A stretch of 64,000 nucleotides of DNA from a virus (lineage: Duplodnaviria; Caudoviricetes). The notes under the pieces were generated by a model. The model was given only the letters and a program-made list of their open reading frames with translations, was not told where the DNA came from and ran no database searches. Shown here one piece after another: positions 1 to 64,000 of the stretch. Made by a program: the position numbers and the translations under genes. The stretch's first letter is position 1, and every line of letters begins with the position of its first letter. The stretch lies in the IMG/VR virus record IMGVR_UViG_3300033066_001396, positions 1 to 64,000 of that record. One strand, written 5' to 3'.

Positions 1-890
1 CTTCCTGTAACGCTAATTGAACTAGTTACTGATGGCGTGATACTCGAAGTTACAGATATGCTTGAAGTGACCGAAGGAGTTGTACTGGATGTAACGCTAA
101 TTGAACTGGTCACCGTAGGCGTTACGGTGGCGGTTACCGAAATGGAGCTGGTAACAGATGGAGTTATACTTGAAGTTACTGAAATACTAGAGGTGACACT
201 TGGCGTTACTGAAATCGAACTGGTTACTGACGGCGTAACGCTTGCAGTTACGGAAATTGAACTGGTTACACTTGGAGTAATGCTTGACGTAACCGAAATA
301 CTACTAGTTATAGAAGGCGTAATGCTAATAGAACTAGTTACCGATGCGGTTACCGAGGCCGTGATTGAAATGCTCGAGGTAACGGATGGCGTGATTGAAC
401 TCGTGACTGAAATGCTAGATGTAACCGAAGGGGTTATGCTGCCGGTAATGCTTATTGAACTTGTGACCGAAGGGGTTACAGAAGCGGTCACCGAAGCAGT
501 AACGCTAATTGAATTTGTCGTAGTGGGTGTTGCGGTGACCGAAGCAGTAACGCTTGGCGTGGCCGAATTACTTGTCGAAATACTATTAGTTGTCGACGGG
601 GTAATAGAAGGGCTGGGAGTGGTACTAGCTGTTACACTTGCTGTGATGCTGCCGGTTATAGAAATAGAACTAGTTACGCTGGGGGTAATTGATCCTGTTA
701 CCGAAGGGGTTGGGGTGACGCTAGACGAAGCCGATTGTGTGGGCGTATAACTTATTGACTTGGTAACGGAAGGCGTGACGCTGGCGCTCCTGGTCATGGT
801 AGGAGTTATAGAAACGCTTCTGGTAACGCTTCCTGTTATGCTTGTTGATGGGGTTGTTGACCCGGTTACCGAAGCAGTTGGCGTTGGGGA
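1..890 (-). repeat. Degenerate coding tandem repeat, ~10-14 aa unit TPSVTSSISVT(S/A)S(I/V)
   Basis: Repeats are conserved at peptide level but synonymously diverged at DNA level. Confidence 0.85.
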
Positions 891-1263
891 GCACCTGACA
901 AATGGATCGTATGAAAGACTAAGGCTCTTAGACGGTGTTAGACTGAGACGCGGCGTATTGATTGCCTTGTCAAGTCTGGACTTCAACGCGGTTAAATCCC
1001 GGGCGATATTGAAATAGACCTGGTCCCTGGGATCGTGATCATCATATTCAAGAAGATTGGCAGTTACCTGCAATAATTCTTTAAGATCTTTTTCTGCCCG
1101 CCTTAATTTTATAAGATAGTCTTCCGATAGGACCTCATCTACTGTATATAGCTGTCGGTTGGTGTATGCGGTTAACCAATGATCGATCAATACGGATAGG
1201 GGACGATTTGTTAGATCTCCACTGTCCGTTAGATAAATAGCATCGTCTCGCAATACATGTCAT
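1..1263 (-). CDS. Mucin-like Ser/Thr/Pro-rich protein (partial, runs off left edge); missing from ORF track
   Basis: ATG at 1263-1261 overlaps the TAA of the upstream gene (TAATG). Frame is open to position 1: MTCIARRCYLSNGQW...DPFVRCSPTPTASVTGS then ~290 aa of (TPSVTSSISVTSSI)n repeats. Confidence 0.9.
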
Positions 1264-3563
1264 TATCCTTCTTTTCGTTCGTCTGCCGCATATGCCTCTT
1301 TCCTGTCATGTGTGATAGGGGAAGCCAATAACACACCCGCTTTGATTTCCCCCCTTATCTGCAGCCCAAATACATAGGCCATCTGGGTTCTTTCATGCGG
1401 ATGTTCCGGTATCCAGGTCAAAAATACCTTTTTATTGCCTGCTTTACTAAACAAAAGTGGCCAGTTGCAGTAGTATACATCACCAATGGCATATGCGGTC
1501 CCATCAAAATTACCTAGATAATCAAACTTGGTAGCCGGATGGTTAAGATCAAACCCATGGACAGGGAGCTTGTTATAGTATGGCCATTGATCATCGCGGA
1601 CATCTTGCTCCACATTATACCACGATACCTGCACCTGGTTATCCATAAACACCTCTGTAAATGTTAGCTTAAGAAAATCAAGCTCTTCTTTAGCCATGAT
1701 CCCATGAATAACATCCCATAACTTAGGAACGTAGCGTCTAAACCCATTACGGCAAAACTCTCCCTTCATATCCTCTCCATTCAAGGTCATATCATCTTCG
1801 AAGAAGACATAGTAATCAGCATCTAACTTATCAAAGTGCTCAGCCACATACTGCCTTGCTCCATTGATTCCAAGGTTCTCCATCAATGGAATATGCTTAA
1901 ATCCGTGTTTCTTACACACCTCTGCTATTCCAGCCCTGGCTTCTGGGTCTGTGCTGTTGTCAACCACATACTTCAGTGGTACCGTGAGCCAGTCAGGACA
2001 TGTTTTCTGCATATGAGATATGGTCGTGTCAAGCTGATTTGGCTTTTGGAAGGCAAGAAAATATATGGCTGTCCTGTCTCTTAGCTCGTGATATTCTTTA
2101 TTTAATACGTTCTCTCCGGTGATCACTGCGTTGTCGTTTATCACGGCTTCAAGGAACGGAGATATTATTGTTCCTGGCAATCTGTATCGTCTGAAATAAT
2201 TGGGTCTGAGATAAGACATGATAGCAAAGATCGTCTCCTCCGTACCCATGACTTTATCGGAAAGGCTCATATCAAGCAATCCATAATATTGACTATGCGC
2301 ATATCCTATTGCTCTTTTGGTTCCTCCAAAAAGACCTCCACGACACACATGGTCAACAACGGTCCCGGCATACTGGTGAACCTTTTCGCGCTTCATCCCA
2401 TGTATCTCGGCGGTGGTATTGCTGTAGTCAAAGCTCAGGAAAAGAAATGGATCTATGTACTTGGTCACCTTTCGATAAAATTCAGGTTCACAAAGCAACT
2501 GTTCTGGAACCGTATTGGTGAGTCCTCCATCTACCCATAAGAAGTATTTAGAGTCAAAGGGGTTCCACAGGGTTACATCGTGCATCATAAACATCTTACT
2601 TTGCACAATAGGATTATACCATTCAAGACGCGCCTGCGGGCTTCCTGTAAGCCATCCTCCTTCACCTGTTATGTTAAGCCATTCTTTAGATGTTCTGATT
2701 TCCTGGGTTCGGTCCCAGAAAGGATTATACAGGTTTTTAATGTCACTGAGCTCATAGATTCTTACCTGAGTATTTTCCTTTCTCCTTATCTCCCATACCA
2801 CATGCTCGTATTTTGCTTCTATGAAGACAAACATAGAGCACGGGGCTTTTAATAACTGCCTGAATTTAACCAGGTAATGACTTTCAAAGTCACGCTCGTC
2901 ACGACCTATATTCCATAATCCGGTGACTACTGTCAGCCTGGGATTTGAATTGGTAGCGGGTATATCCATAGATGCAGTTTGAGCGTTTTTGATAACAATA
3001 TGATTTCCACGATCACTAACCTCCATACCCTTAGTTAGTTCTGATAGTTCATCTCGATATGCGTCCATATATCCATCTTCACCACCATATCCATTGATGT
3101 CTTCGATAACGTAAATACCATTAGGTGATAATAAGTTTTTAAGATTCCGAAGCGTTGCCATCTGATATTTAGGGTTGTGATTGCCATCGTCTATGATGAC
3201 ATCATATTGCTTATCGAGTAATCCTAAAATTCCAAGGCCGCTGGAGTCTCCCATTACTGTCCTTATGCGTTCTTCGGTGAACATACAGTCAGAAGCAATA
3301 TCTACGCCCGTGATCTGAGCACCAGGAAAATAATCACGCCATGATCGAAGTGATCCACCAGGAAGGTAATGTGGGAAAAGGTTTAAGTTTCCGGCAAAGC
3401 TAGAAACAACAGATCTATCCATTGTTCCTATGCCTATCTCCAAGACAGCCTTGCACGTATTTCTTATTGGCTCAAAAAGTTCTTTATATGTTGCGGTATA
3501 TCCGCTACGATTTTTATCTGTTCCATAGAAATCGAAAATGCTTTCCAAATCGGTTGACTTCAT
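1263..3563 (-). CDS. Tri-domain glycan-modifying enzyme: class I SAM methyltransferase + HtrL/YibB-like glycosyltransferase + GT-A/GT2-like domain
   Basis: N-term YGTDK, VLEIGIG, GVDI, DVIIDDGNH, GIYVIEDI. Middle LTVVTGLWNIGR, FLWVDGG, GGLFGG, GTEETIF. C-term VVDNS, ENLGINGARQ, VFFEDD. Confidence 0.75.
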   Translation of the reverse strand: MKSTDLESIFDFYGTDKNRSGYTATYKELFEPIRNTCKAVLEIGIGTMDRSVVSSFAGNLNLFPHYLPGGSLRSWRDYFPGAQITGVDIASDCMFTEERIRTVMGDSSGLGILGLLDKQYDVIIDDGNHNPKYQMATLRNLKNLLSPNGIYVIEDINGYGGEDGYMDAYRDELSELTKGMEVSDRGNHIVIKNAQTASMDIPATNSNPRLTVVTGLWNIGRDERDFESHYLVKFRQLLKAPCSMFVFIEAKYEHVVWEIRRKENTQVRIYELSDIKNLYNPFWDRTQEIRTSKEWLNITGEGGWLTGSPQARLEWYNPIVQSKMFMMHDVTLWNPFDSKYFLWVDGGLTNTVPEQLLCEPEFYRKVTKYIDPFLFLSFDYSNTTAEIHGMKREKVHQYAGTVVDHVCRGGLFGGTKRAIGYAHSQYYGLLDMSLSDKVMGTEETIFAIMSYLRPNYFRRYRLPGTIISPFLEAVINDNAVITGENVLNKEYHELRDRTAIYFLAFQKPNQLDTTISHMQKTCPDWLTVPLKYVVDNSTDPEARAGIAEVCKKHGFKHIPLMENLGINGARQYVAEHFDKLDADYYVFFEDDMTLNGEDMKGEFCRNGFRRYVPKLWDVIHGIMAKEELDFLKLTFTEVFMDNQVQVSWYNVEQDVRDDQWPYYNKLPVHGFDLNHPATKFDYLGNFDGTAYAIGDVYYCNWPLLFSKAGNKKVFLTWIPEHPHERTQMAYVFGLQIRGEIKAGVLLASPITHDRKEAYAADERKEG

Positions 3564-3570
3564 TTTTATT

Positions 3571-5193
3571 TTATTTTTTTATGTATACGTTTTCAATAAT
3601 TAATCCATCCATTTCAGTGCTCTCGAGAATTGTCATGGCATCACGAACACTTGAAAGGATAGGCTTGCCATCGACATTAAACGACGTATTTAAAAGAACC
3701 CCAAATCCTTTTATATTATCAAACTGAGTCAATAGATCGTATAAGAATCTATTATTCTCCCGGGTCACTGTCTGTACCCTGGCAGTGCCGTCAATATGTG
3801 TTATGCTTGCTAGCTTCTCCCTCCATTCTTCACGAACAACTGGGCAGAAGCTCATCCACCTACTCTCTCCTTCAAAGTGGAAATACTTGCTGACATCCTC
3901 AAGTCTGACTACCGGAGCAAAAGGCCTATACCATTCCCTGTGCTTTACCTTAGCATTAAGAACATCTTTCATGTTTGGATATGAAGGATCACATAATATA
4001 CTTCTATTTCCCAGTGCGCGGGCACCATGTTCTGATCGTCTTCTGGCCACCCCAATAATCTTTCCGTCAGCCAAATCCTGGGCAACTAGTTTACGGCTTG
4101 CATTCTGTACAGTATAGTTAATAGGTGAGTTTTGTAGATATCCAAAAAGCATTGAGGCATCCATTAACTCTATTCCTGAGTACGTGGCATCATAAGGCTC
4201 TGCAGGCTTAAGGTGGTTAAGCATCATACCCAGTGCAATACCACAATCGTTTGGATTGGGACCAATAAAAACATCTCTTTGCTCTCTTATTTTAGTGTTC
4301 AATAGAATATTTAGCGCACAACCTCCTACAAATACCAGTGGCATTTCTGGATACTGGTCTATATATGGCTGGGTAACCTCAAAAAAACAGCTTTCAAAGG
4401 CTGCCTGGCTAGTAGCCGCAACATTATAAGCAATTTCATCATAAAGACGATTGTTAATGTCAAAAGATACACCTATGTGCCGACCAATGATGTCATTGAC
4501 CATTGTGTACTGATTAACCTGAGAATCCGGCGCAAACACGCCTCCTGGATTCTTTTTGTAAAAATCTATAAAAAATGGAAGCCATTCTTTCACCACAGAA
4601 CCATATGAGGCCAAGCCCATGATCTTGCCTGGATAAACAAGGTTCCCTATGGTTAGAGATTCATACTTTATATCACCAAGGAACTCTCCAAAAAACATGT
4701 ATGGGTATCCAAGGTCATATTCCTGCACCTGGTCATATGGGTTCATTACGCGTTGCAGTAAAACAGGAGACTGCCCCCGCTTGCAGGTATATATATTAAA
4801 CTTGCCATCATTGGCGCCACCATCTACTGAAAATATAAGCGCCTCAGAATATGGTGACTGATAAAAACCACCAGCCGCATGAGATTGATGGTGTAATCCG
4901 TAAACATATTTATTGGCTGGGATGAACTGATCAAGATGATATCTATCAGTAGTGATAACATCCGTATTCATATAAAAGCAGGTGTCAAACTTCTGCACAT
5001 TATATTTTCTCATAATGTGCCCTGCCATATACTTTGCAAGGTACACAATAAGATTATATCGTGGACACATATATTGAGCCATGCCCACATTCTTAAAGTT
5101 CAAAAAACGCTCCATCTCTAAGACCTCAAGGATCTTGCCATTCTCCTCTACAACAAATGTTGCATTATGAGAACCATAAAAAGCTATATTCAT
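3571..5193 (-). CDS. O-carbamoyltransferase, NodU/CmcH/TobZ family
   Basis: HHQSHAA, VDGG, GKIMGLASYG, GGCALN, NDCGIALG, GARALGNRSIL, KHREWYRPFAP, HIDGTARVQTV, LLNTSFNV motifs. Confidence 0.93.
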   Translation of the reverse strand: MNIAFYGSHNATFVVEENGKILEVLEMERFLNFKNVGMAQYMCPRYNLIVYLAKYMAGHIMRKYNVQKFDTCFYMNTDVITTDRYHLDQFIPANKYVYGLHHQSHAAGGFYQSPYSEALIFSVDGGANDGKFNIYTCKRGQSPVLLQRVMNPYDQVQEYDLGYPYMFFGEFLGDIKYESLTIGNLVYPGKIMGLASYGSVVKEWLPFFIDFYKKNPGGVFAPDSQVNQYTMVNDIIGRHIGVSFDINNRLYDEIAYNVAATSQAAFESCFFEVTQPYIDQYPEMPLVFVGGCALNILLNTKIREQRDVFIGPNPNDCGIALGMMLNHLKPAEPYDATYSGIELMDASMLFGYLQNSPINYTVQNASRKLVAQDLADGKIIGVARRRSEHGARALGNRSILCDPSYPNMKDVLNAKVKHREWYRPFAPVVRLEDVSKYFHFEGESRWMSFCPVVREEWREKLASITHIDGTARVQTVTRENNRFLYDLLTQFDNIKGFGVLLNTSFNVDGKPILSSVRDAMTILESTEMDGLIIENVYIKK

Positions 5194-6041
5194 CTAAAAA
5201 AGTTACTAAATGATACTTGGTTGGGATCGTAGGCATCCTTCCAGTCTTCATGATAAAATGTGTCAAACATCCATATGCTGAACCACTGAGGATACTTATT
5301 TACAATGTAAGTACTTATCTCCTCGTCATTACACAAATAATCGGTGAGAAGAAGTCGATGGATTAAGGCGTAAGCTTCGGTTGTATATTTCATTAAGTAA
5401 TCAAAAGAGCCACCGAAAAATCCTCCAACAGGATATGCCTCAGCATGAAAATCACCAAGTTCTTTCTTTAGTCCCAATATGTCAGCATCAGTAGATGGAC
5501 GACACAATACCACAATCTTGCCTTGTACTCTATCCTCTATCTTTTTTAGAGTGCCTGGGGTGAAGGCTAGATCATAATGGTATGAATTTTGCACTCCTTC
5601 TAGGTCATATGATCGCATAGAGCCCGGGAAGAGTCCACTATGGGACAGACCGCAATCAATCCAAAAAACATTCTGTCCCATATCGGCCTCTTTATGCAAG
5701 AAAACGAACTTTGACCAGTATATAATTGATGGCCTGTGGTACCTGTGAATCTTGTCAGGATCGTCGTATTCTTCTGGATTTGACTTCCTTATTGACAATA
5801 CCCTATTAAACCAGGGGCTCTCCTCAAGAACATAAACTTTTATAGTAAGATTACTGAGATTGTTCTTTTCCTTGAAAGCAGTAAGTTGATCATATCCACG
5901 GTTATCAGTATAGCATACTACTGGACAGCCAAAACCACATATTGACCGTAAAGAGTAAAGATACCACAGTTCTCTACTCATCTGTCCCCAGTACGGGGCA
6001 CCAAGATGATTGGCGTAATATGCTGTAACTATTTTTGCCAT
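5190..6041 (-). CDS. HtrL/YibB-like putative glycosyltransferase
   Basis: KIVTAYY, WSKFVFL, FWIDCGLSH, VGGFFGG, DEEI; paralogous to the middle domain of 1263..3563. Confidence 0.65.
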   Translation of the reverse strand: MAKIVTAYYANHLGAPYWGQMSRELWYLYSLRSICGFGCPVVCYTDNRGYDQLTAFKEKNNLSNLTIKVYVLEESPWFNRVLSIRKSNPEEYDDPDKIHRYHRPSIIYWSKFVFLHKEADMGQNVFWIDCGLSHSGLFPGSMRSYDLEGVQNSYHYDLAFTPGTLKKIEDRVQGKIVVLCRPSTDADILGLKKELGDFHAEAYPVGGFFGGSFDYLMKYTTEAYALIHRLLLTDYLCNDEEISTYIVNKYPQWFSIWMFDTFYHEDWKDAYDPNQVSFSNFFR

Positions 6042-6050
6042 AAAACCATT

Positions 6051-6560
6051 TTATTGATTTCTCCACTTACTGGGCTCAATAGGATCTGGCAGTGCCCATA
6101 ATCCATATTTTCCGGCCTGAGCTTTTTTCATGAGTTCAACACCATGTTTATAGCCTTTTACCGGGTGATATCCTTTGTATGCCCATCCCCAGCCGTTTTG
6201 AAGTATAATGTCATCTAGCCGTTCTGTGTCTATAAGCACAAAAGCCATTACCCTGCCAAACTTATCCTTACCATAATAGGTCAGTGTGACATTCTTGCCT
6301 TCAATGAGGTTTTTTACCATCAATTTAGCATCATCACCAAACGGCTGGGCTGGTCTTTTCTTAGGTACAAAGTAAATCTCCGGGCAGTCTACGTTGACAA
6401 GTCTTATCCGCAAGTCGTCAACTATCTTTCCTTTGTAACTGGCGGAATCTACAACGTAGGTGTCTCCATCTATGACACGACCTATATGTGCTTTAGATGT
6501 TTTTTGTGCCTCGATCTGAAAGCAGAGAAGCATTGCGATGAATACAAATATTTTTTTCAT
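6051..6560 (-). CDS. Thermonuclease (staphylococcal nuclease-like) with signal peptide
   Basis: VIDGDT, RIRLVNVDCPE, QPFG, DKFGRVMAFV, GLWA..P.EPSKWR; hydrophobic N-terminus. Confidence 0.9.
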   Translation of the reverse strand: MKKIFVFIAMLLCFQIEAQKTSKAHIGRVIDGDTYVVDSASYKGKIVDDLRIRLVNVDCPEIYFVPKKRPAQPFGDDAKLMVKNLIEGKNVTLTYYGKDKFGRVMAFVLIDTERLDDIILQNGWGWAYKGYHPVKGYKHGVELMKKAQAGKYGLWALPDPIEPSKWRNQ

Positions 6561-6570
6561 AATAAACTTT

Positions 6571-6810
6571 TTATTTTAAATTGGTTGATAGTGTTCCGGT
6601 ATAACACTTGCTGTCAAAATACAATTCCTTTGGCGTTGTGCGAGTATCATTTTGCATTTTCATATAAAGTGGAATATGTCTCGTGAGAATTACTTTATTA
6701 TTCTTGTCAGTAATTGATACAACCTCATTCCCTACAATAATATTTAGGGCTTTCCTTTGAATCATTCGTTGCTCTTTCCTGTTAAATAGGAATAAATAGT
6801 CTTTTTCCAT
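6571..6810 (-). CDS. Hypothetical protein
   Basis: Co-oriented ORF, tightly packed in the operon. Confidence 0.6.
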   Translation of the reverse strand: MEKDYLFLFNRKEQRMIQRKALNIIVGNEVVSITDKNNKVILTRHIPLYMKMQNDTRTTPKELYFDSKCYTGTLSTNLK

Positions 6811-6811
6811 T

Positions 6812-7213
6812 TTATCTCCAAGTCCCTCTTAAATTTAGATATCCATTGACTTTATAAAACCAATATCCTGGCCCTACCCAGGTGCCATTAGGAAGGTCAG
6901 TAAAATAAAGGTTTTTGCCATTAAGTACAAAAGTAGTAGGAATCCCTACACTTGTATCTATTTTGGCTGTTTTTGGTAGGCATTGTGAAGTTATTACATC
7001 TCTCCTTGGAGGGGTAGGTGGCATGGTCCATGGAATATCTGTTGGCTTGAACTCATACATCTCAGAAGGATAGAGTGGATTGTGATCCACACAATGCGTT
7101 ACCCTAACACTCGGGATAGGCGTTGGAGTAGTCCCTGGAACAGGCTTGTGTTCCACAATTAATTTAATAAATGGGAGCATCAAAAAGTTTTTTATAAACT
7201 CTGATCTATTCAT
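6812..7213 (-). CDS. Hypothetical protein with degenerate Tat-like N-terminus and Pro/Thr-rich linker
   Basis: MNRSEFIKN..., PVPGTTPTPIP; ATGA overlap with the upstream gene. Confidence 0.65.
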   Translation of the reverse strand: MNRSEFIKNFLMLPFIKLIVEHKPVPGTTPTPIPSVRVTHCVDHNPLYPSEMYEFKPTDIPWTMPPTPPRRDVITSQCLPKTAKIDTSVGIPTTFVLNGKNLYFTDLPNGTWVGPGYWFYKVNGYLNLRGTWR

Positions 7214-10200
7214 GATTTTAATTTTTCCAATACCATTGAAAGCACTCGTTGATTAGGTCGGTTATTCTTTTTGTTAGGCAACACACTAAATCCAATTGTC
7301 TTCGCGGCAGCGGAGATAGCCGACGATCGGCACTCACCCACAAGGCAATGAACCAATACATTAGCCTTTATCTCGGCAGCATGGCGTAACACCTTAGCGA
7401 TAGCTTCTGCCTGTGCTGGCTGTATACTTTCTGCTTCGGTGGCCAGGACTCCTTTGCTTGTCCATTCATCAGAAAAAGCGAAGTAATACCTTTCCAGGGG
7501 ACTGAATTTAGGCTCAGGAAAGTCCTCTCCGGCATCAAGTATCTGGATTAGTATGGTATTGTCTCCTACTTCAAAATGCTTTCCGTCAACTATGTCTTGC
7601 CTGCTTACATTCTGAATGAAAGGCTCCGTAGGCACACTGTAGTCTTCTGGCACCGGAAGTATTATCTCGACACGTTCAGCCCACTCATCGGACGTTGTTT
7701 GTCCCCAGTAAACCACCCGTGCGACACGTTTATCCATATCATGAGTGAAATACTTAGCATAATGAATAACTCCATTCTGGAAGTTTGGTGGTTGATATTC
7801 CAGGTTTATACCTATTCCATTCTCATCATCAAACGCAACCAAAATATGCTTGTAGTCATTACGAGGGAAGTCTTTGCGTTCTACATTCACAACATAGTAA
7901 AATGATTTTTTCAAACTAGCAGTATAATCTCCAAGTACCAGGGGATTAGGAGGTGGTTGGTTGTCTACGGTGTACTGTTGCACGGCACGGCGCTTAAAGT
8001 CAAGGCCGGCAAATTTCTCATACTGAGCTACCGTCCTGGCTGTACCAAGTCCATAGGTTGGATCGAGGGTTATGTGGGGATGATCTTCTATGCCAAAGAG
8101 CTTCATGATCATCTTCCGGTTTTCATTCTGTTTTTCGTCCCAATGGATTCCCTTACGGTTGTCATCATCCCATTTGCATATCTGACTTCTCTCCTCTCTC
8201 ATCGTGCCGTGCCATAGGACAAGGCGGTGTGGATGATAGAAATCATATCCGTGAGTCCATGACCGTACTGTCAGGTTTATCTCTTCCCCGGCGAAGTAAA
8301 TGCTGGGGTCATGTCGCACATCCCTGGCCCACTGGCTCCTGGCGAAGTCAAAGTGACCACACAGGAAGCGGGCCGGAATGGGCTTGGTTGCCGTCTCCCA
8401 CCCATTAAGAGATTGTGGTCCTATAAATATTGTCCCAAAAGGATAGAAGCACCGGAATCCAGACATCCAGGGGTGTGTAACTCGGTCGCCAGGATCGTTG
8501 AATGGGCTGTATTGTGGTGTGTATCCGGTTAATATCGGCTTTTCTACGCCATCAGCTTCCAACCCATTAAGCATACCGATCATAATGCAGTCCCAGTCTT
8601 TTACAAAGCGGTGATGGGCATCAAGCTGCAGTACATAATCTTCGTCAGTCAGCAAGGTGTCGTTGATCAGCCCCCTGGCATAAGGAAGCCCCTTGGCCTC
8701 TTCATACGGCATATCAATGATCTTAAATCTGGGATCACTCCTGAACTCATCAAGGTTGTCAAACCCATCAGTAGGATTGTATTGCCGGCATATGCCGAAA
8801 TGTATACGGGCAGGATGTGTTGCGTGTAACAGCGCATCGAGTATCGTTGGAATCAGTTCTGGCTCCCGGTATGCCGGAAGATGCACCAGGATGGTCTCGG
8901 AGAATGTGTCTAGCGCCATATCCTCATTCACATCATCGATAGTAGCTATCCCTGGCGTTTGTGTGTATGGGGTTTCCAGGTTCTTTTTATACAAAGCAAC
9001 CATGTCCGTTTTTGACGGTGGAGGCATAGCTACTTCAACATGAGGCCGATCTTCAACATGGGTCTCGCTTGACGCTGCCTTAACAACGGCCTTTCCTCTC
9101 AGATCTTTCCATATAGGATCGGCCCATCCTTTTGACGTGCTGAATGGCCATACCAGGGCTTTTACAGGCACCCGATCATAAAAGAACTCCCTCCATATCT
9201 TACAATACTTGTCTGGATCTTTGAAGTATCTTTCTATCTCTGCTGGTCCGGCATCTTGACGATACACGTCCTGATCATGCTCGTCACGGAACGCAACCAC
9301 CCAGAACTCATAATCTTTCTCCGGGACTTCATGATATCCTATATCGATACAATGCTTAAAGAATGGGAGAAAGGACTGATCATATTGTTCTTTTATCGCA
9401 TAATATGGGTTGGGAGGGGGATAGTTGTTTATAGTATATTTCTGGACGCTGCAGTCTTTAAACCGGATTCCTGAAAACTTTTCATATTCATCGAGCGATC
9501 TTTCTGTCCCCAGGCCAAACATACCCAGGTCTTCCCGATCACACCTAATACCTAAAAGCCTTCTGAATCGATCATGCGCCCGGCTGTTAAGTTTGTCATA
9601 TTGTGATCCGTTGTCGTCCCAGTGTCGCTTAAATCCTTTGCGCTCATAAAAGTGGTATATAAAACAGCGGTGAGGGTGAAAAAGGTCATATCCATGGGTA
9701 AAGGCGCGAACTGCTATGCTGGGCTCTTCACCATGAAAGTACATCTGAGGATCATGAGGGACCTCCTTTACAAACAAACCAGTGGTGAAAGCAAAATGGG
9801 CTGAATATAAGCGAGCGCGTATAGGCATTGTTATTTTGCCGGTGTCAGGCACATTCTGTGGTTCCACGTGTAACATCCCGTCATCAGGAGCAAACCTATT
9901 AAATCGCAAGGTCCACACTTCGTCTTTGTTGATATAAACCTCGGTCTGTGGATCATACCCTGGGACATATCCGGTTAATAGCGGCTTTTTAAATCCTTTG
10001 GCCTGAAGAGATAAATAGGTATCTATAAGATACAGGTCCCATGATTTGACAAAGCGGTGATGAGAATCTAACTGAAGCGTGTATTTCTCTCCATTATATT
10101 GCTGTTGAAGCATGTTCCTTGCCCAACATACTCCGCCAGAGTTTTTGTAATCAATGTCAATGATTTTAAACCGGGGATCGTCTTTGAATTCATCAAGATC

Positions 10201-10419
10201 GTCCCAATCATCTTCTTTGGCATGTTGCCAGCATATGGAAAAAACAAGGTTTTGTGGAAAGGCCGCCTTAGCAATACAATCCCTTAGCGTCTTTTTTAGT
10301 TCCGAGTCTCTATAAGCTGCAATCTGAATGAATATCGTGTTGTCAGGGTTATCAGAAATGATGTCCATGACATCCAATAACTCAACACCCTCTTGTGTTT
10401 TGTCAAGACTTTGTTCCAT
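7210..10419 (-). CDS. Tandem GT60-like (polypeptide GlcNAc-transferase type) glycosyltransferase x2 fused to a C-terminal CX5R phosphatase-like domain
   Basis: Two copies of: IFIQIAAYRD/ILVHLPAYRE, GVCWAR/GLPYAR, LQLDSHHRF..WD/LQLDAHHRF..WD, SAHFAF/CGHFDF, HDP..YF.GEE, R.(F/W)THGYD..HP. C-term NVLVHCLVGECRS. Confidence 0.85.
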   Translation of the reverse strand: MEQSLDKTQEGVELLDVMDIISDNPDNTIFIQIAAYRDSELKKTLRDCIAKAAFPQNLVFSICWQHAKEDDWDDLDEFKDDPRFKIIDIDYKNSGGVCWARNMLQQQYNGEKYTLQLDSHHRFVKSWDLYLIDTYLSLQAKGFKKPLLTGYVPGYDPQTEVYINKDEVWTLRFNRFAPDDGMLHVEPQNVPDTGKITMPIRARLYSAHFAFTTGLFVKEVPHDPQMYFHGEEPSIAVRAFTHGYDLFHPHRCFIYHFYERKGFKRHWDDNGSQYDKLNSRAHDRFRRLLGIRCDREDLGMFGLGTERSLDEYEKFSGIRFKDCSVQKYTINNYPPPNPYYAIKEQYDQSFLPFFKHCIDIGYHEVPEKDYEFWVVAFRDEHDQDVYRQDAGPAEIERYFKDPDKYCKIWREFFYDRVPVKALVWPFSTSKGWADPIWKDLRGKAVVKAASSETHVEDRPHVEVAMPPPSKTDMVALYKKNLETPYTQTPGIATIDDVNEDMALDTFSETILVHLPAYREPELIPTILDALLHATHPARIHFGICRQYNPTDGFDNLDEFRSDPRFKIIDMPYEEAKGLPYARGLINDTLLTDEDYVLQLDAHHRFVKDWDCIMIGMLNGLEADGVEKPILTGYTPQYSPFNDPGDRVTHPWMSGFRCFYPFGTIFIGPQSLNGWETATKPIPARFLCGHFDFARSQWARDVRHDPSIYFAGEEINLTVRSWTHGYDFYHPHRLVLWHGTMREERSQICKWDDDNRKGIHWDEKQNENRKMIMKLFGIEDHPHITLDPTYGLGTARTVAQYEKFAGLDFKRRAVQQYTVDNQPPPNPLVLGDYTASLKKSFYYVVNVERKDFPRNDYKHILVAFDDENGIGINLEYQPPNFQNGVIHYAKYFTHDMDKRVARVVYWGQTTSDEWAERVEIILPVPEDYSVPTEPFIQNVSRQDIVDGKHFEVGDNTILIQILDAGEDFPEPKFSPLERYYFAFSDEWTSKGVLATEAESIQPAQAEAIAKVLRHAAEIKANVLVHCLVGECRSSAISAAAKTIGFSVLPNKKNNRPNQRVLSMVLEKLKS

Positions 10420-10423
10420 CGAA

Positions 10424-10431
10424 CAAATATA
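10424..10431 (-). promoter_or_regulatory. Bacteroidota sigma -7 element TATATTTG, 4 nt before the ATG of the glycosyltransferase cluster
   Basis: CAAATATA on + strand; matches the TAnnTTTG consensus. Confidence 0.65.
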
Positions 10432-10440
10432 ACAAAACTT

Positions 10441-10725
10441 TTACGGGTGTACGCAAGCTATCTGATTAAATGTTCCGGGGGTCACGCAGCCACAGCCTTG
10501 CCCCGGCACACATACGCAGTCACCAGGACAATAATCGTTGACGCCGGAACAAGCCAGACAATGATCTCCAGCCTGAGTCGTCTCAACACATGATGTGGGA
10601 ACCACCGATCCATTATCACAAGAGCCGCAGAGCGGATCATAACAAGATCCGCTACAGCAACCATTATTTATTGAGGCCCCGAAACATGGGGTGCCTGCCG
10701 CTATACTTCCATTGCCTATTGCCAT
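10441..10725 (-). CDS. Small cysteine-rich protein
   Basis: 94 aa with about 15 Cys (CC, CxxC, CxC); directly follows the giant Cys-rich gene. Confidence 0.8.
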   Translation of the reverse strand: MAIGNGSIAAGTPCFGASINNGCCSGSCYDPLCGSCDNGSVVPTSCVETTQAGDHCLACSGVNDYCPGDCVCVPGQGCGCVTPGTFNQIACVHP

Positions 10726-10740
10726 ATACTTTTTAGTTTA

Positions 10741-13700
10741 TTAAGATAAAATTGATTGTTGAGCACAACATATGTCACCTGCCGCAGGGTTGATCAATGT
10801 ACCTGAACAGCACTGGTATCCTGGTAATAATTGCTGACCACCACAACAGTAGATTGACACACCACAAATATAACCCGTATAGCTTGGTCCGTAGCTTGCG
10901 CAATTGGTATTACATGGGCTTAGCGATGGGCTTGCGGATGCTGTCCTAGTAGCCGTAGGAGTAGCTGTGGCAGTAATACTTGCAGTAGGCGTTATTGATG
11001 GCGTCTTACTTGCAGTAGGCGTTGCACTTAGTGGTGGAACAGAAGTGCTTGGTGTGGCAGATGTACCATTTGAAGGAGTTGTGCTTGGACTAGGCGTGGC
11101 ACTAGGCGTGACAGGTGCCGATCCACTAAGCGACGGACTTGCAGTAGCGCTAGCCCCCGGCGTGCCGGATAAGGACGTGCTTGGCGTTGTGCTAGGAGTT
11201 TTGCTTGGACTTGGGCTAGGAGTATTTGAGTAAACAACTATTCCGCCTTGGTCTGGGCTCGTACTGATTGACGGGGTTATAGTCCTGGTTTGAGTAACGC
11301 TAACCAAAGAATGTGTAACCGACTTAGTAACACTAGTAGTAATGCTTGGCGTTGGAGCTATTGTACAGTCATACAGCTCAGTATATACTTTAGAAGTACA
11401 ACCAAGTATGCTTCCTCTGAATTCAATAGTTGTATTGTTAGGAATATTAATGATAGTACTTCCTACAACGGTGCCTGTACCTGATATAATCTCTATCGTT
11501 GGAGCATCAGCGAATATGATGTCGTAGGTAGCAGGGCTGTTGGTGCAGTCACGTGTCCAGGTCAAATTAACCTCTGATCGCGGAACCAAAACAACATCTG
11601 ATACGCACGCAACATCAAACTGAGCGAAAATAAAAATGTCGTCATTCAGTCCGGCCATGGCCTCGCTTAGCGTAACTTCTCTATTTACAATGCCTCCATT
11701 GATATCTGTGTTCACCGTCTCAATAAGGGTGCCATCGTTTCTATAGATAGACAAAGCCCGTGAAGGATAAGCAGTAGATATCGTATATCGTAGCTTAAGG
11801 ACACCGGACCCATCAGAATAGTATCCTGTGGTACAAGTGGTAAGCGCACTGATAATACGAGGTTTTAAGCAGGTCAATGCTTTCTCTCCTGCGCAATTAC
11901 ATAAGGCCTCGGCAACATAAAGCTTGCCATATTCTATGCCGTCAGGATTGGCAGGTTGAGTGCCGTCAAGTATTGCTTTGTCGGAGCCACCTGAAATAAA
12001 CTGTCGCTTGATCAGTGTTCCGTTCTCAAAGAAGTTGACTTTAATGTCTGATTTTGGACGCGGAAGTTCTTCTTTTACTATATCTACATAACCTGCGCTA
12101 TCCATGCGTTCTGTGTCTCCGTCACAAACTTTAGATGACCAGTTTGATGCCGAAAAGTTATAAACACAACCATCTACGAATGTAACGCCTACTAGAGAGA
12201 TCGCAACCCAAGCAAGGCAATTATCGCACAAGTGCTCATTGTCTCCGTAGGTAAATGGAATGTCATCGCCAGTAGGATGAAGTACATCTATTGCGCTTAA
12301 ATTGAAAGTGGTATTGTCGCTGAGTGATACTATAAATGTAAGATTAGCCGATCCTGTAAGATCAACTTGTCCGAACGTATAACAACGTGCGTCTTGAACT
12401 ATGCCCACAATTGTCTGGCTATTGGTATTGTTAACCAATGTAATTCCAGTAATGTGAGTGCCGATAGTTGAAGGCCATCCCATACAAAGCCTTAAAAGCG
12501 AATGATTGTCGGCATATGTCCCACCGGGGGCTGTTCCGCTATATACTCGCTCAAGACTAAAGCTTGAGGTAAAAGAATCCTGTGCCTGGGCACTACATGG
12601 AATATCTACATATCCGCCCACCTCGTTGACATTAGCAATGTCTACTATCTTCCTGAATTCAGGAGCATCAACAAGGAGTTTTCCGCTCTTAATAAATGGA
12701 TTAGCGCCATATCCCACCTCAAACAACCCCTTTAAAGCGTTGGTATTCGCAAAATCTGATTGGAAAGTGAGTCTAAAGAAGTCACCCATTTTGGTAACGG
12801 TCTTTATGAATATCGGCAATGGTCGTTCTGCATCACATGGGCATGTTGACGCCGGAACACTTACCTCATATTTGCTGCCATTTTGTACAACAACCACATC
12901 AGCATCTTCAATATCACATGCTGCAGAAGTACGTATTTCAAGGGTTCTGGTTCCTTCTTCGTTGCCTCTACGGAGCGTAACGGTATTCACGCCAACTATC
13001 CCCGGCACTGTGGCACCAGGTACATATGGTCCGAATCCTGATCCGTTGACTTTAATCTGATAGGTGTCGCCCGGCTTGTCAGCAGAATATATGCTACCAG
13101 GAGGTATTTTAATAACTGGCGTGTCGCCTACTTTTTCAAGTTGAAAACTTAGGTCAGCACATGGGAATATTCCCACCTTTCCGCCAGGGCATCCAACCTT
13201 GCTCCACTCAACTACTATAAGCTTTTTAGGATCGGTAGTGATAGGTCCTTGTCCGACAGGAGTAAAGGTAAATGGCTTGTTGAAGTTGGCAGTACTCAAT
13301 ACTGATTTGCTAATAGGATAACCATTCAGCCTATATGTAACGGCATCGTTAAGATTGCCCATTGTCCTGTTGCTGGTACAGTGACCATTTAAGATTGGCT
13401 CGAAAGCGTTACAGCAATTTTTTTTTTCACTTCCGGTAGCAGTTCCACAAGGGAAGTTTACTGTATAGTCATATACAGGAGCCCCTTCGATCCATGCGTC
13501 AGCGATAAATGTTACTTTCTCAGCATCATCGATCTCGGGACTTATATTAGTTCCGTTGTGAACCCTCATAGTTACAGAGGTGAACGTAGGGGTATATTTT
13601 GCTTTCCAGAAAGTGTATCTGACCTTTGTTCCGGGAGGCACAGGTACACCGCCAACAACCAGGTCATTAGCGCATTCAGCATCAGGAATTACTGATGGAG

Positions 13701-16107
13701 GTACCGGAGGAGTAAAGTTGTGCGTATTGACACATTCATAACCGTTATTGCAGACCATTCTTAAGGTCACAGTCTTTATACCTGCCTTGTCCGTAAAGTG
13801 TCCGCTATATCCTGCATTGAATAGGTTAAAACCGCCAGGGACCACACTCGTGCCATTGATTAATAGTTCAAATTTCTTGTTTTTGTTAGCATGGCAGGTC
13901 TTACCAATAACCACATCTACTGATTGACCACATGAATTAGGGTCTATGTCAGCGGTGAAGTCAGGAGGATTGCAGAATACAATATATTTAGATGTGAGTG
14001 GCTTACAACTGCAGTCAGTCTTTAACCCATAGTGGAAGCAGCTTTCTACATACTTCACACCATTAACCACCTCGTCATTTAGTCGATCGACAAATTTCCC
14101 TGCTGAGTCAAGAGGGACATACGCTGTCCTGAACCAGGTACTTGCATCAAAGTTGCCGTTAGCACTCTTATACCAGATGAATTTTGGCAGTCTGGTGTCG
14201 TTATTGGATGCCGTTCCGGACATTCTTACACTTCCAAAGCCACTGTTAGTGATCACCTCAAAACGGGAAAGTTCTTTGGAGCCAGGATATTTGCAAGTGT
14301 TCTTAAATACCCAGTCATGAGAACTGAGAATAAAAGTAACGGAACTGACAATCCTGTTTTCTCCGACGATACCAGAAGAGATAGGGAAGCCATTCATTTG
14401 ATAGATAGTGACGTTACCCATTGGTATAACGCCGGCATTGGCTATTGACTGAGATAGCGTCTGAACCATGGCGTCCGGACGAATACCATTGATCGGCTGG
14501 AAGTTGGTGATTACATCTAATTTCAATGTTCCACCATCCGCCGTTTCGTTTATGCTAATGTCTGGGTTGATGGTGTTGCTAAGCAACCAGTTATCGTCTC
14601 CCAAATTATTACCTAAGAACAACTTGGCATCAAAACCAATGGTATGAGTGCCCGATGTCTTTGGTTGCCCAGGAGTGCTTGCCTTTAAAGTAGATATCAA
14701 GTTGGCTGATATTACAGGGCAGCCGCATTCGCGATCTTTAGTCAGTTGACCCTCTAGCTTACATCCCGCATCAATCTTTACGATTTCCAGGGTGTCTTTA
14801 CATAGGTAGTCTGGATCCCCTTCGCAGGTACCATTACCACTACATCGGCATCCTTCGTGAGCCGCGCAGTCGCCGTTATCACAGCTAAAGAACTCGCATG
14901 GCACACATTTATTTTTATCGCACGTGCAGCCATCGCCGCATTCTCCTTTAGTATTGCAGTTACCAGCGCATTTGTTACCAGTTCCTACACAGTTACCGTT
15001 CTGGCATTCACAGCCAAGAGCTCTGGCGCAGTCACCATTGGTGCAGCTCAGCTTAGAGCAGTCCACACATTTAGTGTCAAGACAGCCGCAGCCATTTCCA
15101 CCGCCACCACAACCGCCTCCATTGGTACAGTCACCGGTGCATTTATCGGATACGCACTTGTCGTTTCCGGCACAATGGCATCCATTAGCACATCCTGAAC
15201 TACAATTTCCGCAGGGGACGCATACGCATACCCCTTCTATACTTTTACATACCTTACCTTCATTAGTACATGAAGAAGGCTTATTACAGTCACATTTTTC
15301 GAGACAGTCACCGTTAACACATATCTGACCATCTGGACACTGTCTTGGAACGCACTTTCCATTTATACATTCACCGCACGGACCGCAGTCGTTTCCTGTA
15401 CATTCAGGTTTTGGATCGCATTTCCCGGTCAGTGGATTAAGAACAAATCCTGGGCAACAAACACATTGGTTGCCGGTGCTACAACAGAAGTTGTCACCTT
15501 TGGCAGAACAGTCTCCGCCAGCAACACATTCTTTACAAATACCATCGCGAGGATCACATACTCCATTGCCTCCACAAGATCCCTTATATACACAGGTGCC
15601 ATCAACACAGGTATAGCACTTTCCATATTTAGCCTCACAATGGTTTTGGGTCTGACACTCAACACATCGGCCATTGCCCATGTCATAAGGCTTCCCTGGT
15701 CCACACTGGCATTTGCCTGCAATACATTGCTGGGTGCCTGGGCATGGGTGCAGTTCATCACAATCAACACATATATTATTGGTCTCGTCACATACACCGG
15801 TACATCTATCAACGCAATATCCTTGTGGTCCGCAGTCCTGGCATGGTCCGCAGCCAAGTCCATTGGCGCAGAAACACACATCCCGCTCAAGTAGTTGGTT
15901 TATTCCACAACTAGTACAGGCAATAAATAGCTTGATACATTTTTTGTCGCTTCCTGTAAGGGGAGTGAGAAAAGATACATCAACACAATTGCTGTTGGGA
16001 GGGCAAGAGATAAGGACGCCTGGTTGTTCTATCCAGGTTATAACAGGATTGGCGCAACAGGAAGGAATTCCGGTTACGCAATATGTAATTCTTGTAAGCG
16101 CTGCCAT
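10741..16107 (-). CDS. Giant Cys-rich putative virion appendage/fibre protein (1788 aa): Cys-repeat N-region, beta-rich middle, mucin-like S/T/P tract, Cys-rich tip
   Basis: aa ~75-435 are CxxxxxC..CxCxxxxC repeats; ~150 aa TPSxTPS tract near the C-terminus; lies in the structural operon. Confidence 0.75.
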   Translation of the reverse strand: MAALTRITYCVTGIPSCCANPVITWIEQPGVLISCPPNSNCVDVSFLTPLTGSDKKCIKLFIACTSCGINQLLERDVCFCANGLGCGPCQDCGPQGYCVDRCTGVCDETNNICVDCDELHPCPGTQQCIAGKCQCGPGKPYDMGNGRCVECQTQNHCEAKYGKCYTCVDGTCVYKGSCGGNGVCDPRDGICKECVAGGDCSAKGDNFCCSTGNQCVCCPGFVLNPLTGKCDPKPECTGNDCGPCGECINGKCVPRQCPDGQICVNGDCLEKCDCNKPSSCTNEGKVCKSIEGVCVCVPCGNCSSGCANGCHCAGNDKCVSDKCTGDCTNGGGCGGGGNGCGCLDTKCVDCSKLSCTNGDCARALGCECQNGNCVGTGNKCAGNCNTKGECGDGCTCDKNKCVPCEFFSCDNGDCAAHEGCRCSGNGTCEGDPDYLCKDTLEIVKIDAGCKLEGQLTKDRECGCPVISANLISTLKASTPGQPKTSGTHTIGFDAKLFLGNNLGDDNWLLSNTINPDISINETADGGTLKLDVITNFQPINGIRPDAMVQTLSQSIANAGVIPMGNVTIYQMNGFPISSGIVGENRIVSSVTFILSSHDWVFKNTCKYPGSKELSRFEVITNSGFGSVRMSGTASNNDTRLPKFIWYKSANGNFDASTWFRTAYVPLDSAGKFVDRLNDEVVNGVKYVESCFHYGLKTDCSCKPLTSKYIVFCNPPDFTADIDPNSCGQSVDVVIGKTCHANKNKKFELLINGTSVVPGGFNLFNAGYSGHFTDKAGIKTVTLRMVCNNGYECVNTHNFTPPVPPSVIPDAECANDLVVGGVPVPPGTKVRYTFWKAKYTPTFTSVTMRVHNGTNISPEIDDAEKVTFIADAWIEGAPVYDYTVNFPCGTATGSEKKNCCNAFEPILNGHCTSNRTMGNLNDAVTYRLNGYPISKSVLSTANFNKPFTFTPVGQGPITTDPKKLIVVEWSKVGCPGGKVGIFPCADLSFQLEKVGDTPVIKIPPGSIYSADKPGDTYQIKVNGSGFGPYVPGATVPGIVGVNTVTLRRGNEEGTRTLEIRTSAACDIEDADVVVVQNGSKYEVSVPASTCPCDAERPLPIFIKTVTKMGDFFRLTFQSDFANTNALKGLFEVGYGANPFIKSGKLLVDAPEFRKIVDIANVNEVGGYVDIPCSAQAQDSFTSSFSLERVYSGTAPGGTYADNHSLLRLCMGWPSTIGTHITGITLVNNTNSQTIVGIVQDARCYTFGQVDLTGSANLTFIVSLSDNTTFNLSAIDVLHPTGDDIPFTYGDNEHLCDNCLAWVAISLVGVTFVDGCVYNFSASNWSSKVCDGDTERMDSAGYVDIVKEELPRPKSDIKVNFFENGTLIKRQFISGGSDKAILDGTQPANPDGIEYGKLYVAEALCNCAGEKALTCLKPRIISALTTCTTGYYSDGSGVLKLRYTISTAYPSRALSIYRNDGTLIETVNTDINGGIVNREVTLSEAMAGLNDDIFIFAQFDVACVSDVVLVPRSEVNLTWTRDCTNSPATYDIIFADAPTIEIISGTGTVVGSTIINIPNNTTIEFRGSILGCTSKVYTELYDCTIAPTPSITTSVTKSVTHSLVSVTQTRTITPSISTSPDQGGIVVYSNTPSPSPSKTPSTTPSTSLSGTPGASATASPSLSGSAPVTPSATPSPSTTPSNGTSATPSTSVPPLSATPTASKTPSITPTASITATATPTATRTASASPSLSPCNTNCASYGPSYTGYICGVSIYCCGGQQLLPGYQCCSGTLINPAAGDICCAQQSILS

Positions 16108-16949
16108 ATGTCGGTTTCGTTGTGAACATCAAAATCTGTAAAAAAATATTCTTTTCCTTCAGCTGTCACGATCATTGGACATCTTTTCTCTCCATTGAAC
16201 TTGACACTCATTCCGCAGCTGTATATTTTTTTAACAAGCTTTGCGTCCACTCCACAATTCATAATATTTACATAATCGTGGAATCCAACATCGCACTTAC
16301 TACTTTTAATAAGCGCCTTATAATTAATCTTACACGTATTCTTTGTGATTACGCCAACATAATTGGCTTCACAACTCTTATCGTCAGTAAAGATATTATA
16401 TTTTATAATACAATCTGCGTGCTTTTGCGCTATTTCGGCAAAAATCTCGCAATCGACCTTCTTTTGTATAATATCCGCAGCCAACTGACAGGCTTTATTT
16501 CCATCTACCCTGGTTATGGTCAACCCCACCATATCGCATACACGGTACATGGCTGCTTGCCACTTATCGTATGAAATACAAAATGGATTAGATGGAGTCC
16601 ATTCCGATAGTCGGCTTGAGTCTATCTCTAATCCTAGTAGGTTTTTTCCGGAGCACTTTAGGCCCAGGGTCCTGCTTATACCTTCGCATATAATATGCAC
16701 CTGCTTGCAGCTTAAACAAAGAGAGCCCTGATTTCTCAGGGCGTCCCTCAACCTGCAAAGCAGACTATGGAACACGTTGAGTTTTCTTATCCTGTCGTGA
16801 TCTTCAACAAGACGTGTTCCGTAGAGCATATTGTTCAATAGTCCTTCGCCTATCGCAGATATCTCTTCTTTGACAGCATAAAGAACCTCTGTAACCCCGT
16901 TAAGGGTAGGCTCCTCACAACATAATATGCTATGGGCGCAATTTCTCAT
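16074..16949 (-). CDS. Cys-rich hypothetical structural-module protein
   Basis: Likely start MRNCAHS at 16949 (ATGA overlap with the upstream stop). Confidence 0.7.
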   Translation of the reverse strand: MRNCAHSILCCEEPTLNGVTEVLYAVKEEISAIGEGLLNNMLYGTRLVEDHDRIRKLNVFHSLLCRLRDALRNQGSLCLSCKQVHIICEGISRTLGLKCSGKNLLGLEIDSSRLSEWTPSNPFCISYDKWQAAMYRVCDMVGLTITRVDGNKACQLAADIIQKKVDCEIFAEIAQKHADCIIKYNIFTDDKSCEANYVGVITKNTCKINYKALIKSSKCDVGFHDYVNIMNCGVDAKLVKKIYSCGMSVKFNGEKRCPMIVTAEGKEYFFTDFDVHNETDIWQRLQELHIA

Positions 16950-17212
16950 TTTACTTGCCGCAACCGCAGCCACCGCCGTTTGTCATTGGTATTTGTTTTT
17001 TTGATTGTTAATTGCAACTCTTTTTCATCCAGCAACTTTTTTATGCTGTCCATCTTCATCTCCAGCCTAGCGCCTTCAATGTAAACTAAGGAATCTAAAA
17101 CCTTCTTTCTTTCATTACTAATGACAGCACTAGGCATGTTTGGCCTCTTCGTTTCTGTTTCTGTGAACAGTAAGAATAACGCTGTACTGACAATTAATGC
17201 TGATAGTTTCAT
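16946..17212 (-). CDS. Small exported/membrane protein (possible lysis accessory)
   Basis: Hydrophobic N-terminus MKLSALIVSTALFLLF, coiled-coil-like body. Confidence 0.5.
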   Translation of the reverse strand: MKLSALIVSTALFLLFTETETKRPNMPSAVISNERKKVLDSLVYIEGARLEMKMDSIKKLLDEKELQLTIKKTNTNDKRRWLRLRQVK

Positions 17213-17511
17213 TTTCTCCTTTTATTTAGCTCTTCAACTTTATCGTGTAAATCATCAATTTTTCTGGCATATCTGGCATTTAACTCCTCGTATTTAAGAA
17301 TATAGTTATTATAAATATCCATCTTTTCTTTATTACAAGCCTCTTCCTTTATTACCATATCCTGAAACATCTCCTTCCGTTCTTTGTACAATGACACAAT
17401 CACAGAGGATAATGTCATGATAATTATCCCAGAGCCCACTATGATAGCAGCCCGGGGATTGGCCACGGCTAACGTGAACCAGTTGTTTGAAACCTCTTTT
17501 TTTTCCCTCAT
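17209..17511 (-). CDS. Single-TM coiled-coil protein (holin- or spanin-like, uncertain)
   Basis: TM AAIIVGSGIIIMTLSSVIVSLY followed by a charged coiled coil. Confidence 0.5.
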   Translation of the reverse strand: MREKKEVSNNWFTLAVANPRAAIIVGSGIIIMTLSSVIVSLYKERKEMFQDMVIKEEACNKEKMDIYNNYILKYEELNARYARKIDDLHDKVEELNKRRK

Positions 17512-17521
17512 TATTCATATT

Positions 17522-18688
17522 TTATACACTTGTACTGGGGGTGACAGAAATACTCTTAGTGACGCTTGGTGTAACGCTGATGCTACGAGTAACACTGATA
17601 CTTGAGGTAATGCTGGGGGTAATTGATATGGTAGACGTGACGGACGGGGTTATTGTTGGCGTCACGCTTATAGTAGGACTGAGCGGTATCGCTGGCCTCC
17701 GTACTCTGATCAGAATATTAAATACCACATCGTCTACCGGGTCGGCAATTACGCCTCCAACCTCATGAGTAAAGGCTAGCTGGTTTTCACTAATCCTTCC
17801 TCCATCGATATTAAATGGGGTATTATAATCTGGTGTAATAAATATATTGGTGTGGTTCCATGTAAATGCTCCTGCTAGAGTAGCCCGGTAATCTCCTCCG
17901 CTGACACGAGTCCATACAATGGTTCCAGGAAACTCATTGTTGTTTACATATACTGATGGCGGACCGCCATCAGCACGTAATGTCACAAACCCCTCATATT
18001 CTGTAGGGTCTGTAAACAACTTATTTATCTTGACCGTGGCTGTAGAAAAAGAACTGTACGGATTACCATCAGCACAATTATCACATGTCACTGTATAATC
18101 AAAATAACTATCCTTTTTAGGATTGATCCTGACAATATTTGCCCAACCATCCTTAGTAATACTGATTACATTGACATTGATAGAACTGTTCGCTACTAAA
18201 TTATATCCTTTAGTGCAGCAAGGACAAATAACTGTGTCGTTGCCTCCAACATAAACTCTTTCATATAGGTCATCATCAGAAATCTGAATACTTGGAGTAA
18301 TAAAGCTTTCAGGATTGCACGGCACATCTCCAACCTTAGATACAAATACCCTACGGAGATTGTTTTCCAGGATAGCGTCTGACTCGTTAAGTGTCAACGC
18401 CTGGGTAATTACCATATTAAGAAGAGAGATGTCATCGACACTATATTTTATCTTAATACTTTTCAGCCCTTTCCTGTAGATATTACCTATGGTCCATATG
18501 CCCAAACTTGGATTAAATACTCCATTGCCTGGTGCCACAGTATGTGACACATAAGAAAGACCGGCCACCGGCAAAGTAAATGTCCCTATAACACCGGTGG
18601 CGTCAATAAGGGCACTTATATTCCTGGCGGTCCACTCAACCTCGAACTGATCACCATTGTTTTTAACGAAGTATTGATTGTTTTGCAT
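17522..18688 (-). CDS. DUF11/Ig-like domain structural protein with C-terminal mucin-like tag
   Basis: Likely start MQNNQ at 18688; GDQFEVEWTARN..LP.GLSYVS..G.FN...GIWTIGNI is DUF11-like; ends TPSVTKSISVTPSTSV. Confidence 0.7.
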   Translation of the reverse strand: MQNNQYFVKNNGDQFEVEWTARNISALIDATGVIGTFTLPVAGLSYVSHTVAPGNGVFNPSLGIWTIGNIYRKGLKSIKIKYSVDDISLLNMVITQALTLNESDAILENNLRRVFVSKVGDVPCNPESFITPSIQISDDDLYERVYVGGNDTVICPCCTKGYNLVANSSINVNVISITKDGWANIVRINPKKDSYFDYTVTCDNCADGNPYSSFSTATVKINKLFTDPTEYEGFVTLRADGGPPSVYVNNNEFPGTIVWTRVSGGDYRATLAGAFTWNHTNIFITPDYNTPFNIDGGRISENQLAFTHEVGGVIADPVDDVVFNILIRVRRPAIPLSPTISVTPTITPSVTSTISITPSITSSISVTRSISVTPSVTKSISVTPSTSV

Positions 18689-18690
18689 TT

Positions 18691-19149
18691 TTATGTAGTT
18701 GAAATGTCGGCACCAGCATCGATACATCCTTCAGTACACTCGTCGCATATCTGTCCGTCAGGGCAGGAGATAGTTGCGCACACATCTTTAACACACACCA
18801 CTATTTCGAAGAAATCTCCCCGGCCAGTGGTGGGGCATATTACCTGTCCTCGTATACGATAGCACGCGGTCTTAAGCGCCGTTGTCTTAAAAGCATAAGT
18901 AATAATCCCGTCGTTTAAGGCAACCCAGTCAAAGCCAGAATCCCATGAGTCAAGTTTAAAAATGACACCGGTTCCGCATACTGTACTGTTGCGAGTATTT
19001 ATGTCCAGGCTCTTGAAATCAATTGTTCCTACCTGACCACAGATCCCTACGCTGTCTTTGCTATATACTACATGATACCCACCAACAATGCATCCTGTCT
19101 TGCAGATAGGGTTTGTGGGGGTTGATATTGTTGTGCATTTACATCCCAT
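18691..19149 (-). CDS. Cys-rich hypothetical structural protein
   Basis: C-terminal CATISCPDGQICDECTEGC resembles the repeat CPDGQICVNGDC in the 1788-aa protein. Confidence 0.7.
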   Translation of the reverse strand: MGCKCTTISTPTNPICKTGCIVGGYHVVYSKDSVGICGQVGTIDFKSLDINTRNSTVCGTGVIFKLDSWDSGFDWVALNDGIITYAFKTTALKTACYRIRGQVICPTTGRGDFFEIVVCVKDVCATISCPDGQICDECTEGCIDAGADISTT

Positions 19150-19150
19150 T

Positions 19151-19663
19151 TCACTTACATTTACAGTTACAATTAAGTTCTTCTAGTGAGCTCTTCACTT
19201 CCTCGAACATTACCCTGGAATGTTCTATATTCTTTCTCTCTGCATCTCGCTCGGCCATTCCCAGGAGCCTTTGGATTCTTTCTACTTTTACAAAGTCTGA
19301 ATCCCTAGCATCTTTCTCAATAAGTTGATAAACATATTGATCAAGACAACATTGGGTCTTGCAGGCATTGAGGCGATATCTTATATAAGTATCTTCACAA
19401 GTTTCTACTTTGATGCATATTATTCCTTCCGGTATTGTTCCCTCAAACCCCAGTTGTTCCGGAGTCCAGTGATTAACACCATCTGCTTTTACAGTGATCC
19501 TTCGACCACCACCGCTCATAGAAAAAACAATGTCGTAGGTAGCTGGCTTTTCATAGTTTGGGCCATCTTCCCACTCTGACATGTCCTCATAGGTAAGTGC
19601 ATCGCATCCATTGCTACGGAGGACAAAGTCAAATCGATTGTTCTTTATACACGAGCATTTCAT
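19151..19663 (-). CDS. Cys-rich hypothetical structural protein
   Basis: Starts MKCSC, ends NCNCKCK; coupled in the operon. Confidence 0.7.
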   Translation of the reverse strand: MKCSCIKNNRFDFVLRSNGCDALTYEDMSEWEDGPNYEKPATYDIVFSMSGGGRRITVKADGVNHWTPEQLGFEGTIPEGIICIKVETCEDTYIRYRLNACKTQCCLDQYVYQLIEKDARDSDFVKVERIQRLLGMAERDAERKNIEHSRVMFEEVKSSLEELNCNCKCK

Positions 19664-19920
19664 TAAGCGAAGCCAGCGGCTTTATCTGCCAAATAAGCTG
19701 CTTCTGTCGCCCAGGTCCACGTTCCGTTCTTTGAGTATCCCACATAACGAACGCCGGTAACGGAATCGTCTAAGGTGAGTGTGTTGTTGCAACAATTGAC
19801 ACCGCAGCATCGTCGTTCAGTAACACGATCAAGAACCTCACCCATATCGGTGAGGCCTTGATTTTGTTTTGTATCGTGAATCAACCCGATCTTCGCCAGT
19901 ACACCGCTAAGAACTCCCAT
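19663..19920 (-). CDS. Hypothetical protein
   Basis: TAATG coupling on both sides; RCCGVNCC motif. Confidence 0.7.
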   Translation of the reverse strand: MGVLSGVLAKIGLIHDTKQNQGLTDMGEVLDRVTERRCCGVNCCNNTLTLDDSVTGVRYVGYSKNGTWTWATEAAYLADKAAGFA

Positions 19921-21626
19921 TAGTGACTAGTTGAAGGGGTTACGGAAATAGAGATGCTAGGGGTTACGGAAATACTTTTCGTTACGGAATGTGTAATCGA
20001 TACGCTCTTAGTAACAGAAGGTGTTACGGAAGGCGTGGCATATGGTGTAGTGCTTACGCTTGGTGTTGGAGGTCCTGGGTTAGGATCTTCGGTACAAGCG
20101 ATGTCAACAATGCCATAGCAGTTATTTACATTCTTAAGCGCATTAAGATCATCTACAAGAGCTTCCTTCTGTGCGAAAGATTGGGGTATTGCAATAATAT
20201 TCCTTACCACGGTGCTACCAATCAGCCCAATAGGGTCTGCCCAATGGCCGTACGCGTTAGCCTCCCAGCTGATTACACAGTAAGGAGTAGGACAGTCAAG
20301 AAGAACTCCTTTGCTCCTGGCAATATCGAGTAGTTTGTCATATTGGCCACCTGTGCGTAACTCTGAATCATTATATCCAGGTCGTGGCTCAGAGCCATAG
20401 GCATCTTCCCACAACTGCACTCCAAATCCTTCTGGAGACACAGCCGGAACCACTATCTCAAAGACGCCATCAACAAATCCTTCGATAGCTGACACATCTA
20501 CATTGGTTGGATAATAGGTTACTGGGTAGTCACTCTTGCCAAGGCAATCACATCCTTCTTCTGCAAGGTCGCCAACGAAGCCAATGGCACAGCCATAGGT
20601 CTTGGTCTGTGATGCTGCAGAACCGCAGTTGACACAGTTTTTAGGAATAGTCCTCGAGAAGGAAACCGCTTCACTTCTACATGGATCAATATAAGTGCCA
20701 TCATGCTTGATGAGTTGAACGCCCATGCATGAGTTTATAGTAAGCTCAATGTCGATGCAGGATGAGGACAAGTCTCCATCACTGATCCAGGCTGCGCCTT
20801 GATGAGCATTGAACGCACACCATATCTCATTCAGCAGTTGATTGATTTGGCTTGCATTGGTTGTTGTAGCAGAACTGAGGGTGCCACTGAACAACGTATC
20901 TACACCCTGGATACGGACACCTTTGATGCCTGTATATGAATCACATACTCCGCAATCTCCGGCAACACCGGTAAGGCAGAAGATGTAATTAGTAGGGTTG
21001 TATACAAAGGCCTTTACAGGCTTTGGCTCTTCACGATAGTCAAAGAACCCGGCATTGTTTCCCATGGTTCCGTTAAACATATCAACCATGCCACAGGCTA
21101 TCTCACGACAATATGTGTCATCATCGCATGTATCACATGCCGCATTAACACTGGTGTCATAGGAAATAGGATACCTAGCCGCCTTATCCATTGCATACTC
21201 CTGGCGAGTACGGTTGGATTGGATGTCTACGTTCAAACCGTAAATGGTATTCTTTCTTACACAATCAAAAAGCCATCGGCTCACTTCTCTGCGGCCTATG
21301 TTGGGGGCAACAGCGTGCATACTCAAAACGTTATCCGCGCTGATCTTGTCTCCAATGATCTTATCGATCCGATCAATCACCCCAAACTTATTGGCCTTGT
21401 ATTGTCCCAAAATTAAATTGGGGACATTAGGAGTGGCTGATGGGTCTACGCTGATACCGTCAGTGTTCTTATAGAACACAAACATATCAGGTAATGCTTC
21501 AGCTGGATAGGTAACTCCCTTACCCTTGATACAGTTTCCGGTAGGACAACTATGGGCTTTGATACCTGCAGGCAGAATACCATTGTCCTTGTTGCTTACC
21601 AAATACCTCTGTTTTGTTACACTCAT
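19920..21626 (-). CDS. Cys-rich putative capsid-associated structural protein with C-terminal mucin-like tag
   Basis: Third gene after MCP, where crAss-like phages encode auxiliary structural proteins; ends TPSVTKSVSITHSVTKSISVTPSISISVTPSTSH. Confidence 0.65.
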   Translation of the reverse strand: MSVTKQRYLVSNKDNGILPAGIKAHSCPTGNCIKGKGVTYPAEALPDMFVFYKNTDGISVDPSATPNVPNLILGQYKANKFGVIDRIDKIIGDKISADNVLSMHAVAPNIGRREVSRWLFDCVRKNTIYGLNVDIQSNRTRQEYAMDKAARYPISYDTSVNAACDTCDDDTYCREIACGMVDMFNGTMGNNAGFFDYREEPKPVKAFVYNPTNYIFCLTGVAGDCGVCDSYTGIKGVRIQGVDTLFSGTLSSATTTNASQINQLLNEIWCAFNAHQGAAWISDGDLSSSCIDIELTINSCMGVQLIKHDGTYIDPCRSEAVSFSRTIPKNCVNCGSAASQTKTYGCAIGFVGDLAEEGCDCLGKSDYPVTYYPTNVDVSAIEGFVDGVFEIVVPAVSPEGFGVQLWEDAYGSEPRPGYNDSELRTGGQYDKLLDIARSKGVLLDCPTPYCVISWEANAYGHWADPIGLIGSTVVRNIIAIPQSFAQKEALVDDLNALKNVNNCYGIVDIACTEDPNPGPPTPSVSTTPYATPSVTPSVTKSVSITHSVTKSISVTPSISISVTPSTSH

Positions 21627-21634
21627 TGTTTGTT

Positions 21635-22342
21635 TTATTTATTGTACATGTTTACTACTTTTTCAAACTGACTCTTGGCCTCCGCGTAATTGCCTTTGTC
21701 TCGCGACGCATAATAAACAGCTATGTCTATTATCTCGTCTGACTGCATGTCGTCAAGTTCAAAGGGCTTGTTGCTGTTTCCTAGCATAGCCCTGGCGCCT
21801 TCCTGGTAGCAGTCGTCAAGTTCTACACTGTATATGGGTGTAGGCTTGCGATAGTAATCGATGTTGACCGATTCGATGCTAAAATCCCCCTTGCCTATTC
21901 TAAGGCCCTGGGAGTTTTCATCGGCAAAGGTCCGTCGCCACAAGAAAGAGGGAGCGTAGTTAGGATCATTACTGGTATTAAACCAGTCATCACCTTGTAA
22001 CATAGGCACCTCAAGCTGAGCTACGGTATCACATCCTTCCTTCTTGGCAGTTACCACGATCATTTGTATGTCGTAGTATTCTTCCGGAAGTTCGGCTATG
22101 ATCCACTTCGGATTCTTGTTGTCAGTTATTTTCAACTTTTTATCGATAACCTCCAGCTTTCTGAGATCATATCTTACTTTGTTGTTCGTCTTTGAGATGG
22201 CTGCTCTCAGCTTAACCCAGGCGCGGTAGGCTTCATTAAAGTAGCCGTCCCATTCCTCGGTATTTATCTCCTCTGAGCCATTAGATGTTACTCTGTCAAA
22301 CCTTCGTTTGAGCTCACTATGTATTTGGAGATTGCTGACCAT
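21635..22342 (-). CDS. Putative neck/ring (head-tail connector) protein, crAss-like conserved gene
   Basis: Position after MCP; EEWDGYFNEA, DLRKL, ELPEEY, IDYYRKP, EIIDIAV pattern resembles ring/adaptor proteins. Confidence 0.6.
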   Translation of the reverse strand: MVSNLQIHSELKRRFDRVTSNGSEEINTEEWDGYFNEAYRAWVKLRAAISKTNNKVRYDLRKLEVIDKKLKITDNKNPKWIIAELPEEYYDIQMIVVTAKKEGCDTVAQLEVPMLQGDDWFNTSNDPNYAPSFLWRRTFADENSQGLRIGKGDFSIESVNIDYYRKPTPIYSVELDDCYQEGARAMLGNSNKPFELDDMQSDEIIDIAVYYASRDKGNYAEAKSQFEKVVNMYNK

Positions 22343-23348
22343 CGTTTAGTTTGGCGTTATCTGCCAGGCTATCCTCATATGCTCCAAGATCATCCTTGGC
22401 CTGTTTTCTGCGTTGCTTGATACCGGCCTTCAGGTCTTTAACCACCTTCTCGTTCATTGCCATCTTCATGAAGTCAACACACTCATCCTCATGGCGTCCA
22501 AGAATAACTCCATTGAAGGTGTACATATCCTCATCATTAAGAGAGATAAGCCTTGTGCGTCTTCCATCCATGAATGTATCGTACAGCATCATGGTCTCTT
22601 TGTTGAAGTTTAAGAACTTCTCAAACCATGCAGCCCTGGACTTGGGTCCTAGAGTGATAGGGCTTGCCTTGATCACCGCAAACACCCGGCCTTTGATAAT
22701 ATCGTCACTTGTCTCTGGACGAACTTCGATATTCCACAACTTGGCCAGGACAGTCAATTGTGGCCGTCCCATCTCTTTTAATTTGGCGCCAATATTGATC
22801 TCTGACATTGCTGCTGTCTCTCTTGCGGCCTCCATATGCTCAATGAGTCCTATTGAATAGATCTCTGAGCTAAAGCTTGGCTCTTCATCACCGTATACCG
22901 GCATAAATCGCTCTTTGTCGGCAAAAAAGAATGCTGCTATCACCTTATTGCGGGGGTTGGCATCGCTCGTGTCCATCACCACTCGACCACGGCTCATCAG
23001 CACCGTCATATCATCATTACAGAAAAAAGGCTCGTCCTTATTGAAGAAGTTGATTTCGTCAATACTTGTGATAGTCCTTTTGGTAACATCATTCATGATG
23101 GCGCACTTAGGAATCAATGCCTTAAATTGCTCCCTGGTCATGAATTTCTCGTCCCATACATAGCCACCGTTAGCTAGAGAATAGTTTATAGCTATCCTTG
23201 AACTGCCGGTAGAGCGTCCGTCAAAAGGCTCAGTCTTTATATTACGTGGATCGACGTTTGGATCATCCATGTCGCCACCTAGCATAACTTTGGCATCGCG
23301 TAAAAACGGTGCCGTTCTGAGAAGTTCAATTACTACTTGTTGTCCCAT
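22317..23348 (-). CDS. Conserved protein immediately downstream of MCP (crAss-like)
   Basis: Likely start MGQQVV at 23348, removing the overlap with MCP; C-term YTFNGVILGRHEDECVDFM; stop is TAG-TGA. Confidence 0.6.
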   Translation of the reverse strand: MGQQVVIELLRTAPFLRDAKVMLGGDMDDPNVDPRNIKTEPFDGRSTGSSRIAINYSLANGGYVWDEKFMTREQFKALIPKCAIMNDVTKRTITSIDEINFFNKDEPFFCNDDMTVLMSRGRVVMDTSDANPRNKVIAAFFFADKERFMPVYGDEEPSFSSEIYSIGLIEHMEAARETAAMSEINIGAKLKEMGRPQLTVLAKLWNIEVRPETSDDIIKGRVFAVIKASPITLGPKSRAAWFEKFLNFNKETMMLYDTFMDGRRTRLISLNDEDMYTFNGVILGRHEDECVDFMKMAMNEKVVKDLKAGIKQRRKQAKDDLGAYEDSLADNAKLNDGQQSPNT

Positions 23349-23364
23349 ATACTTTGTTGATTGA

Positions 23365-24921
23365 TTACTGAACGTTAGGGTAAAACCATACCATATCCTC
23401 TGGGTTACGCAAGTTGAAACCAATGGTTTTCTGCCAGTGGAGTTCATAGTATGCACCAGAGTGAGAACTGTTTCGTCGGTTAATATTCGAACTCATATTG
23501 GACGGTCCAAGAGGACCCCACATACCAATGATGTAGTTGTAAGCTTCGCTGTTTGCTTTCTCAATGGTCTCGATGTTCTTTTTAGCAGAACCTTTGATAC
23601 CAAGGTTGAAAACAAATCCCCACCAGCTACTAATCGGATGGCCTTCCAGTTTTAAGTCTGGGCCAAAGAAGTGCGGGCTGTCAAGATCTGGCCAGTGTGT
23701 AGCCAAAAGCGATCCATATGGATCAAAATTGATCTTGGTGAATTGTTTGGTATTGAAAGCAACACCTTCGCGATTTGTTTTGTCTATTGCCTCTGCACCG
23801 GTAGTCATATCGCGGAAATTGGTGACGAAACCGGACATACCAAACTCTCTCTTGTTGCTGTTGATCAATGCTTCTGTGAATTTATATCCACCAGCAGCAA
23901 TCCAGTTGTAGTCAGAGAATCGTAATCGACCGTTGACCACACCTTGCAGCTGATCAAATACGTATCGAGAACTTAATTTTCCTGCAAAATACTGGCGAGT
24001 GGTAGAGTACGTAGCATACCCGAAGAAACCGGTTCCCACATTTACATGATATCCGGAACTTGCGTCCTCGACATCAGAAGCGGTCAAAGGAGCAGCGTTG
24101 GCCGTTCCCCACAGGTAGAAGTCTTCTTGCTCCACATGAGTCTGTGCCACAAATTCTGCCTCCGCAAAGTCAACGATTTTTTCACCTAGGTCATCCATTC
24201 CGAACTGTGCCTTGTCGAAGCAGTTTTTGAACACCAGGTAAGTTGCTTGGGCTTTGTCAGTGACTTTCATCTCTTTGGTAAGAGTAGTCATGTTGTTGCC
24301 GTATTCTATCCATCCTTTGTTGAAGGAACTCATGTAAGAACCTCTCTTGCTGGTGGCTTCGCCGCCAGCACTGAATCTTTTCTCCCATTTGGTGTTTGAG
24401 GTCAGATATCTTTTCTCAAAGAATTCACCTGTAACGCTAGTGAACTTTACCTTGTACAGATATCCACGACCATATTTCTCTGGCCGCTGAGACACTACCC
24501 GTACCTGCTTTTGTTTGGCATTAGCCGGGGAGATATAGTCTCCATATTTCAGGCGCCCTTCGTTTAATACAAGAGGGAAGACATCGCCGCCCTTTCCAGG
24601 ACATTCGTCGTCTTCATTAAGATCCTGCAACACAACCATATAGTCGTGCCCATCAAATCGCTGTTTATAGCTGAAAAACTCGGTGGTCACCGTTCTTTTG
24701 GTGCCATATTCCTCCATGATCTTTTTGAAAGGATGGCGATAATTGGTATAGTCTTCCAGCGCAGTGGTTATCTTCTGCCATGGCATATCTGATATGTCTG
24801 CGACTGTACGTATACCAGGCAATGAAGCGGTAAGGAGGTTCTGGTCGATGTACGAACTAAGAAACTCTCTTTTGTTTACATTTACCTTGTTTACAACAAA
24901 CTGCGATTCTTGAAATCTCAT
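23365..24921 (-). CDS. Major capsid protein (crAss-like, HK97 fold)
   Basis: 518 aa; order TerL-portal-acidic protein-this gene; GNNMTTLTKEMKVTD, EDFYLWG, NVGTGFF segments. Confidence 0.8.
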   Translation of the reverse strand: MRFQESQFVVNKVNVNKREFLSSYIDQNLLTASLPGIRTVADISDMPWQKITTALEDYTNYRHPFKKIMEEYGTKRTVTTEFFSYKQRFDGHDYMVVLQDLNEDDECPGKGGDVFPLVLNEGRLKYGDYISPANAKQKQVRVVSQRPEKYGRGYLYKVKFTSVTGEFFEKRYLTSNTKWEKRFSAGGEATSKRGSYMSSFNKGWIEYGNNMTTLTKEMKVTDKAQATYLVFKNCFDKAQFGMDDLGEKIVDFAEAEFVAQTHVEQEDFYLWGTANAAPLTASDVEDASSGYHVNVGTGFFGYATYSTTRQYFAGKLSSRYVFDQLQGVVNGRLRFSDYNWIAAGGYKFTEALINSNKREFGMSGFVTNFRDMTTGAEAIDKTNREGVAFNTKQFTKINFDPYGSLLATHWPDLDSPHFFGPDLKLEGHPISSWWGFVFNLGIKGSAKKNIETIEKANSEAYNYIIGMWGPLGPSNMSSNINRRNSSHSGAYYELHWQKTIGFNLRNPEDMVWFYPNVQ

Positions 24922-24940
24922 TTTTCTGTAGTTTAATTAT

Positions 24941-26026
24941 TTAATATGTTCTTGATTCTAATTCTTCGATTATTCTTGGGTTGTGAGCAGGCGTTTTCTT
25001 GCCGATCAAAACTTTTTTGTCTGAGTTGAAAACAGCGCTACTAAGCTGTTTTTCTAGGTCGTTGCCAAATGCTTTAGCACCGGCAGCCATAGGCATTCGC
25101 AGATCCATACCCTCTGCAATCAATACCATTAACTTGGCAGCCTTCACCGGGTCTTTGCGGATATCAAGCAGGTTTTTTACGTACTTACTTACCGTATCGG
25201 TAGTGCCATCATCATAAGTCACCTTTTCGGTGTCTTCGTAGATGGCGTCAAGTTGTGCCTTGGTAATGCTGTCGTCATTTTTTACGCCAAACAGATCTCC
25301 CTTTCTTATAACCTCTTTAACCTGATCATTAAAGGAGATATCTGCCTTGTCATCATTGTTTAGTTTGTCCAGGATTCCACGCTTAAAAGCATCTCGTTGC
25401 GTGCCGGCAAACTTTACCGATTCGGCAACCAGGTCTTCAAAATCTTCTGAATACTCATCAATATTGTCAATAGCCCTGCGCTGAGCTTTCCCCGTAAGGG
25501 TAGACTCATACATGTGGGCTATAACCGCCTTAGCGTTGTTTATTAATGCCTCTTGCTCTCCTTTACTGGTATTTTCGTCTATTTTAAAGTTGAAATTAGC
25601 GTAAGCATTCAGCTTGTTAAACTGCTCTTGCTCAGGGAATTTAAGCTGCCCGGAGTTAAGCATCTTGCTGGTCTCAAACATCTCGTCCGTCCATCCTTTG
25701 CGCTTAGCATATTGCTCTGCAATTTTTTCGGGATCGCCGATCGCTACCTCCTTAGCCTTTTTAAAGACATCTTTGATCGTTGCTTTTTCGTCAAGTTCTC
25801 CGATGTCAATACCTTCATCTTTAAGCATTCGGCTCAAGACCATTGGTACGCTTAGGTTCTGGGGGGCTTCTTCTTCAGATTGAGTCTCCTCTTTTTCTGG
25901 AATCTGTGGGGCAGGCACCTCTTTGGTGTCTGGCAAAGCTTTCTCTAGTGCATCAAATGGATCACCTGTGGCTACCTCACCATAAGTTGATTCATCAAGC
26001 ATTTCTATTACGCCTTTCTTTTCCAT
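24941..26026 (-). CDS. Acidic helical protein between portal and MCP (scaffold-like)
   Basis: Highly E/D/K-rich; conserved position in the head module. Confidence 0.55.
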   Translation of the reverse strand: MEKKGVIEMLDESTYGEVATGDPFDALEKALPDTKEVPAPQIPEKEETQSEEEAPQNLSVPMVLSRMLKDEGIDIGELDEKATIKDVFKKAKEVAIGDPEKIAEQYAKRKGWTDEMFETSKMLNSGQLKFPEQEQFNKLNAYANFNFKIDENTSKGEQEALINNAKAVIAHMYESTLTGKAQRRAIDNIDEYSEDFEDLVAESVKFAGTQRDAFKRGILDKLNNDDKADISFNDQVKEVIRKGDLFGVKNDDSITKAQLDAIYEDTEKVTYDDGTTDTVSKYVKNLLDIRKDPVKAAKLMVLIAEGMDLRMPMAAGAKAFGNDLEKQLSSAVFNSDKKVLIGKKTPAHNPRIIEELESRTY

Positions 26027-26031
26027 TGGGT

Positions 26032-26039
26032 CAAATTTA
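26032..26039 (-). promoter_or_regulatory. -7 element TAAATTTG, 5 nt before the ATG of the scaffold/MCP operon
   Basis: CAAATTTA on + strand. Confidence 0.55.
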
Positions 26040-26074
26040 TTTTTGTTAATTAATATATTACACGTGTATCAGCT

Positions 26075-28591
26075 TTACTTTTTGACTTTTGTGGCTAAGC
26101 GTTTCACTTTTAAGGACGCCTCGATCTTTTTTAAATCGATTTCTCTGTCAATAGCCATCTGTTTTTCCTTAAGTCTTCGGTCTTTTTCATCCCTTTGGCG
26201 CTCGTACTCCAGGGTAGCATCGTTGCGCTGGTTGATATCGCTTTGGTTGTCTTTGTCAACATCTACCGCATTATACATTTGCTTGCTATTGATGTCGGCC
26301 AGTTCAATAGCTGTCATGTTCTTATCGGTAGCCAATTTGTCCTGGTGCTGCAATTGCTTATCGATGGCCTCGGCCTCCTGTTGCGCCAATTGCTGTTGTT
26401 GCTGCTGCTGAGAAGCCTGTGCCTGCTCGCGCATATTCTTAGCTTTGCGGGTAAGGCTTTCTGCTGCCTGCAGTATCTCTCCCCATGACTTCGCTTGTTT
26501 GATGCGTGCAAACTCACCAATAACCTCGTAGGCTCCATTCTGGATAAATGGCAATGTCTCCTGCTTAAATTCCCTCAGAGATATCTGGTCTTCTATTGTG
26601 TTGCCAACAAAAACGCCCATGCGGCCAAAGTTCAAAAAGTCATCAGATATAAGCATCTCCATGTTCATGTCGTTAGCCACCCAGCTCAGTGCCGCAGGGT
26701 TTTTACGATACACATACATGCAGAAATCCATATACATCTGGAGAGTGTTGTTTACATATTTGTTGTGCTTATTGTACACATCAAATGTCCTGCTGCTAGC
26801 ATTTTGCTGGCTTGCCCTGACGTTTTCCATGCTTGCATATGGACTAATCTCTCGCTCCTGCGCACCCATGGCTCTTCGCATATTGCGATAAAGTATTTCA
26901 ATCTGCTCGATAGAATCTTTTATCGCAACAATATTGCTCATATCAATTGAGTTGAATATCCTACCACCCTGAAGCAGTGCTCCGGCTAGTGTGGGATTAA
27001 GCTTTGTCTCATCGAGAGATATGACCCTGGTTCCTTTCATAACATCGAAAAACATCTCTGGGGTCCAGTCATCAGGCCTGGCAGACTCCAACATCAGGAA
27101 CACTTTGCCGATATTAAATCCTTTCTCCTCTTCAAGTCTTCCAGCCTCCACGTTTACCTTTATCTGGAAGTTAATCCCTTTTTCCATTGGAGGTACAGGC
27201 TCTCCACCGGATTCGCGCCCATAAAAACCACCTGAGTACGGCAATTTTTTCTTTCTAGGATCGCTGATGTCGGCCCAGTCGTATTTAAGTGGTCCGGCAT
27301 CGATATATATTTTGTTTTTTCCCTCTCCAATAGCGCGGCATCCACGTACCTGAATACTTTTAATGGCCTTGATTTCTATGTCTCCATAGTCTGGATTCAT
27401 CACATAGTCTGAATCTCTCCAGCAAAACTCAACCCGCCCATTTACTACCCTGGTAACCATATTGATCATAATGGGGGTTTTGTAGACTATGTGGCAATCT
27501 CTGTATTTCCTGTTGGCGCCTCCACGGTAGAACATAGATCTCAGTCGCAACATAGTGTCTTGCCCTTCAGGAGTTCTTATATTTATACCATCAGGATAAA
27601 GTTCCTTGTAGTTGTCGGCATAAAAGCCCATCATCTGACTCTCAAGAATAGGTCCCTGAATATTAAAGTCTCCATTAAGACCTTGTCCAAAATTTCCAAG
27701 AGACTCAAGCTTCTCTAAATCAGATTTGCTTAATAAACCACCATAGTCATTTATTATCTCAATAAGACTCCGGTTGTTCATCTCATATTTTAATGCGTCA
27801 CCATCCTCGATACAGTCAACATCTTCTCCACCTTCCCATGAGGCTCCTTTTCGAAAGCACGTCTTTATCCTCGGCATACCATGACTCTCATATATATAAG
27901 ACATCTCAAGGCCATGATTATATCCTTGGAAAAAACGAGTATCAAAGTGATCTTTTAAATTCTTTGACTTACACTCAAGATCCAATAACATCTGAGCCAT
28001 TTCTGAAAACGGACTCACATACTCTTTGTCAAAATACTCATTGATCTTCTCCGGCATCATCTGTTGTATTCTATTAGATATGTCGGACTGCATTTGCTGT
28101 TGATCCTCATGGGACATCTGGGTGATGTCAGCGACGCCATACTGCATCATGTATTCCCTGGTTATCTTTTCCTTATACGGTTCGTAGATGTGTTTTTTTA
28201 ATCCATCTTGCAGTTGCATTAGATGAAGTCGGTTTTTTTCACTACCACTGTATAAGCTTATGTCTACGGCACTGGGCTCAAAGGGCTGTTTCTCTAGTTC
28301 CCCAATAGCCTCTCCTATAACCTGGTCGATAAGCGGGAAGTGGGGTATGGTATTAAAGTCTTTTTTCCTGGCGTGCCCATACATCTTTATATTGAGAGAG
28401 GCCATAAGTAATGGATTCAACGGCGGCATCTCTCCCTTGGCCAACTTATCTCTTAGGTGTATTTTCTGAAGAGACATTTGGTCTAATCCCATCCGGTTGT
28501 CTAACAAGAAGTGGACATCCTTATCCCATTGAAAGTCCTTTTTGTTTTTTTCATAGATGCTGGCGCTATGATTGATTTCAGTTAGTAGCAT
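26075..28591 (-). CDS. Portal protein (crAss-like)
   Basis: 838 aa after TerL; IPHFPLIDQVIGEAIGE, KLPYSG, SIDMS segments; Gln-rich C-terminal barrel helix. Confidence 0.85.
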   Translation of the reverse strand: MLLTEINHSASIYEKNKKDFQWDKDVHFLLDNRMGLDQMSLQKIHLRDKLAKGEMPPLNPLLMASLNIKMYGHARKKDFNTIPHFPLIDQVIGEAIGELEKQPFEPSAVDISLYSGSEKNRLHLMQLQDGLKKHIYEPYKEKITREYMMQYGVADITQMSHEDQQQMQSDISNRIQQMMPEKINEYFDKEYVSPFSEMAQMLLDLECKSKNLKDHFDTRFFQGYNHGLEMSYIYESHGMPRIKTCFRKGASWEGGEDVDCIEDGDALKYEMNNRSLIEIINDYGGLLSKSDLEKLESLGNFGQGLNGDFNIQGPILESQMMGFYADNYKELYPDGINIRTPEGQDTMLRLRSMFYRGGANRKYRDCHIVYKTPIMINMVTRVVNGRVEFCWRDSDYVMNPDYGDIEIKAIKSIQVRGCRAIGEGKNKIYIDAGPLKYDWADISDPRKKKLPYSGGFYGRESGGEPVPPMEKGINFQIKVNVEAGRLEEEKGFNIGKVFLMLESARPDDWTPEMFFDVMKGTRVISLDETKLNPTLAGALLQGGRIFNSIDMSNIVAIKDSIEQIEILYRNMRRAMGAQEREISPYASMENVRASQQNASSRTFDVYNKHNKYVNNTLQMYMDFCMYVYRKNPAALSWVANDMNMEMLISDDFLNFGRMGVFVGNTIEDQISLREFKQETLPFIQNGAYEVIGEFARIKQAKSWGEILQAAESLTRKAKNMREQAQASQQQQQQQLAQQEAEAIDKQLQHQDKLATDKNMTAIELADINSKQMYNAVDVDKDNQSDINQRNDATLEYERQRDEKDRRLKEKQMAIDREIDLKKIEASLKVKRLATKVKK

Positions 28592-30890
28592 TTTGATATA
28601 TTTTAGGCGTGTACGCTTGACTGTATCCGAGGTTGCGCATGGCCATCTCGTATATTTCCCTGGCGTTGTTACTCTTCTTCTTCTGTTGATCTATGTCCCC
28701 TGGATCGAAAACAGTTCCGGCGTCGGCCCTATCCCAGATAGCGTGCAATATCATTGCGCTTATATTATCAAAGTTTCCTTCTCCATAATTAGCTATCTCG
28801 TCGAGTATAAGTAAATCATCTATGTTGTCAATATTTCTGATGGGCAATCCTCCATTATCGTCATCATTCCCTATCTCAGTAGTAAGAAACTCATTCAGAG
28901 CTGTAAGTCCATAGTCTTTTAGCTCAGCGTTGTCTCCCATTTTAATACCTACATTGTATATTGCATTGCCACTAATTTTCATGCTAGACCCCAGGTATGG
29001 AGTAGGGGCCAGAAAACGAGCCTTTTTCTTTGTGCGGCAGTAGCTAGGGAAGTCACCAACATCATCCTCGTGCAGGACGAGTGCATTGTAAAATTCCGCA
29101 GCAAATATGGCTTGCTCGTGTGTCTTGTCTTTTGATCCCGGCCGCCCAGTATATCTTGCCACAACAGTGTTCTGCTTGCCCCTTTTGGATAGATCAAAAA
29201 GCTTCCTGACTATTATGGACGCCATAGACGCGTCGTCAGTTTTGCCGTCACCGTCAGACCGAATGGTATCATATGTTATCCGATACAGTCCTTTTTGGGC
29301 TCCCTTAATAGGCATCTCATAGATAACCCAAGAGTTCTTCTTTGGCTGCTTACTCGTCTGGCTGCTGTAATTATCGATAACCGTTCCCAGGCGGTTTAAG
29401 GTGAAAATAACCTTTCCCTTTTCGTCATAGCTAAAGTCGCCAACGGAACGTACAGGAGGGTCTTCTAACAATCTTACCCGTCGTATGCGCGCTAGGTCAG
29501 AGCACAGCTTACCGCTCTGCGCATCCAAAAACATTTGGCTTGGCCAGTTAGGATTATTGAGCTCGTGATCGCGTATCTCCTGACCAGAAGCGTGGTTCTC
29601 CTCTAACAACTTAACCCGGGCCACAGAAGCGTTATATGCATCCTCGATGATTGTATTTCCATTCTTGTCTTTATATCTTGAGTCAACGTAATAATCAGGC
29701 ATGAAAAGACCAATTAAGGAGTCTGGCTTCTCCCAGTAGTTAGGTATGCCGTAACAGCCAAAACGAGCCGGGTTATAAAATACTGTCTTTGGTCCTTCTA
29801 TCTTCTTCAAGAACCCTGACGTACCTAAGTTTACAGCAATACCCAGCTTAACGCCTTCTGTTTTGTTTTTTAAGGTCTCAGCTTCGGCACCGATAACCGT
29901 AACGATATCATCAATCAAACCAAACTCTTCTCTGATAATGGTAAAGCGCCGGCCACCAACAAATAGTGCCGCATTTTGATACACACCAAACTCCAACGTG
30001 CTACCAGATCCTTTGATTTCTTTGGTAACGGAATCGGTATACTGGTGTTTTACTTCACCATCACCCCATGCACCAACAAGACGACGATATAGTGGGGATG
30101 GAAGTATTATGCCGTCTTTGTTGTATTTACCGGGCATGTTTTTATAAAAATCCAGTATCACGTCAGAGAACCCCTTGACCTTTTTGCTATCTACACTGCC
30201 TATGCCAAATCTGTTGTTATTGACACCGAGATCTCCTATATTTTCCCAGTCCCGTACTCCTCCGGTAAAGAACTCATGACATACGTGACCACCAGCCACC
30301 GCCATTGTCTTGGTACTGTTACGGGCTCCCATAATGGTGGCGTCCATCATGTCGTTCTCGTAAAGTATTTTTCCAAGCGGCTTGCCCTGTGGCTCTTTAA
30401 CCAGGTAGTGCTCTGTGAGGTAATCCCAGGCCCTCACATATTTTTTCATCTTGCCATGCTTATCATATAGGTTGGGGTTACTGTCAAGTTGCTGGCGTTG
30501 AAAATAGTCTAGTTCGACATTTCTCTCTACGTAATCTACCACCAGGTTAGATGTGAAAAACTCGTCCTCGGAATACCCAGAGAACCCATAACAGCAAAGG
30601 AGATAGGTGAATATGATCCACTCTCTATCGGTAAGGGTTAGGAAACTTACCTTTTTGGTATTAAATTTAGTTGTGACTACGCTTCCTACAAATATGTTTA
30701 TTTGCCAGCAAAGCTTAGGCATCATGTGTATCCAGGTGCCTTCGTCATTAATCCATCTACCCTCAATAACATTTCTTATCTGCTGGTCCCAATACTTATC
30801 TCTTTCAAGTAAAGGGACGGCATCGTGATTCCTATTGTAGAACAGTTCACGGTTTTTTATCTGGTATGGAAATATGCTCGCTACTTTCAC
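28578..30890 (-). CDS. terL: Terminase large subunit
   Basis: YWDQQIRNVIEG N-term, Walker A-like GARNSTKT, Walker B TIIREEFG, LGTSG coupling motif, nuclease YRITYD, ARYTGRP, GNFDNISA. Confidence 0.88.
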   Translation of the reverse strand: MKVASIFPYQIKNRELFYNRNHDAVPLLERDKYWDQQIRNVIEGRWINDEGTWIHMMPKLCWQINIFVGSVVTTKFNTKKVSFLTLTDREWIIFTYLLCCYGFSGYSEDEFFTSNLVVDYVERNVELDYFQRQQLDSNPNLYDKHGKMKKYVRAWDYLTEHYLVKEPQGKPLGKILYENDMMDATIMGARNSTKTMAVAGGHVCHEFFTGGVRDWENIGDLGVNNNRFGIGSVDSKKVKGFSDVILDFYKNMPGKYNKDGIILPSPLYRRLVGAWGDGEVKHQYTDSVTKEIKGSGSTLEFGVYQNAALFVGGRRFTIIREEFGLIDDIVTVIGAEAETLKNKTEGVKLGIAVNLGTSGFLKKIEGPKTVFYNPARFGCYGIPNYWEKPDSLIGLFMPDYYVDSRYKDKNGNTIIEDAYNASVARVKLLEENHASGQEIRDHELNNPNWPSQMFLDAQSGKLCSDLARIRRVRLLEDPPVRSVGDFSYDEKGKVIFTLNRLGTVIDNYSSQTSKQPKKNSWVIYEMPIKGAQKGLYRITYDTIRSDGDGKTDDASMASIIVRKLFDLSKRGKQNTVVARYTGRPGSKDKTHEQAIFAAEFYNALVLHEDDVGDFPSYCRTKKKARFLAPTPYLGSSMKISGNAIYNVGIKMGDNAELKDYGLTALNEFLTTEIGNDDDNGGLPIRNIDNIDDLLILDEIANYGEGNFDNISAMILHAIWDRADAGTVFDPGDIDQQKKKSNNAREIYEMAMRNLGYSQAYTPKIYQNATN

Positions 30891-31378
30891 TTACCGACAA
30901 GACCCTGCTCCGCCCGCGACGGAATGTAGTTTCCTATGCCGACTGCTTGATTTAACTGCCTGGCGGCTGTCAAATCTTTCCTGATCTTAAGTAAGTTGCT
31001 TATAGCATCCTTTACCTTGGCCTGTCCCTCCGTTTTAAGCTTAGCGTTCTGAAGAGTAGTGGGGACCTGTGTCTCGTAAAACTGTTCTGTCTTTCTAAGG
31101 TCCCTTAATGTTCTTGCAAAGTCAATTTCTAATTCTGGAACCAGTTCTAAATATTTTTCTTGTTGCTCTATTACATAAGGATCTGTTGGATCAAAATCCG
31201 GATACGCTTTTTTCACGTATTCCAGGCGACGAGCATCGTCAGTCTCCATAGCTATTTCAGAGCGCGGATCATAATACATTTCTATGGCATACATCATATC
31301 ACTACTACCTGACATTGCAACAAACTCATCGTCGAATGCCAGGCATAGAGTAGGATGTTTCTGCCAGAAAGTTTCCAT
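30887..31378 (-). CDS. Hypothetical protein upstream of TerL (possible terminase small subunit)
   Basis: Helical protein with a 4-nt overlap with the TerL start. Confidence 0.45.
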   Translation of the reverse strand: METFWQKHPTLCLAFDDEFVAMSGSSDMMYAIEMYYDPRSEIAMETDDARRLEYVKKAYPDFDPTDPYVIEQQEKYLELVPELEIDFARTLRDLRKTEQFYETQVPTTLQNAKLKTEGQAKVKDAISNLLKIRKDLTAARQLNQAVGIGNYIPSRAEQGLVGK

Positions 31379-31379
31379 T

Positions 31380-33176
31380 TTATCTACAAACCTTAATAGT
31401 TGAATAAACCAGAGAGTCCTTGGTAACTTTTACTACCGAAGTAATTGTACTGTCTTTACAAACTACCGCACCACCGATCGAATAGGCTTTCAAGTCTGCA
31501 ATATGCAAATAAGTTAATCCTCCTATTGCCTGACATTGTATTTTAATATATCTAGCTTTGTTATTAACCGGAATATCTAAAGACTGGTTTGGTTGCAAAT
31601 ACCCGTTTGCTGCATAAATCGGATTTGGTTGGTTGTAATCTCCAATTACCGGAGGCATATCATTGAACAACCAAACCTTTAAATTTCTTATTCGCCCATT
31701 ACAACAGTCAACGCGTGAATAAATTTTTACGTTTCGAATATCTTTTATTGCCCCTAGATCGACATACAGCCATGGTGCAACTTCGGCGTTGGTGTGATTA
31801 AAGGTCCTCATATTGTCATCTACGGCGTTCGAAGCCGGATACCCACCATACTCAGAGCTTTGAAAAGCTTTAGCGCCCTTGGCTATATTAACAGGATTGG
31901 CGGTATCAACAGGGGTAGGAGGAGGTGGGGGTGGAGGTGTTCCGCAATCCATTGGCACACATCCTGAATTCACCGCACTCAGTATCTTAGCTTGTGGGAG
32001 AGGACCAAAGCCATTGGAAAAGTTTATTCCAATAGATGTCAGGTGACAATAACTCATAATGGTTCCTTTTCCCGGCCCAGGTGTCGGTCCCGGTGGGCAC
32101 GACCCTTCCTGGGTATAACAATTGTCGATCGGTCCGCCTGGCCAGGTGCAGCTATGGGTGTGGGGAGAACTAAGGTTGTGTCCCAGTTCATGCGTAATAA
32201 CCTCAACGCTCCACGAAAACGGAATGCTGGCAGCTGGCGTTCCTGGTGCAAATGTGGCATAGTTAAACATTGGTTCAGCTACAGAAAATCTGTAGGCTGG
32301 CGCACAAAGGCCGTTGACATAAGCTATCCCTGACAGGGCGCCGCCATTCATTCCTCGGACTAACTGCGCCAGGTTACCCTTATAAGCTGGATCGTTTACT
32401 CGTCTCTTAGAAAAATCGACAAGGGCTTCCGCTGTGTTCTTTGAATATCCATCAGGGGCAGTCCATACATACATATAGTTGATATTAACTGTAATTCCTG
32501 CAGCAGCATAAATAGATTGGCACCCGGCAAATACTCCAGTGAACCAGTTTACTCCCGCAGCAACCGTACCGAAGTGTTGATATACTTCATAGGTAAGTTC
32601 GTAGTCTATCTTTACGCATGGGTTACCAACCGACTTAACCCTTATCGTGTTTTTTAGCTGAGCCTCTACTGCCCTGATCAGGCTATCGTTTTCCACGGCA
32701 TCACATTTAAAGGTGATATCTCCGTTATTGCTCTGTTCCATTATAATATAATCAGGTCCATATTTCCCTATGTTTAGATTGCCAAGGTCTTTACTGGATA
32801 CCATGCCGGTAATCTCGCCATCCACAATAGATATTGTGACTACCGATGTCGGATCCCCATCTATTGTCCCGCTGAAATACTTTCCGGGTTCATATAATAC
32901 CCGGCCATTGTTTGTCTGAACAGAGAAGTCTTGTGAAAACAGATTAAGTCTTTTAAGGTTTAGGGTAAGAGCCTTCCCATCAAAAGGAACCGCCACATCA
33001 AAGGTATTTAGAGCGGTGGAAGACAGAAAGGCAACACCGGCAGAATCTATCTGCAGTAGCGAATGGGTTCCTATCCCTTCCAGGCTTATCGCGTTTTTTT
33101 CTTTGAATAATAGAACAGGGATGGCCGGATTACAGCCAAAGACCATGATAACGGCCAACAAAAAAAAAGTTTTCAT
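31380..33176 (-). CDS. Lipoprotein metzincin (M12/reprolysin-like) metalloprotease with C-terminal F-type (fucolectin/discoidin) lectin domain
   Basis: Lipobox VFGC; HELGHNLSSPH zinc motif; Met-turn GTIMSYCH; Pro linker; lectin motif H-X26-RVD-CCNG-R. Confidence 0.85.
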   Translation of the reverse strand: MKTFFLLAVIMVFGCNPAIPVLLFKEKNAISLEGIGTHSLLQIDSAGVAFLSSTALNTFDVAVPFDGKALTLNLKRLNLFSQDFSVQTNNGRVLYEPGKYFSGTIDGDPTSVVTISIVDGEITGMVSSKDLGNLNIGKYGPDYIIMEQSNNGDITFKCDAVENDSLIRAVEAQLKNTIRVKSVGNPCVKIDYELTYEVYQHFGTVAAGVNWFTGVFAGCQSIYAAAGITVNINYMYVWTAPDGYSKNTAEALVDFSKRRVNDPAYKGNLAQLVRGMNGGALSGIAYVNGLCAPAYRFSVAEPMFNYATFAPGTPAASIPFSWSVEVITHELGHNLSSPHTHSCTWPGGPIDNCYTQEGSCPPGPTPGPGKGTIMSYCHLTSIGINFSNGFGPLPQAKILSAVNSGCVPMDCGTPPPPPPPTPVDTANPVNIAKGAKAFQSSEYGGYPASNAVDDNMRTFNHTNAEVAPWLYVDLGAIKDIRNVKIYSRVDCCNGRIRNLKVWLFNDMPPVIGDYNQPNPIYAANGYLQPNQSLDIPVNNKARYIKIQCQAIGGLTYLHIADLKAYSIGGAVVCKDSTITSVVKVTKDSLVYSTIKVCR

Positions 33177-33400
33177 GTTTTTTTCCTTTTAAGAAGGTGT
33201 TTTAAATAAAGATATATCAAAAAAAACCAAAACGCAATAAAGATCGCGAACAATATGCATACGCCAACCGCTACCACAAACAACCAGGGATATGTTGGAA
33301 CCCATACCCATTTCCACGGGATATCTACAAAGGTTTTTAACCCTAAAAAGATTAGCTGAACTACAGCATAGGCAACAATTCCTAGTTTTTCATCGCTCAT
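33173..33400 (-). CDS. Small two-TM membrane protein
   Basis: IFLGLK....IPWKWVWVP.. family pattern; hydrophobic. Confidence 0.65.
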   Translation of the reverse strand: MSDEKLGIVAYAVVQLIFLGLKTFVDIPWKWVWVPTYPWLFVVAVGVCILFAIFIAFWFFLIYLYLKHLLKRKKT

Positions 33401-33804
33401 TGAGTCTTTCGTATTGTGCCGTATAGTTCAAGAGTCACATTCGCCTTGTCAGGATTATACACCAGCTGCCCAATATTGTTGGGTACCTTTAGCTTTTTGT
33501 CATCCTCCAAAAACAACCTGATTGTAGCCCAGTAAGGACCACGCTCAACTCCGGTATCTGCCCGGCCTGAGTTAAAGTTAACCTCTATGCCGTCTTCTCT
33601 GATCGAGAATCCATCAGAACAAGGACAGTTGATGATGTAGTCAACTATCTTGCTTCCAAGCTGGTTAGTTGGAATATCACACAGTTCGTTTGGGTTTTTA
33701 AACGGTAAAAACAACTTTACAGTTGCACCAGAAACTAGTTCCCCATAAGACACTTCTGTCGTGAATCGAGTCTTATACTCTGCTGAATTAAACACTTTCT
33801 CCAT
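33397..33804 (-). CDS. Hypothetical protein (Ig-like, CPCS motif)
   Basis: Co-oriented and coupled in the operon. Confidence 0.55.
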   Translation of the reverse strand: MEKVFNSAEYKTRFTTEVSYGELVSGATVKLFLPFKNPNELCDIPTNQLGSKIVDYIINCPCSDGFSIREDGIEVNFNSGRADTGVERGPYWATIRLFLEDDKKLKVPNNIGQLVYNPDKANVTLELYGTIRKTQ

Positions 33805-34219
33805 AGCCTATAATTAATTTTATTTTATATAATAATTTGTTTTTTTTGTAAACTACAGGGTCTCTTTCTACCGCCCCCCACTTGCCAGCGCTGCACTCCG
33901 CGTCAAGGTCATAAGTTTTTTCAGGCATCTTACAACCACAGTCAAGGCACTTGCCGGCCTCAACACACGGTTGACATACTATTTGCCTAACAAGTACTTG
34001 CTCGAGGATGTGGGGCTGAAGAAACATGTCAAAAACCACTCCCTTGACAAAAGATACCCACTTAACAGGACTAACCATGTCTCGTATCCGCATTCCAAAA
34101 AGCATCCAATAACTGTTTCCGTTGTCGCTTTTTTTAAGATGCAGCCGCAGATCCGGATTCCTGGACTCCCACTCCTGTATTAAGCCTGATAATATGACCA
34201 ATAAGACAACAAAGATCAT
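33788..34219 (-). CDS. Cys-cluster protein (CxxC..CxxCGC..C.xGKW)
   Basis: CQPCVEAGKCLDCGC...ECSAGKW. Confidence 0.6.
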   Translation of the reverse strand: MIFVVLLVILSGLIQEWESRNPDLRLHLKKSDNGNSYWMLFGMRIRDMVSPVKWVSFVKGVVFDMFLQPHILEQVLVRQIVCQPCVEAGKCLDCGCKMPEKTYDLDAECSAGKWGAVERDPVVYKKNKLLYKIKLIIGYGESV

Positions 34220-34731
34220 TTTAGCATCATTTCTTTATCCATGACACATTCTATGTATCCGGTGGGTATTAACACCACATAATTTTTGTCGCTTCGTTTC
34301 CTGAATGGCCGATGATCATAACTATACAGTTCAAGGAACTTTATAATATTGACCTCTCCAAGATATTGTGGAGGAAGTTCCCGCTTGTCATTCGGATAGG
34401 CTTTGTTATGATACACAACAGTATCATATTCTGGATTGGGCACAGGTGGCTTGGTAATGTCGTTAGAAAGCTTGATAATGTCTCCGGCCTTAAACTTGGG
34501 AGAGTCTACTAACACCTTGGCAAAAGGAAACATGTTTAGCTTTCCTTTTTTAGAGTCCCCGTTTTCGGAGTCCCCTAAGATGGCGTCCGCCGTAGGGTCT
34601 ATTACTAGACCACTTTCTCTGTATATGAATAACTCCGCCAATACGTAATCGGGAGTTGGTTTTGTCTTAGCCAGCTGTTCAGCCAGGCGGTTGTCTGCAT
34701 CAAACAACCTAAATCGTTCTAATGAATCCAT
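34216..34731 (-). CDS. Divergent GroES-like co-chaperonin
   Basis: KPTPDYVLAE..ESGLVI..AKVL..KFKAGDII follows the GroES pattern P..DRVLV..GGII..G.V..VKVGD. Confidence 0.45.
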   Translation of the reverse strand: MDSLERFRLFDADNRLAEQLAKTKPTPDYVLAELFIYRESGLVIDPTADAILGDSENGDSKKGKLNMFPFAKVLVDSPKFKAGDIIKLSNDITKPPVPNPEYDTVVYHNKAYPNDKRELPPQYLGEVNIIKFLELYSYDHRPFRKRSDKNYVVLIPTGYIECVMDKEMMLK

Positions 34732-34736
34732 TTAGG

Positions 34737-34961
34737 TTATTGGTTTGAGTGGTTAACAACTTCGTTAAAATTCTTGCACACTATTCTTTCAATAGCGCGC
34801 ATAAAGCCCTTGCACTCCTTGGCGTCTCTTATGATTGTCGTGCCAGCGGGGTCGTCATTTTTTACTCCCTTGTTTGTTTCTGGACGCACTGAGCCGTTCG
34901 AGGCGGCTACATAAAGCTCGGTAAGCGCCGTAAGCTCTGGGATCGTCAATTTCTCTGCCAT
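34737..34961 (-). CDS. Hypothetical protein
   Basis: Likely start MAEKLTIPE at 34961; overlaps the end of the IHF-like gene by ~107 nt. Confidence 0.45.
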   Translation of the reverse strand: MAEKLTIPELTALTELYVAASNGSVRPETNKGVKNDDPAGTTIIRDAKECKGFMRAIERIVCKNFNEVVNHSNQ

Positions 34962-35298
34962 TTCTAAACCGTTTTTTGTAGTAATACATCTTCGGGGCAT
35001 ATCCCGAATCAATCAACATTCTTCTAACTACAAGAAGGCGATAGAGCTTGTCCCGTTCTCTAGCACCATTACTTTCCCTTATCTTCTTTATTTCCCGACG
35101 AATAGCCTTATTAACCACCCTGTATTCTGGCCTAAATGTGCCGAAATACTTAATTTTAATAACAGGCATTTCGTCCTGAGACATAAAGAACTTTATGGTG
35201 TACCAGAAGACTTCTACGGCTCTCATGAAGTCTCCGTGTACAAAACCTCTTTCTTTTTCTACCTCTTCAATGATAAAATTTTCAATATCATCGATCAT
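34855..35298 (-). CDS. IHF/HU-like DNA-binding protein
   Basis: IIEEVEKE.G....F..AVEVFW..IK..M...E...IKIKYFGTF; typical of crAss-like head modules. Confidence 0.65.
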   Translation of the reverse strand: MIDDIENFIIEEVEKERGFVHGDFMRAVEVFWYTIKFFMSQDEMPVIKIKYFGTFRPEYRVVNKAIRREIKKIRESNGARERDKLYRLLVVRRMLIDSGYAPKMYYYKKRFRNGREIDDPRAYGAYRALCSRLERLSASRNKQGSKK

Positions 35299-35651
35299 AA
35301 CTTCATATGGTAGTCAACAACTTCTTTTTTCACCATGGCCTTTGCCATATCGAAAAGCACAGGCGGAAAGACAAAGGCCTTTCCGCTAGACTTCATCCAA
35401 TTTGTCTTTTTTATCCTAGTAATATAGGTATATCTGTATCTAACCAAAACCAAGGGGACATTTAGACTAGCTATCCATCCCCTTGAAGGTTTATTTCCTG
35501 ACGCAAAGAACTCTAACATAGCAGAATACAATGATCTTTGTTGTACACTTAACCACTTGCTTCTGTCAACGTTGAGCACCATGTATGTATACACGGCATT
35601 TGCTATTCTCTTTCTTGTATCTACACCAGATATGTCTTTAGTCACTTCCAT
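35295..35651 (-). CDS. Hypothetical, possibly winged-helix DNA-binding protein
   Basis: Preceded by TATATTTG (35660-35667). Confidence 0.55.
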   Translation of the reverse strand: MEVTKDISGVDTRKRIANAVYTYMVLNVDRSKWLSVQQRSLYSAMLEFFASGNKPSRGWIASLNVPLVLVRYRYTYITRIKKTNWMKSSGKAFVFPPVLFDMAKAMVKKEVVDYHMKL

Positions 35652-35691
35652 AACACAGACAAATATATAATCTTTTTGGGATTATACATAC

Positions 35692-35976
35692 TTATGCCGC
35701 CATTTTCCACGGTTTTAAGGCATAACTCCACTTGTCTCCAGCACTCAAGGTCTTAGCCTGAGAGCTTGGATGTGTAGCAAAGATGCCACGCACGATTTGT
35801 AGATAGTTGATGACCGCCCCTACCAATATCATTGTGGCCTGAACAAAGTGCTCAGAGAACAATGCCGGCGCCCAATCTGGCAACCCAACCACCTTGGTTC
35901 CAAGTAAAACCAAAAAGGTTCCAATGCCAATCCAGGCAGAAGTCACCTTGGCCACCCATGCAGGTAAATTTTCCAT
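35692..35976 (-). CDS. Two-TM membrane protein, holin candidate
   Basis: Likely start MENLPAW at 35976; two hydrophobic helices and a basic C-tail; own TATATTTG at 36013-36020. Confidence 0.5.
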   Translation of the reverse strand: MENLPAWVAKVTSAWIGIGTFLVLLGTKVVGLPDWAPALFSEHFVQATMILVGAVINYLQIVRGIFATHPSSQAKTLSAGDKWSYALKPWKMAA

Positions 35977-36028
35977 AATTATTTGTTGTTTTAAATTAAA
36001 AAATATTTCTATCAAATATATACACAAT

Positions 36029-36634
36029 CTAGGATATAACCAGTTTTTTGGTCTTGGCTATCTCATCAATAAACCACTGATCGCTTGGATGCCGGCGCAC
36101 CAGATGACCTTCGTCGTCAACCCCTTTGTTGATCCATTCGAGATACCTTGCAGCCTCTCCCCTCATGTCATCAAATCGCTGTTGGCCCCAAACCTCAATC
36201 ATCATAGACTCCATGGCAGCTACGGTCTCTGGTTTGTCTACATTGTGCCTGTAACAGCATATTCCGCTATTAACCGGATGGGTCCACAGTTGGTATATGT
36301 GTGATTTAGCGTAATAATGAGATACCTGGGCCGTATAAAGTCGGTTTGTAACTCCCTGCAAGAAGGGCTTCCTGTCGATCCAGCAAAAAGATGTCAGTCC
36401 TTTTTTTTGGTAGAAAGGGAATATTTTGGCCCGCCAATGATATTGTAGCTTTGCCTTTAACTTCTCCCGGTCATGGTTGGGAGATATTCGCCTCTTTACA
36501 GCCTGGTAATATTTTTTTTCTTTGCCCTTGCTTTCTTTTATAGAAGCCTTCCATGCTGATATCTTCTCCCGATTGCATTCGTTACAAAAAGCTCCTTCCT
36601 TATAGAAAGATCCATGAACTTCACATACTGGCAT
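36029..36634 (-). CDS. NinG/Rap-like His-Me finger nuclease
   Basis: N-terminal CxxH..CxxC; CWID...VSHYYAK...LWTHPVN..ICCYRHN resembles NinG; TAG stop. Confidence 0.6.
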   Translation of the reverse strand: MPVCEVHGSFYKEGAFCNECNREKISAWKASIKESKGKEKKYYQAVKRRISPNHDREKLKAKLQYHWRAKIFPFYQKKGLTSFCWIDRKPFLQGVTNRLYTAQVSHYYAKSHIYQLWTHPVNSGICCYRHNVDKPETVAAMESMMIEVWGQQRFDDMRGEAARYLEWINKGVDDEGHLVRRHPSDQWFIDEIAKTKKLVIS

Positions 36635-36734
36635 ATTATATCAACCTAACCCTGAAAAGAACTTAATATTCCAATACCAAAAAGAAATACAAATAAAAAA
36701 ACTACTAGCAGCTTTAAATTCAAATATTTATTCA

Positions 36735-37043
36735 TTAAGGATATATTTTTAATTCAAAAAATAGCTGACCCCAACTATCAGTACTTAATAATCCACTAGG
36801 GGTACAATCAAAAACCTCTAGGAACAATTCATTATCTCCATATCGGGTTAATCTCCCAAAAGGAACGCCACTTATAGAGTACCATAGGTTATTACTAATT
36901 ATAGGCTTAGACAATAATATCTTATATTGACCTTTTGATTGATATTCCGTAGCAAAAGTCACCAATGGAGCATTCGTACTTTGAATTACGATTCCTGGTT
37001 TAGAGTTTGACATTGAATATAAGTATCCGGATATTGCTTTCAT
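36735..37043 (-). CDS. Small beta-rich structural-like domain protein
   Basis: Resembles the C-terminal domain of 37051..37551. Confidence 0.55.
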   Translation of the reverse strand: MKAISGYLYSMSNSKPGIVIQSTNAPLVTFATEYQSKGQYKILLSKPIISNNLWYSISGVPFGRLTRYGDNELFLEVFDCTPSGLLSTDSWGQLFFELKIYP

Positions 37044-37050
37044 ATTTTGT

Positions 37051-37551
37051 TTATTGATATACTCTTATTTCAAACGGCACGTTAGTCATCGCATTGTCTG
37101 AATAATTACCTATAAATCCTATTGAAGAAAAAATATAAAAATTATCAGAATCGCCACCACCACTATCTAACGTATAAAAATATACGCCTTGTGATTGAGG
37201 TGATATAAAATACATAGTTTTACTAGGAGGAAAAGCCCCTGTCTTTGTAAGAACATAATTTCCTGGACTTGTTCTTGTAAAATGTCCTGGAAGGATGTTC
37301 AACGTGTTTTCTAACACTGTTGCAGTAGGGGCGTTGGTGCCAGATTGGTTCAACAATGCTGAGAAAACTTTATATAATGAACCACTAGATATCTTCTCAA
37401 TAACTCCATTATTATTCCCCCAATGTTCTAAATCTCCTGTACCTGTATTCCTAAATGTTTGCTGAGTACCAACAGGGAGATCTGCTAAAGTAGGATCAGT
37501 ATTTATAGTGGGAAACTGATATAGATGATCTGAACTTACTATTGATTTCAT
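37051..37551 (-). CDS. Structural-like protein (YKVFSALLNQSGTNAPTATVLENT domain)
   Basis: Domain also echoed in 17522..18688. Confidence 0.6.
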   Translation of the reverse strand: MKSIVSSDHLYQFPTINTDPTLADLPVGTQQTFRNTGTGDLEHWGNNNGVIEKISSGSLYKVFSALLNQSGTNAPTATVLENTLNILPGHFTRTSPGNYVLTKTGAFPPSKTMYFISPQSQGVYFYTLDSGGGDSDNFYIFSSIGFIGNYSDNAMTNVPFEIRVYQ

Positions 37552-37871
37552 CTTTTGTAAATTATGATTGTGGATGCAGATGTTATTCCGCCGAAATAAA
37601 GTTTATAATCATCTTCAGAAAAAGCATTTACAACAAACGTATTCCAGCCTACTACGGTGGCAGTACTGGTCAATACATCTGTACCTCCTGGCGTTGTTCC
37701 TATTGTCAACGCGGCAAGAATTGAATTAGATTTTACTTTTATCATATCTACTTCTGATCCGCCAGATATTTTTAAGTTAAAATCTGTAGCTGTGGTAATC
37801 TTGGAGCGTTTATTACAGCACTCTTTGTCTTCAAGCGCCTTAATCCTTTTTTCTAATTCTAACCAATCCAT
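37548..37871 (-). CDS. Small structural-like protein
   Basis: N-terminal coiled coil LEKRIKALE, then IGTTPGGTDVL. Confidence 0.6.
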   Translation of the reverse strand: MDWLELEKRIKALEDKECCNKRSKITTATDFNLKISGGSEVDMIKVKSNSILAALTIGTTPGGTDVLTSTATVVGWNTFVVNAFSEDDYKLYFGGITSASTIIIYKR

Positions 37872-37886
37872 GTGATTTTATTGTTT

Positions 37887-38153
37887 TTAAAGCTTCAATA
37901 TAACGATTCCTCGCTTATTTGCAAGGATAAGGATGTTAATGTTTAACTGATCCAGGGTTTGGCCGGTTTTTTCAACACATAAGCTGACAAATCTTTTTTT
38001 AAGAGCGGCTGGCTTATCGTATTCTATTACGTAAGTATCTCCTGGGCGCATACGCTCAACATTCGGCCACAGGTCCTCTTTTTTCATCTGAAAATGAGGG
38101 GATCGGGTTGAATGATTGAATTTTATGTCTTTTTCTATTTTAAAGTCAATCAT
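37887..38153 (-). CDS. Hypothetical protein
   Basis: FKIEKDI...MRPGD; upstream TATATTTG at 38237-38244. Confidence 0.55.
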   Translation of the reverse strand: MIDFKIEKDIKFNHSTRSPHFQMKKEDLWPNVERMRPGDTYVIEYDKPAALKKRFVSLCVEKTGQTLDQLNINILILANKRGIVILKL

Positions 38154-38309
38154 ATTTAAAAAATCTTGGTGATATCTGTTTCAATACCACCAAGTCATGA
38201 CCAAATTTAATGCTTAAAATTTAATACTTACAGGTACAAATATAATAAAAAAAGGTATGACGAACTCGCCATACCCATCCAAAAATTACTAATCACAAAA
38301 AAATGTCTT

Positions 38310-38335
38310 AAAAAAGGCGGCATTGCACCGCCTTT
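38310..38335 (-). terminator. Rho-independent terminator after 38368..39042
   Basis: Minus strand AAAGGCGG-TGCAATG-CCGCCTTTTTT; second hairpin at 38336-38354. Confidence 0.75.
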
Positions 38336-38367
38336 CGGGGATCGTTATCCCCCGCCAGTAGTAGGTT

Positions 38368-39042
38368 TTATTTTTGAGGCGAAGTAATGACTATACCTGC
38401 CCTGAATTGACTTTGAACTGACTTGGTAAAAGGAGTGTTGTATTCGGCTAATAGCCCTAGTGCGCCAGAGATAGGTACAATCAATGTACTTTCAAGCGCC
38501 GCAAAGTTCTTCATATCCAGGTTATGCATAACATAAACCGGCGTAAAGCTCAGCGTAACCGGATAACCGCTTTCAACAACTTTCTTGGCAAAATCTATCC
38601 CAGCAAAGATCTTTGTCTCCTGGGGAGTAAAGCTTGTTGCTCCTGGTAATAGTTTATAAGCCAGACCGCCATGTAATACTGTTTCTATTGCCCCGCTACC
38701 AATGACCTTATAAGGGTACACACCTATGGAAATTCCTTTATCTCCATTCAAAAATCCTCCAAGGCCTTGTCCGAAATCGATATTAACATTGCTCACAATA
38801 GGCAGCTTTAACCCGCCAACAGAGACATCATAGATAATCTTTCCGGACAATAAAATATTATCCTTTAATCCGTCTGTGTGGTCATTGAAGGCTGTGGTAA
38901 GTGTCGATCCAAGCCACAGGCTGTGGACAGATACGCTTTTGACCAGTTCCGGTCGCTCCCTGTTAAAAATAGCATATGGCGCCTGGGCAAAGGTCGTTGC
39001 CAGCACCAATAACATAGGTATTAGTAAACTTAATCTTTTCAT
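38368..39042 (-). CDS. Exported protein, probable outer-membrane beta-barrel
   Basis: Sec signal ending TFAQ; alternating amphipathic beta-strands; own promoter TACCTTTG (39067-39074) and terminator. Confidence 0.55.
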   Translation of the reverse strand: MKRLSLLIPMLLVLATTFAQAPYAIFNRERPELVKSVSVHSLWLGSTLTTAFNDHTDGLKDNILLSGKIIYDVSVGGLKLPIVSNVNIDFGQGLGGFLNGDKGISIGVYPYKVIGSGAIETVLHGGLAYKLLPGATSFTPQETKIFAGIDFAKKVVESGYPVTLSFTPVYVMHNLDMKNFAALESTLIVPISGALGLLAEYNTPFTKSVQSQFRAGIVITSPQK

Positions 39043-39769
39043 GTTGTTTTGATTTATTTAAAGGGGCAAAGGTATGAATTTGGCACAATTTCCCCAAAAC
39101 TTTAATGTATGTGTTTAAAGTTGATTTTTTAGTATTAAAGTTATTTGTTATTCCAAGTTCCAATTTTGAGGTAATCTTCTTTTTTATTTTAGGCTATACC
39201 CTCAACTTTATTAATGTGGACAACCCCTAAACAACCCTAATCCGCGACGGCAATCATTTGTTTGTGCCAGGCTGCTGATGTTATGCTCAGGCTCATAGAA
39301 AGCCCATAAACGCCGTTTTGCATTTTGGGTGGAATGTTTTTGCAGATAGTATGGCTTATAACGTCTTGCTTCGCGCCTGAACCTCAAGGAAGATTTTCTT
39401 TTAACCACTGACGGCAATTTGCCGAATCCCGGGATAACCTTCAATAAGCCAATACCTAAATGCTCGGAGGAACCTCACTGCTATACCGCAGGTTTACAAA
39501 ACCTCCACCGAGATACAGCCTGTACCCTTTCTAATGTAGTGCTGCACCTGGGTTTGTGATACTAAATAGGAAGGCAAAAAATGCTCGATCCGATTAGTTT
39601 TGTTTCTGAGGCACACCGATGGATCGAGCTGATATCATACCCGGGGAAGGTATAAATTTAAGTCTTTCTACGATGTGTCTCAGAAATTATCACGAAGCAA
39701 ATGTATTAATAAAAACAGAATTTCAAAATTAAATAAAAAAAATATTTTTTCAACTTCACAATAAGTTTG

Positions 39770-39777
39770 TATATTTG
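39770..39777 (+). promoter_or_regulatory. -7 element TATATTTG driving the rightward gene block
   Basis: In the AT-rich divergent intergenic region, 34 nt before ATG 39812. Confidence 0.65.
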
Positions 39778-39811
39778 TCTCCATAGATATTGACAAAAAC
39801 CCTGTATATGT

Positions 39812-40102
39812 ATGGCAACAAAAGACCAGTATTATCGACCAATAAATATGGTAAAAGAATCTAAACAACACATGGCCCAGGAGCAAAGCACTAAGGACAT
39901 GGCTATATCTGTAATAAGCCGGGTCAAAGATGATTTGATCAAAATAGACCAGGCCTCCTTTCAGCTAGAATATATCGAAAGAATAGAGGTCTTTCTGAGC
40001 TGCGCCAAGTCTATTTGCAAGCCGGAAGTAATTACCGAAGAGGAAAAGAAATCAATTTTAAAAATATTAAATATAGATAATGGTAAGAAAGGCAATAATT
40101 AA
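39812..40102 (+). CDS. Hypothetical protein
   Basis: First gene of the plus-strand block. Confidence 0.65.
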   Translation: MATKDQYYRPINMVKESKQHMAQEQSTKDMAISVISRVKDDLIKIDQASFQLEYIERIEVFLSCAKSICKPEVITEEEKKSILKILNIDNGKKGNN

Positions 40103-40298
40103 AAAGCTACGTAAAGACGTTGACGGAATATATTCGTCCTATTTACAAACCAACGGTAGTTGGTCAGGAAGGGATCACTGGATTCTAATTTATCCTATGC
40201 AGTTTTTTGGTGATACCGTACAGGCCTTGGAACACCTTGAAAAGATTAGCGAGCCGGGAGAGGTGTATGTAATAGAATTCGCATTTGTAAAAGAGTGA
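40080..40298 (+). CDS. Hypothetical protein
   Basis: Packed in the operon. Confidence 0.6.
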   Translation: MVRKAIIKKLRKDVDGIYSSYLQTNGSWSGRDHWILIYPMQFFGDTVQALEHLEKISEPGEVYVIEFAFVKE

Positions 40299-40307
40299 TC
40301 CTGCCTA

Positions 40308-40718
40308 ATGGTTAAAATGATTGTCACCGGGTCCAGGGATTTTAATTACCTGTCCTACATGTTTAAGGTATTGGACGGTATACTTATGAAGTATAAAAAA
40401 GACATCAGCATAATTTCTGCCGGGCGAAGGGGCGCCGAAACTAGGGGAGAGTGTTATGCCAGAGCCAACAGGTATTCATTGATAAAGATCCGTCCGGACT
40501 TCAAAACACTTGGGTTAGACGCACTATTGGTGGCGAACAGGGAGATGATTGATATAGCCACACACTGCATATGTTTTATCAATAAGCACGACCCGGAGAT
40601 GGAGTTGCTTTTGAAGATGTGTGAAGAAAAAAAGATAAAGACCAAGCGCGTTTTTTACGACAAAATAGTTGACTGGATAGACGTGGATAACCTGCAATTT
40701 ACCTATGATGAAATCTAA
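40308..40718 (+). CDS. SLOG/YspA-like (DUF2493) nucleotide-binding protein
   Basis: KMIVTGSRDF, IISAG.RGAE..GE.YA, NREM.D.A. Confidence 0.75.
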   Translation: MVKMIVTGSRDFNYLSYMFKVLDGILMKYKKDISIISAGRRGAETRGECYARANRYSLIKIRPDFKTLGLDALLVANREMIDIATHCICFINKHDPEMELLLKMCEEKKIKTKRVFYDKIVDWIDVDNLQFTYDEI

Positions 40719-40926
40719 TGTCCTTACTGACGAACAAAAACTAGAGGCCATCATGGTTGTTCAGTCATTAAAGCTGTTAAAGATAACCAGGGCCAGGCAT
40801 AAGGTTTTTGAAGAACTTTCTAACGAAAGCAATTATTATAATAGACTTAGGTTAGAAAAGGAGTTGGCGCTACTGGACGACGACAGAGACAAGGCCGCAG
40901 ACCTGCTTACTCTTACATTTGATTAA
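40705..40926 (+). CDS. Hypothetical protein
   Basis: Packed in the operon. Confidence 0.55.
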   Translation: MMKSNVLTDEQKLEAIMVVQSLKLLKITRARHKVFEELSNESNYYNRLRLEKELALLDDDRDKAADLLTLTFD

Positions 40927-40948
40927 TAGTTTATTAAAATAAATTAAT

Positions 40949-41227
40949 ATGCCAGAAGAATATGGTTTTATAGCCCTTAGTAAAAATAACTGGAAGGGTA
41001 TTTCGTCTAATGAAAACATCAATACAGGCTGCCTACAAAGAATAGCCGCCGCCACAGAAATTATGGCAAGCAACTATCAAAGAATGGAAGCTGAGCGTGA
41101 CATGTATAAACGTTGGTATTATGACAGCCAGGAAAGGCATAAGGTCTTAAATAGAAAAGTAATCGCCTATCGGGGAGTAATTACTAAGCTTAAAAATATG
41201 TTGGTAGATGCTAAAGCAAAAAAATGA
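40949..41227 (+). CDS. Hypothetical phage protein
   Basis: GCLQRIAAATEIMA..Y; GVITKLK. Confidence 0.65.
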   Translation: MPEEYGFIALSKNNWKGISSNENINTGCLQRIAAATEIMASNYQRMEAERDMYKRWYYDSQERHKVLNRKVIAYRGVITKLKNMLVDAKAKK

Positions 41228-41288
41228 ACACCAACGATATCACCATAAGTATTAACATCAATGCCGTCCGGTCTTCTTCCTTGATCAT
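41211..41288 (-). CDS. 25-aa hydrophobic peptide MIKEEDRTALMLILMVISLVFIFLL (not in ORF track)
   Basis: Own TATATTTG at 41312-41319; single TM; TAG stop; fills an otherwise empty gap. Confidence 0.5.
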   Translation of the reverse strand: MIKEEDRTALMLILMVISLVFIFLL

Positions 41289-41325
41289 AAGATTAAAATA
41301 ATTTGTCAATGCAAATATATAAAAA

Positions 41326-41586
41326 ATGAGTGAAAATAAAATTTATCGAATAATGGCTGACGGAGCATATGTGGAGTTGACTCCCGGCAAACACGTACAT
41401 TCTGGATGTGGTTTTTTGGTTGAAAAGGTTGATAATAAAAATGGCAAGGTTGAAGTGTTTTCCGCCACTTACACTAACAGCCATGTTCAATATTCTGAAT
41501 CTACAGACAGAAAAACCTATGAGAAGAAAAAAAGGGAGATGCTAAAATTTATAAACAAACTTATTATGAGCAAATGTGCCCAGTAA
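41326..41586 (+). CDS. Hypothetical protein
   Basis: AT-rich leader, co-oriented. Confidence 0.6.
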   Translation: MSENKIYRIMADGAYVELTPGKHVHSGCGFLVEKVDNKNGKVEVFSATYTNSHVQYSESTDRKTYEKKKREMLKFINKLIMSKCAQ

Positions 41587-41990
41587 ATAAAAAGCTATAC
41601 CCGGAAAACTGGGATTCTGAGCTGCGGCCAAGGGTGTTAGAGCGTGCCGGAAACTGTTGTGAGACATGCAAGGTTCCTAACTACCAAGTTGTATTTAGAG
41701 GCGTTATGGATGGTGTAGAGGTCTACCAGTATGCAACCGGTGAAATTTTTAACTCAGAGACCGGAGAATATATTGCCACGGATTTTTATGCAGACATAGT
41801 TCCGCTTTCCGGAGATCCCAACCAGGTTGCTATAAAAATTATTCTTACCATAAGCCACCAAAACCATGATGTCTCAGACAATAGAATGGAGAACTTAAAG
41901 GCACTTTGCCAACTTCACCATAACAGGCACGATGCTCAATACAGAGCCAACAACAGAAAGAGACGGCGGTGGCAGTTGGAAATGTTTTAA
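41574..41990 (+). CDS. HNH-family nuclease-like protein
   Basis: YPENW..LR..VLERAGNCCETC...LTISHQNHD..DNR.ENLKALCQLHHNRHD. Confidence 0.75.
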   Translation: MCPVNKKLYPENWDSELRPRVLERAGNCCETCKVPNYQVVFRGVMDGVEVYQYATGEIFNSETGEYIATDFYADIVPLSGDPNQVAIKIILTISHQNHDVSDNRMENLKALCQLHHNRHDAQYRANNRKRRRWQLEMF

Positions 41991-41997
41991 TTTAATT

Positions 41998-42005
41998 TAT
42001 ATTTG
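41998..42005 (+). promoter_or_regulatory. -7 element TATATTTG immediately upstream of tRNA-Met
   Basis: 3 nt before tRNA position 1. Confidence 0.6.
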
Positions 42006-42008
42006 TAT

Positions 42009-42084
42009 TGCGGAATGGAGAAGTTGGTATCTCGTAGGGCTCATACCTCTAAGATCGGTGGTTCAAGTCCATCTTCCGCTACCA
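42009..42084 (+). tRNA. tRNA-Met(CAT), initiator (fMet) type
   Basis: Cloverleaf: acceptor TGCGGAA/TTCCGCT with 1:72 mismatch, A11:U24, anticodon arm TAGGG-CTCATAC-CTCTA, TTCAAGT loop, encoded ACCA. Confidence 0.92.
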
Positions 42085-42118
42085 TCATATTCATTTAAGG
42101 TTTTTTAGAATTTAGTTT

Positions 42119-42144
42119 GGGAGCTTGAAAAAGCTCCCTTTTTT
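42119..42144 (+). terminator. Rho-independent terminator after tRNA-Met
   Basis: GGGAGCTT-GAAA-AAGCTCCC-TTTTTT. Confidence 0.85.
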
Positions 42145-42290
42145 AAGCGTTTTTTTAATCATTTTTAAATATTTATCTTTATGCGATTAGCGGCAATTGA
42201 GTAGCTGCTAATCGCTTATGTGATAGCAGCATTTCTCCTTTCGTTTACCGGGGTTCCTATAATTTATTTTTACCCCAAAAATTAGAAAGC

Positions 42291-42319
42291 AAAAGGGACC
42301 TTTACCGGGTCCCTTTTTT
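42291..42319. terminator. Bidirectional terminator-like hairpin
   Basis: AAAAGGGACC-TTTACCG-GGTCCCTTTTTT. Confidence 0.7.
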
Positions 42320-42386
42320 ATTTCATATTTCAAAAATATATCTATATACACTTGTATTATATATACAAAGCTGTTATATTTGCATC

Positions 42387-42683
42387 ATGGAAGAGCAAAT
42401 AGTGGACATAAAAAGCGCAAGACGAGCCGTGCTTGTGTTGAGGGCTGTAAATCACAAGCTTAGGGGGCGCATTTTGCCTTTATTGCACGACAGGGATTTT
42501 ATGTCAGTCACAGATATATATATAGCTTTAAGGATAGAGCAGTCTGTGGCTTCGCAGCATTTGGGTATATTATTACGAGCAAGGCTTATCACAAGTCAAA
42601 GGAGTGGCAAGTTTGTATACTACTCGATCGACAAAAAAAGGCTGGCAGAAGTTGAGTCACTTATTAATAAGATGCAAGGATGA
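42387..42683 (+). CDS. ArsR/SmtB-family transcriptional regulator
   Basis: LRAVNHKLR..IL, SVTDIY..LRIEQSVASQHLGIL, RSGKFVYYSI; TATATTTG 4 nt upstream (42375-42382). Confidence 0.9.
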   Translation: MEEQIVDIKSARRAVLVLRAVNHKLRGRILPLLHDRDFMSVTDIYIALRIEQSVASQHLGILLRARLITSQRSGKFVYYSIDKKRLAEVESLINKMQG

Positions 42684-43678
42684 TTTGTATTACACACGGA
42701 AGAGATTTAGATGGTTGGGCCAGCGGAGCTATTGTCAAGCATAAATATCCTCAATGCAAGATTATTGAATGGGACTATGGGCAGCCTATTCCCTGGGAAA
42801 GCATTCCTTTTGGGGAACATGTTTTTATGACCGACATAAGTTTTCCAATGGAGGATATGCAACATTTGTCAGGGAGATGCGGGCTTACGTGGATTGATCA
42901 CCATATTTCCGCTATAAATCAATACAACCTATATCATAATTTTTCCTGCAGGGCCTTGCTGGATACCACCATTTCTGCCTGTGAAGCTACATGGAAGCAT
43001 TTATTTCCCGACAAGGGTGTCCCGGTTGCCATACAGTTGCTTGGAGAATACGATACATGGCGATATTCCGATACTCCTCGCTGGGAAGAAATAATATTGC
43101 CGTTTCAGTATGGAATGAGACTTCGGTGTAGTTCGGTTGACACATTTGATTCTTTTCTATTTAACGACGCACCCTTAAACAGATTATTAACATCGGATGA
43201 CGAGATATCATTAATAATAGAAGAAGGCAAAACCGTAATAAAATATCAAAGACAAATCGACCAAGTTCAATGTAAAAAGGCCTGGGTAACACAGTTTTTT
43301 GGTTTTAGGGCATTGGTAATGAATGGAAGCCAATTTAGTTCCCTTTCCTTTAAATCGGTATATGATGAAAGCCTTCATGACATTATGATGGTGTTTCAAT
43401 ATAATGGCGCCATTGATAAGTGGGTTTTTAGTATATATACCACCAATGACATTGACTGCTCGGCAATAGCTAAAGCAATGGGTGGAGGAGGGCACGCAAA
43501 GGCCGCAGGTTTTGAACTAGATAATGCTTCCTTTGTTAGTTTGGATGTTTTTCATCGACAGGAGACATCCATATCCAGAGAACAGTTTATAAAAAAGTGG
43601 GGAAACTGTAGCGATAACGACTACGGTGGGGAAGAAGATTTTATTAAGGATCTTGACCTATTAATTAAAAGTAAATGA
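42680..43678 (+). CDS. DHH/DHHA1 phosphoesterase
   Basis: H..DLDG..SG, MTDISF, WIDHH, GGGGHAKAAGF. Confidence 0.9.
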   Translation: MICITHGRDLDGWASGAIVKHKYPQCKIIEWDYGQPIPWESIPFGEHVFMTDISFPMEDMQHLSGRCGLTWIDHHISAINQYNLYHNFSCRALLDTTISACEATWKHLFPDKGVPVAIQLLGEYDTWRYSDTPRWEEIILPFQYGMRLRCSSVDTFDSFLFNDAPLNRLLTSDDEISLIIEEGKTVIKYQRQIDQVQCKKAWVTQFFGFRALVMNGSQFSSLSFKSVYDESLHDIMMVFQYNGAIDKWVFSIYTTNDIDCSAIAKAMGGGGHAKAAGFELDNASFVSLDVFHRQETSISREQFIKKWGNCSDNDYGGEEDFIKDLDLLIKSK

Positions 43679-43902
43679 GTCTTGTTTCTGTACTAATTAA
43701 ACAGTTTAAGGATTTATTCAAGCGCAAAGAGCCTGTGCCGGGAAGCAAGCGCTGGTGTCGGAAAACGAAGAGGATGCTTAAAAAAAAGTATCCCAGGGGA
43801 ACAGACATGAGGGGATTGAAAATATATTATGACTATTACTTTATGTTTCAGAAAACAAAAGAGGATAGGTTGGCTGAAATCTATAAAAACAAAACAATAT
43901 GA
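43675..43902 (+). CDS. Hypothetical basic protein
   Basis: ATGA coupling on both sides. Confidence 0.6.
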   Translation: MSLVSVLIKQFKDLFKRKEPVPGSKRWCRKTKRMLKKKYPRGTDMRGLKIYYDYYFMFQKTKEDRLAEIYKNKTI

Positions 43903-44480
43903 TTGCTGATAAGGAAATAAAGTCATTGGGGTGGATACCACTGGTTTCTCACGGAGAAATCGTCAAAATGTATGTAATTGGATCTTTTGTTTTGGTAGCT
44001 ACAAAACAACATGTGGTTATTACGCAGAACGACAAAGGGAATCCATCTACAGTGTATAAGAGCGATGATGCTGACTGTTTTAGGATTAAGATAGTAATGC
44101 GGCATTTAAAAATACCAATTAATGGATCTTTAGACCCAATAGTGACGGCAACGGATACGCCAAGACAAGGAGAACCACTTGCTGAGACTCCAATAAAACC
44201 AACTGATGAGGTAAGGCCAAAACATGTATTTGATCGGTTTAGGGGAACTTATATAAAAGACCTGGGCCATATGGTTTTGGAGTGCAAAATATCTCTGTAT
44301 AGTTTAGTGGATCCAAAATTGTCACTTGAAATATCTTCCTACAGGGTAGGGGAAAAGGGAATTGTTATAGATAATAATGGCTGTCCAAAAGAAACATATT
44401 CTAACATTTCTTTTGTCATAGGCGTAGACCAGGCGGTGGAGGCATATTTTTTGGCTTTCCAAAAAACTCACTTGCTATGA
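43899..44480 (+). CDS. Hypothetical protein
   Basis: ATGA coupling. Confidence 0.65.
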   Translation: MIADKEIKSLGWIPLVSHGEIVKMYVIGSFVLVATKQHVVITQNDKGNPSTVYKSDDADCFRIKIVMRHLKIPINGSLDPIVTATDTPRQGEPLAETPIKPTDEVRPKHVFDRFRGTYIKDLGHMVLECKISLYSLVDPKLSLEISSYRVGEKGIVIDNNGCPKETYSNISFVIGVDQAVEAYFLAFQKTHLL

Positions 44481-45232
44481 AAGTAGTAATAGAATGTCTT
44501 GATGGAGGTGAAATAGTATCAGACTATTGCTTTAAGGGGTGTCTCGGTGCAAGAAATGCTGGACATGATGTGATATTGATGCCTTTGTCGCAATTATCGA
44601 TGGTTAAAGACAGATCTTTTTTAAAGGATGTAATGCCTATTGGATCTATAATGTATATGACTTGGTTTTTTAATTACGTTCATAACATGGAGGTTCCGGC
44701 GCCCTTAAAAGTTCATAAGGTCCCTGGCTTGTTTGATCTGAATTGGGCGGAAGTAGAGACTAAGGATAAAATACGATATCCATCGTTTGTCAAGCCGCTG
44801 AATGACATAAAAAAGTTCGCTGGTTTTGTAGCTAAGTCAATCGAAGATTTTGACTTATATCCTGAATTAAATGGCTGGGATGGACCATATTTCTGCTGTG
44901 AACCTAGGCGTTGTAATATTGATTCAGAGTGGAGAATATTTTATCACAGAGGAAAGATTGTAAACGTAAGTCATTATCGTGGAGATCCTATTGTTCTTCC
45001 AAATGATTTGTGGGGATCTGCCGGTGCCTTTACCAGGGATATTAATGATAACATAGAATCTTTGCCATTGGCCTTTACGGTTGACGTAGGCGTCGATATG
45101 GAGCAGGAATATACCTTTCCAATTGAGCTTAATGATATGTGGGCTATTGGTCCGTATGGATGTCCAGAGGACGTTTATTTTAAAATGCTTAAAGATCGTT
45201 GGTTTGAAATTTTAAAAGGAGATAAGATATGA
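44477..45232 (+). CDS. ATP-grasp protein (DUF4343/R2K-like)
   Basis: PIGSI, FVKP...KKFAGFV, SEWRIF, FTVDVG, IELND.WAIGPYG. Confidence 0.8.
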   Translation: MKVVIECLDGGEIVSDYCFKGCLGARNAGHDVILMPLSQLSMVKDRSFLKDVMPIGSIMYMTWFFNYVHNMEVPAPLKVHKVPGLFDLNWAEVETKDKIRYPSFVKPLNDIKKFAGFVAKSIEDFDLYPELNGWDGPYFCCEPRRCNIDSEWRIFYHRGKIVNVSHYRGDPIVLPNDLWGSAGAFTRDINDNIESLPLAFTVDVGVDMEQEYTFPIELNDMWAIGPYGCPEDVYFKMLKDRWFEILKGDKI

Positions 45233-45606
45233 CGATATACTTGGATTTTGACGGAACAGTAGTTCATCATGCTTATCCTAAAATAGGTAAGTATAATGAA
45301 GGGTGCCAGGAGGTTCTTAATAAGCTTCAGATGGCCGGTCACAACATTATACTAAACACACGCCGGGTGGAATTTAATGACGGATCGCTGGAGGCGGCAC
45401 TCGTATACTTGACCGAACTAAATCTTCAACGGCCCATCGTTGAGTTCTCCAAGACAAAAATTGATCCTGGGTTCTGGAAGCGCATGAAGGATGAAAACAT
45501 TTTGTTTATCGATGATGAGTGTATAGGAATTCCCGTAATAACCAATCCGTTCCGGGTTGACTGGCATGAGATTGACAAACAACTTACACAAGAAAAAATC
45601 ATTTAA
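45229..45606 (+). CDS. HAD-superfamily phosphatase
   Basis: IYLDFDGTVV.H.YP.IG, IILNTRR, FIDD. Confidence 0.85.
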   Translation: MTIYLDFDGTVVHHAYPKIGKYNEGCQEVLNKLQMAGHNIILNTRRVEFNDGSLEAALVYLTELNLQRPIVEFSKTKIDPGFWKRMKDENILFIDDECIGIPVITNPFRVDWHEIDKQLTQEKII

Positions 45607-45616
45607 GAAAACTACC

Positions 45617-46282
45617 ATGATATCAACAATCCTACTTCCGTTATTTCTCTTTTTCAAGGAGTTCCGCCAACCGGAAGGTAACACGTTCGTTAATTACCGG
45701 GTTGAGACCGGAGACATGTTTTACGATTCAGGAGGGAAAGACGGAAACTACCTCAACTGCGATGCCCCTGGCGACCGATGTTTGTCTACGGCCCACATTT
45801 GCGGAGCGGGAGTTGTCAGCATAGTGATAAATAAGCTTAGCATATTCCCGTCAATTGGCGGAGACAACCTGATCATATACTCTGGGCTGGAAGAACTTTA
45901 CAACAATCTAAAAGATGCTTCGCCGGTGGGGAAAACCATTACAAGCCGTGCGCCGGACGGATGCCTTACTATTACTTTTATGGCTACTTCATTAAATAAC
46001 AGTTATGGGTGGGAGGCCACGTTTTTGGTTACCACGCCTACGGTAATACAGACAGAGCCGTGCCGGTATACATGCAGGGCCAATGCAGAAGTGTCTCTAC
46101 CCATAACCTACCAGGATCTTGTCATGAACCCAACCCCTGGCTGTAACTATGATCTGACCTTTCTTGACGTAGCCGGAAACATGGTCGATCAGAGAAGCTT
46201 AAAGCCAGGGCAGACATTCACCTATAAAGCCGGAGATACCAACGTTAATTATTGCTGGGGACACGTAAAAATCAAACCATAA
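45617..46282 (+). CDS. Exported protein with CUB-like domain
   Basis: Likely start MISTILL at 45617; FYDSGG..GNY, DNLIIYSG, GCLTITF, GWEA. Confidence 0.6.
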   Translation: MISTILLPLFLFFKEFRQPEGNTFVNYRVETGDMFYDSGGKDGNYLNCDAPGDRCLSTAHICGAGVVSIVINKLSIFPSIGGDNLIIYSGLEELYNNLKDASPVGKTITSRAPDGCLTITFMATSLNNSYGWEATFLVTTPTVIQTEPCRYTCRANAEVSLPITYQDLVMNPTPGCNYDLTFLDVAGNMVDQRSLKPGQTFTYKAGDTNVNYCWGHVKIKP

Positions 46283-46285
46283 TAT

Positions 46286-46597
46286 ATGAAAGTATTATTA
46301 GAAGGCCACCGCTACATAGCGGCCAATTTTGAAAACCCAGACCATGGTCAGGTTATTCAGTTCATACACAAAGAGCCCATAGTTGCAGGGCAACCGGAAT
46401 TAGAAACCCTGAGTGATGGTACTACCAATGAAGAATTGTTGGCTGTGCTTATCGACAGGATCCAGTATCTTAATAAAAAATTCCCAAGCAGGGAAAATAG
46501 CATTGTGATCACAAAGCTCGAGGAGAGCCTTATGTGGTTGAATAAGAGGACTGCAGATCGTAAGAGTAGAAATGTTGAAGGCAAGGCAATGGTGTAG
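46286..46597 (+). CDS. tad1: Tad1-family anti-Thoeris cyclic-nucleotide sponge
   Basis: GHRY..IQF..GTTNEELL.VLIDR....FPSRENSIVITKLEESLMWLNKRTADR..RNVEG matches the Tad1 pattern HEY..IKFQ..G...DLL.IVRDR...F..RENA.ALT.VEEALMW..RR..DR..RNV.G. Confidence 0.82.
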   Translation: MKVLLEGHRYIAANFENPDHGQVIQFIHKEPIVAGQPELETLSDGTTNEELLAVLIDRIQYLNKKFPSRENSIVITKLEESLMWLNKRTADRKSRNVEGKAMV

Positions 46598-46600
46598 ACG

Positions 46601-46629
46601 AAGGCCGCGCTCCCTCAGCGGCCTTTTTT
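46601..46629 (+). terminator. Rho-independent terminator after tad1
   Basis: AAGGCCGC-GCTCCCTCA-GCGGCCTT-TTTT. Confidence 0.75.
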
Positions 46630-46641
46630 AAACTTTGAAAC

Positions 46642-47106
46642 ATGATAAGAGTTACAAAAAATCTTTATGTAGGAGACAAGAGCGAATACGCTAATGCTGT
46701 AGAGCATGGCGCCGCGATCGTGTGTGCTATGAATAACGGTGCAGGGAACTCATACCAGTCCAAAGTAGGCAAAAAAACTCCTGACCATCCAGACTACTTG
46801 TACAAGGAGGTGGGTAATGAGATTTACCTTAACATGATTGACGGCAAAGATCCTAAATATGTTCACGATGATATGATCGATGCCGCAGTGCGTTTTATTG
46901 ATCGGAAGATAAAGGATCAGAATGTTTTTATCTATTGCTCCAAGGGAGAGTCCAGGGCTCCCTCGCTGGCCATGATATACATGATGGACAAGGGGTTAAT
47001 CGCCAAAGACCGAACTGGAATAATGGAGTTTCACAGATTGTATCCTGGATATTTGCCAGGTGAGGGAATTAAAAAATATATCACTCATAGATATGGATTG
47101 AAATGA
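46642..47106 (+). CDS. Dual-specificity (CX5R) phosphatase-like protein
   Basis: NLYVG, VFIYCSKGESRAPSLAMIYM. Confidence 0.8.
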   Translation: MIRVTKNLYVGDKSEYANAVEHGAAIVCAMNNGAGNSYQSKVGKKTPDHPDYLYKEVGNEIYLNMIDGKDPKYVHDDMIDAAVRFIDRKIKDQNVFIYCSKGESRAPSLAMIYMMDKGLIAKDRTGIMEFHRLYPGYLPGEGIKKYITHRYGLK

Positions 47107-47336
47107 GCAATACAGTTAAAGAACTATTATACTGGATTGAACAAAATCCGCCGAAGGCAGAAGATTATGACTATACCATGATAGCCGGTGGAAAGTTTAT
47201 AGCAACCTACCAGGACTCGGTTCGAAGAAATAGTGGCATGTCAGATGACTTAGTTAAAGCACTAAGAGAGGCGGAAGGAATACCCGAAGGTGCCTATCAA
47301 TTCAAGTTGGTGGACATAATGAAAATAAGAAAATGA
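47103..47336 (+). CDS. Hypothetical protein
   Basis: ATGA coupling. Confidence 0.6.
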   Translation: MSNTVKELLYWIEQNPPKAEDYDYTMIAGGKFIATYQDSVRRNSGMSDDLVKALREAEGIPEGAYQFKLVDIMKIRK

Positions 47337-47800
47337 CCCAACCCGAACTAATACGATCGAAGTATTCAGAAACAGGCCAGCGCCTAATGCTGTGTGATTT
47401 TTGGGATACCAGCAGGACGAACATTTTGTTCATTGACCTTGTTCCTCCTAACGAAGAAAGAGAAAAGTACTTTACGGACATTGCTAAGTCACATAAGTTT
47501 GGGGGAATATACCTATGCAGTGTTTTCCCCTGTATGATTGATAGTCCCTCAGACGATCAGCTTATAGCCTCCGGCAGCGCAGAAAACGACATGACCATTA
47601 TGCAGAGTTCTCTTAAATGCAGTACTGTGGTATTTGCCTGGGATAGCACATTGCCACAGACTACGGGACGAGACCTTGAGCTTTTTAAAATTATAAAATA
47701 CGCCCCGACAATGTATCATTCGAAAATAAAGATACTTAAGCGGCAAACAGATTTATTGTCTCGTGGGCCATTGTTATTACCTTATCCAGAAAATAAATAA
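47333..47800 (+). CDS. DUF1643-like protein
   Basis: R..L...WD....ILFI.L.P, FGGIY..SVFP, END, VVFAW. Confidence 0.55.
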   Translation: MTQPELIRSKYSETGQRLMLCDFWDTSRTNILFIDLVPPNEEREKYFTDIAKSHKFGGIYLCSVFPCMIDSPSDDQLIASGSAENDMTIMQSSLKCSTVVFAWDSTLPQTTGRDLELFKIIKYAPTMYHSKIKILKRQTDLLSRGPLLLPYPENK

Positions 47801-47822
47801 TCAAACTAAAAACGATACAATT

Positions 47823-48254
47823 ATGTGGAAAAAAATAAACATAAATAAATTACCTGATGGGGTGGTTATTGCCAGACGAGGATCGCTAGCTCGTAGTGGA
47901 TATTTAAAAACAGTTCCTGATGGAATGATTTTGCTAGTATCTGAATACGGCAGAGAGGTTCTTATTGAATGGCCGGAATGGTATATAAAGATATTTGATT
48001 TGCTAGAATTGCCTTTTGAGGCATCTGCAAAAGATATCTTGACCAAGGAAATTGCCAACAGCGCCTCCGGATTTAATGGAGTTATAGTCCACCCTAAGCT
48101 AGCAGACCGGCTTATTGAAGAAGGGGCTATTGTATCAAATGTATCGCCTGTTAATGGTTATTTGTTTCCTATAGAAACCCGGACTGGATTGGTACACCAC
48201 AAAATCTATGTATCTTCAGACAACATGGAGCCAGAGCAGGTTATTGTTTTTTAA
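47823..48254 (+). CDS. Hypothetical protein
   Basis: Likely start MWKKIN at 47823. Confidence 0.6.
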   Translation: MWKKININKLPDGVVIARRGSLARSGYLKTVPDGMILLVSEYGREVLIEWPEWYIKIFDLLELPFEASAKDILTKEIANSASGFNGVIVHPKLADRLIEEGAIVSNVSPVNGYLFPIETRTGLVHHKIYVSSDNMEPEQVIVF

Positions 48255-48274
48255 TTTATAAATTATACTCAAAG

Positions 48275-48610
48275 ATGAACTGTTTAGCATATGCGTTAAG
48301 GTTTTGGAGCGAGAACCCCAATTATAAATTGTGGTATAATAGCAATCATGTTATCAACATTCCAATTGGGCTCGATGCTACTTTTACTCATAATTCAGAA
48401 TATCCTTACGCTATAGCCTACTCGCCAGCTGAGCAATGGGGATACAATTACTTTGCCAGCGCCTTCAAGGGGTTGTTGGATAAAGACGAAATGGAGTTGT
48501 TAAAGAAATATTTTAAGAAAAAAGACCCTATTGAAATAGTCGCAGAGGCCATTATGGCTAGCGATGGAGACTGCCTATTAGAACCCTATCCATTTTTGTC
48601 AGCAAGGTAA
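48275..48610 (+). CDS. Hypothetical protein
   Basis: MNCLAYALRFW..; co-oriented. Confidence 0.6.
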   Translation: MNCLAYALRFWSENPNYKLWYNSNHVINIPIGLDATFTHNSEYPYAIAYSPAEQWGYNYFASAFKGLLDKDEMELLKKYFKKKDPIEIVAEAIMASDGDCLLEPYPFLSAR

Positions 48611-48673
48611 GCATGGAAGAGGATCGGATTATTGTTTTCACTATTCCTAAAATCAAATAAAATTTAAAACTAT

Positions 48674-48946
48674 ATGAATAATTTAGATTTGCAAAAGGAA
48701 TTAAGCTTTGAAGAAGTACAGCGCTTCTTTTCTAAATGTAGCGAATATGAAGTGTCGAAAAATGACGACAATACAATTAAGTTAAACCTTAAATTCTTAA
48801 AGTCAGTTACTTATAATCCAACGACTAAAGAGCATACTCATGAATATCACAATATTGACACATTGTTATATAGACCAACATTGCAAACATTGATAAGAGA
48901 CATAAATGGTCTTGGATATCGTAGCCATGCCATCAAACCTAAATAA
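48674..48946 (+). CDS. Hypothetical protein
   Basis: A-rich leader. Confidence 0.6.
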   Translation: MNNLDLQKELSFEEVQRFFSKCSEYEVSKNDDNTIKLNLKFLKSVTYNPTTKEHTHEYHNIDTLLYRPTLQTLIRDINGLGYRSHAIKPK

Positions 48947-48981
48947 CAATCATTCACTCACATCAAAAATCAAACAAAATC

Positions 48982-49410
48982 ATGTCAAAAAACTTTTTAC
49001 CAGACTATTCGGATGCAGATCGGTTGCAGATACTAAAAGAAACGTCCGATCACATTGAAGAAACTACCTATTATCGTGATTTATCTGAACACGACATTGA
49101 TGTCAAGAACGAGTCCTTTGTGGCCAATTGTATTGAGATATCAAAGCACGACGCAGAACTCAGCAAAGCAAAGCTGGTCCACAAAACAAATACCAAACCA
49201 TTAGCAGCCATTAACGCAGTGCTGTTAGAGGAGATCAGCACCAGGAAAGAAATGGCTAAAGGGCTATTGTTCGGCATTGCCGACCATGAACTGGGCGTAA
49301 TGAATACTTTTGACGAAAAAGGAGAGTTTATTTCATCCCGTAGACTTCGTCCTGACGAAAGACAGACCAGGATGGTTGTTCATCCAGGATTGAAAGCCGT
49401 TAACGATTAA
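48982..49410 (+). CDS. Conserved Bacteroidota-phage protein
   Basis: RLQILKE..D.IEE..Y, SRRLRPDERQ; typically paired with the next gene. Confidence 0.65.
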   Translation: MSKNFLPDYSDADRLQILKETSDHIEETTYYRDLSEHDIDVKNESFVANCIEISKHDAELSKAKLVHKTNTKPLAAINAVLLEEISTRKEMAKGLLFGIADHELGVMNTFDEKGEFISSRRLRPDERQTRMVVHPGLKAVND

Positions 49411-49438
49411 TTTTATTTCACTAATTAAATAATAGTTT

Positions 49439-50152
49439 ATGCCAGAGCAAGTATTTCATATCAATGACGAGACCAGGCACCTCATTATCACCAACCGCAA
49501 AGGGTTAGATGAGGAAACTCCATATTCGTTTCACCAGATCGGTAGGATTGACAGCGTTTCGAGATTTATTAATTGGAGCCCGGAAAAAATTTCAGGAAAG
49601 CAGGCGCCTACTATTAACTCAATTATAGAGGTCTATCCAGATAAGGGATCAATAATTCTAATCATAGACCCTAACGATCGTTATGGGAACAAGGTTACCG
49701 GATCATTGGAATCGGCTCCCGATCTGGATCAATTTAAGATCAACACCAACAAGAAGTATGATAGAAACGATTTACTAAAACTTATTCGATTCAACTCATA
49801 TCGTATAGATAACGCAAAACGGCTTATCGAGGAACTGCAAAAACTCAATATCAGTGCCAGTATTCAGTCTAAAAACCAAAAAGACCAAAGGGGTAATGTA
49901 GATAAACTTTTTTCTAAGAACATAGTTTCTGAGATACCAGAGTCGTTTGTAATTACTATGCCGGTTTTTAAATCGATGCCGGCAGAAAAGTTCCGGGTAG
50001 ACATCGTCATGGAGGCTACGGATTCGTCTGTGGAGTTCTGGCTTGAGTCGGTAGAGCTACACCAGTTGATTGAAACGCGCAGGGCCGAAATCCTGGACGA
50101 AGAAGTTAAAAAAATTGAGGAAAGTGGATTCCTCGTCATCTATAAAAACTAA
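49439..50152 (+). CDS. DUF2303-like conserved phage protein
   Basis: G.IDSV..F, VTGSL, DQRGN, IPESF..TMPVFK. Confidence 0.55.
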   Translation: MPEQVFHINDETRHLIITNRKGLDEETPYSFHQIGRIDSVSRFINWSPEKISGKQAPTINSIIEVYPDKGSIILIIDPNDRYGNKVTGSLESAPDLDQFKINTNKKYDRNDLLKLIRFNSYRIDNAKRLIEELQKLNISASIQSKNQKDQRGNVDKLFSKNIVSEIPESFVITMPVFKSMPAEKFRVDIVMEATDSSVEFWLESVELHQLIETRRAEILDEEVKKIEESGFLVIYKN

Positions 50153-50156
50153 TAAA

Positions 50157-50330
50157 ATGGAAGTTGCAGTAAATAAAAAGTATTTAGCAGAACTCCCAAG
50201 TATTGGGATTGTGGAGGTGGTTATTATCCAAAAAACCAAAAGTGGCATGTTTATTTTCATAGATGGCCGTGGCGTATCTAAGTGGATAAGGACTGCTGAT
50301 TTTATAGCTATGATCCTAGAAGAAATTTAA
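50157..50330 (+). CDS. Hypothetical protein
   Basis: Likely start MEVAVNKK at 50157. Confidence 0.55.
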   Translation: MEVAVNKKYLAELPSIGIVEVVIIQKTKSGMFIFIDGRGVSKWIRTADFIAMILEEI

Positions 50331-50341
50331 AGCTAACAAAA

Positions 50342-50413
50342 GTGAACGTAGCTCAGCGGTAGAGCAGTGGACTCTAAATCCACCGGTCATGGGTTCAACT
50401 CCCATCGTTCGCT
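50342..50413 (+). tRNA. Amber-suppressor tRNA, anticodon CTA (reads UAG); amino-acid identity uncertain
   Basis: Full cloverleaf: GTGAACG/CGTTCGC, D-arm GCTC-AGCGGTA-GAGC, anticodon arm GTGGA-CTCTAAA-TCCAC (CTA at 50374-50376), T-arm ATGGG-TTCAACT-CCCAT, U73, no encoded CCA. Confidence 0.9.
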
Positions 50414-50426
50414 CAAAATATCAGCC

Positions 50427-50594
50427 ATGAAAGAGAAGCTTGAGAAGATCAATGAGGCTATAAAGACCTTAAAGGCGGTGAAGCGGGAGATTAAGCTGTC
50501 TAAGCTTTATGCGGACGATGTTAAGATCAGCATAGCTCACGAGGACAGCAGTATAACGATAAAGATCAAAGAGGGATGGGTTCAATCGGTGTAA
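50427..50594 (+). CDS. Hypothetical protein
   Basis: Start MKEKLEK after the tRNA; the track start at 50367 lies inside the tRNA. Confidence 0.55.
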   Translation: MKEKLEKINEAIKTLKAVKREIKLSKLYADDVKISIAHEDSSITIKIKEGWVQSV

Positions 50595-50681
50595 AAATTT
50601 AATTTATGGATAGGAAAAAGTACGAAGAGGATTTAAAGCGTAGGCAGGAAGAGCATTTATGACAAATCCGGAGAATAAGAT

Positions 50682-51413
50682 ATGAAGTCAAGTTCTTTGG
50701 TATATAATACTGACTGCATGGTGGGTATGCCTCAATATCCCGATCACTATTTTGATCTGGCCATATGTGATATTCCCTATGGCATTGGAGTAGGTAAGAT
50801 GGCATATTTATCAGAATTAAAGAACAGGGTAAGGCAAAAAAACGGAAGTAGGTTAAATGCCAATGCCAATAAAAAAGCCTACACAAAAAAAGAGTGGGAC
50901 ACAAACGTTCCTGGTCAGGATTATTTCAATGAACTTACTAGGATATCTAAGCATCAGATAATATTTGGAATTGAATATGTAACCTGGGATGGCGTGGGGT
51001 CCGGCAGGATTAAATGGAACAAAGGCACCCCCGATGGTGTAAGCTTCAAGAAGTATGAAGTGGCGTATTGCTCAATCATTGACCATGAAGTTGAGATCCA
51101 TTTGCTGTGGGCGGGAATGAATCAGGCCAAAAGTCTTTCCGAGCCAATGGTTCAGCAAGGGAATAAAAAGCTAAATGAAAAGCGAATTCATCCTACACAC
51201 AAACCAATATTACTATACCAAAGACTTATAGCCGACTACGGTTTTCCTGGGTGCCGGATAATTGACACGCATGTAGGAGGAGGCAGTAGCAGGATAGCGG
51301 CTGACATGACCGGGTGTGAATATGTGGGGTTTGAAATAGATCAGGAGTACTTCGAAAATCAGGAGAAAAGGTTTCGTGTCTATAAAAATCAACTAAATTT
51401 GTTTCGATCATGA
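50682..51413 (+). CDS. DNA methyltransferase (N4-C/N6-A, beta class)
   Basis: DLAICDIPYG, HPTHKP, IIDTHVGGGSS, GFEID. Confidence 0.88.
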   Translation: MKSSSLVYNTDCMVGMPQYPDHYFDLAICDIPYGIGVGKMAYLSELKNRVRQKNGSRLNANANKKAYTKKEWDTNVPGQDYFNELTRISKHQIIFGIEYVTWDGVGSGRIKWNKGTPDGVSFKKYEVAYCSIIDHEVEIHLLWAGMNQAKSLSEPMVQQGNKKLNEKRIHPTHKPILLYQRLIADYGFPGCRIIDTHVGGGSSRIAADMTGCEYVGFEIDQEYFENQEKRFRVYKNQLNLFRS

Positions 51414-51583
51414 GTCCAAAATCATACATATTTAAGAAAACCGGAGGCAAAAACATCAAAAAGAGAGAGCCTAAGTGGTTAAAGGAATACGCCAAGTCCG
51501 TCCAAAATTTAATGGATAAAATAGGATACTGTTTTACTGATGACAATGTACTTCTCCAATATTTTAGAAACAATAAACAATAA
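51410..51583 (+). CDS. Hypothetical 57-aa protein (not in track)
   Basis: ATGA coupling with the MTase; MSPKSYIFKK...NNKQ. Confidence 0.5.
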   Translation: MSPKSYIFKKTGGKNIKKREPKWLKEYAKSVQNLMDKIGYCFTDDNVLLQYFRNNKQ

Positions 51584-51586
51584 ACA

Positions 51587-52381
51587 ATGAAAACAATAAC
51601 ATTAGGACAGCTAAAACAATTACATGCCGCAGGTGAACTGGGTTCTTTTAATAGCAGAATTGATTTTGTATTAATAGATAACAGAAAAAACAGCGACGAT
51701 ACAGAAATAAACTTTGAAATAGATATGTTATGGTTAAAGACCGACAAACAAAGAGATCTGTTAACCCAATGGGGCTTTATAGAACCAAAATTTAAAGAGG
51801 GTGATTATATTATTCATCCAGAAGTTGGTTTTTGTAAAATAAGGACTATAATTGGGAATGCTATTGAATATGTTTATGAAGGAAGTACTTTGGTTTGTTC
51901 TATGCATATCGAGTCAGGTAATTGCAAAAACTCCCGACTTGCGACTCCGGAAGAAATAGAGGCCAATACCTTAATCAAATTAGAAGTAGGTAGTTATATT
52001 GTTGATCATTTTGGAAAAACAAACCAAATAGTATCAGTTGATTCAAGGGGATATGTTGAAGTTAAAAGAAAAGAAGGGTGGAATACGGCATTTTGGATTG
52101 GTAGTGACTTTCACAAAAAAGCAAAACTTGCAACCCCAGAACAAATAAAAGCATTCAATACCGTCTGGAATGAAGGTATTGAAGAAGCCCGTAAGTACAA
52201 GGATGGGCAACCGTGCTTGGTTAATTGCCTTAATAATCCCGGTGGTTGGTTTCTCAGATATGCAGACGGCAATGGTTTTTTTTATGATGCTTGTAAAAAA
52301 AGCGGGAAAACAATTATTACCTGGGATCGCCACATGCCACTAAACGAGACAACAATTAAAAATTTACCTGTAAATGAGTAA
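51587..52381 (+). CDS. Hypothetical protein with duplicated small beta domain
   Basis: FKEGDYI...RLATPEEI and LEVGSYI...KLATPEQI. Confidence 0.7.
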   Translation: MKTITLGQLKQLHAAGELGSFNSRIDFVLIDNRKNSDDTEINFEIDMLWLKTDKQRDLLTQWGFIEPKFKEGDYIIHPEVGFCKIRTIIGNAIEYVYEGSTLVCSMHIESGNCKNSRLATPEEIEANTLIKLEVGSYIVDHFGKTNQIVSVDSRGYVEVKRKEGWNTAFWIGSDFHKKAKLATPEQIKAFNTVWNEGIEEARKYKDGQPCLVNCLNNPGGWFLRYADGNGFFYDACKKSGKTIITWDRHMPLNETTIKNLPVNE

Positions 52382-52384
52382 TAT

Positions 52385-52555
52385 ATGAAAAAACAAGATT
52401 TTACATTTGATGAATGGTTTGACATCGTTTTGGGCAAAATAGAGAAAGGCGGATGGAATGGAGCGGTCAATAAAGATTCTTTTGATCTTGAATACTTAGA
52501 AGGCATGTCGCCAGAACAAGCTGCAAAGGAGTTTTTGGAAATACACCAAGGCTAA
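52385..52555 (+). CDS. Hypothetical 56-aa protein (not in track)
   Basis: MKKQDFTFDEWF...YLEGMSPEQAAKEF. Confidence 0.6.
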   Translation: MKKQDFTFDEWFDIVLGKIEKGGWNGAVNKDSFDLEYLEGMSPEQAAKEFLEIHQG

Positions 52556-52567
52556 TTTTTTAAAGTT

Positions 52568-52783
52568 ATGAGTAGCATAGATCCAAGCAGAGAGATTGTT
52601 CCATGGAATCCACCTGAGAAAATGGACCTTGTGACTTATATTACAACTTGCTGCTTCTACGGTGAATTTTACAATCCATTTCAGCCATATACCGTTGATT
52701 ATAGAGATGTATTTGGTATACGTGCCCCAGGTGATGAATTAAAGATGAAGTTATTAAAACTAGGATGGAAAAAAATAAACTAA
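52568..52783 (+). CDS. Hypothetical protein
   Basis: Packed in the operon. Confidence 0.55.
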   Translation: MSSIDPSREIVPWNPPEKMDLVTYITTCCFYGEFYNPFQPYTVDYRDVFGIRAPGDELKMKLLKLGWKKIN

Positions 52784-52787
52784 TCAT

Positions 52788-53252
52788 ATGAAATCAGGAG
52801 TAGAACTTATTGCCGAAGAAAGACTGGAACAGATCTTAAAACACGGCATAACAACTGAAAGAGATGTTGAAGAAAATTGTGATTATCAGTTACGTATTGG
52901 AGCAATGCGATTAATTGGTGATCGAGATGATTATCCTGCCCCTAATGGATGGAATAAGGCTCTGTGGGCTAAGATGATATCTAAACCACACAAAGATCGA
53001 TTGATAATTGCCGGTGCTTTGATAGCTGCTGAAATTGACCGGATTCAGGAAGCGGAGAAAGACAAAAATGTCGAACCCAAATCAAAAACCTACCAAGAGA
53101 TGCAAATGCTCTTAACCCTTTATAGCATAGATCACAAGGTAATAGACCTTACTGAGGACGGTAATGGTTATGGTAAGGTGATCTGCATTAAAAACGAAGA
53201 CCTGAAAAAGCTTGAATATTTAAAACAAATCTCAAACGAATTAAACCAATGA
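52788..53252 (+). CDS. Conserved phage hypothetical protein
   Basis: GVELIAEER..Q..KHG.T.E.D; LIIAGALIAAEIDR. Confidence 0.7.
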   Translation: MKSGVELIAEERLEQILKHGITTERDVEENCDYQLRIGAMRLIGDRDDYPAPNGWNKALWAKMISKPHKDRLIIAGALIAAEIDRIQEAEKDKNVEPKSKTYQEMQMLLTLYSIDHKVIDLTEDGNGYGKVICIKNEDLKKLEYLKQISNELNQ

Positions 53253-53611
53253 ACAGAAGTACTTTTTTAAAAACGCTCTTTGGGCTGACCCTGGCTCCCT
53301 TCGTCCCGGTCCACAAAAAACCAACCACATACAAATTTATGAGCCCAGACGTACTTCTCGGAGGCACCAGCTGGATACAAGAAAACTGTCACCGCTCCTA
53401 TTCTATATCCCGGGATCCGGTAAATTCCTTTGAGTATGTGGATCGAAGCTTTACTGGTAACTCCATCTATCATCCTGGCACAGGATTCTTTGAGTACGCG
53501 GATACGCAAAATATGTACCTTTTTGACTCACAAAAACTTACCATGGGAAAATTGTCAAAAATGTTTGTTGAATTAGAAAAAACAAAAAAGTATCTTAGCA
53601 CCATGAAATAG
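53249..53611 (+). CDS. Hypothetical protein with degenerate Tat-like N-terminus; ends at the TAG inside the Pth2-like frame
   Basis: MNRSTFLKTLFGL...; in frame with 53603..53947. Confidence 0.6.
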   Translation: MNRSTFLKTLFGLTLAPFVPVHKKPTTYKFMSPDVLLGGTSWIQENCHRSYSISRDPVNSFEYVDRSFTGNSIYHPGTGFFEYADTQNMYLFDSQKLTMGKLSKMFVELEKTKKYLSTMK

Positions 53612-53947
53612 ATTAAATTAATCACCGTCGTCCGGAATGATCTTGTCCCAGGATCGCAGCTTGTTCAGTCAATGCACGCAGCCATGGACTTCGCCCACAA
53701 CTATTCACACTTACCTTCATATATTGCCTGGCGCGACAGCCTTTATATCGTAAGTCTGTCAACATCTCAGAAATCACTATTCGCTCTATGCGACAAGCTT
53801 GACAGCCTGCAGATCATTTACCAGCCATTTACCGAGCCCGACATGGGCAACGAACTGACGGCAATATGTATCGAGCCTACTGATGCGGCACTGAAGGCAG
53901 TATCTCATTTACCACTAGCATTAAACAATTTAAATCAAATATTATGA
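53603..53947 (+). CDS. Pth2-like (peptidyl-tRNA hydrolase II fold) protein with in-frame amber at codon 3
   Basis: ATG AAA TAG then IKLITVVRNDLVPGSQLVQSMHAA...YIVSL...FTEPDMGNELTAICIEP...VSHLPL; the family N-terminal motif lies upstream of the track start 53672. Confidence 0.8.
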
Positions 53948-54210
53948 AAGGATGTAAATCATTGACACCAGAACAACTAGCGGCACTAAACGAAAGAGAG
54001 GAGCAGCGTTACAATTCAAGAACTTCTGCCCACCTATTCCAGAAAGAAAAAAGTTTATTTAAGCTTATTCCTTTTGACGAAAGTCATTACATAGCGGTAA
54101 GGCTTAATGAAGACTTTTCGCTGATCAGTGCAAGGCCGGAGAGCAGCGACCTTTTATTTCACGGCCCCAAATCACGTGCCATCAAGCACACCAAATTTCA
54201 CCGGCGCTAA
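53944..54210 (+). CDS. Hypothetical protein
   Basis: ATGA coupling to the Pth2-like gene. Confidence 0.55.
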   Translation: MKGCKSLTPEQLAALNEREEQRYNSRTSAHLFQKEKSLFKLIPFDESHYIAVRLNEDFSLISARPESSDLLFHGPKSRAIKHTKFHRR

Positions 54211-54344
54211 AACCTACTATTGTCGATGTGGGTGGGTAAAATCATTTCCGCTAACGGAAAACGGCTTGCTGATGTCAGCACAAAAGTTTAATAAGTGTAC
54301 TTCTGTTGGTTTAAGCACATCAGCCCTGCTTTTGCCAACATAAT

Positions 54345-54568
54345 GTTGGGCGTAGTTTTTCTTATGGAAATTAAAATTGATAGAAACGAAGAAAGAATGG
54401 AAGTCAAAAAAATTAAGATTTTCACTCAAAATAAAGAGTTCACCATTTACATTGACAAGTTTGGTGAATTGATTGTAAACAAAGAGCAATACGGAAAGGA
54501 AGAAAGCGGCATTGTTGTTAGACCTAAAGTGTCTAATGAAATTGGGTTGTCTTAAAATTACGCCCAAC
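54345..54568 (+). mobile_element. Gene-cassette-like unit 1 bounded by complementary GTT.../...AAC core sites
   Basis: GTTGGGCGTAGTTTT (54345-54359) vs AAAATTACGCCCAAC (54554-54568): 14/15 inverted match. Confidence 0.6.
54364..54555 (+). CDS. Hypothetical 63-aa protein in cassette 1
   Basis: Likely start MEIKIDRNEE at 54364; stop abuts the inverse core site. Confidence 0.6.
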   Translation: MEIKIDRNEERMEVKKIKIFTQNKEFTIYIDKFGELIVNKEQYGKEESGIVVRPKVSNEIGLS

Positions 54569-54691
54569 GTTTCCGCTATGAGTAGTGGCGGTTTTGGAAC
54601 TACTCACTATCAAAATACAATAAATGACAATAGAAAGCACAAACGATAATAACAGCACGAACACCGCCATTACTTATAGCGATTGTTATGC
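54562..54691. repeat. attC-like imperfect hairpin
   Basis: GCCCAAC, then arm CGCTATGAGTAGTGGCGGT (54574-54592), loop, arm ACCGCCATTACTTATAGCG (54663-54681), then GTTATGC. Confidence 0.6.
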
Positions 54692-55730
54692 ACAGGTTTT
54701 TTCTCGTCTTTTTTTAGGGGATTGCCTTATTGAAAGCGATAAAATTGAAAATTATTCAGTTGATATGATTTTAACTGATTTACCTTATGGCACAACTGCT
54801 TGTAGTTGGGATGAGATAATACCATTTGAACCAATGTGGAAAATGTTTTACAGAGTATTGCGACCAAATGGATTTATAGTATTAACTGCTTCGCAACCAT
54901 TTACAAGTAAATTAGTAAGTAGTAATATTGAAAATTTTAGTCATAATTGGGTTTGGAATAAGAAGCGAGGAACTGGACACTTATTAGCTAAAAAGCGACC
55001 AATGATGGCAAGTGAAGATATAGTTGTATTTTCAAATGAATTAAAAAAACACGATAACACTGGAGAAAACCCTGTACGAGAATATTTAGTAAATGAGAAG
55101 AAAAAAAGCGGAATGACGAACAAGGATTTCAATTTGCTATTTTCAAAATACACTAATAAAGAAGGATGTATAAATAGAAGTGTGATTGAACATTATTGGG
55201 GTAAAGCACAATTTACATTTCCAACACAAGAAATTTATGAGAATGTATTGCAACCTACGGGGTATTTTCAACAACCATATTCATATATTTATGAAATAGG
55301 CAAACCATACAGAGAAAATAATAATAAACTACTTGGCGAAAAATACCCAAGAGTTTTTAACCCACAAATGAGAGAAAGAAATAAACCAAGATTATCAAAA
55401 AATAATGGTAATACAGAAGTGTATGGTAATCAAAATAAATTTAATGGTGAAATACTTGAGGAAAGTTATCCGATAAATATAATTGAATTTGATAAAAGTG
55501 GACATTCAAATATGTTGCACCATCCAACACAGAAGCCACTTGAATTATTAGAATACTTAATAAAAACCTATACCGATGAAGGAATGATTGTACTTGATGC
55601 AACAATGGGAAGCGGTAGCACTGGGGTCGCTTGTAAAAACAGTAACCGTTCTTTTATCGGCATAGAAAAAGACGAAGCATATTTCAAAATAGCAGAACAG
55701 CGAATAAATGCACGGACGCTGTTTTCTTAA
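54624..55730 (+). CDS. DNA methyltransferase (N4-C/N6-A, beta class) with internal insertion
   Basis: GDCL, LTDLPYGTTAC.WD, SQPFTS, HPTQKPLELLEYLIKTYT, LDATMGSGSTG, IGIEKD. Confidence 0.92.
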   Translation: MTIESTNDNNSTNTAITYSDCYAQVFSRLFLGDCLIESDKIENYSVDMILTDLPYGTTACSWDEIIPFEPMWKMFYRVLRPNGFIVLTASQPFTSKLVSSNIENFSHNWVWNKKRGTGHLLAKKRPMMASEDIVVFSNELKKHDNTGENPVREYLVNEKKKSGMTNKDFNLLFSKYTNKEGCINRSVIEHYWGKAQFTFPTQEIYENVLQPTGYFQQPYSYIYEIGKPYRENNNKLLGEKYPRVFNPQMRERNKPRLSKNNGNTEVYGNQNKFNGEILEESYPINIIEFDKSGHSNMLHHPTQKPLELLEYLIKTYTDEGMIVLDATMGSGSTGVACKNSNRSFIGIEKDEAYFKIAEQRINARTLFS

Positions 55731-55743
55731 ACTTGTGCATAAC
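54685..55743 (+). mobile_element. Gene-cassette-like unit 2 (MTase) bounded by complementary core sites
   Basis: GTTATGCACAGGTTT (54685-54699) vs AAACTTGTGCATAAC (55729-55743): 14/15 inverted match; visibly more AT-rich than its neighbours. Confidence 0.6.
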
Positions 55744-55824
55744 ATAGAGATTGACGAAATATGAACATACAACTAATTAGCAATAAACCAATTGTATTCC
55801 TAAGTTAAAAACAAAACACTACAT

Positions 55825-56472
55825 ATGAAATGTACAAGATGCGGCAAAGAAGCCTATAATCACCGCCGCTGTGATGCCTGCATAAGGAAATGGACTGACA
55901 TGAGAGCCACAATATGGGAAACCCTCACCATCAAATACGGAAAATTCTCCCCAGAGAACATCAAAGAATGGCAAAAGGAAACCAGAAAGCTCGAAAACAT
56001 ATGGAAAAAGGACGAAACCAAATTCACAGAAGCTATAAACAAAATCCACATGACAGACTGCTACTTCATCCCCTCAAAAGAATCCTCTTCCGCAACCATC
56101 TGCGCTAACTGCGGCCAAGAAAAAATGGTACACACCGCAGGCGAAGGCCTTAAAGCAAGTAAAGTCATCATGAACTTTACCCAAGAAGAACAAACAGAAC
56201 TCCAAAGGCTCTCAACTATCATCCACTACAAACAACCCACATATGACGACCTGGAAAAAGCCGACGCCCTTTCAAGGAAAAAAATTGGGTATCAACAGAG
56301 CCTCAAGCCAGTAACCCTTACGCGCATCCCCCATAAATTCAAAAAAATCCTTGTAAAAAAAGACGGTTCCACCTGGCACCTATCTAACTCCGAAGTAAAA
56401 GACTGGGAGAAAGCCGGCTCAATATCCCCGGGCGACATACTTTACCGAATAGTCACCGACACCCTTTACTAG
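55825..56472 (+). CDS. Hypothetical protein with CxxC motifs
   Basis: CTRCG..CDAC..CANCG; TAG stop directly followed by an in-frame ATG. Confidence 0.6.
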   Translation: MKCTRCGKEAYNHRRCDACIRKWTDMRATIWETLTIKYGKFSPENIKEWQKETRKLENIWKKDETKFTEAINKIHMTDCYFIPSKESSSATICANCGQEKMVHTAGEGLKASKVIMNFTQEEQTELQRLSTIIHYKQPTYDDLEKADALSRKKIGYQQSLKPVTLTRIPHKFKKILVKKDGSTWHLSNSEVKDWEKAGSISPGDILYRIVTDTLY

Positions 56473-56973
56473 ATGAAAAAAATTACAGCCAACGACATAA
56501 GCCGACAACTGATAGGGTGGGTGCAGTCTTCCGGAGCCGAAATATGCATACCCAACTACTACTACGGACCCTATGAAATGGACTTGTTCCGCCTTACAAC
56601 CTCTGGCTACGTATATGAATACGAAATAAAAGTATCGTTACAAGACTTTCGAAAAGACCTGGCAAAATCACAAAAGGTGTATAACCGGTCTGAAACAAAA
56701 AAACACGAGACAATGGCCTCAGGAACCGCAACACCCAACAAGTTCTATTTCGTCGTCCCAGAAAACCTAGTACCCCTAAAAGAGATCCCCCCATATGCCG
56801 GCCTCATCTGCTTCTGCAGATCCCGACCATTTCTAAAAACAATTAAGCCCGCCCCCTTTATTCACCGCAACCCATTCCCCCAAGACAACTATAAGAAAAT
56901 AGCTCTCTCCCTTTCCTGGCGCGAAATAAGACTGCGCTCAAAGATAATCAGACTCACAAAGCCTTCTACGTAG
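56473..56973 (+). CDS. MmcB-like PD-(D/E)xK nuclease-fold protein
   Basis: EMDLF...YVYEYEIKVSLQDFRKD, PNKFYFVVP, PPYAGLI. Confidence 0.7.
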   Translation: MKKITANDISRQLIGWVQSSGAEICIPNYYYGPYEMDLFRLTTSGYVYEYEIKVSLQDFRKDLAKSQKVYNRSETKKHETMASGTATPNKFYFVVPENLVPLKEIPPYAGLICFCRSRPFLKTIKPAPFIHRNPFPQDNYKKIALSLSWREIRLRSKIIRLTKPST

Positions 56974-57072
56974 ATACCATCCTCCATCCCTCTTTTCAAG
57001 CTCTCTTTTCCTTAACCCCCCCACATACGCTAAAGTTCCGACCTTAAGAACGCTCAGCTAACTTAACACCTG

Positions 57073-57573
57073 TCACGAAAACCTTGCAAATTCACCACGA
57101 TGAATTACGCTAGCTTCAATATACGCCTTAGCAGCATCCCCTTTGTCATTATATCTCCCCAAATTTATAGTCTTCCCGTTAATGGATATTGCAGCAACCC
57201 ACCTCCTTTTCTCCCTACACCAAGATACTCCTTTATGCCCTGATGTATTTGTTCTTGTTATCCCACAGTTACTACTATTATCTGAATGAGTTGCTAATCG
57301 CAAATTCTCAATCCTGTTATCTTGCTTGTTCCCGTTAAAATGGTCTATCTGATACCCTTCTGGTATAGCCCCATAGTGCCATGACCATATAACCCTGTGT
57401 TCAAAATATCTAATACCATCTATTCCAAGTGATCTGTACCCCTTCCCTCTTACACTCCCTGTCCGATCTCCTTTTAAAACATTACCCCTACTTATCGCCC
57501 AAAACAACTTACCTTCTTGATAATTAAAAAGATATCTCAAATATTTAACATCCGGAAGAGCATTTATTTTCAT
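57073..57573 (-). CDS. HNH homing endonuclease with AP2 domain
   Basis: HRVIW, IDHFNGNKQDNRIENLRLAT, NTSGHKGVSW...WVAAI...LGRY. Confidence 0.9.
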   Translation of the reverse strand: MKINALPDVKYLRYLFNYQEGKLFWAISRGNVLKGDRTGSVRGKGYRSLGIDGIRYFEHRVIWSWHYGAIPEGYQIDHFNGNKQDNRIENLRLATHSDNSSNCGITRTNTSGHKGVSWCREKRRWVAAISINGKTINLGRYNDKGDAAKAYIEASVIHRGEFARFS

Positions 57574-58025
57574 ACGCTAATTTACCAATTTATATCAACA
57601 TAAACAATAGATAACCCGTTGAATACTAACCCATATACGTACATGACCTGCCAATACCTCACATCGATAAGGCGATATATAAGACCCCCGCCTGTCTGTG
57701 TGCGTGGATACCCGCCCTCACCCCTGCCCCTGCCCTGCCGGTTTTTCCGCATCCCCCCGTGTGTTGACCTGGGCGTAATTTGGCACAATTTGCCAGACAC
57801 AAATTTTTTATATGATCACTTTGAAAGGTGCCACTTTGCAAATTGGATTTTAAAAAACCAGGCTAAGAGGTGAGGCATTAAGATCAGCGCATTTTTGCTG
57901 AGGTGGTGTAATGTTTTGCCATATGGATAATAGGCATTAGGATAATAAAGAATATTAACCCATGACATTTTTCTAAATATGTTATTACTACTTTCAGGGT
58001 ATAGGATTCGGGGGTCTGGCTGTCT

Positions 58026-58033
58026 TATCTTTG
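58026..58033 (+). promoter_or_regulatory. -7 element TATCTTTG (early-region promoter)
   Basis: 34 nt before ATG 58068; the same motif recurs at 59704-59711. Confidence 0.6.
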
Positions 58034-58067
58034 TGCCATCATTTTAACAAACCTAAAACAAAAATTT

Positions 58068-58250
58068 ATGAAAGCGGAAATTATTAAACAAGGCAACGTT
58101 GAAGTACTACAAATTCAAGTACCAATTGTAAAGCGATCAAGCGCAAGCGGCAAAACAACAATTATTGCCAGTACTAATGGCAACCAACCGAGTACGGTTA
58201 TTATGGACGGCAAACCCGTAATTGTTGGCCTGAATGCATGGATTAAGTAA
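58068..58250 (+). CDS. Small conserved hypothetical protein
   Basis: SSASGKTTIIASTNGN...VIVGLNAW. Confidence 0.7.
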   Translation: MKAEIIKQGNVEVLQIQVPIVKRSSASGKTTIIASTNGNQPSTVIMDGKPVIVGLNAWIK

Positions 58251-58263
58251 AATAATTCTGACA

Positions 58264-58286
58264 GCCTGGAAAGACAGGCATTTTTT
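58264..58286 (+). terminator. Terminator-like hairpin
   Basis: GCCTG-GAAAGA-CAGGC-ATTTTTT. Confidence 0.55.
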
Positions 58287-58315
58287 ATTTTGTTTAACCT
58301 AAAAAATATAAAATT

Positions 58316-58642
58316 ATGAATGACTATACCATCACTTTAAGCCCGCACGAATTATACACCCTAAAACAAGCCTTATTGACGGCTGAAATGCACGCGAAGA
58401 AGCTTGGAGCGGGTGCCTCCCGTGATATTTCCGCCCTGCACGCTGACATTGACCTACAAATAGAGCACGCTCAGATCGAACACCCAGAAAGGTACAGGGA
58501 AGAGCGCACCGGAATTGACCTTATTAATGACAGCAAAAAGCAATATGTGATTAAAGACCTTCAATTAACCCAGGATATAAACGATCAGATCAAAGCGATC
58601 GAAGCCAATTATTTACTAACCAATCAAACCGAATCAATATGA
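58316..58642 (+). CDS. Hypothetical protein
   Basis: A-rich leader. Confidence 0.6.
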   Translation: MNDYTITLSPHELYTLKQALLTAEMHAKKLGAGASRDISALHADIDLQIEHAQIEHPERYREERTGIDLINDSKKQYVIKDLQLTQDINDQIKAIEANYLLTNQTESI

Positions 58643-58743
58643 AAAGAGAATTAACACCATCCGAGGCCGCAGGACTATTCCTATTTTACGGCCTTGTATT
58701 AATGGCCTCCGCCATATTTTCAACCTATTTACTAACTAATTAA
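58639..58743 (+). CDS. 34-aa membrane peptide (not in track)
   Basis: MKRELTPSEAAGLFLFYGLVLMASAIFSTYLLTN; ATGA coupling. Confidence 0.5.
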   Translation: MKRELTPSEAAGLFLFYGLVLMASAIFSTYLLTN

Positions 58744-58800
58744 TATCAAATATACATTCTATATAATTTATATAATCTATATATTTTATATATTTGCTCT

Positions 58801-59046
58801 ATGAATGTATTAATATCTTTACCGGATAGCCTCTTGGAGACAATCGAGGCCTCCGCCAAACAATCCAGGCGCAGCAGAAAAGCTGAGATAGAAAACATTA
58901 TTTTATCTCATTACAACGCTTTATCAACTACCGAACCCGCTTTGCCTGACCTCGGAGATACCGATACCATGCAAACAAAAACCGCACATCTATCTAAAGG
59001 GCAGCAGGTTAGACTAAATAAACTACAAAACCTAATAAAAAAATGA
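58801..59046 (+). CDS. Ribbon-helix-helix (Arc/CopG-like) regulator
   Basis: VLISLPDSLLETIEASAKQSRRSRKAEIENII; TATATTTG 4 nt upstream (58789-58796). Confidence 0.7.
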   Translation: MNVLISLPDSLLETIEASAKQSRRSRKAEIENIILSHYNALSTTEPALPDLGDTDTMQTKTAHLSKGQQVRLNKLQNLIKK

Positions 59047-59356
59047 AGTCCATCTTATTTTCTTTGTTCCTAATCATTGGCACCTGGCCATACTTACCCC
59101 ACAAATCCGGCCTGCCATACGCTCATTACAGCCTCAAGGCCGAGCGCAAGAGCCGGAAGGAGCGCAGGCACCAACGATAAACCAATCTAAGCACTAAACG
59201 AGGGGAAACGTGGGGAGGGGGCCACTCCCGCCCACCCAAACGGGTCCCAATCGATAGTGTTCGAGACTAATTTTAGTTAAAATTGGGGGTTAAGCGAAAA
59301 AAGAGTGGGTGTATCAAGGATTTACATATTACCTAAACAATCAAACTTAAAAAGCT

Positions 59357-59644
59357 ATGCGAATCTTTAATATTGATCAGGAAACAGATGCCGGATATAT
59401 GGCATATAAGGCCATGACAAAGACAGATAGTTCAGTATTTCAGGCTATTGAAAAGGAGTTTGACAAGTGGATAGACGGGCGGCCGGATTATAACGAAATG
59501 TATTTTAGTGATGAAGCGGTATACACTAAAAAGGGGGCAATAATACAGGCTATTGATCAGGCCCTTGAAGTGATGGAGGAATATAAACTTAAATGGATTG
59601 ATTTGAATGATAGCCGGTTAGACTTGTGGGCAGCGTTTGAGTGA
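59357..59644 (+). CDS. Hypothetical acidic protein
   Basis: A-rich leader. Confidence 0.6.
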   Translation: MRIFNIDQETDAGYMAYKAMTKTDSSVFQAIEKEFDKWIDGRPDYNEMYFSDEAVYTKKGAIIQAIDQALEVMEEYKLKWIDLNDSRLDLWAAFE

Positions 59645-59758
59645 TTTTTTGTATATATGTTAATACCATTTTTGTGGTATTGTTTAGGGGTGGGGGGCGG
59701 CGGTATCTTTGTACTTCAATTTTTTAATTAACTTTTTTTAATCCAAAAATCTAATAAC

Positions 59759-61042
59759 ATGAAAAATTCATTTAGCAACGTTAACGGGTGGGACGTAGAA
59801 ATACACACCGGAAAAAATTACAATGGTATTATTGCGTGTAGTGCGCAATTCGGCACCAGTAAACAGAAGAACGGGTATAGCACGTTTGAATATGCTATGT
59901 TTACCGATCCCAATATAGTTTTGGCCAAGTCAGCACCGGGCACCAGGGCAACGGAGAAGGCTATACAAACCATTCACGCGGCCGGACTAGCTAAGTTCGA
60001 AGCCATGAGGGCGGCGGGTGAATTGCCGATTAAAAAATCAGTGTCAGAAATACAGATAGGGCAAATATTATTCCTGAACGGTTACGGTCAGGACGAGCAC
60101 AGCCACGAACAAGAGGCCGTTTATAAGATCGAGGGCCAACGGTATTTTACGGTTAATATGTCAACCCTTGCCCTTTCCAGTCATGAACACGTTAGGCCGA
60201 TTGAGGAAAAATTTGGGATCGGTACGTATTACAAAAAGGGCGACACGTTGCCGATTGAAGAGGTAGAGGCCGCAGTGATTAAGGCCCTGGAAAAAAGAGA
60301 GGCCGATAATATCGCCGAAATAGAGGTACAAAAGGCCCAGGAAGAAGAAAGAGCCGCCAAAATAGCGGAGGGGTCTAAAATATTACCCGCTATTCCTGTA
60401 GGGGTTACACATGTAATTGTAGCAGAATTAAGGGAGAACACAAGCGACCCCATGACGGACTACTTTGGCTATATTACAGTTAAAACCGTATACCTTGCAT
60501 GGTCCCGTCACGATCGCAATTTGTTTGATGAGATGCGCAAGGCAGCAGCCAACGGGAGCCCGGAGATAGCCGTATTATCCGAAAACAATTCCAATATGGA
60601 ACATCGGGAAAATTATAGCGGCGGCTCGGGTATGTATTTAGGGGAATCCAAGTATTTCGGATGGATCATAAGAAAGCGCAGGGTGCCAACCCTTGAAGAG
60701 TTGCAAATAGCTGCAGCAGAAGGCCGAGTAAATATCCCGGACGAGGACACACCAGGCCAGGCACCCGCAGACCTGGGCGGAGATATCGCAATGCTTGACT
60801 ATTCAGAAAAGGCCTTTATAGTTAGGGGAGAAGGCACCAGAGCAATAAAAGACGATTTACGGGGCCTCGGTGGAATGTTTAATTTTAGATTACAGGGCGG
60901 CCCTGCCTGGGTATTTAGCAAGACCAAACTGGATAAAGTAATGAATTACTTGCAAGGCCTTAAAACCCGCCAGGATGAGGTAATAGGAGCCCTTAAAGAC
61001 GAATATTCCAAGATGCAGGAATTTATAGGATCAGAAGCATAG
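59759..61042 (+). CDS. Multi-domain early protein (polyvalent-protein-like)
   Basis: SDPMTDYFG motif, EHRENYSGG.G.YLG, C-terminal DYSEKAF.V.G.TRAIKD.L..LGG.FN..L...WVFSK domain; own promoter at 59704. Confidence 0.6.
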   Translation: MKNSFSNVNGWDVEIHTGKNYNGIIACSAQFGTSKQKNGYSTFEYAMFTDPNIVLAKSAPGTRATEKAIQTIHAAGLAKFEAMRAAGELPIKKSVSEIQIGQILFLNGYGQDEHSHEQEAVYKIEGQRYFTVNMSTLALSSHEHVRPIEEKFGIGTYYKKGDTLPIEEVEAAVIKALEKREADNIAEIEVQKAQEEERAAKIAEGSKILPAIPVGVTHVIVAELRENTSDPMTDYFGYITVKTVYLAWSRHDRNLFDEMRKAAANGSPEIAVLSENNSNMEHRENYSGGSGMYLGESKYFGWIIRKRRVPTLEELQIAAAEGRVNIPDEDTPGQAPADLGGDIAMLDYSEKAFIVRGEGTRAIKDDLRGLGGMFNFRLQGGPAWVFSKTKLDKVMNYLQGLKTRQDEVIGALKDEYSKMQEFIGSEA

Positions 61043-61125
61043 TTTTTTTTAGGTTCAATTTTCCAGGGCCGTTTTTAGAAGTAATTACGGCCCCGGTTTT
61101 TCTTCTCACATTAAAAGACCTTAAC

Positions 61126-61335
61126 ATGAGTATAGACAAAACAATTCACTATATAGGGGCTCAAATTGTTGACCATATAAACAGCTTAACCCTGGGCCAG
61201 TTACGAGCCATGAAACAGGCATTAACCGAAGATATAAGCATTCCGGTACCCTGGAATAAACAAGGCACGCCGGAACTATTTAAACGTACTATTGAACTGC
61301 AATATATTAACCAACGATTAAAAAACGAATCATGA
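61126..61335 (+). CDS. Hypothetical protein
   Basis: Coupled early gene. Confidence 0.55.
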   Translation: MSIDKTIHYIGAQIVDHINSLTLGQLRAMKQALTEDISIPVPWNKQGTPELFKRTIELQYINQRLKNES

Positions 61336-61571
61336 ATATCACATGGAAAGACAAAAAAACGCTTTTCCTGGGGCGCAACGGTACATTTAAATGTACCGGG
61401 GTAATTGTTTCGGAAATAATGTACCTACCAAAAGACAAAAGCGCAAGCGCATTTAACGGGGTTGCAATAGAGCCCTTAACAAGTCTTGGGAAAATTGGCA
61501 GATGTGCTATTGATATCCCAATAGAATCAATACCGGAACTGATTGAAAACCTTAAACAATTTATAAAATGA
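61332..61571 (+). CDS. Hypothetical protein
   Basis: ATGA coupling. Confidence 0.6.
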   Translation: MNITWKDKKTLFLGRNGTFKCTGVIVSEIMYLPKDKSASAFNGVAIEPLTSLGKIGRCAIDIPIESIPELIENLKQFIK

Positions 61572-61861
61572 AAACATTAGCAGACTTTAAGCGCAGGATT
61601 AAACCAGGCGTTAAACTTCATACTATTTTCCACAGCATGGCCGGAGACATCGACAAAGGTATTCGACCGGTTACCATTGTAAAAACCCAAAATTTTGCAC
61701 TCAAAACAGAACAGCCCGATAAAACTGTCGACTCCTGGGTGAATTTTCCCAGGTCCAACGACTTCAAAATAGTAGACTGTAATACCGTTCAAATGCTGCA
61801 TTTTAACCCGATCACCAAGCACACCCAAGTAATATTAACCTATAAATTTATTGAGGCATGA
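61568..61861 (+). CDS. Hypothetical protein
   Basis: MKTLADFKRRIKPG; ATGA coupling. Confidence 0.6.
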   Translation: MKTLADFKRRIKPGVKLHTIFHSMAGDIDKGIRPVTIVKTQNFALKTEQPDKTVDSWVNFPRSNDFKIVDCNTVQMLHFNPITKHTQVILTYKFIEA

Positions 61862-62118
61862 GACATATATCAGCAGGGGAGGTATTCACAAAAAACTTAC
61901 TTGAGCGGCTTAATTATAAAGCTTGGGAGAAAACAGGGGTTAAGGGTCAGGTTATTGTATTAAAAGACCACAAACCAGGCTATAACTTTGCATTAAAAGA
62001 AAACCGGACAGAAATAGCACTACCAAAGGACGCCATAAATGGAAGCCCTAGCCGCTTCATCCGGGATTTTGAGACGACAATGAACTCATTTGTTTATCAA
62101 ATAAAACTAACGCCATGA
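61858..62118 (+). CDS. Hypothetical protein
   Basis: ATGA coupling. Confidence 0.55.
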   Translation: MRHISAGEVFTKNLLERLNYKAWEKTGVKGQVIVLKDHKPGYNFALKENRTEIALPKDAINGSPSRFIRDFETTMNSFVYQIKLTP

Positions 62119-62345
62119 CAATCAAGATCCAGTTAACCAAGTTAACCAACCACGTAATTACCCAATCCATCAGCCCACCCGGCCCGGTTGAAATAGATTA
62201 TATTATTGATCGTGTTGGTGAAACAGTACGTAATTATTTGCGTGCCGAGATTAAAGACGCTAAATACGGCCAGATCGTTGACCTGGAAATAAACATTAAT
62301 ACCCTGGAATCCCAGGACATTAATCCAGAAGAAGAAGGCTTTTAA
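62115..62345 (+). CDS. Hypothetical protein
   Basis: ATGA coupling. Confidence 0.55.
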   Translation: MTIKIQLTKLTNHVITQSISPPGPVEIDYIIDRVGETVRNYLRAEIKDAKYGQIVDLEININTLESQDINPEEEGF

Positions 62346-62551
62346 AAATATTTCTTAACCCGATGGGCCGCCCATAGTAAAATCCGAATTAGATGCAATC
62401 GGCCCGTCATTTTTTAACCTAAAAAAATGAAAATATACAGAGTCAAGGCAGGTGTTACAGAAAATTACAAAACTGGTATGGTTTATAAGGGATATTTGGC
62501 CCACAGAACTTCTTTGTGAATTGATATTATAAACTTAAAAAACTAAAACTT

Positions 62552-62737
62552 ATGAAAACATATCTTAGTATAAGGATTGTTAAAGCGAGCAATAAAAAGA
62601 GGGCAATTGAAAAGATCCAAAACGAGGATTTTGTAGAAGATCATAAACTTTCAGACGTGGTAATCACAGAAAATGAATTTATGAAAATATATACCAAAGC
62701 AGCAATTGTAAATCATAAAACATTTAGAAAAACTTAA
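62552..62737 (+). CDS. Hypothetical protein
   Basis: A-rich leader. Confidence 0.55.
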   Translation: MKTYLSIRIVKASNKKRAIEKIQNEDFVEDHKLSDVVITENEFMKIYTKAAIVNHKTFRKT

Positions 62738-62741
62738 AACC

Positions 62742-64000
62742 ATGTTTGGAATTGATTTTTATCCAACTCCTCCAGATGTCATTGATATGATGATAGACAT
62801 ACCAATACGGGGAAAAACGATTTTGGAGCCCTCGGCCGGGCGTGGAGATATAGTGGACTATCTGTTAGCCCAGGGAGCTAAAAACGTGCTGGCCGCAGAA
62901 ATAGACCCATCACTAAGGACTATTCTAAAAACCAAAGCCGAACTTGTGGCCATAGATTTTTTGGATCTTAAAGCGGAGCGCATTTCGCATATCGATGCTA
63001 TTATCATGAATCCGCCATTTAGTCGGGCCGCTGAACATATTTTGCACGCCTGGGCAATAGCACCGCCAGGCACACAAATACGGGCATTGCTCAACATGGC
63101 AACAATTAAAAACACATATAGCCAGGCCCGAGTCGATTTAACTACAATTATAGAAGAAAACGGATCGGTTGTATCATTGGGCAATGTGTTCAATAAAGCA
63201 GACCGGCCCACAGAAGTAGAGGTAGGCCTGGTAAGACTTAAAAAACCTGGAGAATCAGCAACTCAGGAATTTGAGGGCTTTTTTATGGATGAGGATATAG
63301 AGGCCCAAGGCGACGGCCTAATGCCTTATAACGTTGTCCGGGACATTGTAAATCGATACGTAGAGGCCGTGAAAATATTTGATCTGCAACTGGAACAGGG
63401 GGTGAGACTCAACAGTATACTAAAAGGTTTTTATGGTCATGAGTTAGGATTGCAGGTAACCCAGGAAGGCCGGGCAAAATCTAAAAATGAGTTTAAAAAA
63501 GATTTACAGCGTGACGCCTGGAAGTATATTTTCGATAAACTGGATTTAAGCAAATATACTACCAGGGGAGTAATGAATGATATTAATAAATTCATTGAAC
63601 AACAGACCGAAGTTCCTTTCACCATGCGAAATATATATTGGATGCTGTCAATAGTCAGAGGCACCACCGGATCCAGAATGGATAAGGCACTGTTAGAGGT
63701 ATTCGAAAAACTTATATCCATGTCCTATGATGGAGAAAACAAATACTATCCCGATGGCCGTTGGAAAACCAATAGCCACTACCTGGTAAATGAAACATTT
63801 ATTATTCCACGCATGGCCGAGACCGATCGATGGCATAAGGGCAATAAAATACAGCAAAATTATGGGGGGTATTGGGATTACATTGAAGATCTTGTAAAGG
63901 CCCTTTGTTTTATCACCGGTGACAAATACGAATCCTTTGGCACACTATCAAATACCATAAGATACGAGTATAAGATTAGAACTGCCGATACTGTTAAATA
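62742..64000 (+). CDS. N6-adenine methyltransferase-like protein with DUF4942-type extension (partial; missing from track)
   Basis: MFGIDFYPTP, ILEPSAGRGDIVD, AAEID, DFL, IIMNPPFS; frame open to the window end. Confidence 0.85.
   Translation, partial: MFGIDFYPTPPDVIDMMIDIPIRGKTILEPSAGRGDIVDYLLAQGAKNVLAAEIDPSLRTILKTKAELVAIDFLDLKAERISHIDAIIMNPPFSRAAEHILHAWAIAPPGTQIRALLNMATIKNTYSQARVDLTTIIEENGSVVSLGNVFNKADRPTEVEVGLVRLKKPGESATQEFEGFFMDEDIEAQGDGLMPYNVVRDIVNRYVEAVKIFDLQLEQGVRLNSILKGFYGHELGLQVTQEGRAKSKNEFKKDLQRDAWKYIFDKLDLSKYTTRGVMNDINKFIEQQTEVPFTMRNIYWMLSIVRGTTGSRMDKALLEVFEKLISMSYDGENKYYPDGRWKTNSHYLVNETFIIPRMAETDRWHKGNKIQQNYGGYWDYIEDLVKALCFITGDKYESFGTLSNTIRYEYKIRTADTVK

Follow-up and report, generated by a model that had tools for sequence, protein, structure and literature searches.

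Why does a phage place a cluster of glycosyltransferase genes among late genes whose products carry long Ser/Thr/Pro tracts, and what would the enzymes act on? The locus occupies positions 1–21626 of the window, the 64,000-nucleotide stretch of IMG/VR record IMGVR_UViG_3300033066_001396 that was analysed. ORF calls place every gene from 1 to about 39000 on the minus strand. Genes for a crAss-type major capsid protein (PF23898, E = 6e-17; 1.7e-18 in the genome search) and a ring protein (PF25710, E = 1e-6), both over their cut-offs, mark the region as a late module. The contig, 80% complete, fulfils the Crassvirales-like criterion of a crAss-type capsid plus ring proteins, and among cultured phages those of Flavobacterium come closest, at 25% identity. 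In this crAss-like phage, four late tract genes flank an enzyme cluster with five glycosyltransferase domains plus modifying enzymes, all within the structural module and distant from replication genes. The tract-gene/structural block is conserved in a syntenic relative, L419. The features are:

3–1253, minus: 5′ half of a Ser/Thr-tract gene; tract at aa 106–416 (nt 6–938)
1263–3563, minus: three-domain enzyme of 766 aa (methyltransferase, HtrL/YibB-like GT-A, second GT-A)
aa 1–190 of 1263–3563, minus: SAM methyltransferase domain (weak; Methyltransf_24, E = 2e-4)
aa 210–458 of 1263–3563, minus: HtrL/YibB-like GT-A domain (HtrL_YibB, E = 2e-9)
aa 490–766 of 1263–3563, minus: second GT-A domain with an EDD motif (weak GT2 match, clear by fold)
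3571–5193, minus: NodU/CmcH-type O-carbamoyltransferase (PF16861, E = 5.6e-62; PF02543, E = 1.9e-18)
5190–6041, minus: second HtrL-like protein, putative glycosyltransferase (Pfam E = 0.004, below cut-off; NCBIfam E = 3e-4)
6051–6560, minus: Staphylococcal-nuclease homologue (PF00565, E = 1.9e-19) with a signal-peptide-like hydrophobic N-terminus
6812–7213, minus: 133-aa ORF with short Pro/Thr-rich stretches, no family match
7210–10419, minus: 1069-aa fusion of GT60 unit a, GT60 unit b and a Cys-phosphatase domain (PF11397, E = 5e-121)
9112–10338 (aa 27–436), minus: GT60 unit a (PF11397, DSH motif)
7645–8907 (aa ~505–925), minus: GT60 unit b (PF11397, DAH motif)
7210–7650 (aa ~924–1069), minus: Cys-phosphatase domain, HCLVGECRS motif (HCX5RS)
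10441–10725, minus: 94-aa Cys-rich ORF, from sequence, directly upstream of the GT60 gene
10741–16107, minus: 1788-aa structural-module protein; tract near the C-terminus, aa 1584–1735 (nt 10903–11358)
17522–18727, minus: 401-aa protein with a DUF11 repeat domain (PF01345, E = 5e-7); C-terminal tail, aa 342–401 (nt 17525–17704)
19920–21626, minus: 568-aa protein directly after the ring-protein gene; C-terminal tail, aa 508–568 (nt 19923–20105)
21635–22342, minus: crAss ring protein 3/4 (PF25710)
22317–23456, minus: unknown ORF, context gene
23365–24921, minus: crAss-type major capsid protein (PF23898)

A stretch counted as a tract when Ser, Thr or Pro made up 19 or more of 30 residues. By this measure 1–21626 is about 100-fold denser in tracts than 114 random viral loci, where tract residues number 2.7 per 10 kb. 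The four late-region tract proteins that the first-pass annotation had named were all confirmed, with coordinates right to a few tens of bases. ORF 3–1253 encodes 105 non-repeat residues followed by a tract that runs off the contig start, and its DNA contains tandem repeats of 42–114 nt. It continues in phase at contig 124565–123279 with further tract and a C-terminal domain of ~75 aa. The two terminal 84-nt segments of the contig are identical at 83 of 84 positions and share a codon phase, which makes this ORF half of a gene cut by the contig end; the contig broke inside a tract gene, an observation new here. The 1788-aa protein has its tract some 500 nt ahead of the GT60 gene; it had no match in family searches, and its ortholog in L419 is 62% identical. 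L419 also encodes an ortholog of the DUF11 protein that retains a longer Ser/Thr tail. All 12 homologues of the 568-aa protein (43–93% identity) retain a tail of 55–60 aa that is 57–70% Ser/Thr/Pro. A further tract protein, of 1453 aa, is encoded outside the window at contig 116746–121104.

The tracts contain 46–54% Ser+Thr and 7% Pro and are rich in Val/Ile, and this Ser/Val/Ile-rich type is new here. Poor in Pro and rich in Val/Ile, they are unlike classic mucin acceptors, an observation that weighs against the glycosylation proposed below. Family searches matched none of the tract proteins to a known virion protein family, and the tract proteins of other phages have no globular similarity to them. 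Their presence on the virion is inferred from position in the structural module only. A simple hydropathy scan, made without a dedicated predictor, picked up neither signal peptides nor membrane segments, whether in the enzymes or in the tract proteins; enzymes lacking both would therefore be able to meet phage proteins in the cytoplasm.

The 1069-aa protein matches PF11397 at E = 5.2e-121 and contains two full units (profile positions 1–350; E = 5e-58 and 1e-47; curated cut-off, 21 bits). It is also matched by phrog_24687 in two stretches (E = 3.5e-230). A DxH metal motif is present in both units, as LQLDSHHRF (unit a) and LQLDAHHRF (unit b); D118, H120 and H121 are invariant across 22 sequences, and both units retain all invariant family residues. 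A DxH motif in place of DxD marks the GT27 and GT60 families (PMC7185993). Sequence-level search against solved GT60/GT27 structures gave no match. With the aligner VIA, the predicted GT60 structure (pLDDT 83.7) was closest to GalNAc-T1 (8v9q; Z = 20.6, 284 residues aligned, 3.6 Å) and Toxoplasma gondii GalNAc-T3 (8uhv; Z = 18.9), with other GT-A enzymes at 16.6 or below. Foldseek likewise placed the model nearest a polypeptide GalNAc-transferase (E = 4.6e-9), nearly all of its top 30 matches being GT27, so that two independent aligners put polypeptide GalNAc-transferases first. The GT60 identity and GT27 kinship suggested in the first-pass annotation are thereby borne out by profile, motif and nearest folds.

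Units a and b are two distinct ancient paralogs, a pair that is also new here, each bearing an extra β-rich domain of ~95 aa. The PF11397 family comprises more than 6400 sequence clusters in metagenomes, and we know of no characterised bacterial or viral GT60 to anchor specificity. GlcNAc as the sugar is inferred, and its transfer from UDP-GlcNAc to a protein hydroxyl (Thr/Ser or Hyp) has the tract association described below as its only, indirect, support. The phosphatase domain at the C-terminus has its HCLVGECRS motif at aa 1024–1032 and fulfils the Cys-based (PTP/DSP-fold) criterion of an HCX5R(S/T) P-loop with a general-acid Asp upstream: the H, C, G, R and S, together with an Asp, are invariant in 32 relatives; its family includes 302 relatives with invariant H-C-x2-G-x2-R-S and Asp. 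The DSPc profile scored 18 bits against the domain, below the 33.5-bit cut-off, and 37.6 bits against a relative, P0224, which passes. Judged by its motif, the putative Cys-phosphatase fused to GT60 is new here; a second such fusion is P0121. Its role is inferred.

The cluster content reported earlier was confirmed: a GT60 tandem, two HtrL-like domains, a GT2-like domain, a methyltransferase and a carbamoyltransferase. Some details change: the GT2-like domain forms the last third of the 766-aa fusion, the phosphatase domain ending the GT60 protein had not been listed, a secreted nuclease gene interrupts the cluster, and ORF 3–1253 is only half a gene. In an AF2 model of the 766-aa protein (pLDDT 86.9), the C-terminal GT-A domain is predicted to resemble B4GALNT1, POMGNT1 and GnT-I (Z = 14–15) and the HtrL domain GT6/GT8-type enzymes (Z = 11–12). 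The best whole-chain Foldseek matches of the HtrL+GT-A fusion (E = 1e-9 to 1e-6) were the two-domain transferases collagen LH3/ColGalT1, mimivirus R699, K4CP, LARGE1 and heparosan synthase. These would share with it two GT-A domains in one chain but differ in domain orientation (whole-chain rmsd 16–27 Å), at ~10% identity. The fusion was found in 71 of 81 GT60 loci, the second HtrL-like protein in 28 related loci and the carbamoyltransferase in 7. NodU-type enzymes carbamoylate sugar hydroxyls. The enzyme here has both the Carbam_trans_N and Carbam_trans_C domains and matches the NodU model at E = 8e-42; its 143.7 bits fall far under the 1000-bit equivalog cut-off, and it is therefore a family member and not NodU itself. 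The nuclease homologue, missing from all 80 related loci, is probably an unrelated insert, and the 133-aa ORF has no relatives in related loci.

The pairing of GT60 with tracts extends well beyond this phage. Tracts lay within 10 kb in 70 of 80 viral GT60-relative loci compared with 7 of 114 random loci (217 versus 2.7 tract residues per 10 kb). In 63 of the 70 the tract ORF precedes GT60 on the same strand, and in 48 it is the immediate upstream neighbour, within 200 nt. In the reverse test, 8 of 44 records selected for DNA encoding (Thr-Pro)6 had PF11397 above its cut-off, against 0 of 50 controls; the remaining 36 of the 44 carry no GT60. Co-occurrence, which the first-pass annotation had offered as a check, was strongly positive in both directions with controls. 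The viral GT60 loci are not phylogenetically independent: grouping GT60 at 70% identity leaves 13 clusters, of which only 8 had a tract within 10 kb. Three incomplete records had no tract anywhere. The pairing also occurs on bacterial chromosomes, such as those of Jiulongibacter, Ralstonia and Paraburkholderia, and the enzyme module is tightly associated with tract genes across unrelated lineages. A crAss-type capsid, present in the window phage, occurs in 0 of 42 other GT60 records. Related loci also contain GT2 and GT25 enzymes, and other phages add GT2, GT25 or GT34-like enzymes. As far as sequence comparison can tell, the putative tract substrates differ among phages while the predicted enzymes stay the same.

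Four cultured phages carry the same module: Xanthomonas XacN1, Xoo-sp13, Stenotrophomonas RAS14 and CM1. Identity between XacN1 and the window is 38% for GT60, 41% and 34% for the HtrL+GT-A fusion, 44% for the carbamoyltransferase (ORF333) and 31% for the second HtrL-like protein (ORF332). In the jumbo phages XacN1 and RAS14, the genes for GT60, carbamoyltransferase, second HtrL-like protein and HtrL–GT-A fusion adjoin baseplate genes, and a giant protein carries a C-terminal tract; in XacN1 its gene comes after the baseplate wedge genes. Ralstonia phage RsoM2USA offers a contrast: it has no GT60 match, and its ortholog of XacN1 ORF325 ends just before the tract and distal domain. The XacN1-type phages resemble the window in having this module and an adjacent giant tract protein. 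They differ in that they are jumbo myoviruses, have only one GT60 unit and lack the phosphatase, and their one or two tracts are short and Pro-rich whereas those of the window are many, long and Ser-rich. XacN1 virions show at least two Schiff-stained glycoprotein bands, which were not identified; the authors proposed ORF334 as a candidate and drew no link from the enzyme to tracts or GT60 (PMC5852040). Because XacN1 has the same five-domain enzyme module, this staining fits a glycosylation reading. No glycan has been measured on any tract protein, these unidentified bands being all there is.

Taken together, we assign a probability of roughly 0.65 to a phage-encoded cytoplasmic mucin-type protein O-glycosylation system, through which the phage most likely sugar-coats its own proteins, no sugar having been measured. 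The GT60 units would put the first sugar, most likely α-HexNAc from a UDP-sugar, on tract Ser/Thr residues of late proteins made by the phage itself, both sugar and acceptor being inferred. Three HtrL-like/GT-A domains may then lengthen the chain, in an order of steps that is also inferred. The methyltransferase and NodU-type carbamoyltransferase would decorate sugar hydroxyls; that methylation and carbamoylation cap the glycan is an inference. The tract proteins would then become part of the virion or sit on it, forming extended segments covered in glycans. O-glycosylation of the phage's own tracts, the central idea of the first-pass annotation, is supported by comparison and not proven.

It is unlikely that the cluster instead makes or modifies a glycan not borne on protein, such as host lipopolysaccharide, capsule or a cell-wall polymer, to serve superinfection exclusion or release, with the tracts being plain flexible linkers that share a variable region. 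The name HtrL/YibB does come from an LPS-core cluster gene, the GT25 and GT2 of related loci belong to typical envelope-glycan families, and most tract-bearing records lack GT60. A jumbo-phage review also takes phage glycosyltransferase clusters to be surface-polysaccharide modifiers (PMC7824862). GT60/GT27, however, is the polypeptide-acceptor clade; tract genes are frequently the immediate upstream neighbours on the same strand, and the pairing holds up when passed between unrelated phage lineages and bacteria. None of the enzymes is membrane-anchored, and the phages, of lytic type, carry the module in late/structural regions. It is very improbable that the enzymes glycosylate or decorate phage DNA (hypermodified bases) against restriction. 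In favour of this reading, 41 related loci and XacN1 have a DNA polymerase gene at a distance of a few kb, and phage glycosyltransferases commonly modify DNA, according to PMC12619734 (citing Pyle et al. 2024). In the window, the cluster is part of the structural module and distant from replication genes. A DNA target would leave the tract association unexplained, and no thymidylate-synthase-like hydroxymethylase was found on the 80%-complete contig. We know of no GT60 or GT27 enzyme that acts on DNA.

The module may also glycosylate the tracts on carriers that are not virion proteins, acting as released or cell-bound factors during infection or lysis. The lack of matches to known virion families would allow this, and some tract proteins of other phages resemble multi-domain enzymes, one with a putative papain-like NSWG motif. 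It is nevertheless quite unlikely, as the genes are flanked by capsid/ring genes on one side and more large late genes on the other, in a block that L419 shares, the simple hydropathy scan gave no signal peptides, and in XacN1 the tract gene follows baseplate genes and the virions stain for glycoprotein. PF11397 was built around Gnt1, a hydroxyproline GlcNAc-transferase, which raises hydroxyproline as the acceptor in place of Ser/Thr, as in the Dictyostelium/Toxoplasma Skp1 pathway. With so little Pro in the tracts and no 2OG-Fe(II) prolyl-hydroxylase-type gene found on the contig, this is barely credible.

Ser/Thr O-glycosylation, the preferred reading, has partial counterparts. The acceptors of Trypanosoma cruzi OGNT1 are Ser/Thr-rich and mucin-like (PMC9472816). 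Protist GT60 enzymes (OGNT1 on mucin Thr, Dictyostelium/Toxoplasma Gnt1 on Skp1 hydroxyproline) share with the window PF11397, DxH, Ser/Thr-rich acceptors (predicted for the phage) and later extension by other transferases. The window enzyme differs in being phage-encoded, predicted soluble and cytoplasmic in a bacterial host rather than Golgi-located, and composed of two paralogous units with β-rich domains and a fused phosphatase. GT27 GalNAc-transferases, its nearest solved folds, likewise have DxH and a catalytic domain followed by an extra C-terminal one, and several of their isoforms target dense Ser/Thr tracts, but they are only 12–16% identical, and no ricin-type lectin domain was identified here. 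Mycobacteriophages Che8, Corndog and Myrna glycosylate their own structural proteins with phage enzymes at C-terminal extensions, according to PMC12619734 (citing Freeman et al. 2023, Cell Host Microbe 31:1216). Two window proteins also carry tracts as C-terminal tails; the window differs in Gram-negative hosts, far longer tracts (to 600 aa or more), richer decorating enzymes and, apparently, enzyme family, with glycosylation inferred only. The earlier view that the system departs from usual phage glycosyltransferase roles consequently needs tempering, mycobacteriophage virion O-glycosylation having been published in 2023.

Mucin-type initiation by GT60/GT27 is regarded as a eukaryotic trait, and to our knowledge protein glycosylation by phage-encoded enzymes has been demonstrated only for a few mycobacteriophages. 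If the proposal is true, this family equips many large environmental phages, along with a crAss-like phage and certain bacteria, with a cytoplasmic mucin-type pathway, which would provide a toolkit for mucin-like glycoproteins in the bacterial cytoplasm. A virion glycan brush could affect adsorption, protease resistance, sticking to mucus or biofilm, and immune recognition, the last bearing on phage therapy. The idea is testable now because the four cultured phages carry the module. A possible but doubtful extension is a mobile cytoplasmic 'mucin code' common to phages and some bacteria. GT60 paralogs would be matched to tract types (Thr-Pro repeats with a single GT60; Ser/Thr-Val/Ile repeats with GT60a, GT60b and carbamoyltransferase), the two-domain transferase would build a longer, possibly repeating, methylated and carbamoylated glycan, and the fused phosphatase would edit a phospho-intermediate or phospho-Ser/Thr. 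Mucin-type glycoprotein brushes would then be a widespread, unrecognised surface feature of large environmental phage particles. The closest fused GT60a–b gene is found in locus L340, which also contains a relative of the 94-aa Cys-rich ORF.

Every gene from position 1 to about 39,000 lies on the minus strand. The major capsid protein and ring protein genes identify a late structural module, and a set of putative glycosylation enzymes (1263–10419) sits among genes whose products carry dense Ser/Thr(/Pro) stretches, here termed tracts (at least 19 of 30 residues Ser, Thr or Pro). The main features are:

7210–10419, minus strand: 1069-aa protein with two PF11397/GT60 units (a and b) and a C-terminal HCX5RS domain
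within 1263–10419, minus strand: 766-aa single-chain fusion of methyltransferase, HtrL-like and GT-A domains
within 1263–10419, minus strand: NodU-type carbamoyltransferase and, at 5190–6041, a second HtrL-like protein (HtrL2)
21635–22342, minus strand: ring protein 3/4 (PF25710)
23365–24921, minus strand: crAss-type major capsid protein (PF23898)

The first-pass annotation had described a cluster of GT60, HtrL, glycosyltransferase, methyltransferase and carbamoyltransferase functions among the tract genes, and this observation was confirmed; its four tracts are all real, with positions correct to within a few tens of bases. A 401-aa (17522–18727) and a 568-aa protein (19920–21626) each end in one of them, a tail of about 60 aa. 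The third sits close to the C-terminal end of the 1788-aa product of 10741–16107, and the fourth makes up most of the product of a gene interrupted by the contig ends. Random viral loci contain 2.7 tract residues per 10 kb, whereas the tract region of the window has roughly 100 times more. The composition is unusual, with 46–54% Ser+Thr, about 20% Val+Ile and 7% Pro.

Both GT60 units retain the DxH motif and all invariant residues of a 22-sequence family alignment. Unit a was modeled with AF2 (pLDDT 83.7); the nearest Foldseek neighbors of the model are polypeptide GalNAc-transferases, and an independent all-against-representatives aligner gave Z scores of 20.6 for GalNAc-T1 and 18.9 for Toxoplasma gondii GalNAc-T3, against 16.6 or less for generic GT-A enzymes. 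This fold is in line with the published GT27/GT60 clade, of which polypeptide Ser/Thr O-glycosylation and the DxH motif are the hallmark (PMC7185993; PMC9472816). With PF11397 found twice and the nearest folds being polypeptide GalNAc-transferases, the domain and fold search thus bore out the proposed relationship to GT60/GT27. Sequence searches of the PDB with the GT60 protein and the 22-sequence profile returned no match, so the kinship with GT27 rests on the fold only. Units a and b share 35% identity and have their own orthologues, which are encoded by adjacent genes in seven related loci and fused in one. Judged from these separate orthologues, the pair is ancient and its members probably differ in function.

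The C-terminal 146 residues of the GT60 protein (7210–7650, minus strand) form a Cys-phosphatase domain with 302 relatives, for the most part stand-alone proteins of ∼140 aa; H-C-x2-G-x2-R-S and an Asp are invariant in the family. These relatives came from an exhaustive search; a word-index search gave no match. One further GT60–phosphatase fusion (the protein relative P0121) was identified, and the domain is absent from 80 related viral loci. A very Cys-rich 94-aa ORF (10441–10725, minus strand) sits immediately upstream of the GT60 gene; it has a relative in the locus L340, whose GT60a–b gene is the closest fused version.

More than 6400 clusters match GT60 at E < 1e-5, and 98 stretches with GT60 relatives were found in IMG/VR. 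A tract is present within 10 kb in 70 of the 80 fetched GT60 loci, compared with 7 of 114 control loci fetched by random 14-mer. In 63 of these 70, the tract ORF lies upstream of the GT60 gene and shares its strand; in 48, no more than 200 nt separate the two. In the reverse direction, PF11397 was detected in 8 of 44 records picked only by (TP)6-coding DNA and exceeded the cut-off in none of 50 controls. The anticipated co-occurrence of GT60 with tract genes therefore holds both ways. Many loci are near-duplicates; after clustering, a tract remains nearby in 28 of 35 clusters at 90% GT60 identity and in 8 of 13 at 70%. Scanning the whole record for five tract-less loci revealed tracts elsewhere in two, and the other three are fragments (19–43% complete). 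In 71 of 81 loci, GT60 occurs together with the HtrL+GT-A fusion; the genes between the two differ by locus (GT34-like, GT25, GT2 or a CmcI-type sugar O-methyltransferase), a pattern typical of a conserved initiator coupled to extension enzymes that diversify. The most Val/Ile-rich tracts (16–25% Val+Ile), like those of the window, belong to the three viral loci that combine GT60a, GT60b and the carbamoyltransferase (L080, L081 and L067). That the tract type tracks the enzyme version is only suggestive, since the three loci are probably related.

The association extends well beyond crAss-like phages. No crAss-type capsid was detected in the other GT60 records (0 of 42; the positive control worked), whose sizes and completeness values suggest jumbo phages. 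GT60 occurs in the cultured jumbo phages XacN1, Xoo-sp13, RAS14 and CM1. XacN1 has the order GT60, carbamoyltransferase, HtrL2 and HtrL+GT-A fusion, all recognizably orthologous to the window genes, and the annotated regions of RAS14 and Xoo-sp13 show the same order. The jumbo-phage module adjoins baseplate wedge genes and a gene for a giant protein (3100–3300 aa) that carries a Ser/Thr/Pro tract close to its C-terminal end. In the Ralstonia phage RsoM2USA, which lacks GT60, the giant-protein ortholog ends just before the tract and distal domain found in GT60 phages such as XacN1. XacN1 virions were reported to give at least two Schiff-stained bands, for which the phage's own transferases were proposed as the source (PMC5852040). 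Bacteria show the pairing too: on six large chromosomal contigs (L348, L354, L366, L384, L407 and L409), with examples from Jiulongibacter sediminis, a Saprospiraceae genome, Paraherbaspirillum, Trinickia, Paraburkholderia and Ralstonia sp. 25C, GT60 relatives are encoded no more than a few kb from proteins with long Thr-Pro repeats, suggesting that the system has a cellular, or prophage-borne, form. The bacterial tract counts are inflated by frames that arise spuriously in high-GC DNA, and only tracts inspected by eye were used.

The tract carriers of other phages have no globular similarity to those of the window; the enzyme set and the tract are conserved, but the carrier is not. Within the lineage, a tail of 55–60 aa with 57–70% Ser, Thr or Pro is retained by each of the 12 homologues of the 568-aa protein (43–93% identity), and the 401-aa ortholog in L419, a syntenic relative whose capsid protein is 65% identical, keeps its tail as well. 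L419 is the sole JGI/ENA relative with context and its contig stops short of the expected enzyme position, so joint gain or loss of tails and GT60 could not be assessed within the lineage. No relatives of the capsid or 568-aa protein were found in IMG/VR, and no near-identical DNA in cultured phages; the closest cultured capsids, of Flavobacterium phages, are 25% identical. Searches with the tract proteins against PHROGs, Pfam (also with E up to 5), NCBIfam and a protein atlas gave no usable identification, the atlas hint of a crAss001 auxiliary capsid protein (score 0.79) being a lead only. That the carriers are virion parts is inferred from gene position alone.

Window positions 1–84 match contig positions 124483–124566 at 83 of 84 nt, with the codon phase kept, within a Ser/Thr tandem repeat, indicating an assembly break inside the repeat. 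ORF 3–1253 and contig 123279–124565 are halves of a single gene, whose product opens with 105 residues ahead of a Ser/Thr tract that spans about 600 aa or more and is followed by a ∼75-aa C-terminal domain. A circular or circularly permuted genome, broken in the repeat during assembly, is probable, and the CheckV completeness of 80% for the 124,566-bp IMG/VR viral contig, whose first 64 kb make up the window, may be an underestimate. Just past the join and outside the window, contig 116746–121104 (minus strand) encodes a 1453-aa protein in which four or more distinct Ser/Thr/Pro tracts separate globular modules that contain Cys; it is a fifth candidate acceptor for the same system.

The transferases could instead glycosylate DNA, but the contig has no hydroxymethylase (PF00303) and the tracts would be left unexplained, making this unlikely. 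Hydroxyproline as the acceptor is also unlikely here, given the absence of a prolyl-hydroxylase-type oxygenase (PF13640) from the contig and the Pro-poor tracts of the window. Modification of an envelope glycan by the extension enzymes cannot be excluded, although it does not account for the operon-like adjacency of tract genes to a polypeptide-type initiator in unrelated hosts. The first-pass annotation had interpreted the cluster as O-glycosylating the phage's own tracts, and comparative genomics supports this as far as it reaches. We estimate a probability of about 0.65 that the phage encodes O-glycosylation of Ser/Thr tracts on its own late proteins. Display on the virion, the identity of the sugar, and capping by methyl and carbamoyl groups are further inferences.

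Among the presumed extension enzymes, the HtrL+GT-A fusion models as two GT-A domains (pLDDT 86.9), one GT6/GT8-like and the other resembling B4GALNT1, POMGNT1 and GnT-I; the whole chain resembles the two-domain transferases LH3, K4CP, LARGE1 and mimivirus R699. No membrane segments or signal peptides were seen in the glycosylation enzymes. A staphylococcal-nuclease homologue with a signal-peptide-like N-terminus (6051–6560, minus strand) lies mid-cluster and lacks a counterpart in related loci, and this secreted nuclease gene is an apparent insert.

Glycosylation of phage virions is an already published concept. A literature search found no papers linking GT60 to phages. Particular to the present case are the crAss-like carrier, the fused GT60a–GT60b–phosphatase, the link to cultured, experimentally tractable phages and, suggestively only, the Ser/Val/Ile-rich tract type common to three loci with the same module version.

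In another phage, a 967-aa tract-bearing protein (L026:5740–8640) has a C-terminal papain-like NSWG...WG motif, seen by eye only, and some acceptor proteins may be enzymes. In the structural module of the window, a 598-aa protein (31380–33176, minus strand) joins an M12B (reprolysin-like) metallopeptidase to an F5/8 type C (discoidin) domain and may be a virion-borne enzyme that degrades host surface or matrix.

What the first reader, a model, noticed from the sequence alone, without database searches (positions are those of the whole stretch)
50342..50413. Amber-suppressor tRNA(CUA) with chimeric identity elements in a genome that is not recoded
Seen: a perfect cloverleaf with a CTA anticodon. 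Long structural genes are uninterrupted under code 11, and by my count only about 7-8 of ~90 genes end in TAG. The acceptor end (G1-C72, U2-G71, G3-C70, U73) looks Gly- or Cys-like rather than Gln-like, and the anticodon arm is Tyr/Cys-like. Established: some crAss-like phages reassign TAG to Gln genome-wide with suppressor tRNAs. Inference: here suppression is targeted (see the Pth2-like gene) or marks an early stage of recoding.
Basis: partly seen in the sequence, partly recalled or inferred. Interest (0 to 1): 0.8.

Follow-up and report, generated by a model that had tools for sequence, protein, structure and literature searches.

The report
Stop-reading tRNA paired with gated gene
A crAss-like phage that otherwise uses the normal genetic code carries a well-conserved tRNA that reads the UAG stop codon. 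Its one clear target is a small tRNA-hydrolase-like gene 3.2 kb away whose third codon is UAG, a pairing that recurs in dozens of unrelated phages and that I did not find described in the literature.

Summary
A canonical tRNA with anticodon CTA lies at 50342-50414 (+). Independent assemblies from three studies carry it unchanged, and syntenic relatives keep it 97-99% identical while flanking genes are 73-86% identical.

The genome is not recoded. Coding density is 0.94 under code 11 and under code 15, late genes are intact, and TAG ends 11 of about 160 genes.

One gene needs UAG readthrough: a PTH2-fold gene at 53603-53947 that begins ATG-AAA-TAG. Its conserved first strand lies between the TAG and the next ATG. 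ATG 53603 has a normal start context and ATG 53672 does not. The gene shows 14 synonymous against 3 non-synonymous changes versus a relative that keeps the same TAG.

Among 80 IMG/VR homologues, about 73 have ATG, 0-7 codons, then an in-frame TAG. Seventy loci carry a tRNA(CTA) on the same strand. The one TAA leader sits with a tRNA(TTA).

So the tRNA belongs to a widespread two-part module: a suppressor tRNA plus a stop-gated PTH2-like gene. It is not a sign of incipient recoding. The inserted amino acid and the purpose of the module remain unknown. The tRNA scaffold is not Gln-like.

This scan has found the same module before on other DNA. Four literature searches found no description of it.

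The parts
50342..50414 (+). tRNA with anticodon CUA (amber suppressor type). It has a 7-bp acceptor stem including U2.G71, a 4-bp D stem, a 5-bp anticodon stem, the loop CUCUAAA, a 5-nt variable loop and U73. CCA is not encoded.
   Evidence: ARAGORN. Rfam RF00005 at 69 bits. It is 71/73 and 72/73 identical in syntenic relatives whose flanks are 73-86% identical. It is unchanged in contigs of other studies.
50374..50376 (+). Anticodon CTA.
   Evidence: It is invariant in L144-L147.
53603..53947 (+). PTH2-fold (peptidyl-tRNA-hydrolase-like) gene of 114 codons that begins ATG-AAA-TAG-ATT.
   Evidence: HMMER finds 698 homologues, which align from the residue right after the TAG. PF01981 is matched by 24 of 25 aligned members, though this protein scores 19.1 bits against a cut-off of 23. 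The AF2 model has pLDDT 95.6 with strand 1 at residues 5-11. Foldseek top hits are Pth2 structures at TM 0.76-0.77. The profile matches PDB Pth2 at E 4e-9. There are 14 synonymous and 3 non-synonymous codon differences versus L144.
53609..53611 (+). In-frame UAG, codon 3 of the PTH2-like gene, and at the same time the stop of the upstream ORF.
   Evidence: It is conserved in L144/L145 and in strain X3. Homologues carry a TAG in the same leader position.
53249..53611 (+). Upstream ORF of 120 codons with a hydrophobic N-terminus, in the same frame and ending on the leader TAG. Readthrough would also give a 232-residue fusion.
   Evidence: Its start context score is 3.8, typical of true starts. 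It is 56% identical in L144.

Best explanation
The tRNA(CUA) is a functional phage amber suppressor. Its dedicated target in cis is the UAG at codon 3 of the PTH2-like gene 3.2 kb downstream on the same strand. Shown: the tRNA and the gated gene are both under purifying selection, and the pairing is conserved across many phage lineages, with stop and anticodon changing together. Inferred: the tRNA is cut out of the early/middle transcript, gets its CCA and its amino acid from host enzymes, and competes with release factor 1 at UAG. The hydrolase-like protein is then made only, and in proportion, when suppression is active. Which amino acid is inserted probably matters little, because the codon lies in a non-conserved leader and the partner tRNAs of other copies have unrelated scaffolds. 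My best guess for the purpose, at low confidence, is dose-matched damage control. Suppression also reads through the phage's ten other TAG stops and the host's, which yields extended proteins and stalled ribosomes. Extra peptidyl-tRNA hydrolase activity would recycle the tRNAs trapped that way.
For: The tRNA is real and selected: 69 bits. It differs at 1-2 of 73 positions in relatives whose neighbouring genes are 73-86% identical in DNA, with the anticodon invariant. It is unchanged across three studies. The gene needs readthrough. Homologues align from the residue after the TAG, and the invariant Q22 and H25 and strand 1 lie upstream of the only code-11 ATG. The start-context score of ATG 53603 is 3.0, the 39th percentile of true starts. 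ATG 53672 scores -6.3 and ATT 53612 scores -2.1. The gene is functional: 14 synonymous against 3 non-synonymous differences versus L144, which keeps ATG-AAA-TAG-ATT. It is the only such gene in 124.6 kb. Family-wide, about 73 of 80 IMG/VR homologues have ATG, 0-7 codons, then TAG. Seventy carry tRNA(CTA) on the same strand at a median distance of about 1 kb. After dereplication at 70% identity, 30 of 31 TAG-leader clusters have the tRNA. L206 has a TAA leader with a tRNA(TTA) whose acceptor stem matches CTA tRNAs of related copies. Homologues with an ordinary ATG start (L173, L189, L190) have no suppressor tRNA. The base after the leader stop is always a purine, 73 of 73. From my own knowledge, that is the favourable context for amber suppression. 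These loci are not recoded.
Against: Nothing is experimental. Expression, charging and suppression are all unshown. Relatives L146/L147 keep the tRNA at 72/73 identity, but no PTH2-like gene or other gated ORF lies in the 19.7 kb held, so the tRNA may have a further role. L168, L235 and L236 have a TAG leader but no tRNA within 8-10 kb. The codon after the TAG is mostly ATT, ATA, GTA or GTT, which are near-cognate starts, so reinitiation is not excluded. TAG still ends 11 genes here, so a strong suppressor should carry a cost. tRNA and gene are probably co-transcribed, so gating adds no obvious timing. The Lys of the Pth2 'GK' motif is not conserved in the phage family, so hydrolase activity is not assured.
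Confidence: 0.68

Rival explanations
1. Incipient or relict TAG-to-sense recoding. The phage acquired a suppressor tRNA as the first step toward code 15, and the TAG in the PTH2-like gene is simply the first tolerated CAG-to-TAG drift.
For: Borges et al. propose this path and saw suppressor tRNAs in standard-code relatives of recoded phages. TAG is the rarest stop here, 11 of 160. The phage is crAss-like.
Against: The in-frame stop sits at the same leader position in 30 or more clusters that share only 35-47% identity, and always in this one gene family. No other gene in the record or in the related loci carries an in-frame TAG. In-frame continuation after a stop is no commoner for TAG (3 of 11) than for TAA (17 of 86). 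Relatives use TAG as the stop of portal and other late genes.
Confidence: 0.08
2. The leader ATG-AAA-TAG is a two-codon mini-ORF, and the hydrolase-like protein starts by reinitiation at the adjacent ATT. The tRNA(CUA) does something else, such as global readthrough of host or phage TAG stops or a counter-defence role. On this view it merely shares a translation-gene neighbourhood with the PTH2-like gene.
For: The codon after the stop is ATT, ATA, GTA or GTT in 64 of 73 cases. L146/L147 keep the tRNA without a gated gene in reach. L168 and L235/L236 have the leader without a tRNA in reach. From my own knowledge, phage lambda bar minigenes tie mini-ORFs to peptidyl-tRNA hydrolase biology.
Against: A TAA leader is paired with a tRNA(TTA). 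tRNA and gene lie on the same strand in all 70 loci, and 21 are within 300 nt. Ungated homologues lack the tRNA. The start context of ATT 53612 is poor. Nine leaders are followed by codons that are not near-cognate starts, such as AAC, AAA, AGA and GGA.
Confidence: 0.14
3. The tRNA is a dead or mis-assembled copy of a sense tRNA and has no function.
For: CCA is not encoded. No RNA data are on hand.
Against: The cloverleaf is perfect, with all conserved tRNA positions present. The sequence is identical in contigs from three studies. It is 97-99% conserved where the flanks are 73-86% identical.
Confidence: 0.02

Closest known systems
Phage-encoded suppressor tRNAs of stop-codon-recoded phages (TAG read as Gln, 'code 15': crAss-like, Lak and others; Borges et al., bioRxiv 10.1101/2021.08.26.457843; Yutin et al., PMC7886860)
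   Same: A phage tRNA with anticodon CUA in a crAss-like phage that probably infects a standard-code host. The tRNA is encoded among standard-code early/middle genes. Host enzymes are presumed to charge it.
   Different: There is no genome-wide or late-gene recoding here, only a single in-frame TAG in one small non-structural gene. The scaffold is not tRNA-Gln-like, unlike the IMG/VR tRNA in L005. No release factor or GlnRS/GluRS gene is present.
Orphan suppressor tRNAs of standard-code jumbo phages (for example Xanthomonas phage XacN1, PMC5852040)
   Same: tRNA(CUA) genes in a phage that uses TAG as a normal stop. The XacN1 authors read through annotated amber stops and found no target.
   Different: Here a target is identified. 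It is an early in-frame TAG in a leader, not a stop at the end of a gene. The XacN1 homologue of this PTH2-like protein is the C-terminal part of ORF364 and has no in-frame TAG.
prfB (release factor 2) autoregulation through an early in-frame UGA
   Same: An in-frame stop early in a translation-factor gene makes its synthesis depend on how that stop is decoded.
   Different: prfB uses a +1 frameshift and senses its own product. Here a dedicated tRNA would read the stop, and no feedback is shown. This comparison rests on my own knowledge.
Archaeal and eukaryotic Pth2 (PF01981; PDB 3erj, 2zv3, 1q7s, 1xty)
   Same: The fold is the same over the full length, TM 0.69-0.77. The profile matches at E 4e-9.
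   Different: This is a phage family with its own invariant residues (Q22, H25, W43, D80, T86). The Lys of the Pth2 'GK' motif is not kept. Activity and substrate are unknown.

Membership tests
Canonical elongator-type tRNA (Rfam RF00005) | Cloverleaf with conserved U8, A14, G18-G19, U33 and G53-T54-T55-C56-A58, scoring above the gathering threshold | tested here: met
   69 bits against 29, full-length match, no non-standard pair. ARAGORN agrees.
tRNA-Pyl (the label ARAGORN prints for CTA) | Small D-loop without G18-G19, 6-bp anticodon stem, 3-nt variable loop, atypical T-loop | tested here: not met
   The sequence has G18-G19, a 5-bp anticodon stem, the 5-nt variable loop CGGUC and the T-loop GTTCAAC. 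The Pyl features listed are from my own knowledge.
Code-15 (TAG=Gln) recoding suppressor of crAss-like or Lak phages | [quoted passage not shown] | tested here: not met
   Late genes are intact under code 11. Density is 0.941 against 0.945. Only one gated gene exists.
Code-15 (TAG=Gln) recoding suppressor of crAss-like or Lak phages | tRNA-Gln-like scaffold (U1-A72, 3-bp D stem GCC/GGC, G73) | tested here: not met
   The tRNA has G1-C72, a 4-bp D stem GCUC/GAGC and U73. It contrasts with the Gln-like tRNA(CTA) of L005.
Suppressor-tRNA plus stop-gated PTH2-like gene module (seen here in IMG/VR loci; not in the literature searched) | PTH2-family gene with ATG, a few codons, an in-frame stop, then the conserved domain, with no usable start in between | tested here: met
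   ATG 53603, AAA, TAG 53609-53611, then the domain. The layout is the same in about 73 of 80 homologues.
Suppressor-tRNA plus stop-gated PTH2-like gene module | tRNA whose anticodon reads that stop, on the same strand within a few kb | tested here: met
   The tRNA(CTA) lies 3.2 kb upstream on the + strand. Seventy of 80 loci have one on the same strand within 7 kb.
Suppressor-tRNA plus stop-gated PTH2-like gene module | The stop is actually read through by the tRNA | not testable with these tools
   No RNA or protein data are available. The TAA/TTA paired change in L206 is indirect support only.
PTH2 peptidyl-tRNA hydrolase (PF01981) | Sequence match above the Pfam cut-off | tested here: inconclusive
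   The window's protein scores 19.1 bits against a cut-off of 23. Of 25 aligned homologues, 24 match, the best at 1.2e-12. The profile matches PDB Pth2 at E 4e-9.
PTH2 peptidyl-tRNA hydrolase (PF01981) | Pth2 fold | tested here: met
   The AF2 model has pLDDT 95.6. Foldseek gives 3erj at TM 0.76 and 1q7s at 0.77, with 13 hits at E<=1e-3, all of them Pth2-family structures.
PTH2 peptidyl-tRNA hydrolase (PF01981) | Catalytic residues and hydrolase activity | tested here: inconclusive
   The Lys of the 'GK' motif aligns with non-Lys residues. An Asp and a Thr are conserved, but the register is uncertain. No assay was possible.

The most novel reading that the evidence does not exclude
The tRNA and the gated PTH2-like gene form a self-contained translational circuit. 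The leader UAG senses how active the suppressor is. The enzyme then acts back on translation. It might hydrolyse the peptidyl or N-blocked form of its own suppressor tRNA, which would give a homeostat that caps readthrough. Or it might undo tRNA-directed host defences such as tRNA-acetylating toxins. On this reading the puzzling suppressor tRNAs of standard-code phages would be parts of a natural lock-and-key switch, not steps toward a new genetic code.
Probability: 0.2. Interest if true: 0.9.

Novelty: new variant of a known kind. Interest (0 to 1): 0.78.

Why it matters
Suppressor tRNAs in phages that use the standard code have had no known target. The XacN1 study looked for one and found none. 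Here the target is identified by comparative evidence, and the pairing is general across phage lineages. That gives a concrete hypothesis that can be tested at the bench: a natural single-gene amber switch. It also has a practical side. Gene callers truncate or miss this gene family, or translate it with TAG=Q, which hides the stop. And it shows that a phage CUA tRNA need not signal recoding.

Tried and rejected
- Near relatives in IMG/VR: none found with the capsid protein, the neighbour gene or an exact tRNA pattern.
- Megablast against the phage collection: no match.
- Exact acceptor-stem pattern in 185,000 species genomes: 0 hits.
- Metagenome scan for the same central region with CTA: 0 hits. 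A looser scan gave 13 other CUA tRNAs, none closer than 56 of 72.
- Isotype assignment by identity of the outer parts to 381 reference tRNAs: no isotype stands out.
- Release factor domains (PF00472, PF03462) and GlnRS/GluRS (PF00749) in the 124.6 kb held: none. The record is about 80% complete.
- Ribozyme or other RNA family next to the tRNA: none.
- Two further in-frame TAG junctions, at 56470 and at genome position 75390 upstream of a C5 methyltransferase: rejected as ordinary adjacent genes. In-frame continuation is equally common after TAA.
- The N-terminal extensions of longer PTH2-like homologues do not resemble ORF1.
- RNA evidence: no RNA holder is listed.
- TerL relatives L141-L143: their records are not held, so their tRNA content could not be read.
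- The search for related loci with the 25-sequence alignment failed for lack of a conserved stretch. A 6-sequence alignment worked.
- XacN1 is not an example of the gated gene.
- TAG stops are 1 of 56 in the late blocks against 10 of 104 in the early block. The numbers are small and I ran no formal test.
It was redone from the window file.

Full report
**1. The observation**

ARAGORN finds two tRNAs in the window: Met(CAT) at 42009 and a CTA-anticodon tRNA at 50342-50414 (+). The 'Pyl' label only means CTA. Rfam's tRNA model matches 50342-50413 at 69 bits against a gathering score of 29, E 6e-13, over its full length with no non-standard pair.

The sequence shows G1-C72, U2.G71, G3-C70 and U73. 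It has a 4-bp D stem with G18-G19, the anticodon loop CUCUAAA, a 5-nt variable loop and a normal T-loop. CCA is not encoded. It therefore has none of the odd features of tRNA-Pyl.

The window is the first 64 kb of a 124,566-bp IMG/VR virus record estimated to be 80% complete. The record holds three tRNAs: Met, CTA and His.

**2. The genome is not recoded**

A greedy ORF map covers 0.941 of the record under code 11 and 0.945 with TAG as sense. After antisense ORFs are removed, about 160 genes end in TAA (86), TGA (63) or TAG (11).

In-frame continuation of 60 or more codons after a stop occurs at 17 of 86 TAA stops, 6 of 63 TGA stops and 3 of 11 TAG stops. TAG junctions are therefore not special.

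No release-factor or GlnRS/GluRS domain is found in the 124.6 kb held.

**3. What kind of phage this is**

- The large terminase is about 27% identical to those of Cellulophaga phage phi14:2 and the crAss-like phages.
- In relatives the syntenic capsid gene carries Pfam Crass_capsid.
- Gene starts lack Shine-Dalgarno motifs (GGAG in 3 of 101) and have A-rich leaders, the pattern I know from Bacteroidota.
- Runs that hold the stretch are wastewater and river metagenomes.

**4. The anticodon is real and selected**

Contigs from a second study (X3) span 50200-54000 with 34 differences, none of them in the tRNA. A riverine contig (X5) covers 50290-50437 with no difference.

Homologues of the neighbouring gene 49439-50152 led to four syntenic loci. 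All four carry the same tRNA(CTA) at the same place, and also the tRNA-Met. The tRNA is 71/73 identical in L144 and 72/73 in L146, while the flanking genes are 73-86% identical in DNA. The two changes are a G.U-preserving C43U and one variable-loop base.

**5. The scaffold**

- An exact acceptor-stem pattern finds nothing in 185,000 species genomes.
Of these, 120 are tRNA-Phe(GAA).
- Full-length identity to these Phe tRNAs is at most 56 of 72, and no isotype stands out in the acceptor and T arms.
- A Gln-like tRNA(CTA) from IMG/VR (L005) is clearly different.

The amino acid cannot be assigned from the sequence.

**6. The target**

Only one TAG in the record meets all three of these conditions: an ATG within 8 codons upstream, 70 or more open codons downstream, and no other gene covering the start. 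It is the TAG at 53609-53611. The local sequence reads ATG AAA TAG ATT AAA TTA.

- An exhaustive HMMER search with the 114-codon reading finds 698 homologues. They align from the residue right after the TAG, and the invariant Q22 and H25 lie upstream of the only code-11 start, ATG 53672.
- A start-context matrix built from 99 other genes scores ATG 53603 at 3.0, the 39th percentile of true starts. ATG 53672 scores -6.3, like an internal ATG, and ATT 53612 scores -2.1.
- The protein is of the PTH2 kind. PF01981 is matched by 24 of 25 aligned members, though the window's own score of 19.1 bits is below the cut-off of 23.
- The AF2 model has pLDDT 95.6, with strand 1 at residues 5-11.
- Foldseek's top hits are archaeal Pth2 and human Bit1 at TM 0.76-0.77. 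The profile matches PDB Pth2 at E 4e-9.
- The Lys of the Pth2 'GK' motif is not conserved, so activity is unproven.
- L144 and L145 keep ATG-AAA-TAG-ATT exactly, although the upstream ORF is only 56% identical. The gene differs from L144's at 14 synonymous and 3 non-synonymous codons. It is a working gene, not a pseudogene.

**7. The pairing is general**

Looking up two database homologues showed that their 'Q' at the leader position is in fact TAG: L149 reads ATG AAA AAG TAG ATT and L150 reads ATG AAA TAG ATT. A third homologue has TGA at codon 9.

A scan of IMG/VR with a six-sequence alignment gave 80 loci at 35-47% identity.

- About 73 have ATG, 0-7 codons, then an in-frame TAG just before the conserved domain. 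L206 has TAA instead.
- ARAGORN finds a tRNA(CTA) in 70 loci, always on the gene's strand. The median distance is about 1 kb, and 21 lie within 300 nt.
- L206 carries a tRNA(TTA) instead, and its acceptor stem matches CTA tRNAs of related copies.
- Homologues with an ordinary start (L173, L189, L190) have no suppressor tRNA.
- After dereplication at 70% identity, 30 of 31 TAG-leader clusters have the tRNA.
- The base after the leader stop is a purine in 73 of 73 cases.
- These loci are not recoded. Density and mean ORF length barely change under code 15, and TAG ends ordinary genes.
- The partner tRNAs are very diverse, 62 unique sequences among 76. L230's shares the window's acceptor and anticodon stems.

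**8. Exceptions and open points**

- L146 and L147 keep the tRNA, but no PTH2-like gene or gated ORF lies in the 19.7 kb held.
- L168, L235 and L236 have the leader but no tRNA within 8-10 kb.
- In this window the upstream ORF (53249-53611) ends on the same TAG in the same frame, so readthrough would also give a fusion protein.
- The codon after the TAG is usually ATT, ATA, GTA or GTT, so reinitiation cannot be fully excluded.

**9. Literature and earlier notes**

[quoted passage not shown] The XacN1 paper reports two tRNA(CUA) genes with no target found. Four full-text searches found no paper that links a PTH2-like gene to a suppressor tRNA.

After I had reached the result, I found that this scan holds several independent reports of the same module in other genomes. 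One of them was later priced at 85/100 for what was seen and 20/100 for the bold switch reading.

**10. Verdict**

The tRNA is real, conserved and most likely a working amber suppressor. Its one clear role in cis is to allow translation of the stop-gated PTH2-like gene. It belongs to a widespread two-part module that I did not find described in print. It is not evidence of incipient recoding. The inserted amino acid, the enzyme's substrate and the benefit to the phage remain unknown.

Noticed in passing
window 53249-53611: The upstream ORF (120 codons, hydrophobic N-terminus) ends on the very TAG that is codon 3 of the PTH2-like gene, in the same frame. Suppression would also make a 232-residue fusion. 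In most other module copies a TAA lies just upstream of the leader ATG, so no fusion arises there.
   Followed up: partly
window 53371-53419: Strains X3 and X4 carry ten clustered substitutions here, changing five residues of ORF1, while the adjacent PTH2-like gene is unchanged in X3.
   Followed up: partly
L146 10735-10807 and L147 10735-10807: Relatives keep the tRNA(CTA) at 72/73 identity, but no PTH2-like gene or ATG-x-TAG gated ORF lies in the 19.7 kb held. L146 also carries a Tad2-like gene at 12748-13197.
   Followed up: partly
L206 (IMG/VR), leader at about 9998-10000 and tRNA at 9121: The leader stop is TAA and the nearby tRNA has anticodon TTA. Its acceptor stem matches the CTA tRNAs of L217, L178 and L195, so stop and anticodon changed together.
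   Followed up: yes
L230 8104 (IMG/VR, GC 60%): This tRNA(CTA) shares the window tRNA's acceptor stem (GCGAACG/CGTTCGC against GTGAACG/CGTTCGC) and anticodon stem (GTGGA/TCCAC), although its D and T arms differ.
   Followed up: no
window 42009-42084: A tRNA-Met(CAT) is conserved at 96% in the same relatives. Whether it is of initiator, elongator or Ile2 type was not examined.
   Followed up: no
genome 75126-77297 (L002 11126-13297): A C5 cytosine methyltransferase carries a long AT-rich insert between its conserved motifs. An 88-codon ORF ending in TAG precedes it in frame. I judged these to be two separate genes.
   Followed up: partly
window 35692-36066 (-): Gene 35692-36027 is called from a TTG right after the TAG stop of 36029-36634. 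An in-frame ATG-x-TAG lies 11 codons upstream but overlaps the upstream gene. This is probably chance.
   Followed up: partly
whole record: Gene starts lack Shine-Dalgarno motifs (GGAG in 3 of 101) and have A-rich leaders at -8 to -14. That fits a Bacteroidota host.
   Followed up: partly
L149, L150, L151 and protein P0004: Public protein collections hold this family truncated (the 91-residue code-11 call), or translated with TAG=Q or TGA=W. That hides the in-frame stop from protein-level searches.
   Followed up: yes

What the first reader, a model, noticed from the sequence alone, without database searches (positions are those of the whole stretch)
53603..53947. Pth2-like gene gated by an in-frame amber at codon 3 (ATG-AAA-TAG): suppressor-tRNA-controlled translation-rescue switch
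Seen: the family N-terminal motif (IKLITVVRNDL.PG.QLVQS.HAA) begins directly after TAG 53609-53611, and the only ATG upstream of it is two codons before the TAG. A full-length protein therefore needs readthrough, and a UAG-reading tRNA lies 3.2 kb upstream. Established: Pth enzymes recycle dropped-off peptidyl-tRNA, and two-codon minigenes (lambda bar) generate peptidyl-tRNA that burdens Pth. Inference: unsuppressed, the locus is a Met-Lys minigene; suppressed, it makes a Pth2-like factor. Output would then depend on suppressor tRNA versus RF1 competition. Caveats: the canonical Pth2 catalytic Lys is not evident, and readthrough could instead fuse the upstream 120-aa ORF to the domain.
Basis: partly seen in the sequence, partly recalled or inferred. 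Interest (0 to 1): 0.9.

Follow-up and report, generated by a model that had tools for sequence, protein, structure and literature searches.

The report
Stop-codon-gated Pth2-like gene with suppressor tRNA
A phage that otherwise uses the normal genetic code has a small tRNA-hydrolase-like gene whose third codon is the stop codon UAG, and it also carries a tRNA that reads UAG. The same pairing recurs in dozens of distant phages, so it looks like a natural translational switch that I found no paper describing, not a broken gene.

Summary
ATG 53603, AAA, TAG 53609-53611 and ATT 53612 run in frame into an intact 111-residue Pth2-like domain that ends at TGA 53945-53947. A canonical tRNA(CUA) lies at 50342-50414 on the same strand.

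The 124.6-kb phage record is otherwise standard code. Coding density is 94% under table 11, and no other gene has a credible in-frame TAG.

- 35 non-redundant related loci have no start codon between the nearest upstream stop and the first strand. Nearly all show ATG, a few codons, a stop, a few codons, then KLxxVxRxDL.
- The stop type matches a linked suppressor tRNA: 25 TAG with CUA, 3 TGA with UCA, no mismatches. Four more TAG-with-CUA loci came from later scans.
- A purine follows the gate in 34 of 35 loci.
- No TAG-gated gene ends in TAG.
- A sister phage from another sample keeps ATG-AAA-TAG-ATT, and its domain differs by 14 synonymous and 3 non-synonymous codons.

Most likely the gene is translated only when the phage tRNA reads the gate. 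The enzyme's substrate and the direction of any feedback are unknown, and nothing here is experimental.

A local oddity: the gate is also the stop codon of an upstream 120-aa gene, so readthrough would also make a 232-aa fusion.

This scan has already noted the same cassette on other DNA (232 notes in at least 164 genomes). I found no paper describing it.

The parts
50342..50414 (+). Amber-suppressor-type tRNA, anticodon CUA. Class I, discriminator U73, no encoded CCA.
   Evidence: ARAGORN; Rfam RF00005 at 69 bits, E 4e-15, full cloverleaf. It is 71/73 identical to the tRNA of sister phage L067 while the flanks diverge. One of the two changes keeps a stem pair (G-C to G-U).
53249..53611 (+). 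ORF-A, a 120-aa gene of unknown function with a signal-peptide-like N-terminus. Its stop codon is the gate TAG.
   Evidence: Its ATG overlaps the TGA of the preceding gene. Homolog P0154 in L067 is 56% identical, has in-frame indels that keep the frame open, and has the same ...YLSTMK end. No Pfam, PHROG or NCBIfam family matches. It is unrelated to the N-terminal extensions of fused family members.
53575..53602 (+). A-rich initiation region without a Shine-Dalgarno motif, upstream of ATG 53603 and lying inside the end of ORF-A.
   Evidence: Genes of this genome lack SD motifs (4 of 89) and are about 55% A at -17 to -10, with A-rich second codons. The focal site has AAAAAACAAAAAAG at -26 to -13 and AAA as its second codon. 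This stretch is conserved in L067 while the rest of ORF-A's 3' half is not.
53603..53605 (+). ATG, the inferred start codon of the Pth2-like gene.
   Evidence: It sits at the same position as the ATG of the family's commonest leader, ATG-AAA/AAG-TAG-[A/G]TN ('MK*I/V'), seen in L010-L017, L022, L032, L074 and L075.
53609..53611 (+). In-frame TAG 'gate' at codon 3. It is also the stop codon of ORF-A.
   Evidence: It is conserved in L067.
53612..53944 (+). Pth2-like domain of 111 residues (P0002).
   Evidence: phrog_1866 at 1e-9. 680 representative relatives. It keeps all invariant and near-invariant family residues: R8, D10, L11, Q16, Q19, H22, W40, S43, E75, P76, D77 and T83. The family profile matches solved Pth2 structures. 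Against L067 there are 14 synonymous and 3 non-synonymous codon changes.
53945..53947 (+). TGA, the true terminator, which the CUA tRNA does not read.
   Evidence: Among 29 TAG-gated relatives whose terminator could be read, none ends in TAG; all use TAA or TGA.

Best explanation
The Pth2-like gene starts at ATG 53603 and carries a conserved in-frame UAG as codon 3. Ribosomes that start there, and ribosomes finishing the upstream ORF-A, stop at this UAG unless the phage's own tRNA(CUA) at 50342-50414 decodes it. Only then is the 113-residue hydrolase-like protein made, together with a 232-residue ORF-A fusion as a side product. Its output therefore tracks suppressor-tRNA activity against release factor 1.

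The locus belongs to a widespread phage cassette: a suppressor tRNA plus a Pth2-like gene with a cognate early stop. The protein is a divergent member of the Pth2 superfamily. It most likely acts on an ester-linked tRNA species in a role tied to the suppressor tRNA, either cleaning up the consequences of readthrough or limiting the suppressor itself.

Shown: the anatomy, the conservation, the covariation between stop type and anticodon, purifying selection, and the standard code elsewhere in the genome. Inferred: that the tRNA is expressed, charged and decodes the gate, and that the enzyme hydrolyses tRNA esters. Unknown: the inserted amino acid, the substrate, and whether the loop is feed-forward or negative feedback.
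For: 1. Anatomy. The only start in a genome-typical context is ATG 53603, two codons before the TAG. The next ATG/GTG/TTG is inside the domain.

2. The gene is alive. It keeps all family-invariant residues. Against L067 there are 14 synonymous and 3 non-synonymous codon changes, with the gate retained.

3. The pattern recurs.
- All 6 N-truncated database relatives for which DNA could be fetched hide an early stop.
- Both 'Q-leader' relatives that could be read are TAG read as Q.
- 35 non-redundant loci have no start codon between the nearest upstream stop and the first strand. In 33 of them an ATG lies within 8 codons upstream of that stop. The gate is codon 3 in 15, codon 4 in 4 and codon 5 in 8.
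- The control rate for such an ATG is 9.4%.

4. Covariation. There are 25 TAG gates with tRNA(CUA), 3 TGA gates with tRNA(UCA) and no mismatches. The tRNA is on the same strand in 26 of 28 and mostly within 3 kb. Four more TAG-with-CUA loci came from later scans. On the tree, TGA and TAA gates are nested among TAG gates, so the codon type and the anticodon changed together at least twice.

5. Context. The base after the gate is a purine in 34 of 35 loci, against 38% at ordinary TAG stops in the same loci. From my own knowledge, amber suppression is favoured by a 3' purine. The true terminator is never TAG in 29 TAG-gated genes, where the background TAG share is 14.5%.

6. This is not global recoding. 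Coding density is 0.941 under table 11 and 0.940 with TAG as sense. Stop usage is TAA 81, TGA 64 and TAG 15. No other credible in-frame TAG was found in 124.6 kb. No RF or GlnRS gene is present.

7. Family members with an ordinary ATG start still have a tRNA(CUA) directly downstream, so protein and tRNA are linked even without a gate.
Against: Nothing is experimental. Expression, charging and decoding by the tRNA are all inferred, and read-level and RNA data could not be obtained.

About ten ordinary genes of this phage end in TAG, often followed by A. An efficient suppressor would extend them by 1 to 28 residues and would fuse two in-frame neighbour pairs. Suppression must therefore be partial, timed or tolerated.

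ATT, a rare bacterial start codon, directly follows the gate here and in 16 of 35 relatives. In Mycobacterium phage Bxz1 a GTG follows the TAG and is the annotated start. Initiation after the stop cannot be excluded for this particular locus.

The tRNA's identity elements (G1-C72, U73) point to no obvious synthetase.

The canonical Pth2 catalytic Lys loop is missing, so hydrolase activity is not assured.

The covariation counts are not phylogenetically independent. The TGA cases represent only about two lineages.
Confidence: 0.65

Rival explanations
1. The leader ATG-AAA-TAG is a tiny upstream ORF. The Pth2-like protein is made without any suppressor, by initiation or termination-reinitiation at the codon right after the stop (ATT 53612). 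On this view the tRNA is linked for another reason.
For: ATT or ATA follows the gate in 19 of 35 loci. In Bxz1 the TAG is followed by GTG, which is the annotated start. A stop followed at once by a start occurs elsewhere in the window (TAG-ATG at 56470-56475). Family members starting 'M-KL...' exist.
Against: 16 of 35 loci have GTA, GTT, AAC, ACA, ACT, GGC, GAC, GCG or CTG after the gate, and no ATG/GTG/TTG before the first strand. This view does not explain why the stop type tracks the tRNA anticodon (TGA with UCA), or why the real terminator avoids the gate codon.
Confidence: 0.12
2. The functional product in this phage lineage is the 232-aa readthrough fusion of ORF-A with the Pth2-like domain, as a programmed C-terminal extension, and not a stand-alone 113-aa protein.
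For: ORF-A runs in frame into the gate in both this phage and L067, despite indels elsewhere in ORF-A. Other family members exist as natural fusions with N-terminal domains of 100 to 130 aa.
Against: In the other gated loci, stops lie a few codons upstream of the leader ATG, so no upstream ORF is fused. ORF-A is unrelated to the N-terminal domains of the known fusions. ORF-A has a signal-peptide-like N-terminus, which would be an odd partner for a cytoplasmic tRNA enzyme. The leader ATG-AAA-TAG-ATT matches the family's stand-alone start.
Confidence: 0.1
3. In the unsuppressed state the two-codon ORF acts like a lambda bar minigene. It sheds fMet-Lys-tRNA and loads the host Pth, and this is the selected function of the leader.
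For: ATG-AAA-TAG is formally a two-codon minigene. From my own knowledge, very short ORFs are prone to peptidyl-tRNA drop-off.
Against: Leader length varies: the gate is at codon 2 to 14. The last sense codon also varies (AAG, AAA, ACA, GCT, CAT, AAC and others). No particular tRNA would be targeted. The idea explains neither the link to a cognate suppressor tRNA nor the in-frame intact domain.
Confidence: 0.05
4. The phage is globally TAG-recoded (code 15) and this TAG is one ordinary sense codon among many. Alternatively, the gene is a recent nonsense pseudogene or the TAG is an assembly error.
For: Suppressor tRNAs are typical of recoded phages (bioRxiv 10.1101/2021.08.26.457843). Gene callers read some relatives with TAG as Q.
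Against: Coding density is unchanged with TAG as sense (0.941 against 0.940). Long structural genes are open under table 11, and no other credible in-frame TAG exists. Neighbouring genes in related contigs have no in-frame TAG. The pseudogene and error readings are excluded by the independent assembly, by purifying selection and by deep conservation of the gate.
Confidence: 0.04

Closest known systems
Stop-codon-recoded phages with phage-encoded suppressor tRNAs (TAG read as Gln, 'code 15'; TGA read as Trp, code 4). Examples are crAss-like, Lak and other gut phages (Borges et al., bioRxiv 10.1101/2021.08.26.457843; Peters et al., PMC9523058).
   Same: A phage-encoded tRNA reads a stop codon, in-frame stops lie in phage genes, and translation is proposed to be gated by the availability of the suppressor.
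   Different: Here the genome is otherwise standard code, and TAG still ends about ten genes. Exactly one gene carries the stop. The stop sits at a fixed place right after the start codon. The client is a translation-related enzyme, not late or lysis genes. The recoding preprint does not mention any hydrolase, 'peptidyl' or Pth.
prfB (release factor 2) autoregulation through an early in-frame UGA.
   Same: A gene for a translation factor carries an early in-frame stop codon. Decoding of that stop competes with termination, so output reports the state of the termination and decoding machinery.
   Different: prfB escapes by a +1 frameshift with an internal SD element, and its own product senses the stop. 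Here the frame is unchanged, no stimulatory structure is seen, and escape would need a dedicated tRNA. Whether the product feeds back on its own gate is unknown.
Archaeal and eukaryotic peptidyl-tRNA hydrolase Pth2 (Pfam PF01981; solved structures 2zv3, 1rzw/3erj, 1q7s Bit1, 1wn2, 1xty). PTH2 has been noted in jumbo phages (Iyer et al. 2021, PMC7824862).
   Same: The domain size is the same, and homology at profile level spans the whole domain. The Q..HA motif and an acidic residue and Thr in the second half are shared. Jumbo-phage PTH2 has been proposed to help ribosome rescue.
   Different: The Gly-Lys-Gly-Lys loop with the catalytic Lys is shortened to P-G-x-Q. The family has its own invariants: R8, D10, Q16, Q19, W40 and E-P-D. 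The single sequence scores below the Pfam cut-off. The jumbo-phage paper mentions neither a gate nor a suppressor-tRNA link.
Lambda bar minigenes (AUG-AUA-UAA).
   Same: A two-codon ORF ends in a stop, in a phage, and there is a conceptual link to peptidyl-tRNA hydrolase.
   Different: Bar minigenes are free-standing and toxic through drop-off of one tRNA. Here the mini-ORF is in frame with a conserved domain, its sense codons vary, and it is paired with a cognate suppressor tRNA.

Membership tests
Pth2 superfamily (PF01981) | Significant sequence similarity across the whole ~115-residue domain | tested here: met
   The family profile (A1) matches solved Pth2 chains: 2zv3 at E 1.1e-11 over positions 6-106, 24bt at 6e-10, 1rzw at 1e-9, 1q7s at 5e-8 and 1wn2 at 8e-7. 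The single sequence reaches only 19.2 bits against a Pfam cut-off of 23.
Pth2 superfamily (PF01981) | Catalytic Lys in the Gly-Lys-Gly-Lys loop after the first strand (residue role from my own knowledge of Sulfolobus Pth2) | tested here: not met
   In the alignment to 2zv3 the loop is two residues shorter. The position opposite the Lys is variable, and is Ser in the window protein (PGSQLVQS).
Pth2 superfamily (PF01981) | Conserved Asp and Thr in the second half of the domain (D-A-G...T) | tested here: inconclusive
   E75-P76-D77 is near-invariant to invariant and T83 is invariant. The profile alignment places the canonical Asp one column from D77. No structure model could be made.
Pth2 superfamily (PF01981) | Hydrolysis of peptidyl-tRNA | not testable with these tools
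   Needs an enzyme assay or pth(ts) complementation.
Phage cassette 'suppressor tRNA + stop-gated Pth2-like gene' (defined by this scan, not by the literature) | An in-frame stop lies between the only canonical start and the first strand, with no start codon in between | tested here: met
   ATG 53603, AAA, TAG, ATT, AAA, TTA.... The same holds in 35 non-redundant loci.
Phage cassette 'suppressor tRNA + stop-gated Pth2-like gene' (defined by this scan, not by the literature) | A suppressor tRNA whose anticodon matches the gate codon lies on the same strand within a few kb | tested here: met
   tRNA(CUA) at 50342-50414, + strand, 3.2 kb upstream. Family tally: 25 TAG with CUA, 3 TGA with UCA, no mismatches.
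Phage cassette 'suppressor tRNA + stop-gated Pth2-like gene' (defined by this scan, not by the literature) | The true terminator is a different stop codon, and a purine follows the gate | tested here: met
   The terminator is TGA at 53945 and the gate is followed by A. Family: 0 of 29 terminators are TAG, and 34 of 35 gates are followed by a purine.
Globally recoded (code 15) phage | Low coding density under table 11 and many genes with in-frame TAG | tested here: not met
   Coding density is 0.941 against 0.940. Only this gene has a credible in-frame TAG.
prfB-type autoregulation | +1 frameshift site with an internal SD at the early stop | tested here: not met
   The domain continues in the same frame. 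There is no SD-like motif and no stable structure.
Lambda bar-type minigene | Expression of the two-codon ORF is toxic when Pth is limiting | not testable with these tools
   Only the formal two-codon ORF is seen. Its sense codons are not conserved in relatives.

The most novel reading that the evidence does not exclude
The cassette is a self-limiting suppressor module. The Pth2-like enzyme acts specifically on the charged or peptidyl form of its partner suppressor tRNA, or on ribosomes paused at the cognate stop. Its own early gate codon then measures suppression strength and closes a negative-feedback loop. This would be a tRNA-based analogue of RF2 autoregulation, letting a standard-code phage run a controlled low level of stop-codon readthrough.
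Probability: 0.15. Interest if true: 0.9.

Novelty: new variant of a known kind. Interest (0 to 1): 0.8.

Why it matters
Many phages that use the standard code carry suppressor tRNAs with no known purpose. This cassette gives those tRNAs a concrete, conserved client gene, so the question becomes testable with a reporter, a tRNA deletion and an enzyme assay.

It also shows that a single sentinel stop codon, placed right after the start and matched to a linked tRNA, can persist over deep divergence. This may be a step on the path to full stop-codon recoding, or a regulatory device in its own right.

There is a practical consequence. Gene callers mis-annotate this family. About 30% of representatives are cut at the N-terminus, and others carry a 'Q' that is really TAG, which hides the feature in protein databases.

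A natural pairing of a stop-codon gate with its own tRNA could also interest people who build orthogonal translation switches.

Tried and rejected
- Gln at the gate. I first read the conserved 'M-K-x-Q-[I/V]' leaders of database relatives as showing that the gate aligns with Gln. I rejected this. Both such proteins that could be read translate only 'with TAG=Q' (P0004 is MKK*INNQKL; P0007 likewise), so the Q comes from the gene caller. The inserted amino acid is unknown.
- tRNA identity by similarity. The best matches to non-suppressor tRNAs are about 0.7 identical and spread over 12 amino-acid classes, so this was uninformative.
- Global recoding of this genome. Rejected. In the related 20-kb loci the density comparison was noisy because of tRNA arrays, and I drew no conclusion from it.
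- ORF-A as a homolog of the N-terminal domains of fused family members. No similarity was found.
- A readthrough-stimulating RNA structure at the gate. None was found: z-score -0.24.
- Sigma-70 promoter and terminator scan of 49.4-54.7 kb. The counts were no better than shuffled sequence, and the host is probably of the SD-less Bacteroidota type.
- A release factor or GlnRS/GluRS in the genome. None was found.
- Searches that failed or gave nothing. The single-sequence IMG/VR search found no relatives. Two alignments were too diverse for the locus search. Extra scans for more TAA or TGA gates found only more TAG with CUA.
Full report
**What is in the window**

The sequence reads ...TAT CTT AGC ACC ATG AAA TAG ATT AAA TTA ATC ACC GTC GTC CGG AAT GAT CTT.... 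ATG 53603, AAA and TAG 53609-53611 are in frame with an open 111-codon stretch, 53612-53944, that ends at TGA 53945-53947. After the TAG the next ATG/GTG/TTG in frame is ATG 53672. A protein started there would lack the first strand and five near-invariant residues.

The same frame is open upstream to ATG 53249. TAG 53609 therefore also terminates a 120-aa ORF, which I call ORF-A. A tRNA with anticodon CUA lies at 50342-50414 on the same strand and scores 69 bits against Rfam tRNA with a complete cloverleaf.

**The genome**

The window is the first 64 kb of a 124,566-bp IMG/VR virus record, about 80% complete and 41.5% GC.

- Under table 11 a greedy ORF set covers 94.1% of the record, against 94.0% with TAG read as sense.
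- Stop usage is TAA 81, TGA 64 and TAG 15.
- Structural genes of up to 1,788 aa are uninterrupted.
- I listed every ORF that gains an internal TAG under 'TAG = sense'. Only the focal one joins a conserved domain to a start. The others are short extensions past a TAG stop, spurious frames, or neighbours that have their own ATG.
- No release-factor or GlnRS/GluRS gene is present.

So this phage uses the standard code, carries an amber-suppressor-type tRNA, and has exactly one gene that needs it.

Gene starts lack Shine-Dalgarno motifs (4 of 89) and are A-rich at -17 to -10, with A-rich second codons. This fits a Bacteroidota-type host. ATG 53603 has that context (AAAAAACAAAAAAG upstream, AAA second codon).

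**The protein**

The single sequence is below the Pfam PTH2 cut-off (19.2 against 23 bits) and matches phrog_1866. An exhaustive search found 680 representative relatives. In a 48-member alignment the window protein keeps all invariant and near-invariant positions: R8, D10, L11, Q16, Q19, H22, W40, S43, E75, P76, D77, T83 and L102.

The profile of that alignment matches solved Pth2 structures over the whole domain: 2zv3 at E 1e-11, and also 1rzw, 1q7s and 1wn2. The family therefore belongs to the Pth2 superfamily. The Gly-Lys-Gly-Lys loop that holds the canonical catalytic Lys is shortened to P-G-x-Q, so activity cannot be assumed. I could not build a structure model.

**The gene is alive and the TAG is real**

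ORF-A has a homolog on a 30.6-kb contig from a different sample (L067). That contig is syntenic with the window at 77-93% nucleotide identity and has its own tRNA(CUA) 3.6 kb upstream.

- The junction is identical...TATCTTAGCACC ATG AAA TAG ATT AAA TTA....
- ORF-A has diverged to 56% identity, with in-frame indels.
- The Pth2-like part differs at 17 codons, 14 synonymous and 3 not.
- The two tRNAs are 71/73 identical while their flanks are scrambled. One of the two changes turns a G-C pair into G-U.

A sequencing error or a decaying pseudogene is therefore excluded.

About 30% of the best 149 representatives are gene calls that begin inside the domain. I fetched DNA for six of these: P0019, P0139, P0122, P0142, P0143 and P0089. 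All six hide the same feature:

- MNK*ITTE...
- MKNT*VHHKL
- MKDINTEYTSSET*GSQGRL
- MT*ITKKL
- MT*VNEKL
- MKDT*VHLKIDKL (this last gate is TAA)

Neighbouring genes on those contigs have no in-frame TAG.

A locus search in IMG/VR gave 57 loci. Pooled with the metagenome contigs above, these make 55 non-redundant gene starts. In 35 of them there is no start codon between the nearest upstream stop and the first strand, and in nearly all there is ATG, then 1-8 codons, a stop, and 1-7 codons before KLxxVxRxDL. The commonest form is ATG-AAA/AAG-TAG-[A/G]TN, exactly as in the window. An ATG that close upstream of a bounding stop occurs in 9.4% of 617 ordinary ORFs of the same loci, against 33 of 35 here.

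**Link to suppressor tRNAs**

- Of the 35 gated loci, 25 TAG gates have a tRNA(CUA) and 3 TGA gates have a tRNA(UCA). There are no mismatches.
- The seven without a detected canonical suppressor are mostly contigs under 2.2 kb or genes at a contig edge. One of them has a tRNA with a 'ccta' loop next to the gene.
- The tRNA is on the same strand in 26 of 28 and usually within 3 kb.
- Later scans added four more TAG-with-CUA loci.
- More distant family members that start with an ordinary ATG mostly have a tRNA(CUA) beginning about 300-400 nt after the first strand, that is, directly after the gene.
- On a maximum-likelihood tree the window falls in an all-gated group of 26 rows with long branches. 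The TGA gates (L047; L033/L034) and the TAA gate (L008) are nested among TAG gates, so gate type and anticodon changed together at least twice.

Two further signatures fit decoding, not termination. The base after the gate is A or G in 34 of 35 loci, against 38% for ordinary TAG stops in the same loci. None of 29 TAG-gated genes uses TAG as its real terminator, although 14.5% of long ORFs there end in TAG. No stable RNA structure surrounds the gate in the window.

**Most likely mechanism**

Ribosomes load at the A-rich site and start at ATG 53603, or arrive from ORF-A. At UAG 53609 either RF1 terminates or the phage tRNA(CUA) inserts an amino acid. Only in the second case is the Pth2-like protein made. 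Its level would then report suppressor activity.

In this lineage readthrough also gives an ORF-A fusion of 232 aa. Other gated loci have stops just upstream of their leader ATG, and ORF-A is unrelated to the N-terminal domains of natural fusions. I therefore regard the fusion as a by-product.

What the enzyme does is inference only. It may act on peptidyl-tRNA or aminoacyl-tRNA produced by, or belonging to, the suppressor. I cannot tell whether the loop is feed-forward (clean-up made only when needed) or negative feedback (limiting the suppressor).

**Caveats**

- Nothing is experimental, and read and RNA data could not be obtained.
- An efficient suppressor would be costly. About ten phage genes end in TAG, often followed by A. 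Readthrough would add 1-28 residues and would fuse two in-frame neighbour pairs: 55825-56973, and 75126 onward into a cytosine methyltransferase.
- ATT follows the gate here and in 16 of 35 relatives. In Mycobacterium phage Bxz1 the arrangement is ATG-TAG-GTG, with the GTG annotated as the start. Start-after-stop cannot be excluded for single loci. It fails for the 16 loci with non-start codons, and it does not explain the covariation.
- The tRNA has G1-C72 and U73 and resembles no isoacceptor class, so the inserted residue is unknown.
- I withdrew my early idea that the gate aligns with Gln. The Q in database proteins is TAG translated by code-15 gene calling.

**Comparison with what is known**

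Phage stop-codon recoding with suppressor tRNAs is known. The recoding preprint describes genome-wide or block-wise recoding of late and lysis genes, and 'code change modules' of tRNA, synthetase and release factor. It contains no mention of any hydrolase or Pth. PTH2 genes in jumbo phages have been noted and proposed to help ribosome rescue, without mention of a gate or a suppressor tRNA (PMC7824862). No paper in the searchable library contains both 'suppressor tRNA' and 'PTH2'. In logic the nearest thing is prfB autoregulation, but without a frameshift.

This scan has already met the same cassette on other DNA: 232 notes in at least 164 genomes. A later check of one of them priced the bold reading at 20 in 100 for lack of experiments. 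I had reached my reading before looking these notes up, and I re-derived the pattern independently here.

**Verdict**

I class it as a new variant of a known kind: stop-codon gating by a phage suppressor tRNA, here with a single conserved client in a standard-code phage. Interest is high.

Noticed in passing
window 53249-53611 (ORF-A) and L067 10001-10306: ORF-A has a signal-peptide-like, Tat-motif-like N-terminus (MNRSTFLKTLFGLTLAPFVPV). This part is almost identical in the sister phage, while the middle of the protein has diverged with in-frame indels. The last residues (YLSTMK) are again conserved, probably because they overlap the initiation region of the Pth2-like gene.
   Followed up: partly
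window 46286-46597: A 103-aa protein with an Acb2/Tad1 hairpin domain (PF24729, 32.6 bits). This is a sponge-type candidate against CBASS or Thoeris defence. It ends in TAG, and readthrough would add 15 residues.
   Followed up: no
window 55825-56973; genome 75126-77297 (outside the window): Two pairs of neighbouring genes are in the same frame and separated only by TAG. One junction is TAG-ATG at 56470-56475. The other is an 88-aa ORF running into a cytosine methyltransferase. An efficient amber suppressor would fuse each pair.
   Followed up: partly
database proteins P0004, P0007 (L068, L069) and P0019, P0139, P0122, P0142, P0143, P0089: Public protein sets misrepresent this family. Some members were called with TAG as Q, so they carry a false Gln. 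Others were cut to an internal TTG or ATG. The gate is therefore invisible at the protein level.
   Followed up: yes
L070 (Mycobacterium phage Bxz1, NC_004687, 94696-95509): Bxz1 gp154 ('peptidyl tRNA hydrolase' in about 200 cluster C mycobacteriophages) is preceded by ATG-TAG-GTG. About 300 nt downstream lies the feature annotated 'tRNA-OTHER', which ARAGORN reads as tRNA(CUA).
   Followed up: partly
L005 670-746; L016 and L057 inside the domain: L005 has a tRNA with an 8-base anticodon loop reading 'ccta' right after its gated gene. L016 and L057 carry a second in-frame TAG inside the domain.
   Followed up: no
window, all gene starts: Gene starts have no Shine-Dalgarno motif (4 of 89) and are A-rich upstream. 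The methyltransferases are most similar to those of Flavobacterium, Cellulophaga and Polaribacter phages. Together these suggest a Bacteroidota host.
   Followed up: partly
L006 4642-5727 and 19835-20339: A related gated-cassette contig carries two TnpB/OrfB_IS605-type genes.
   Followed up: no
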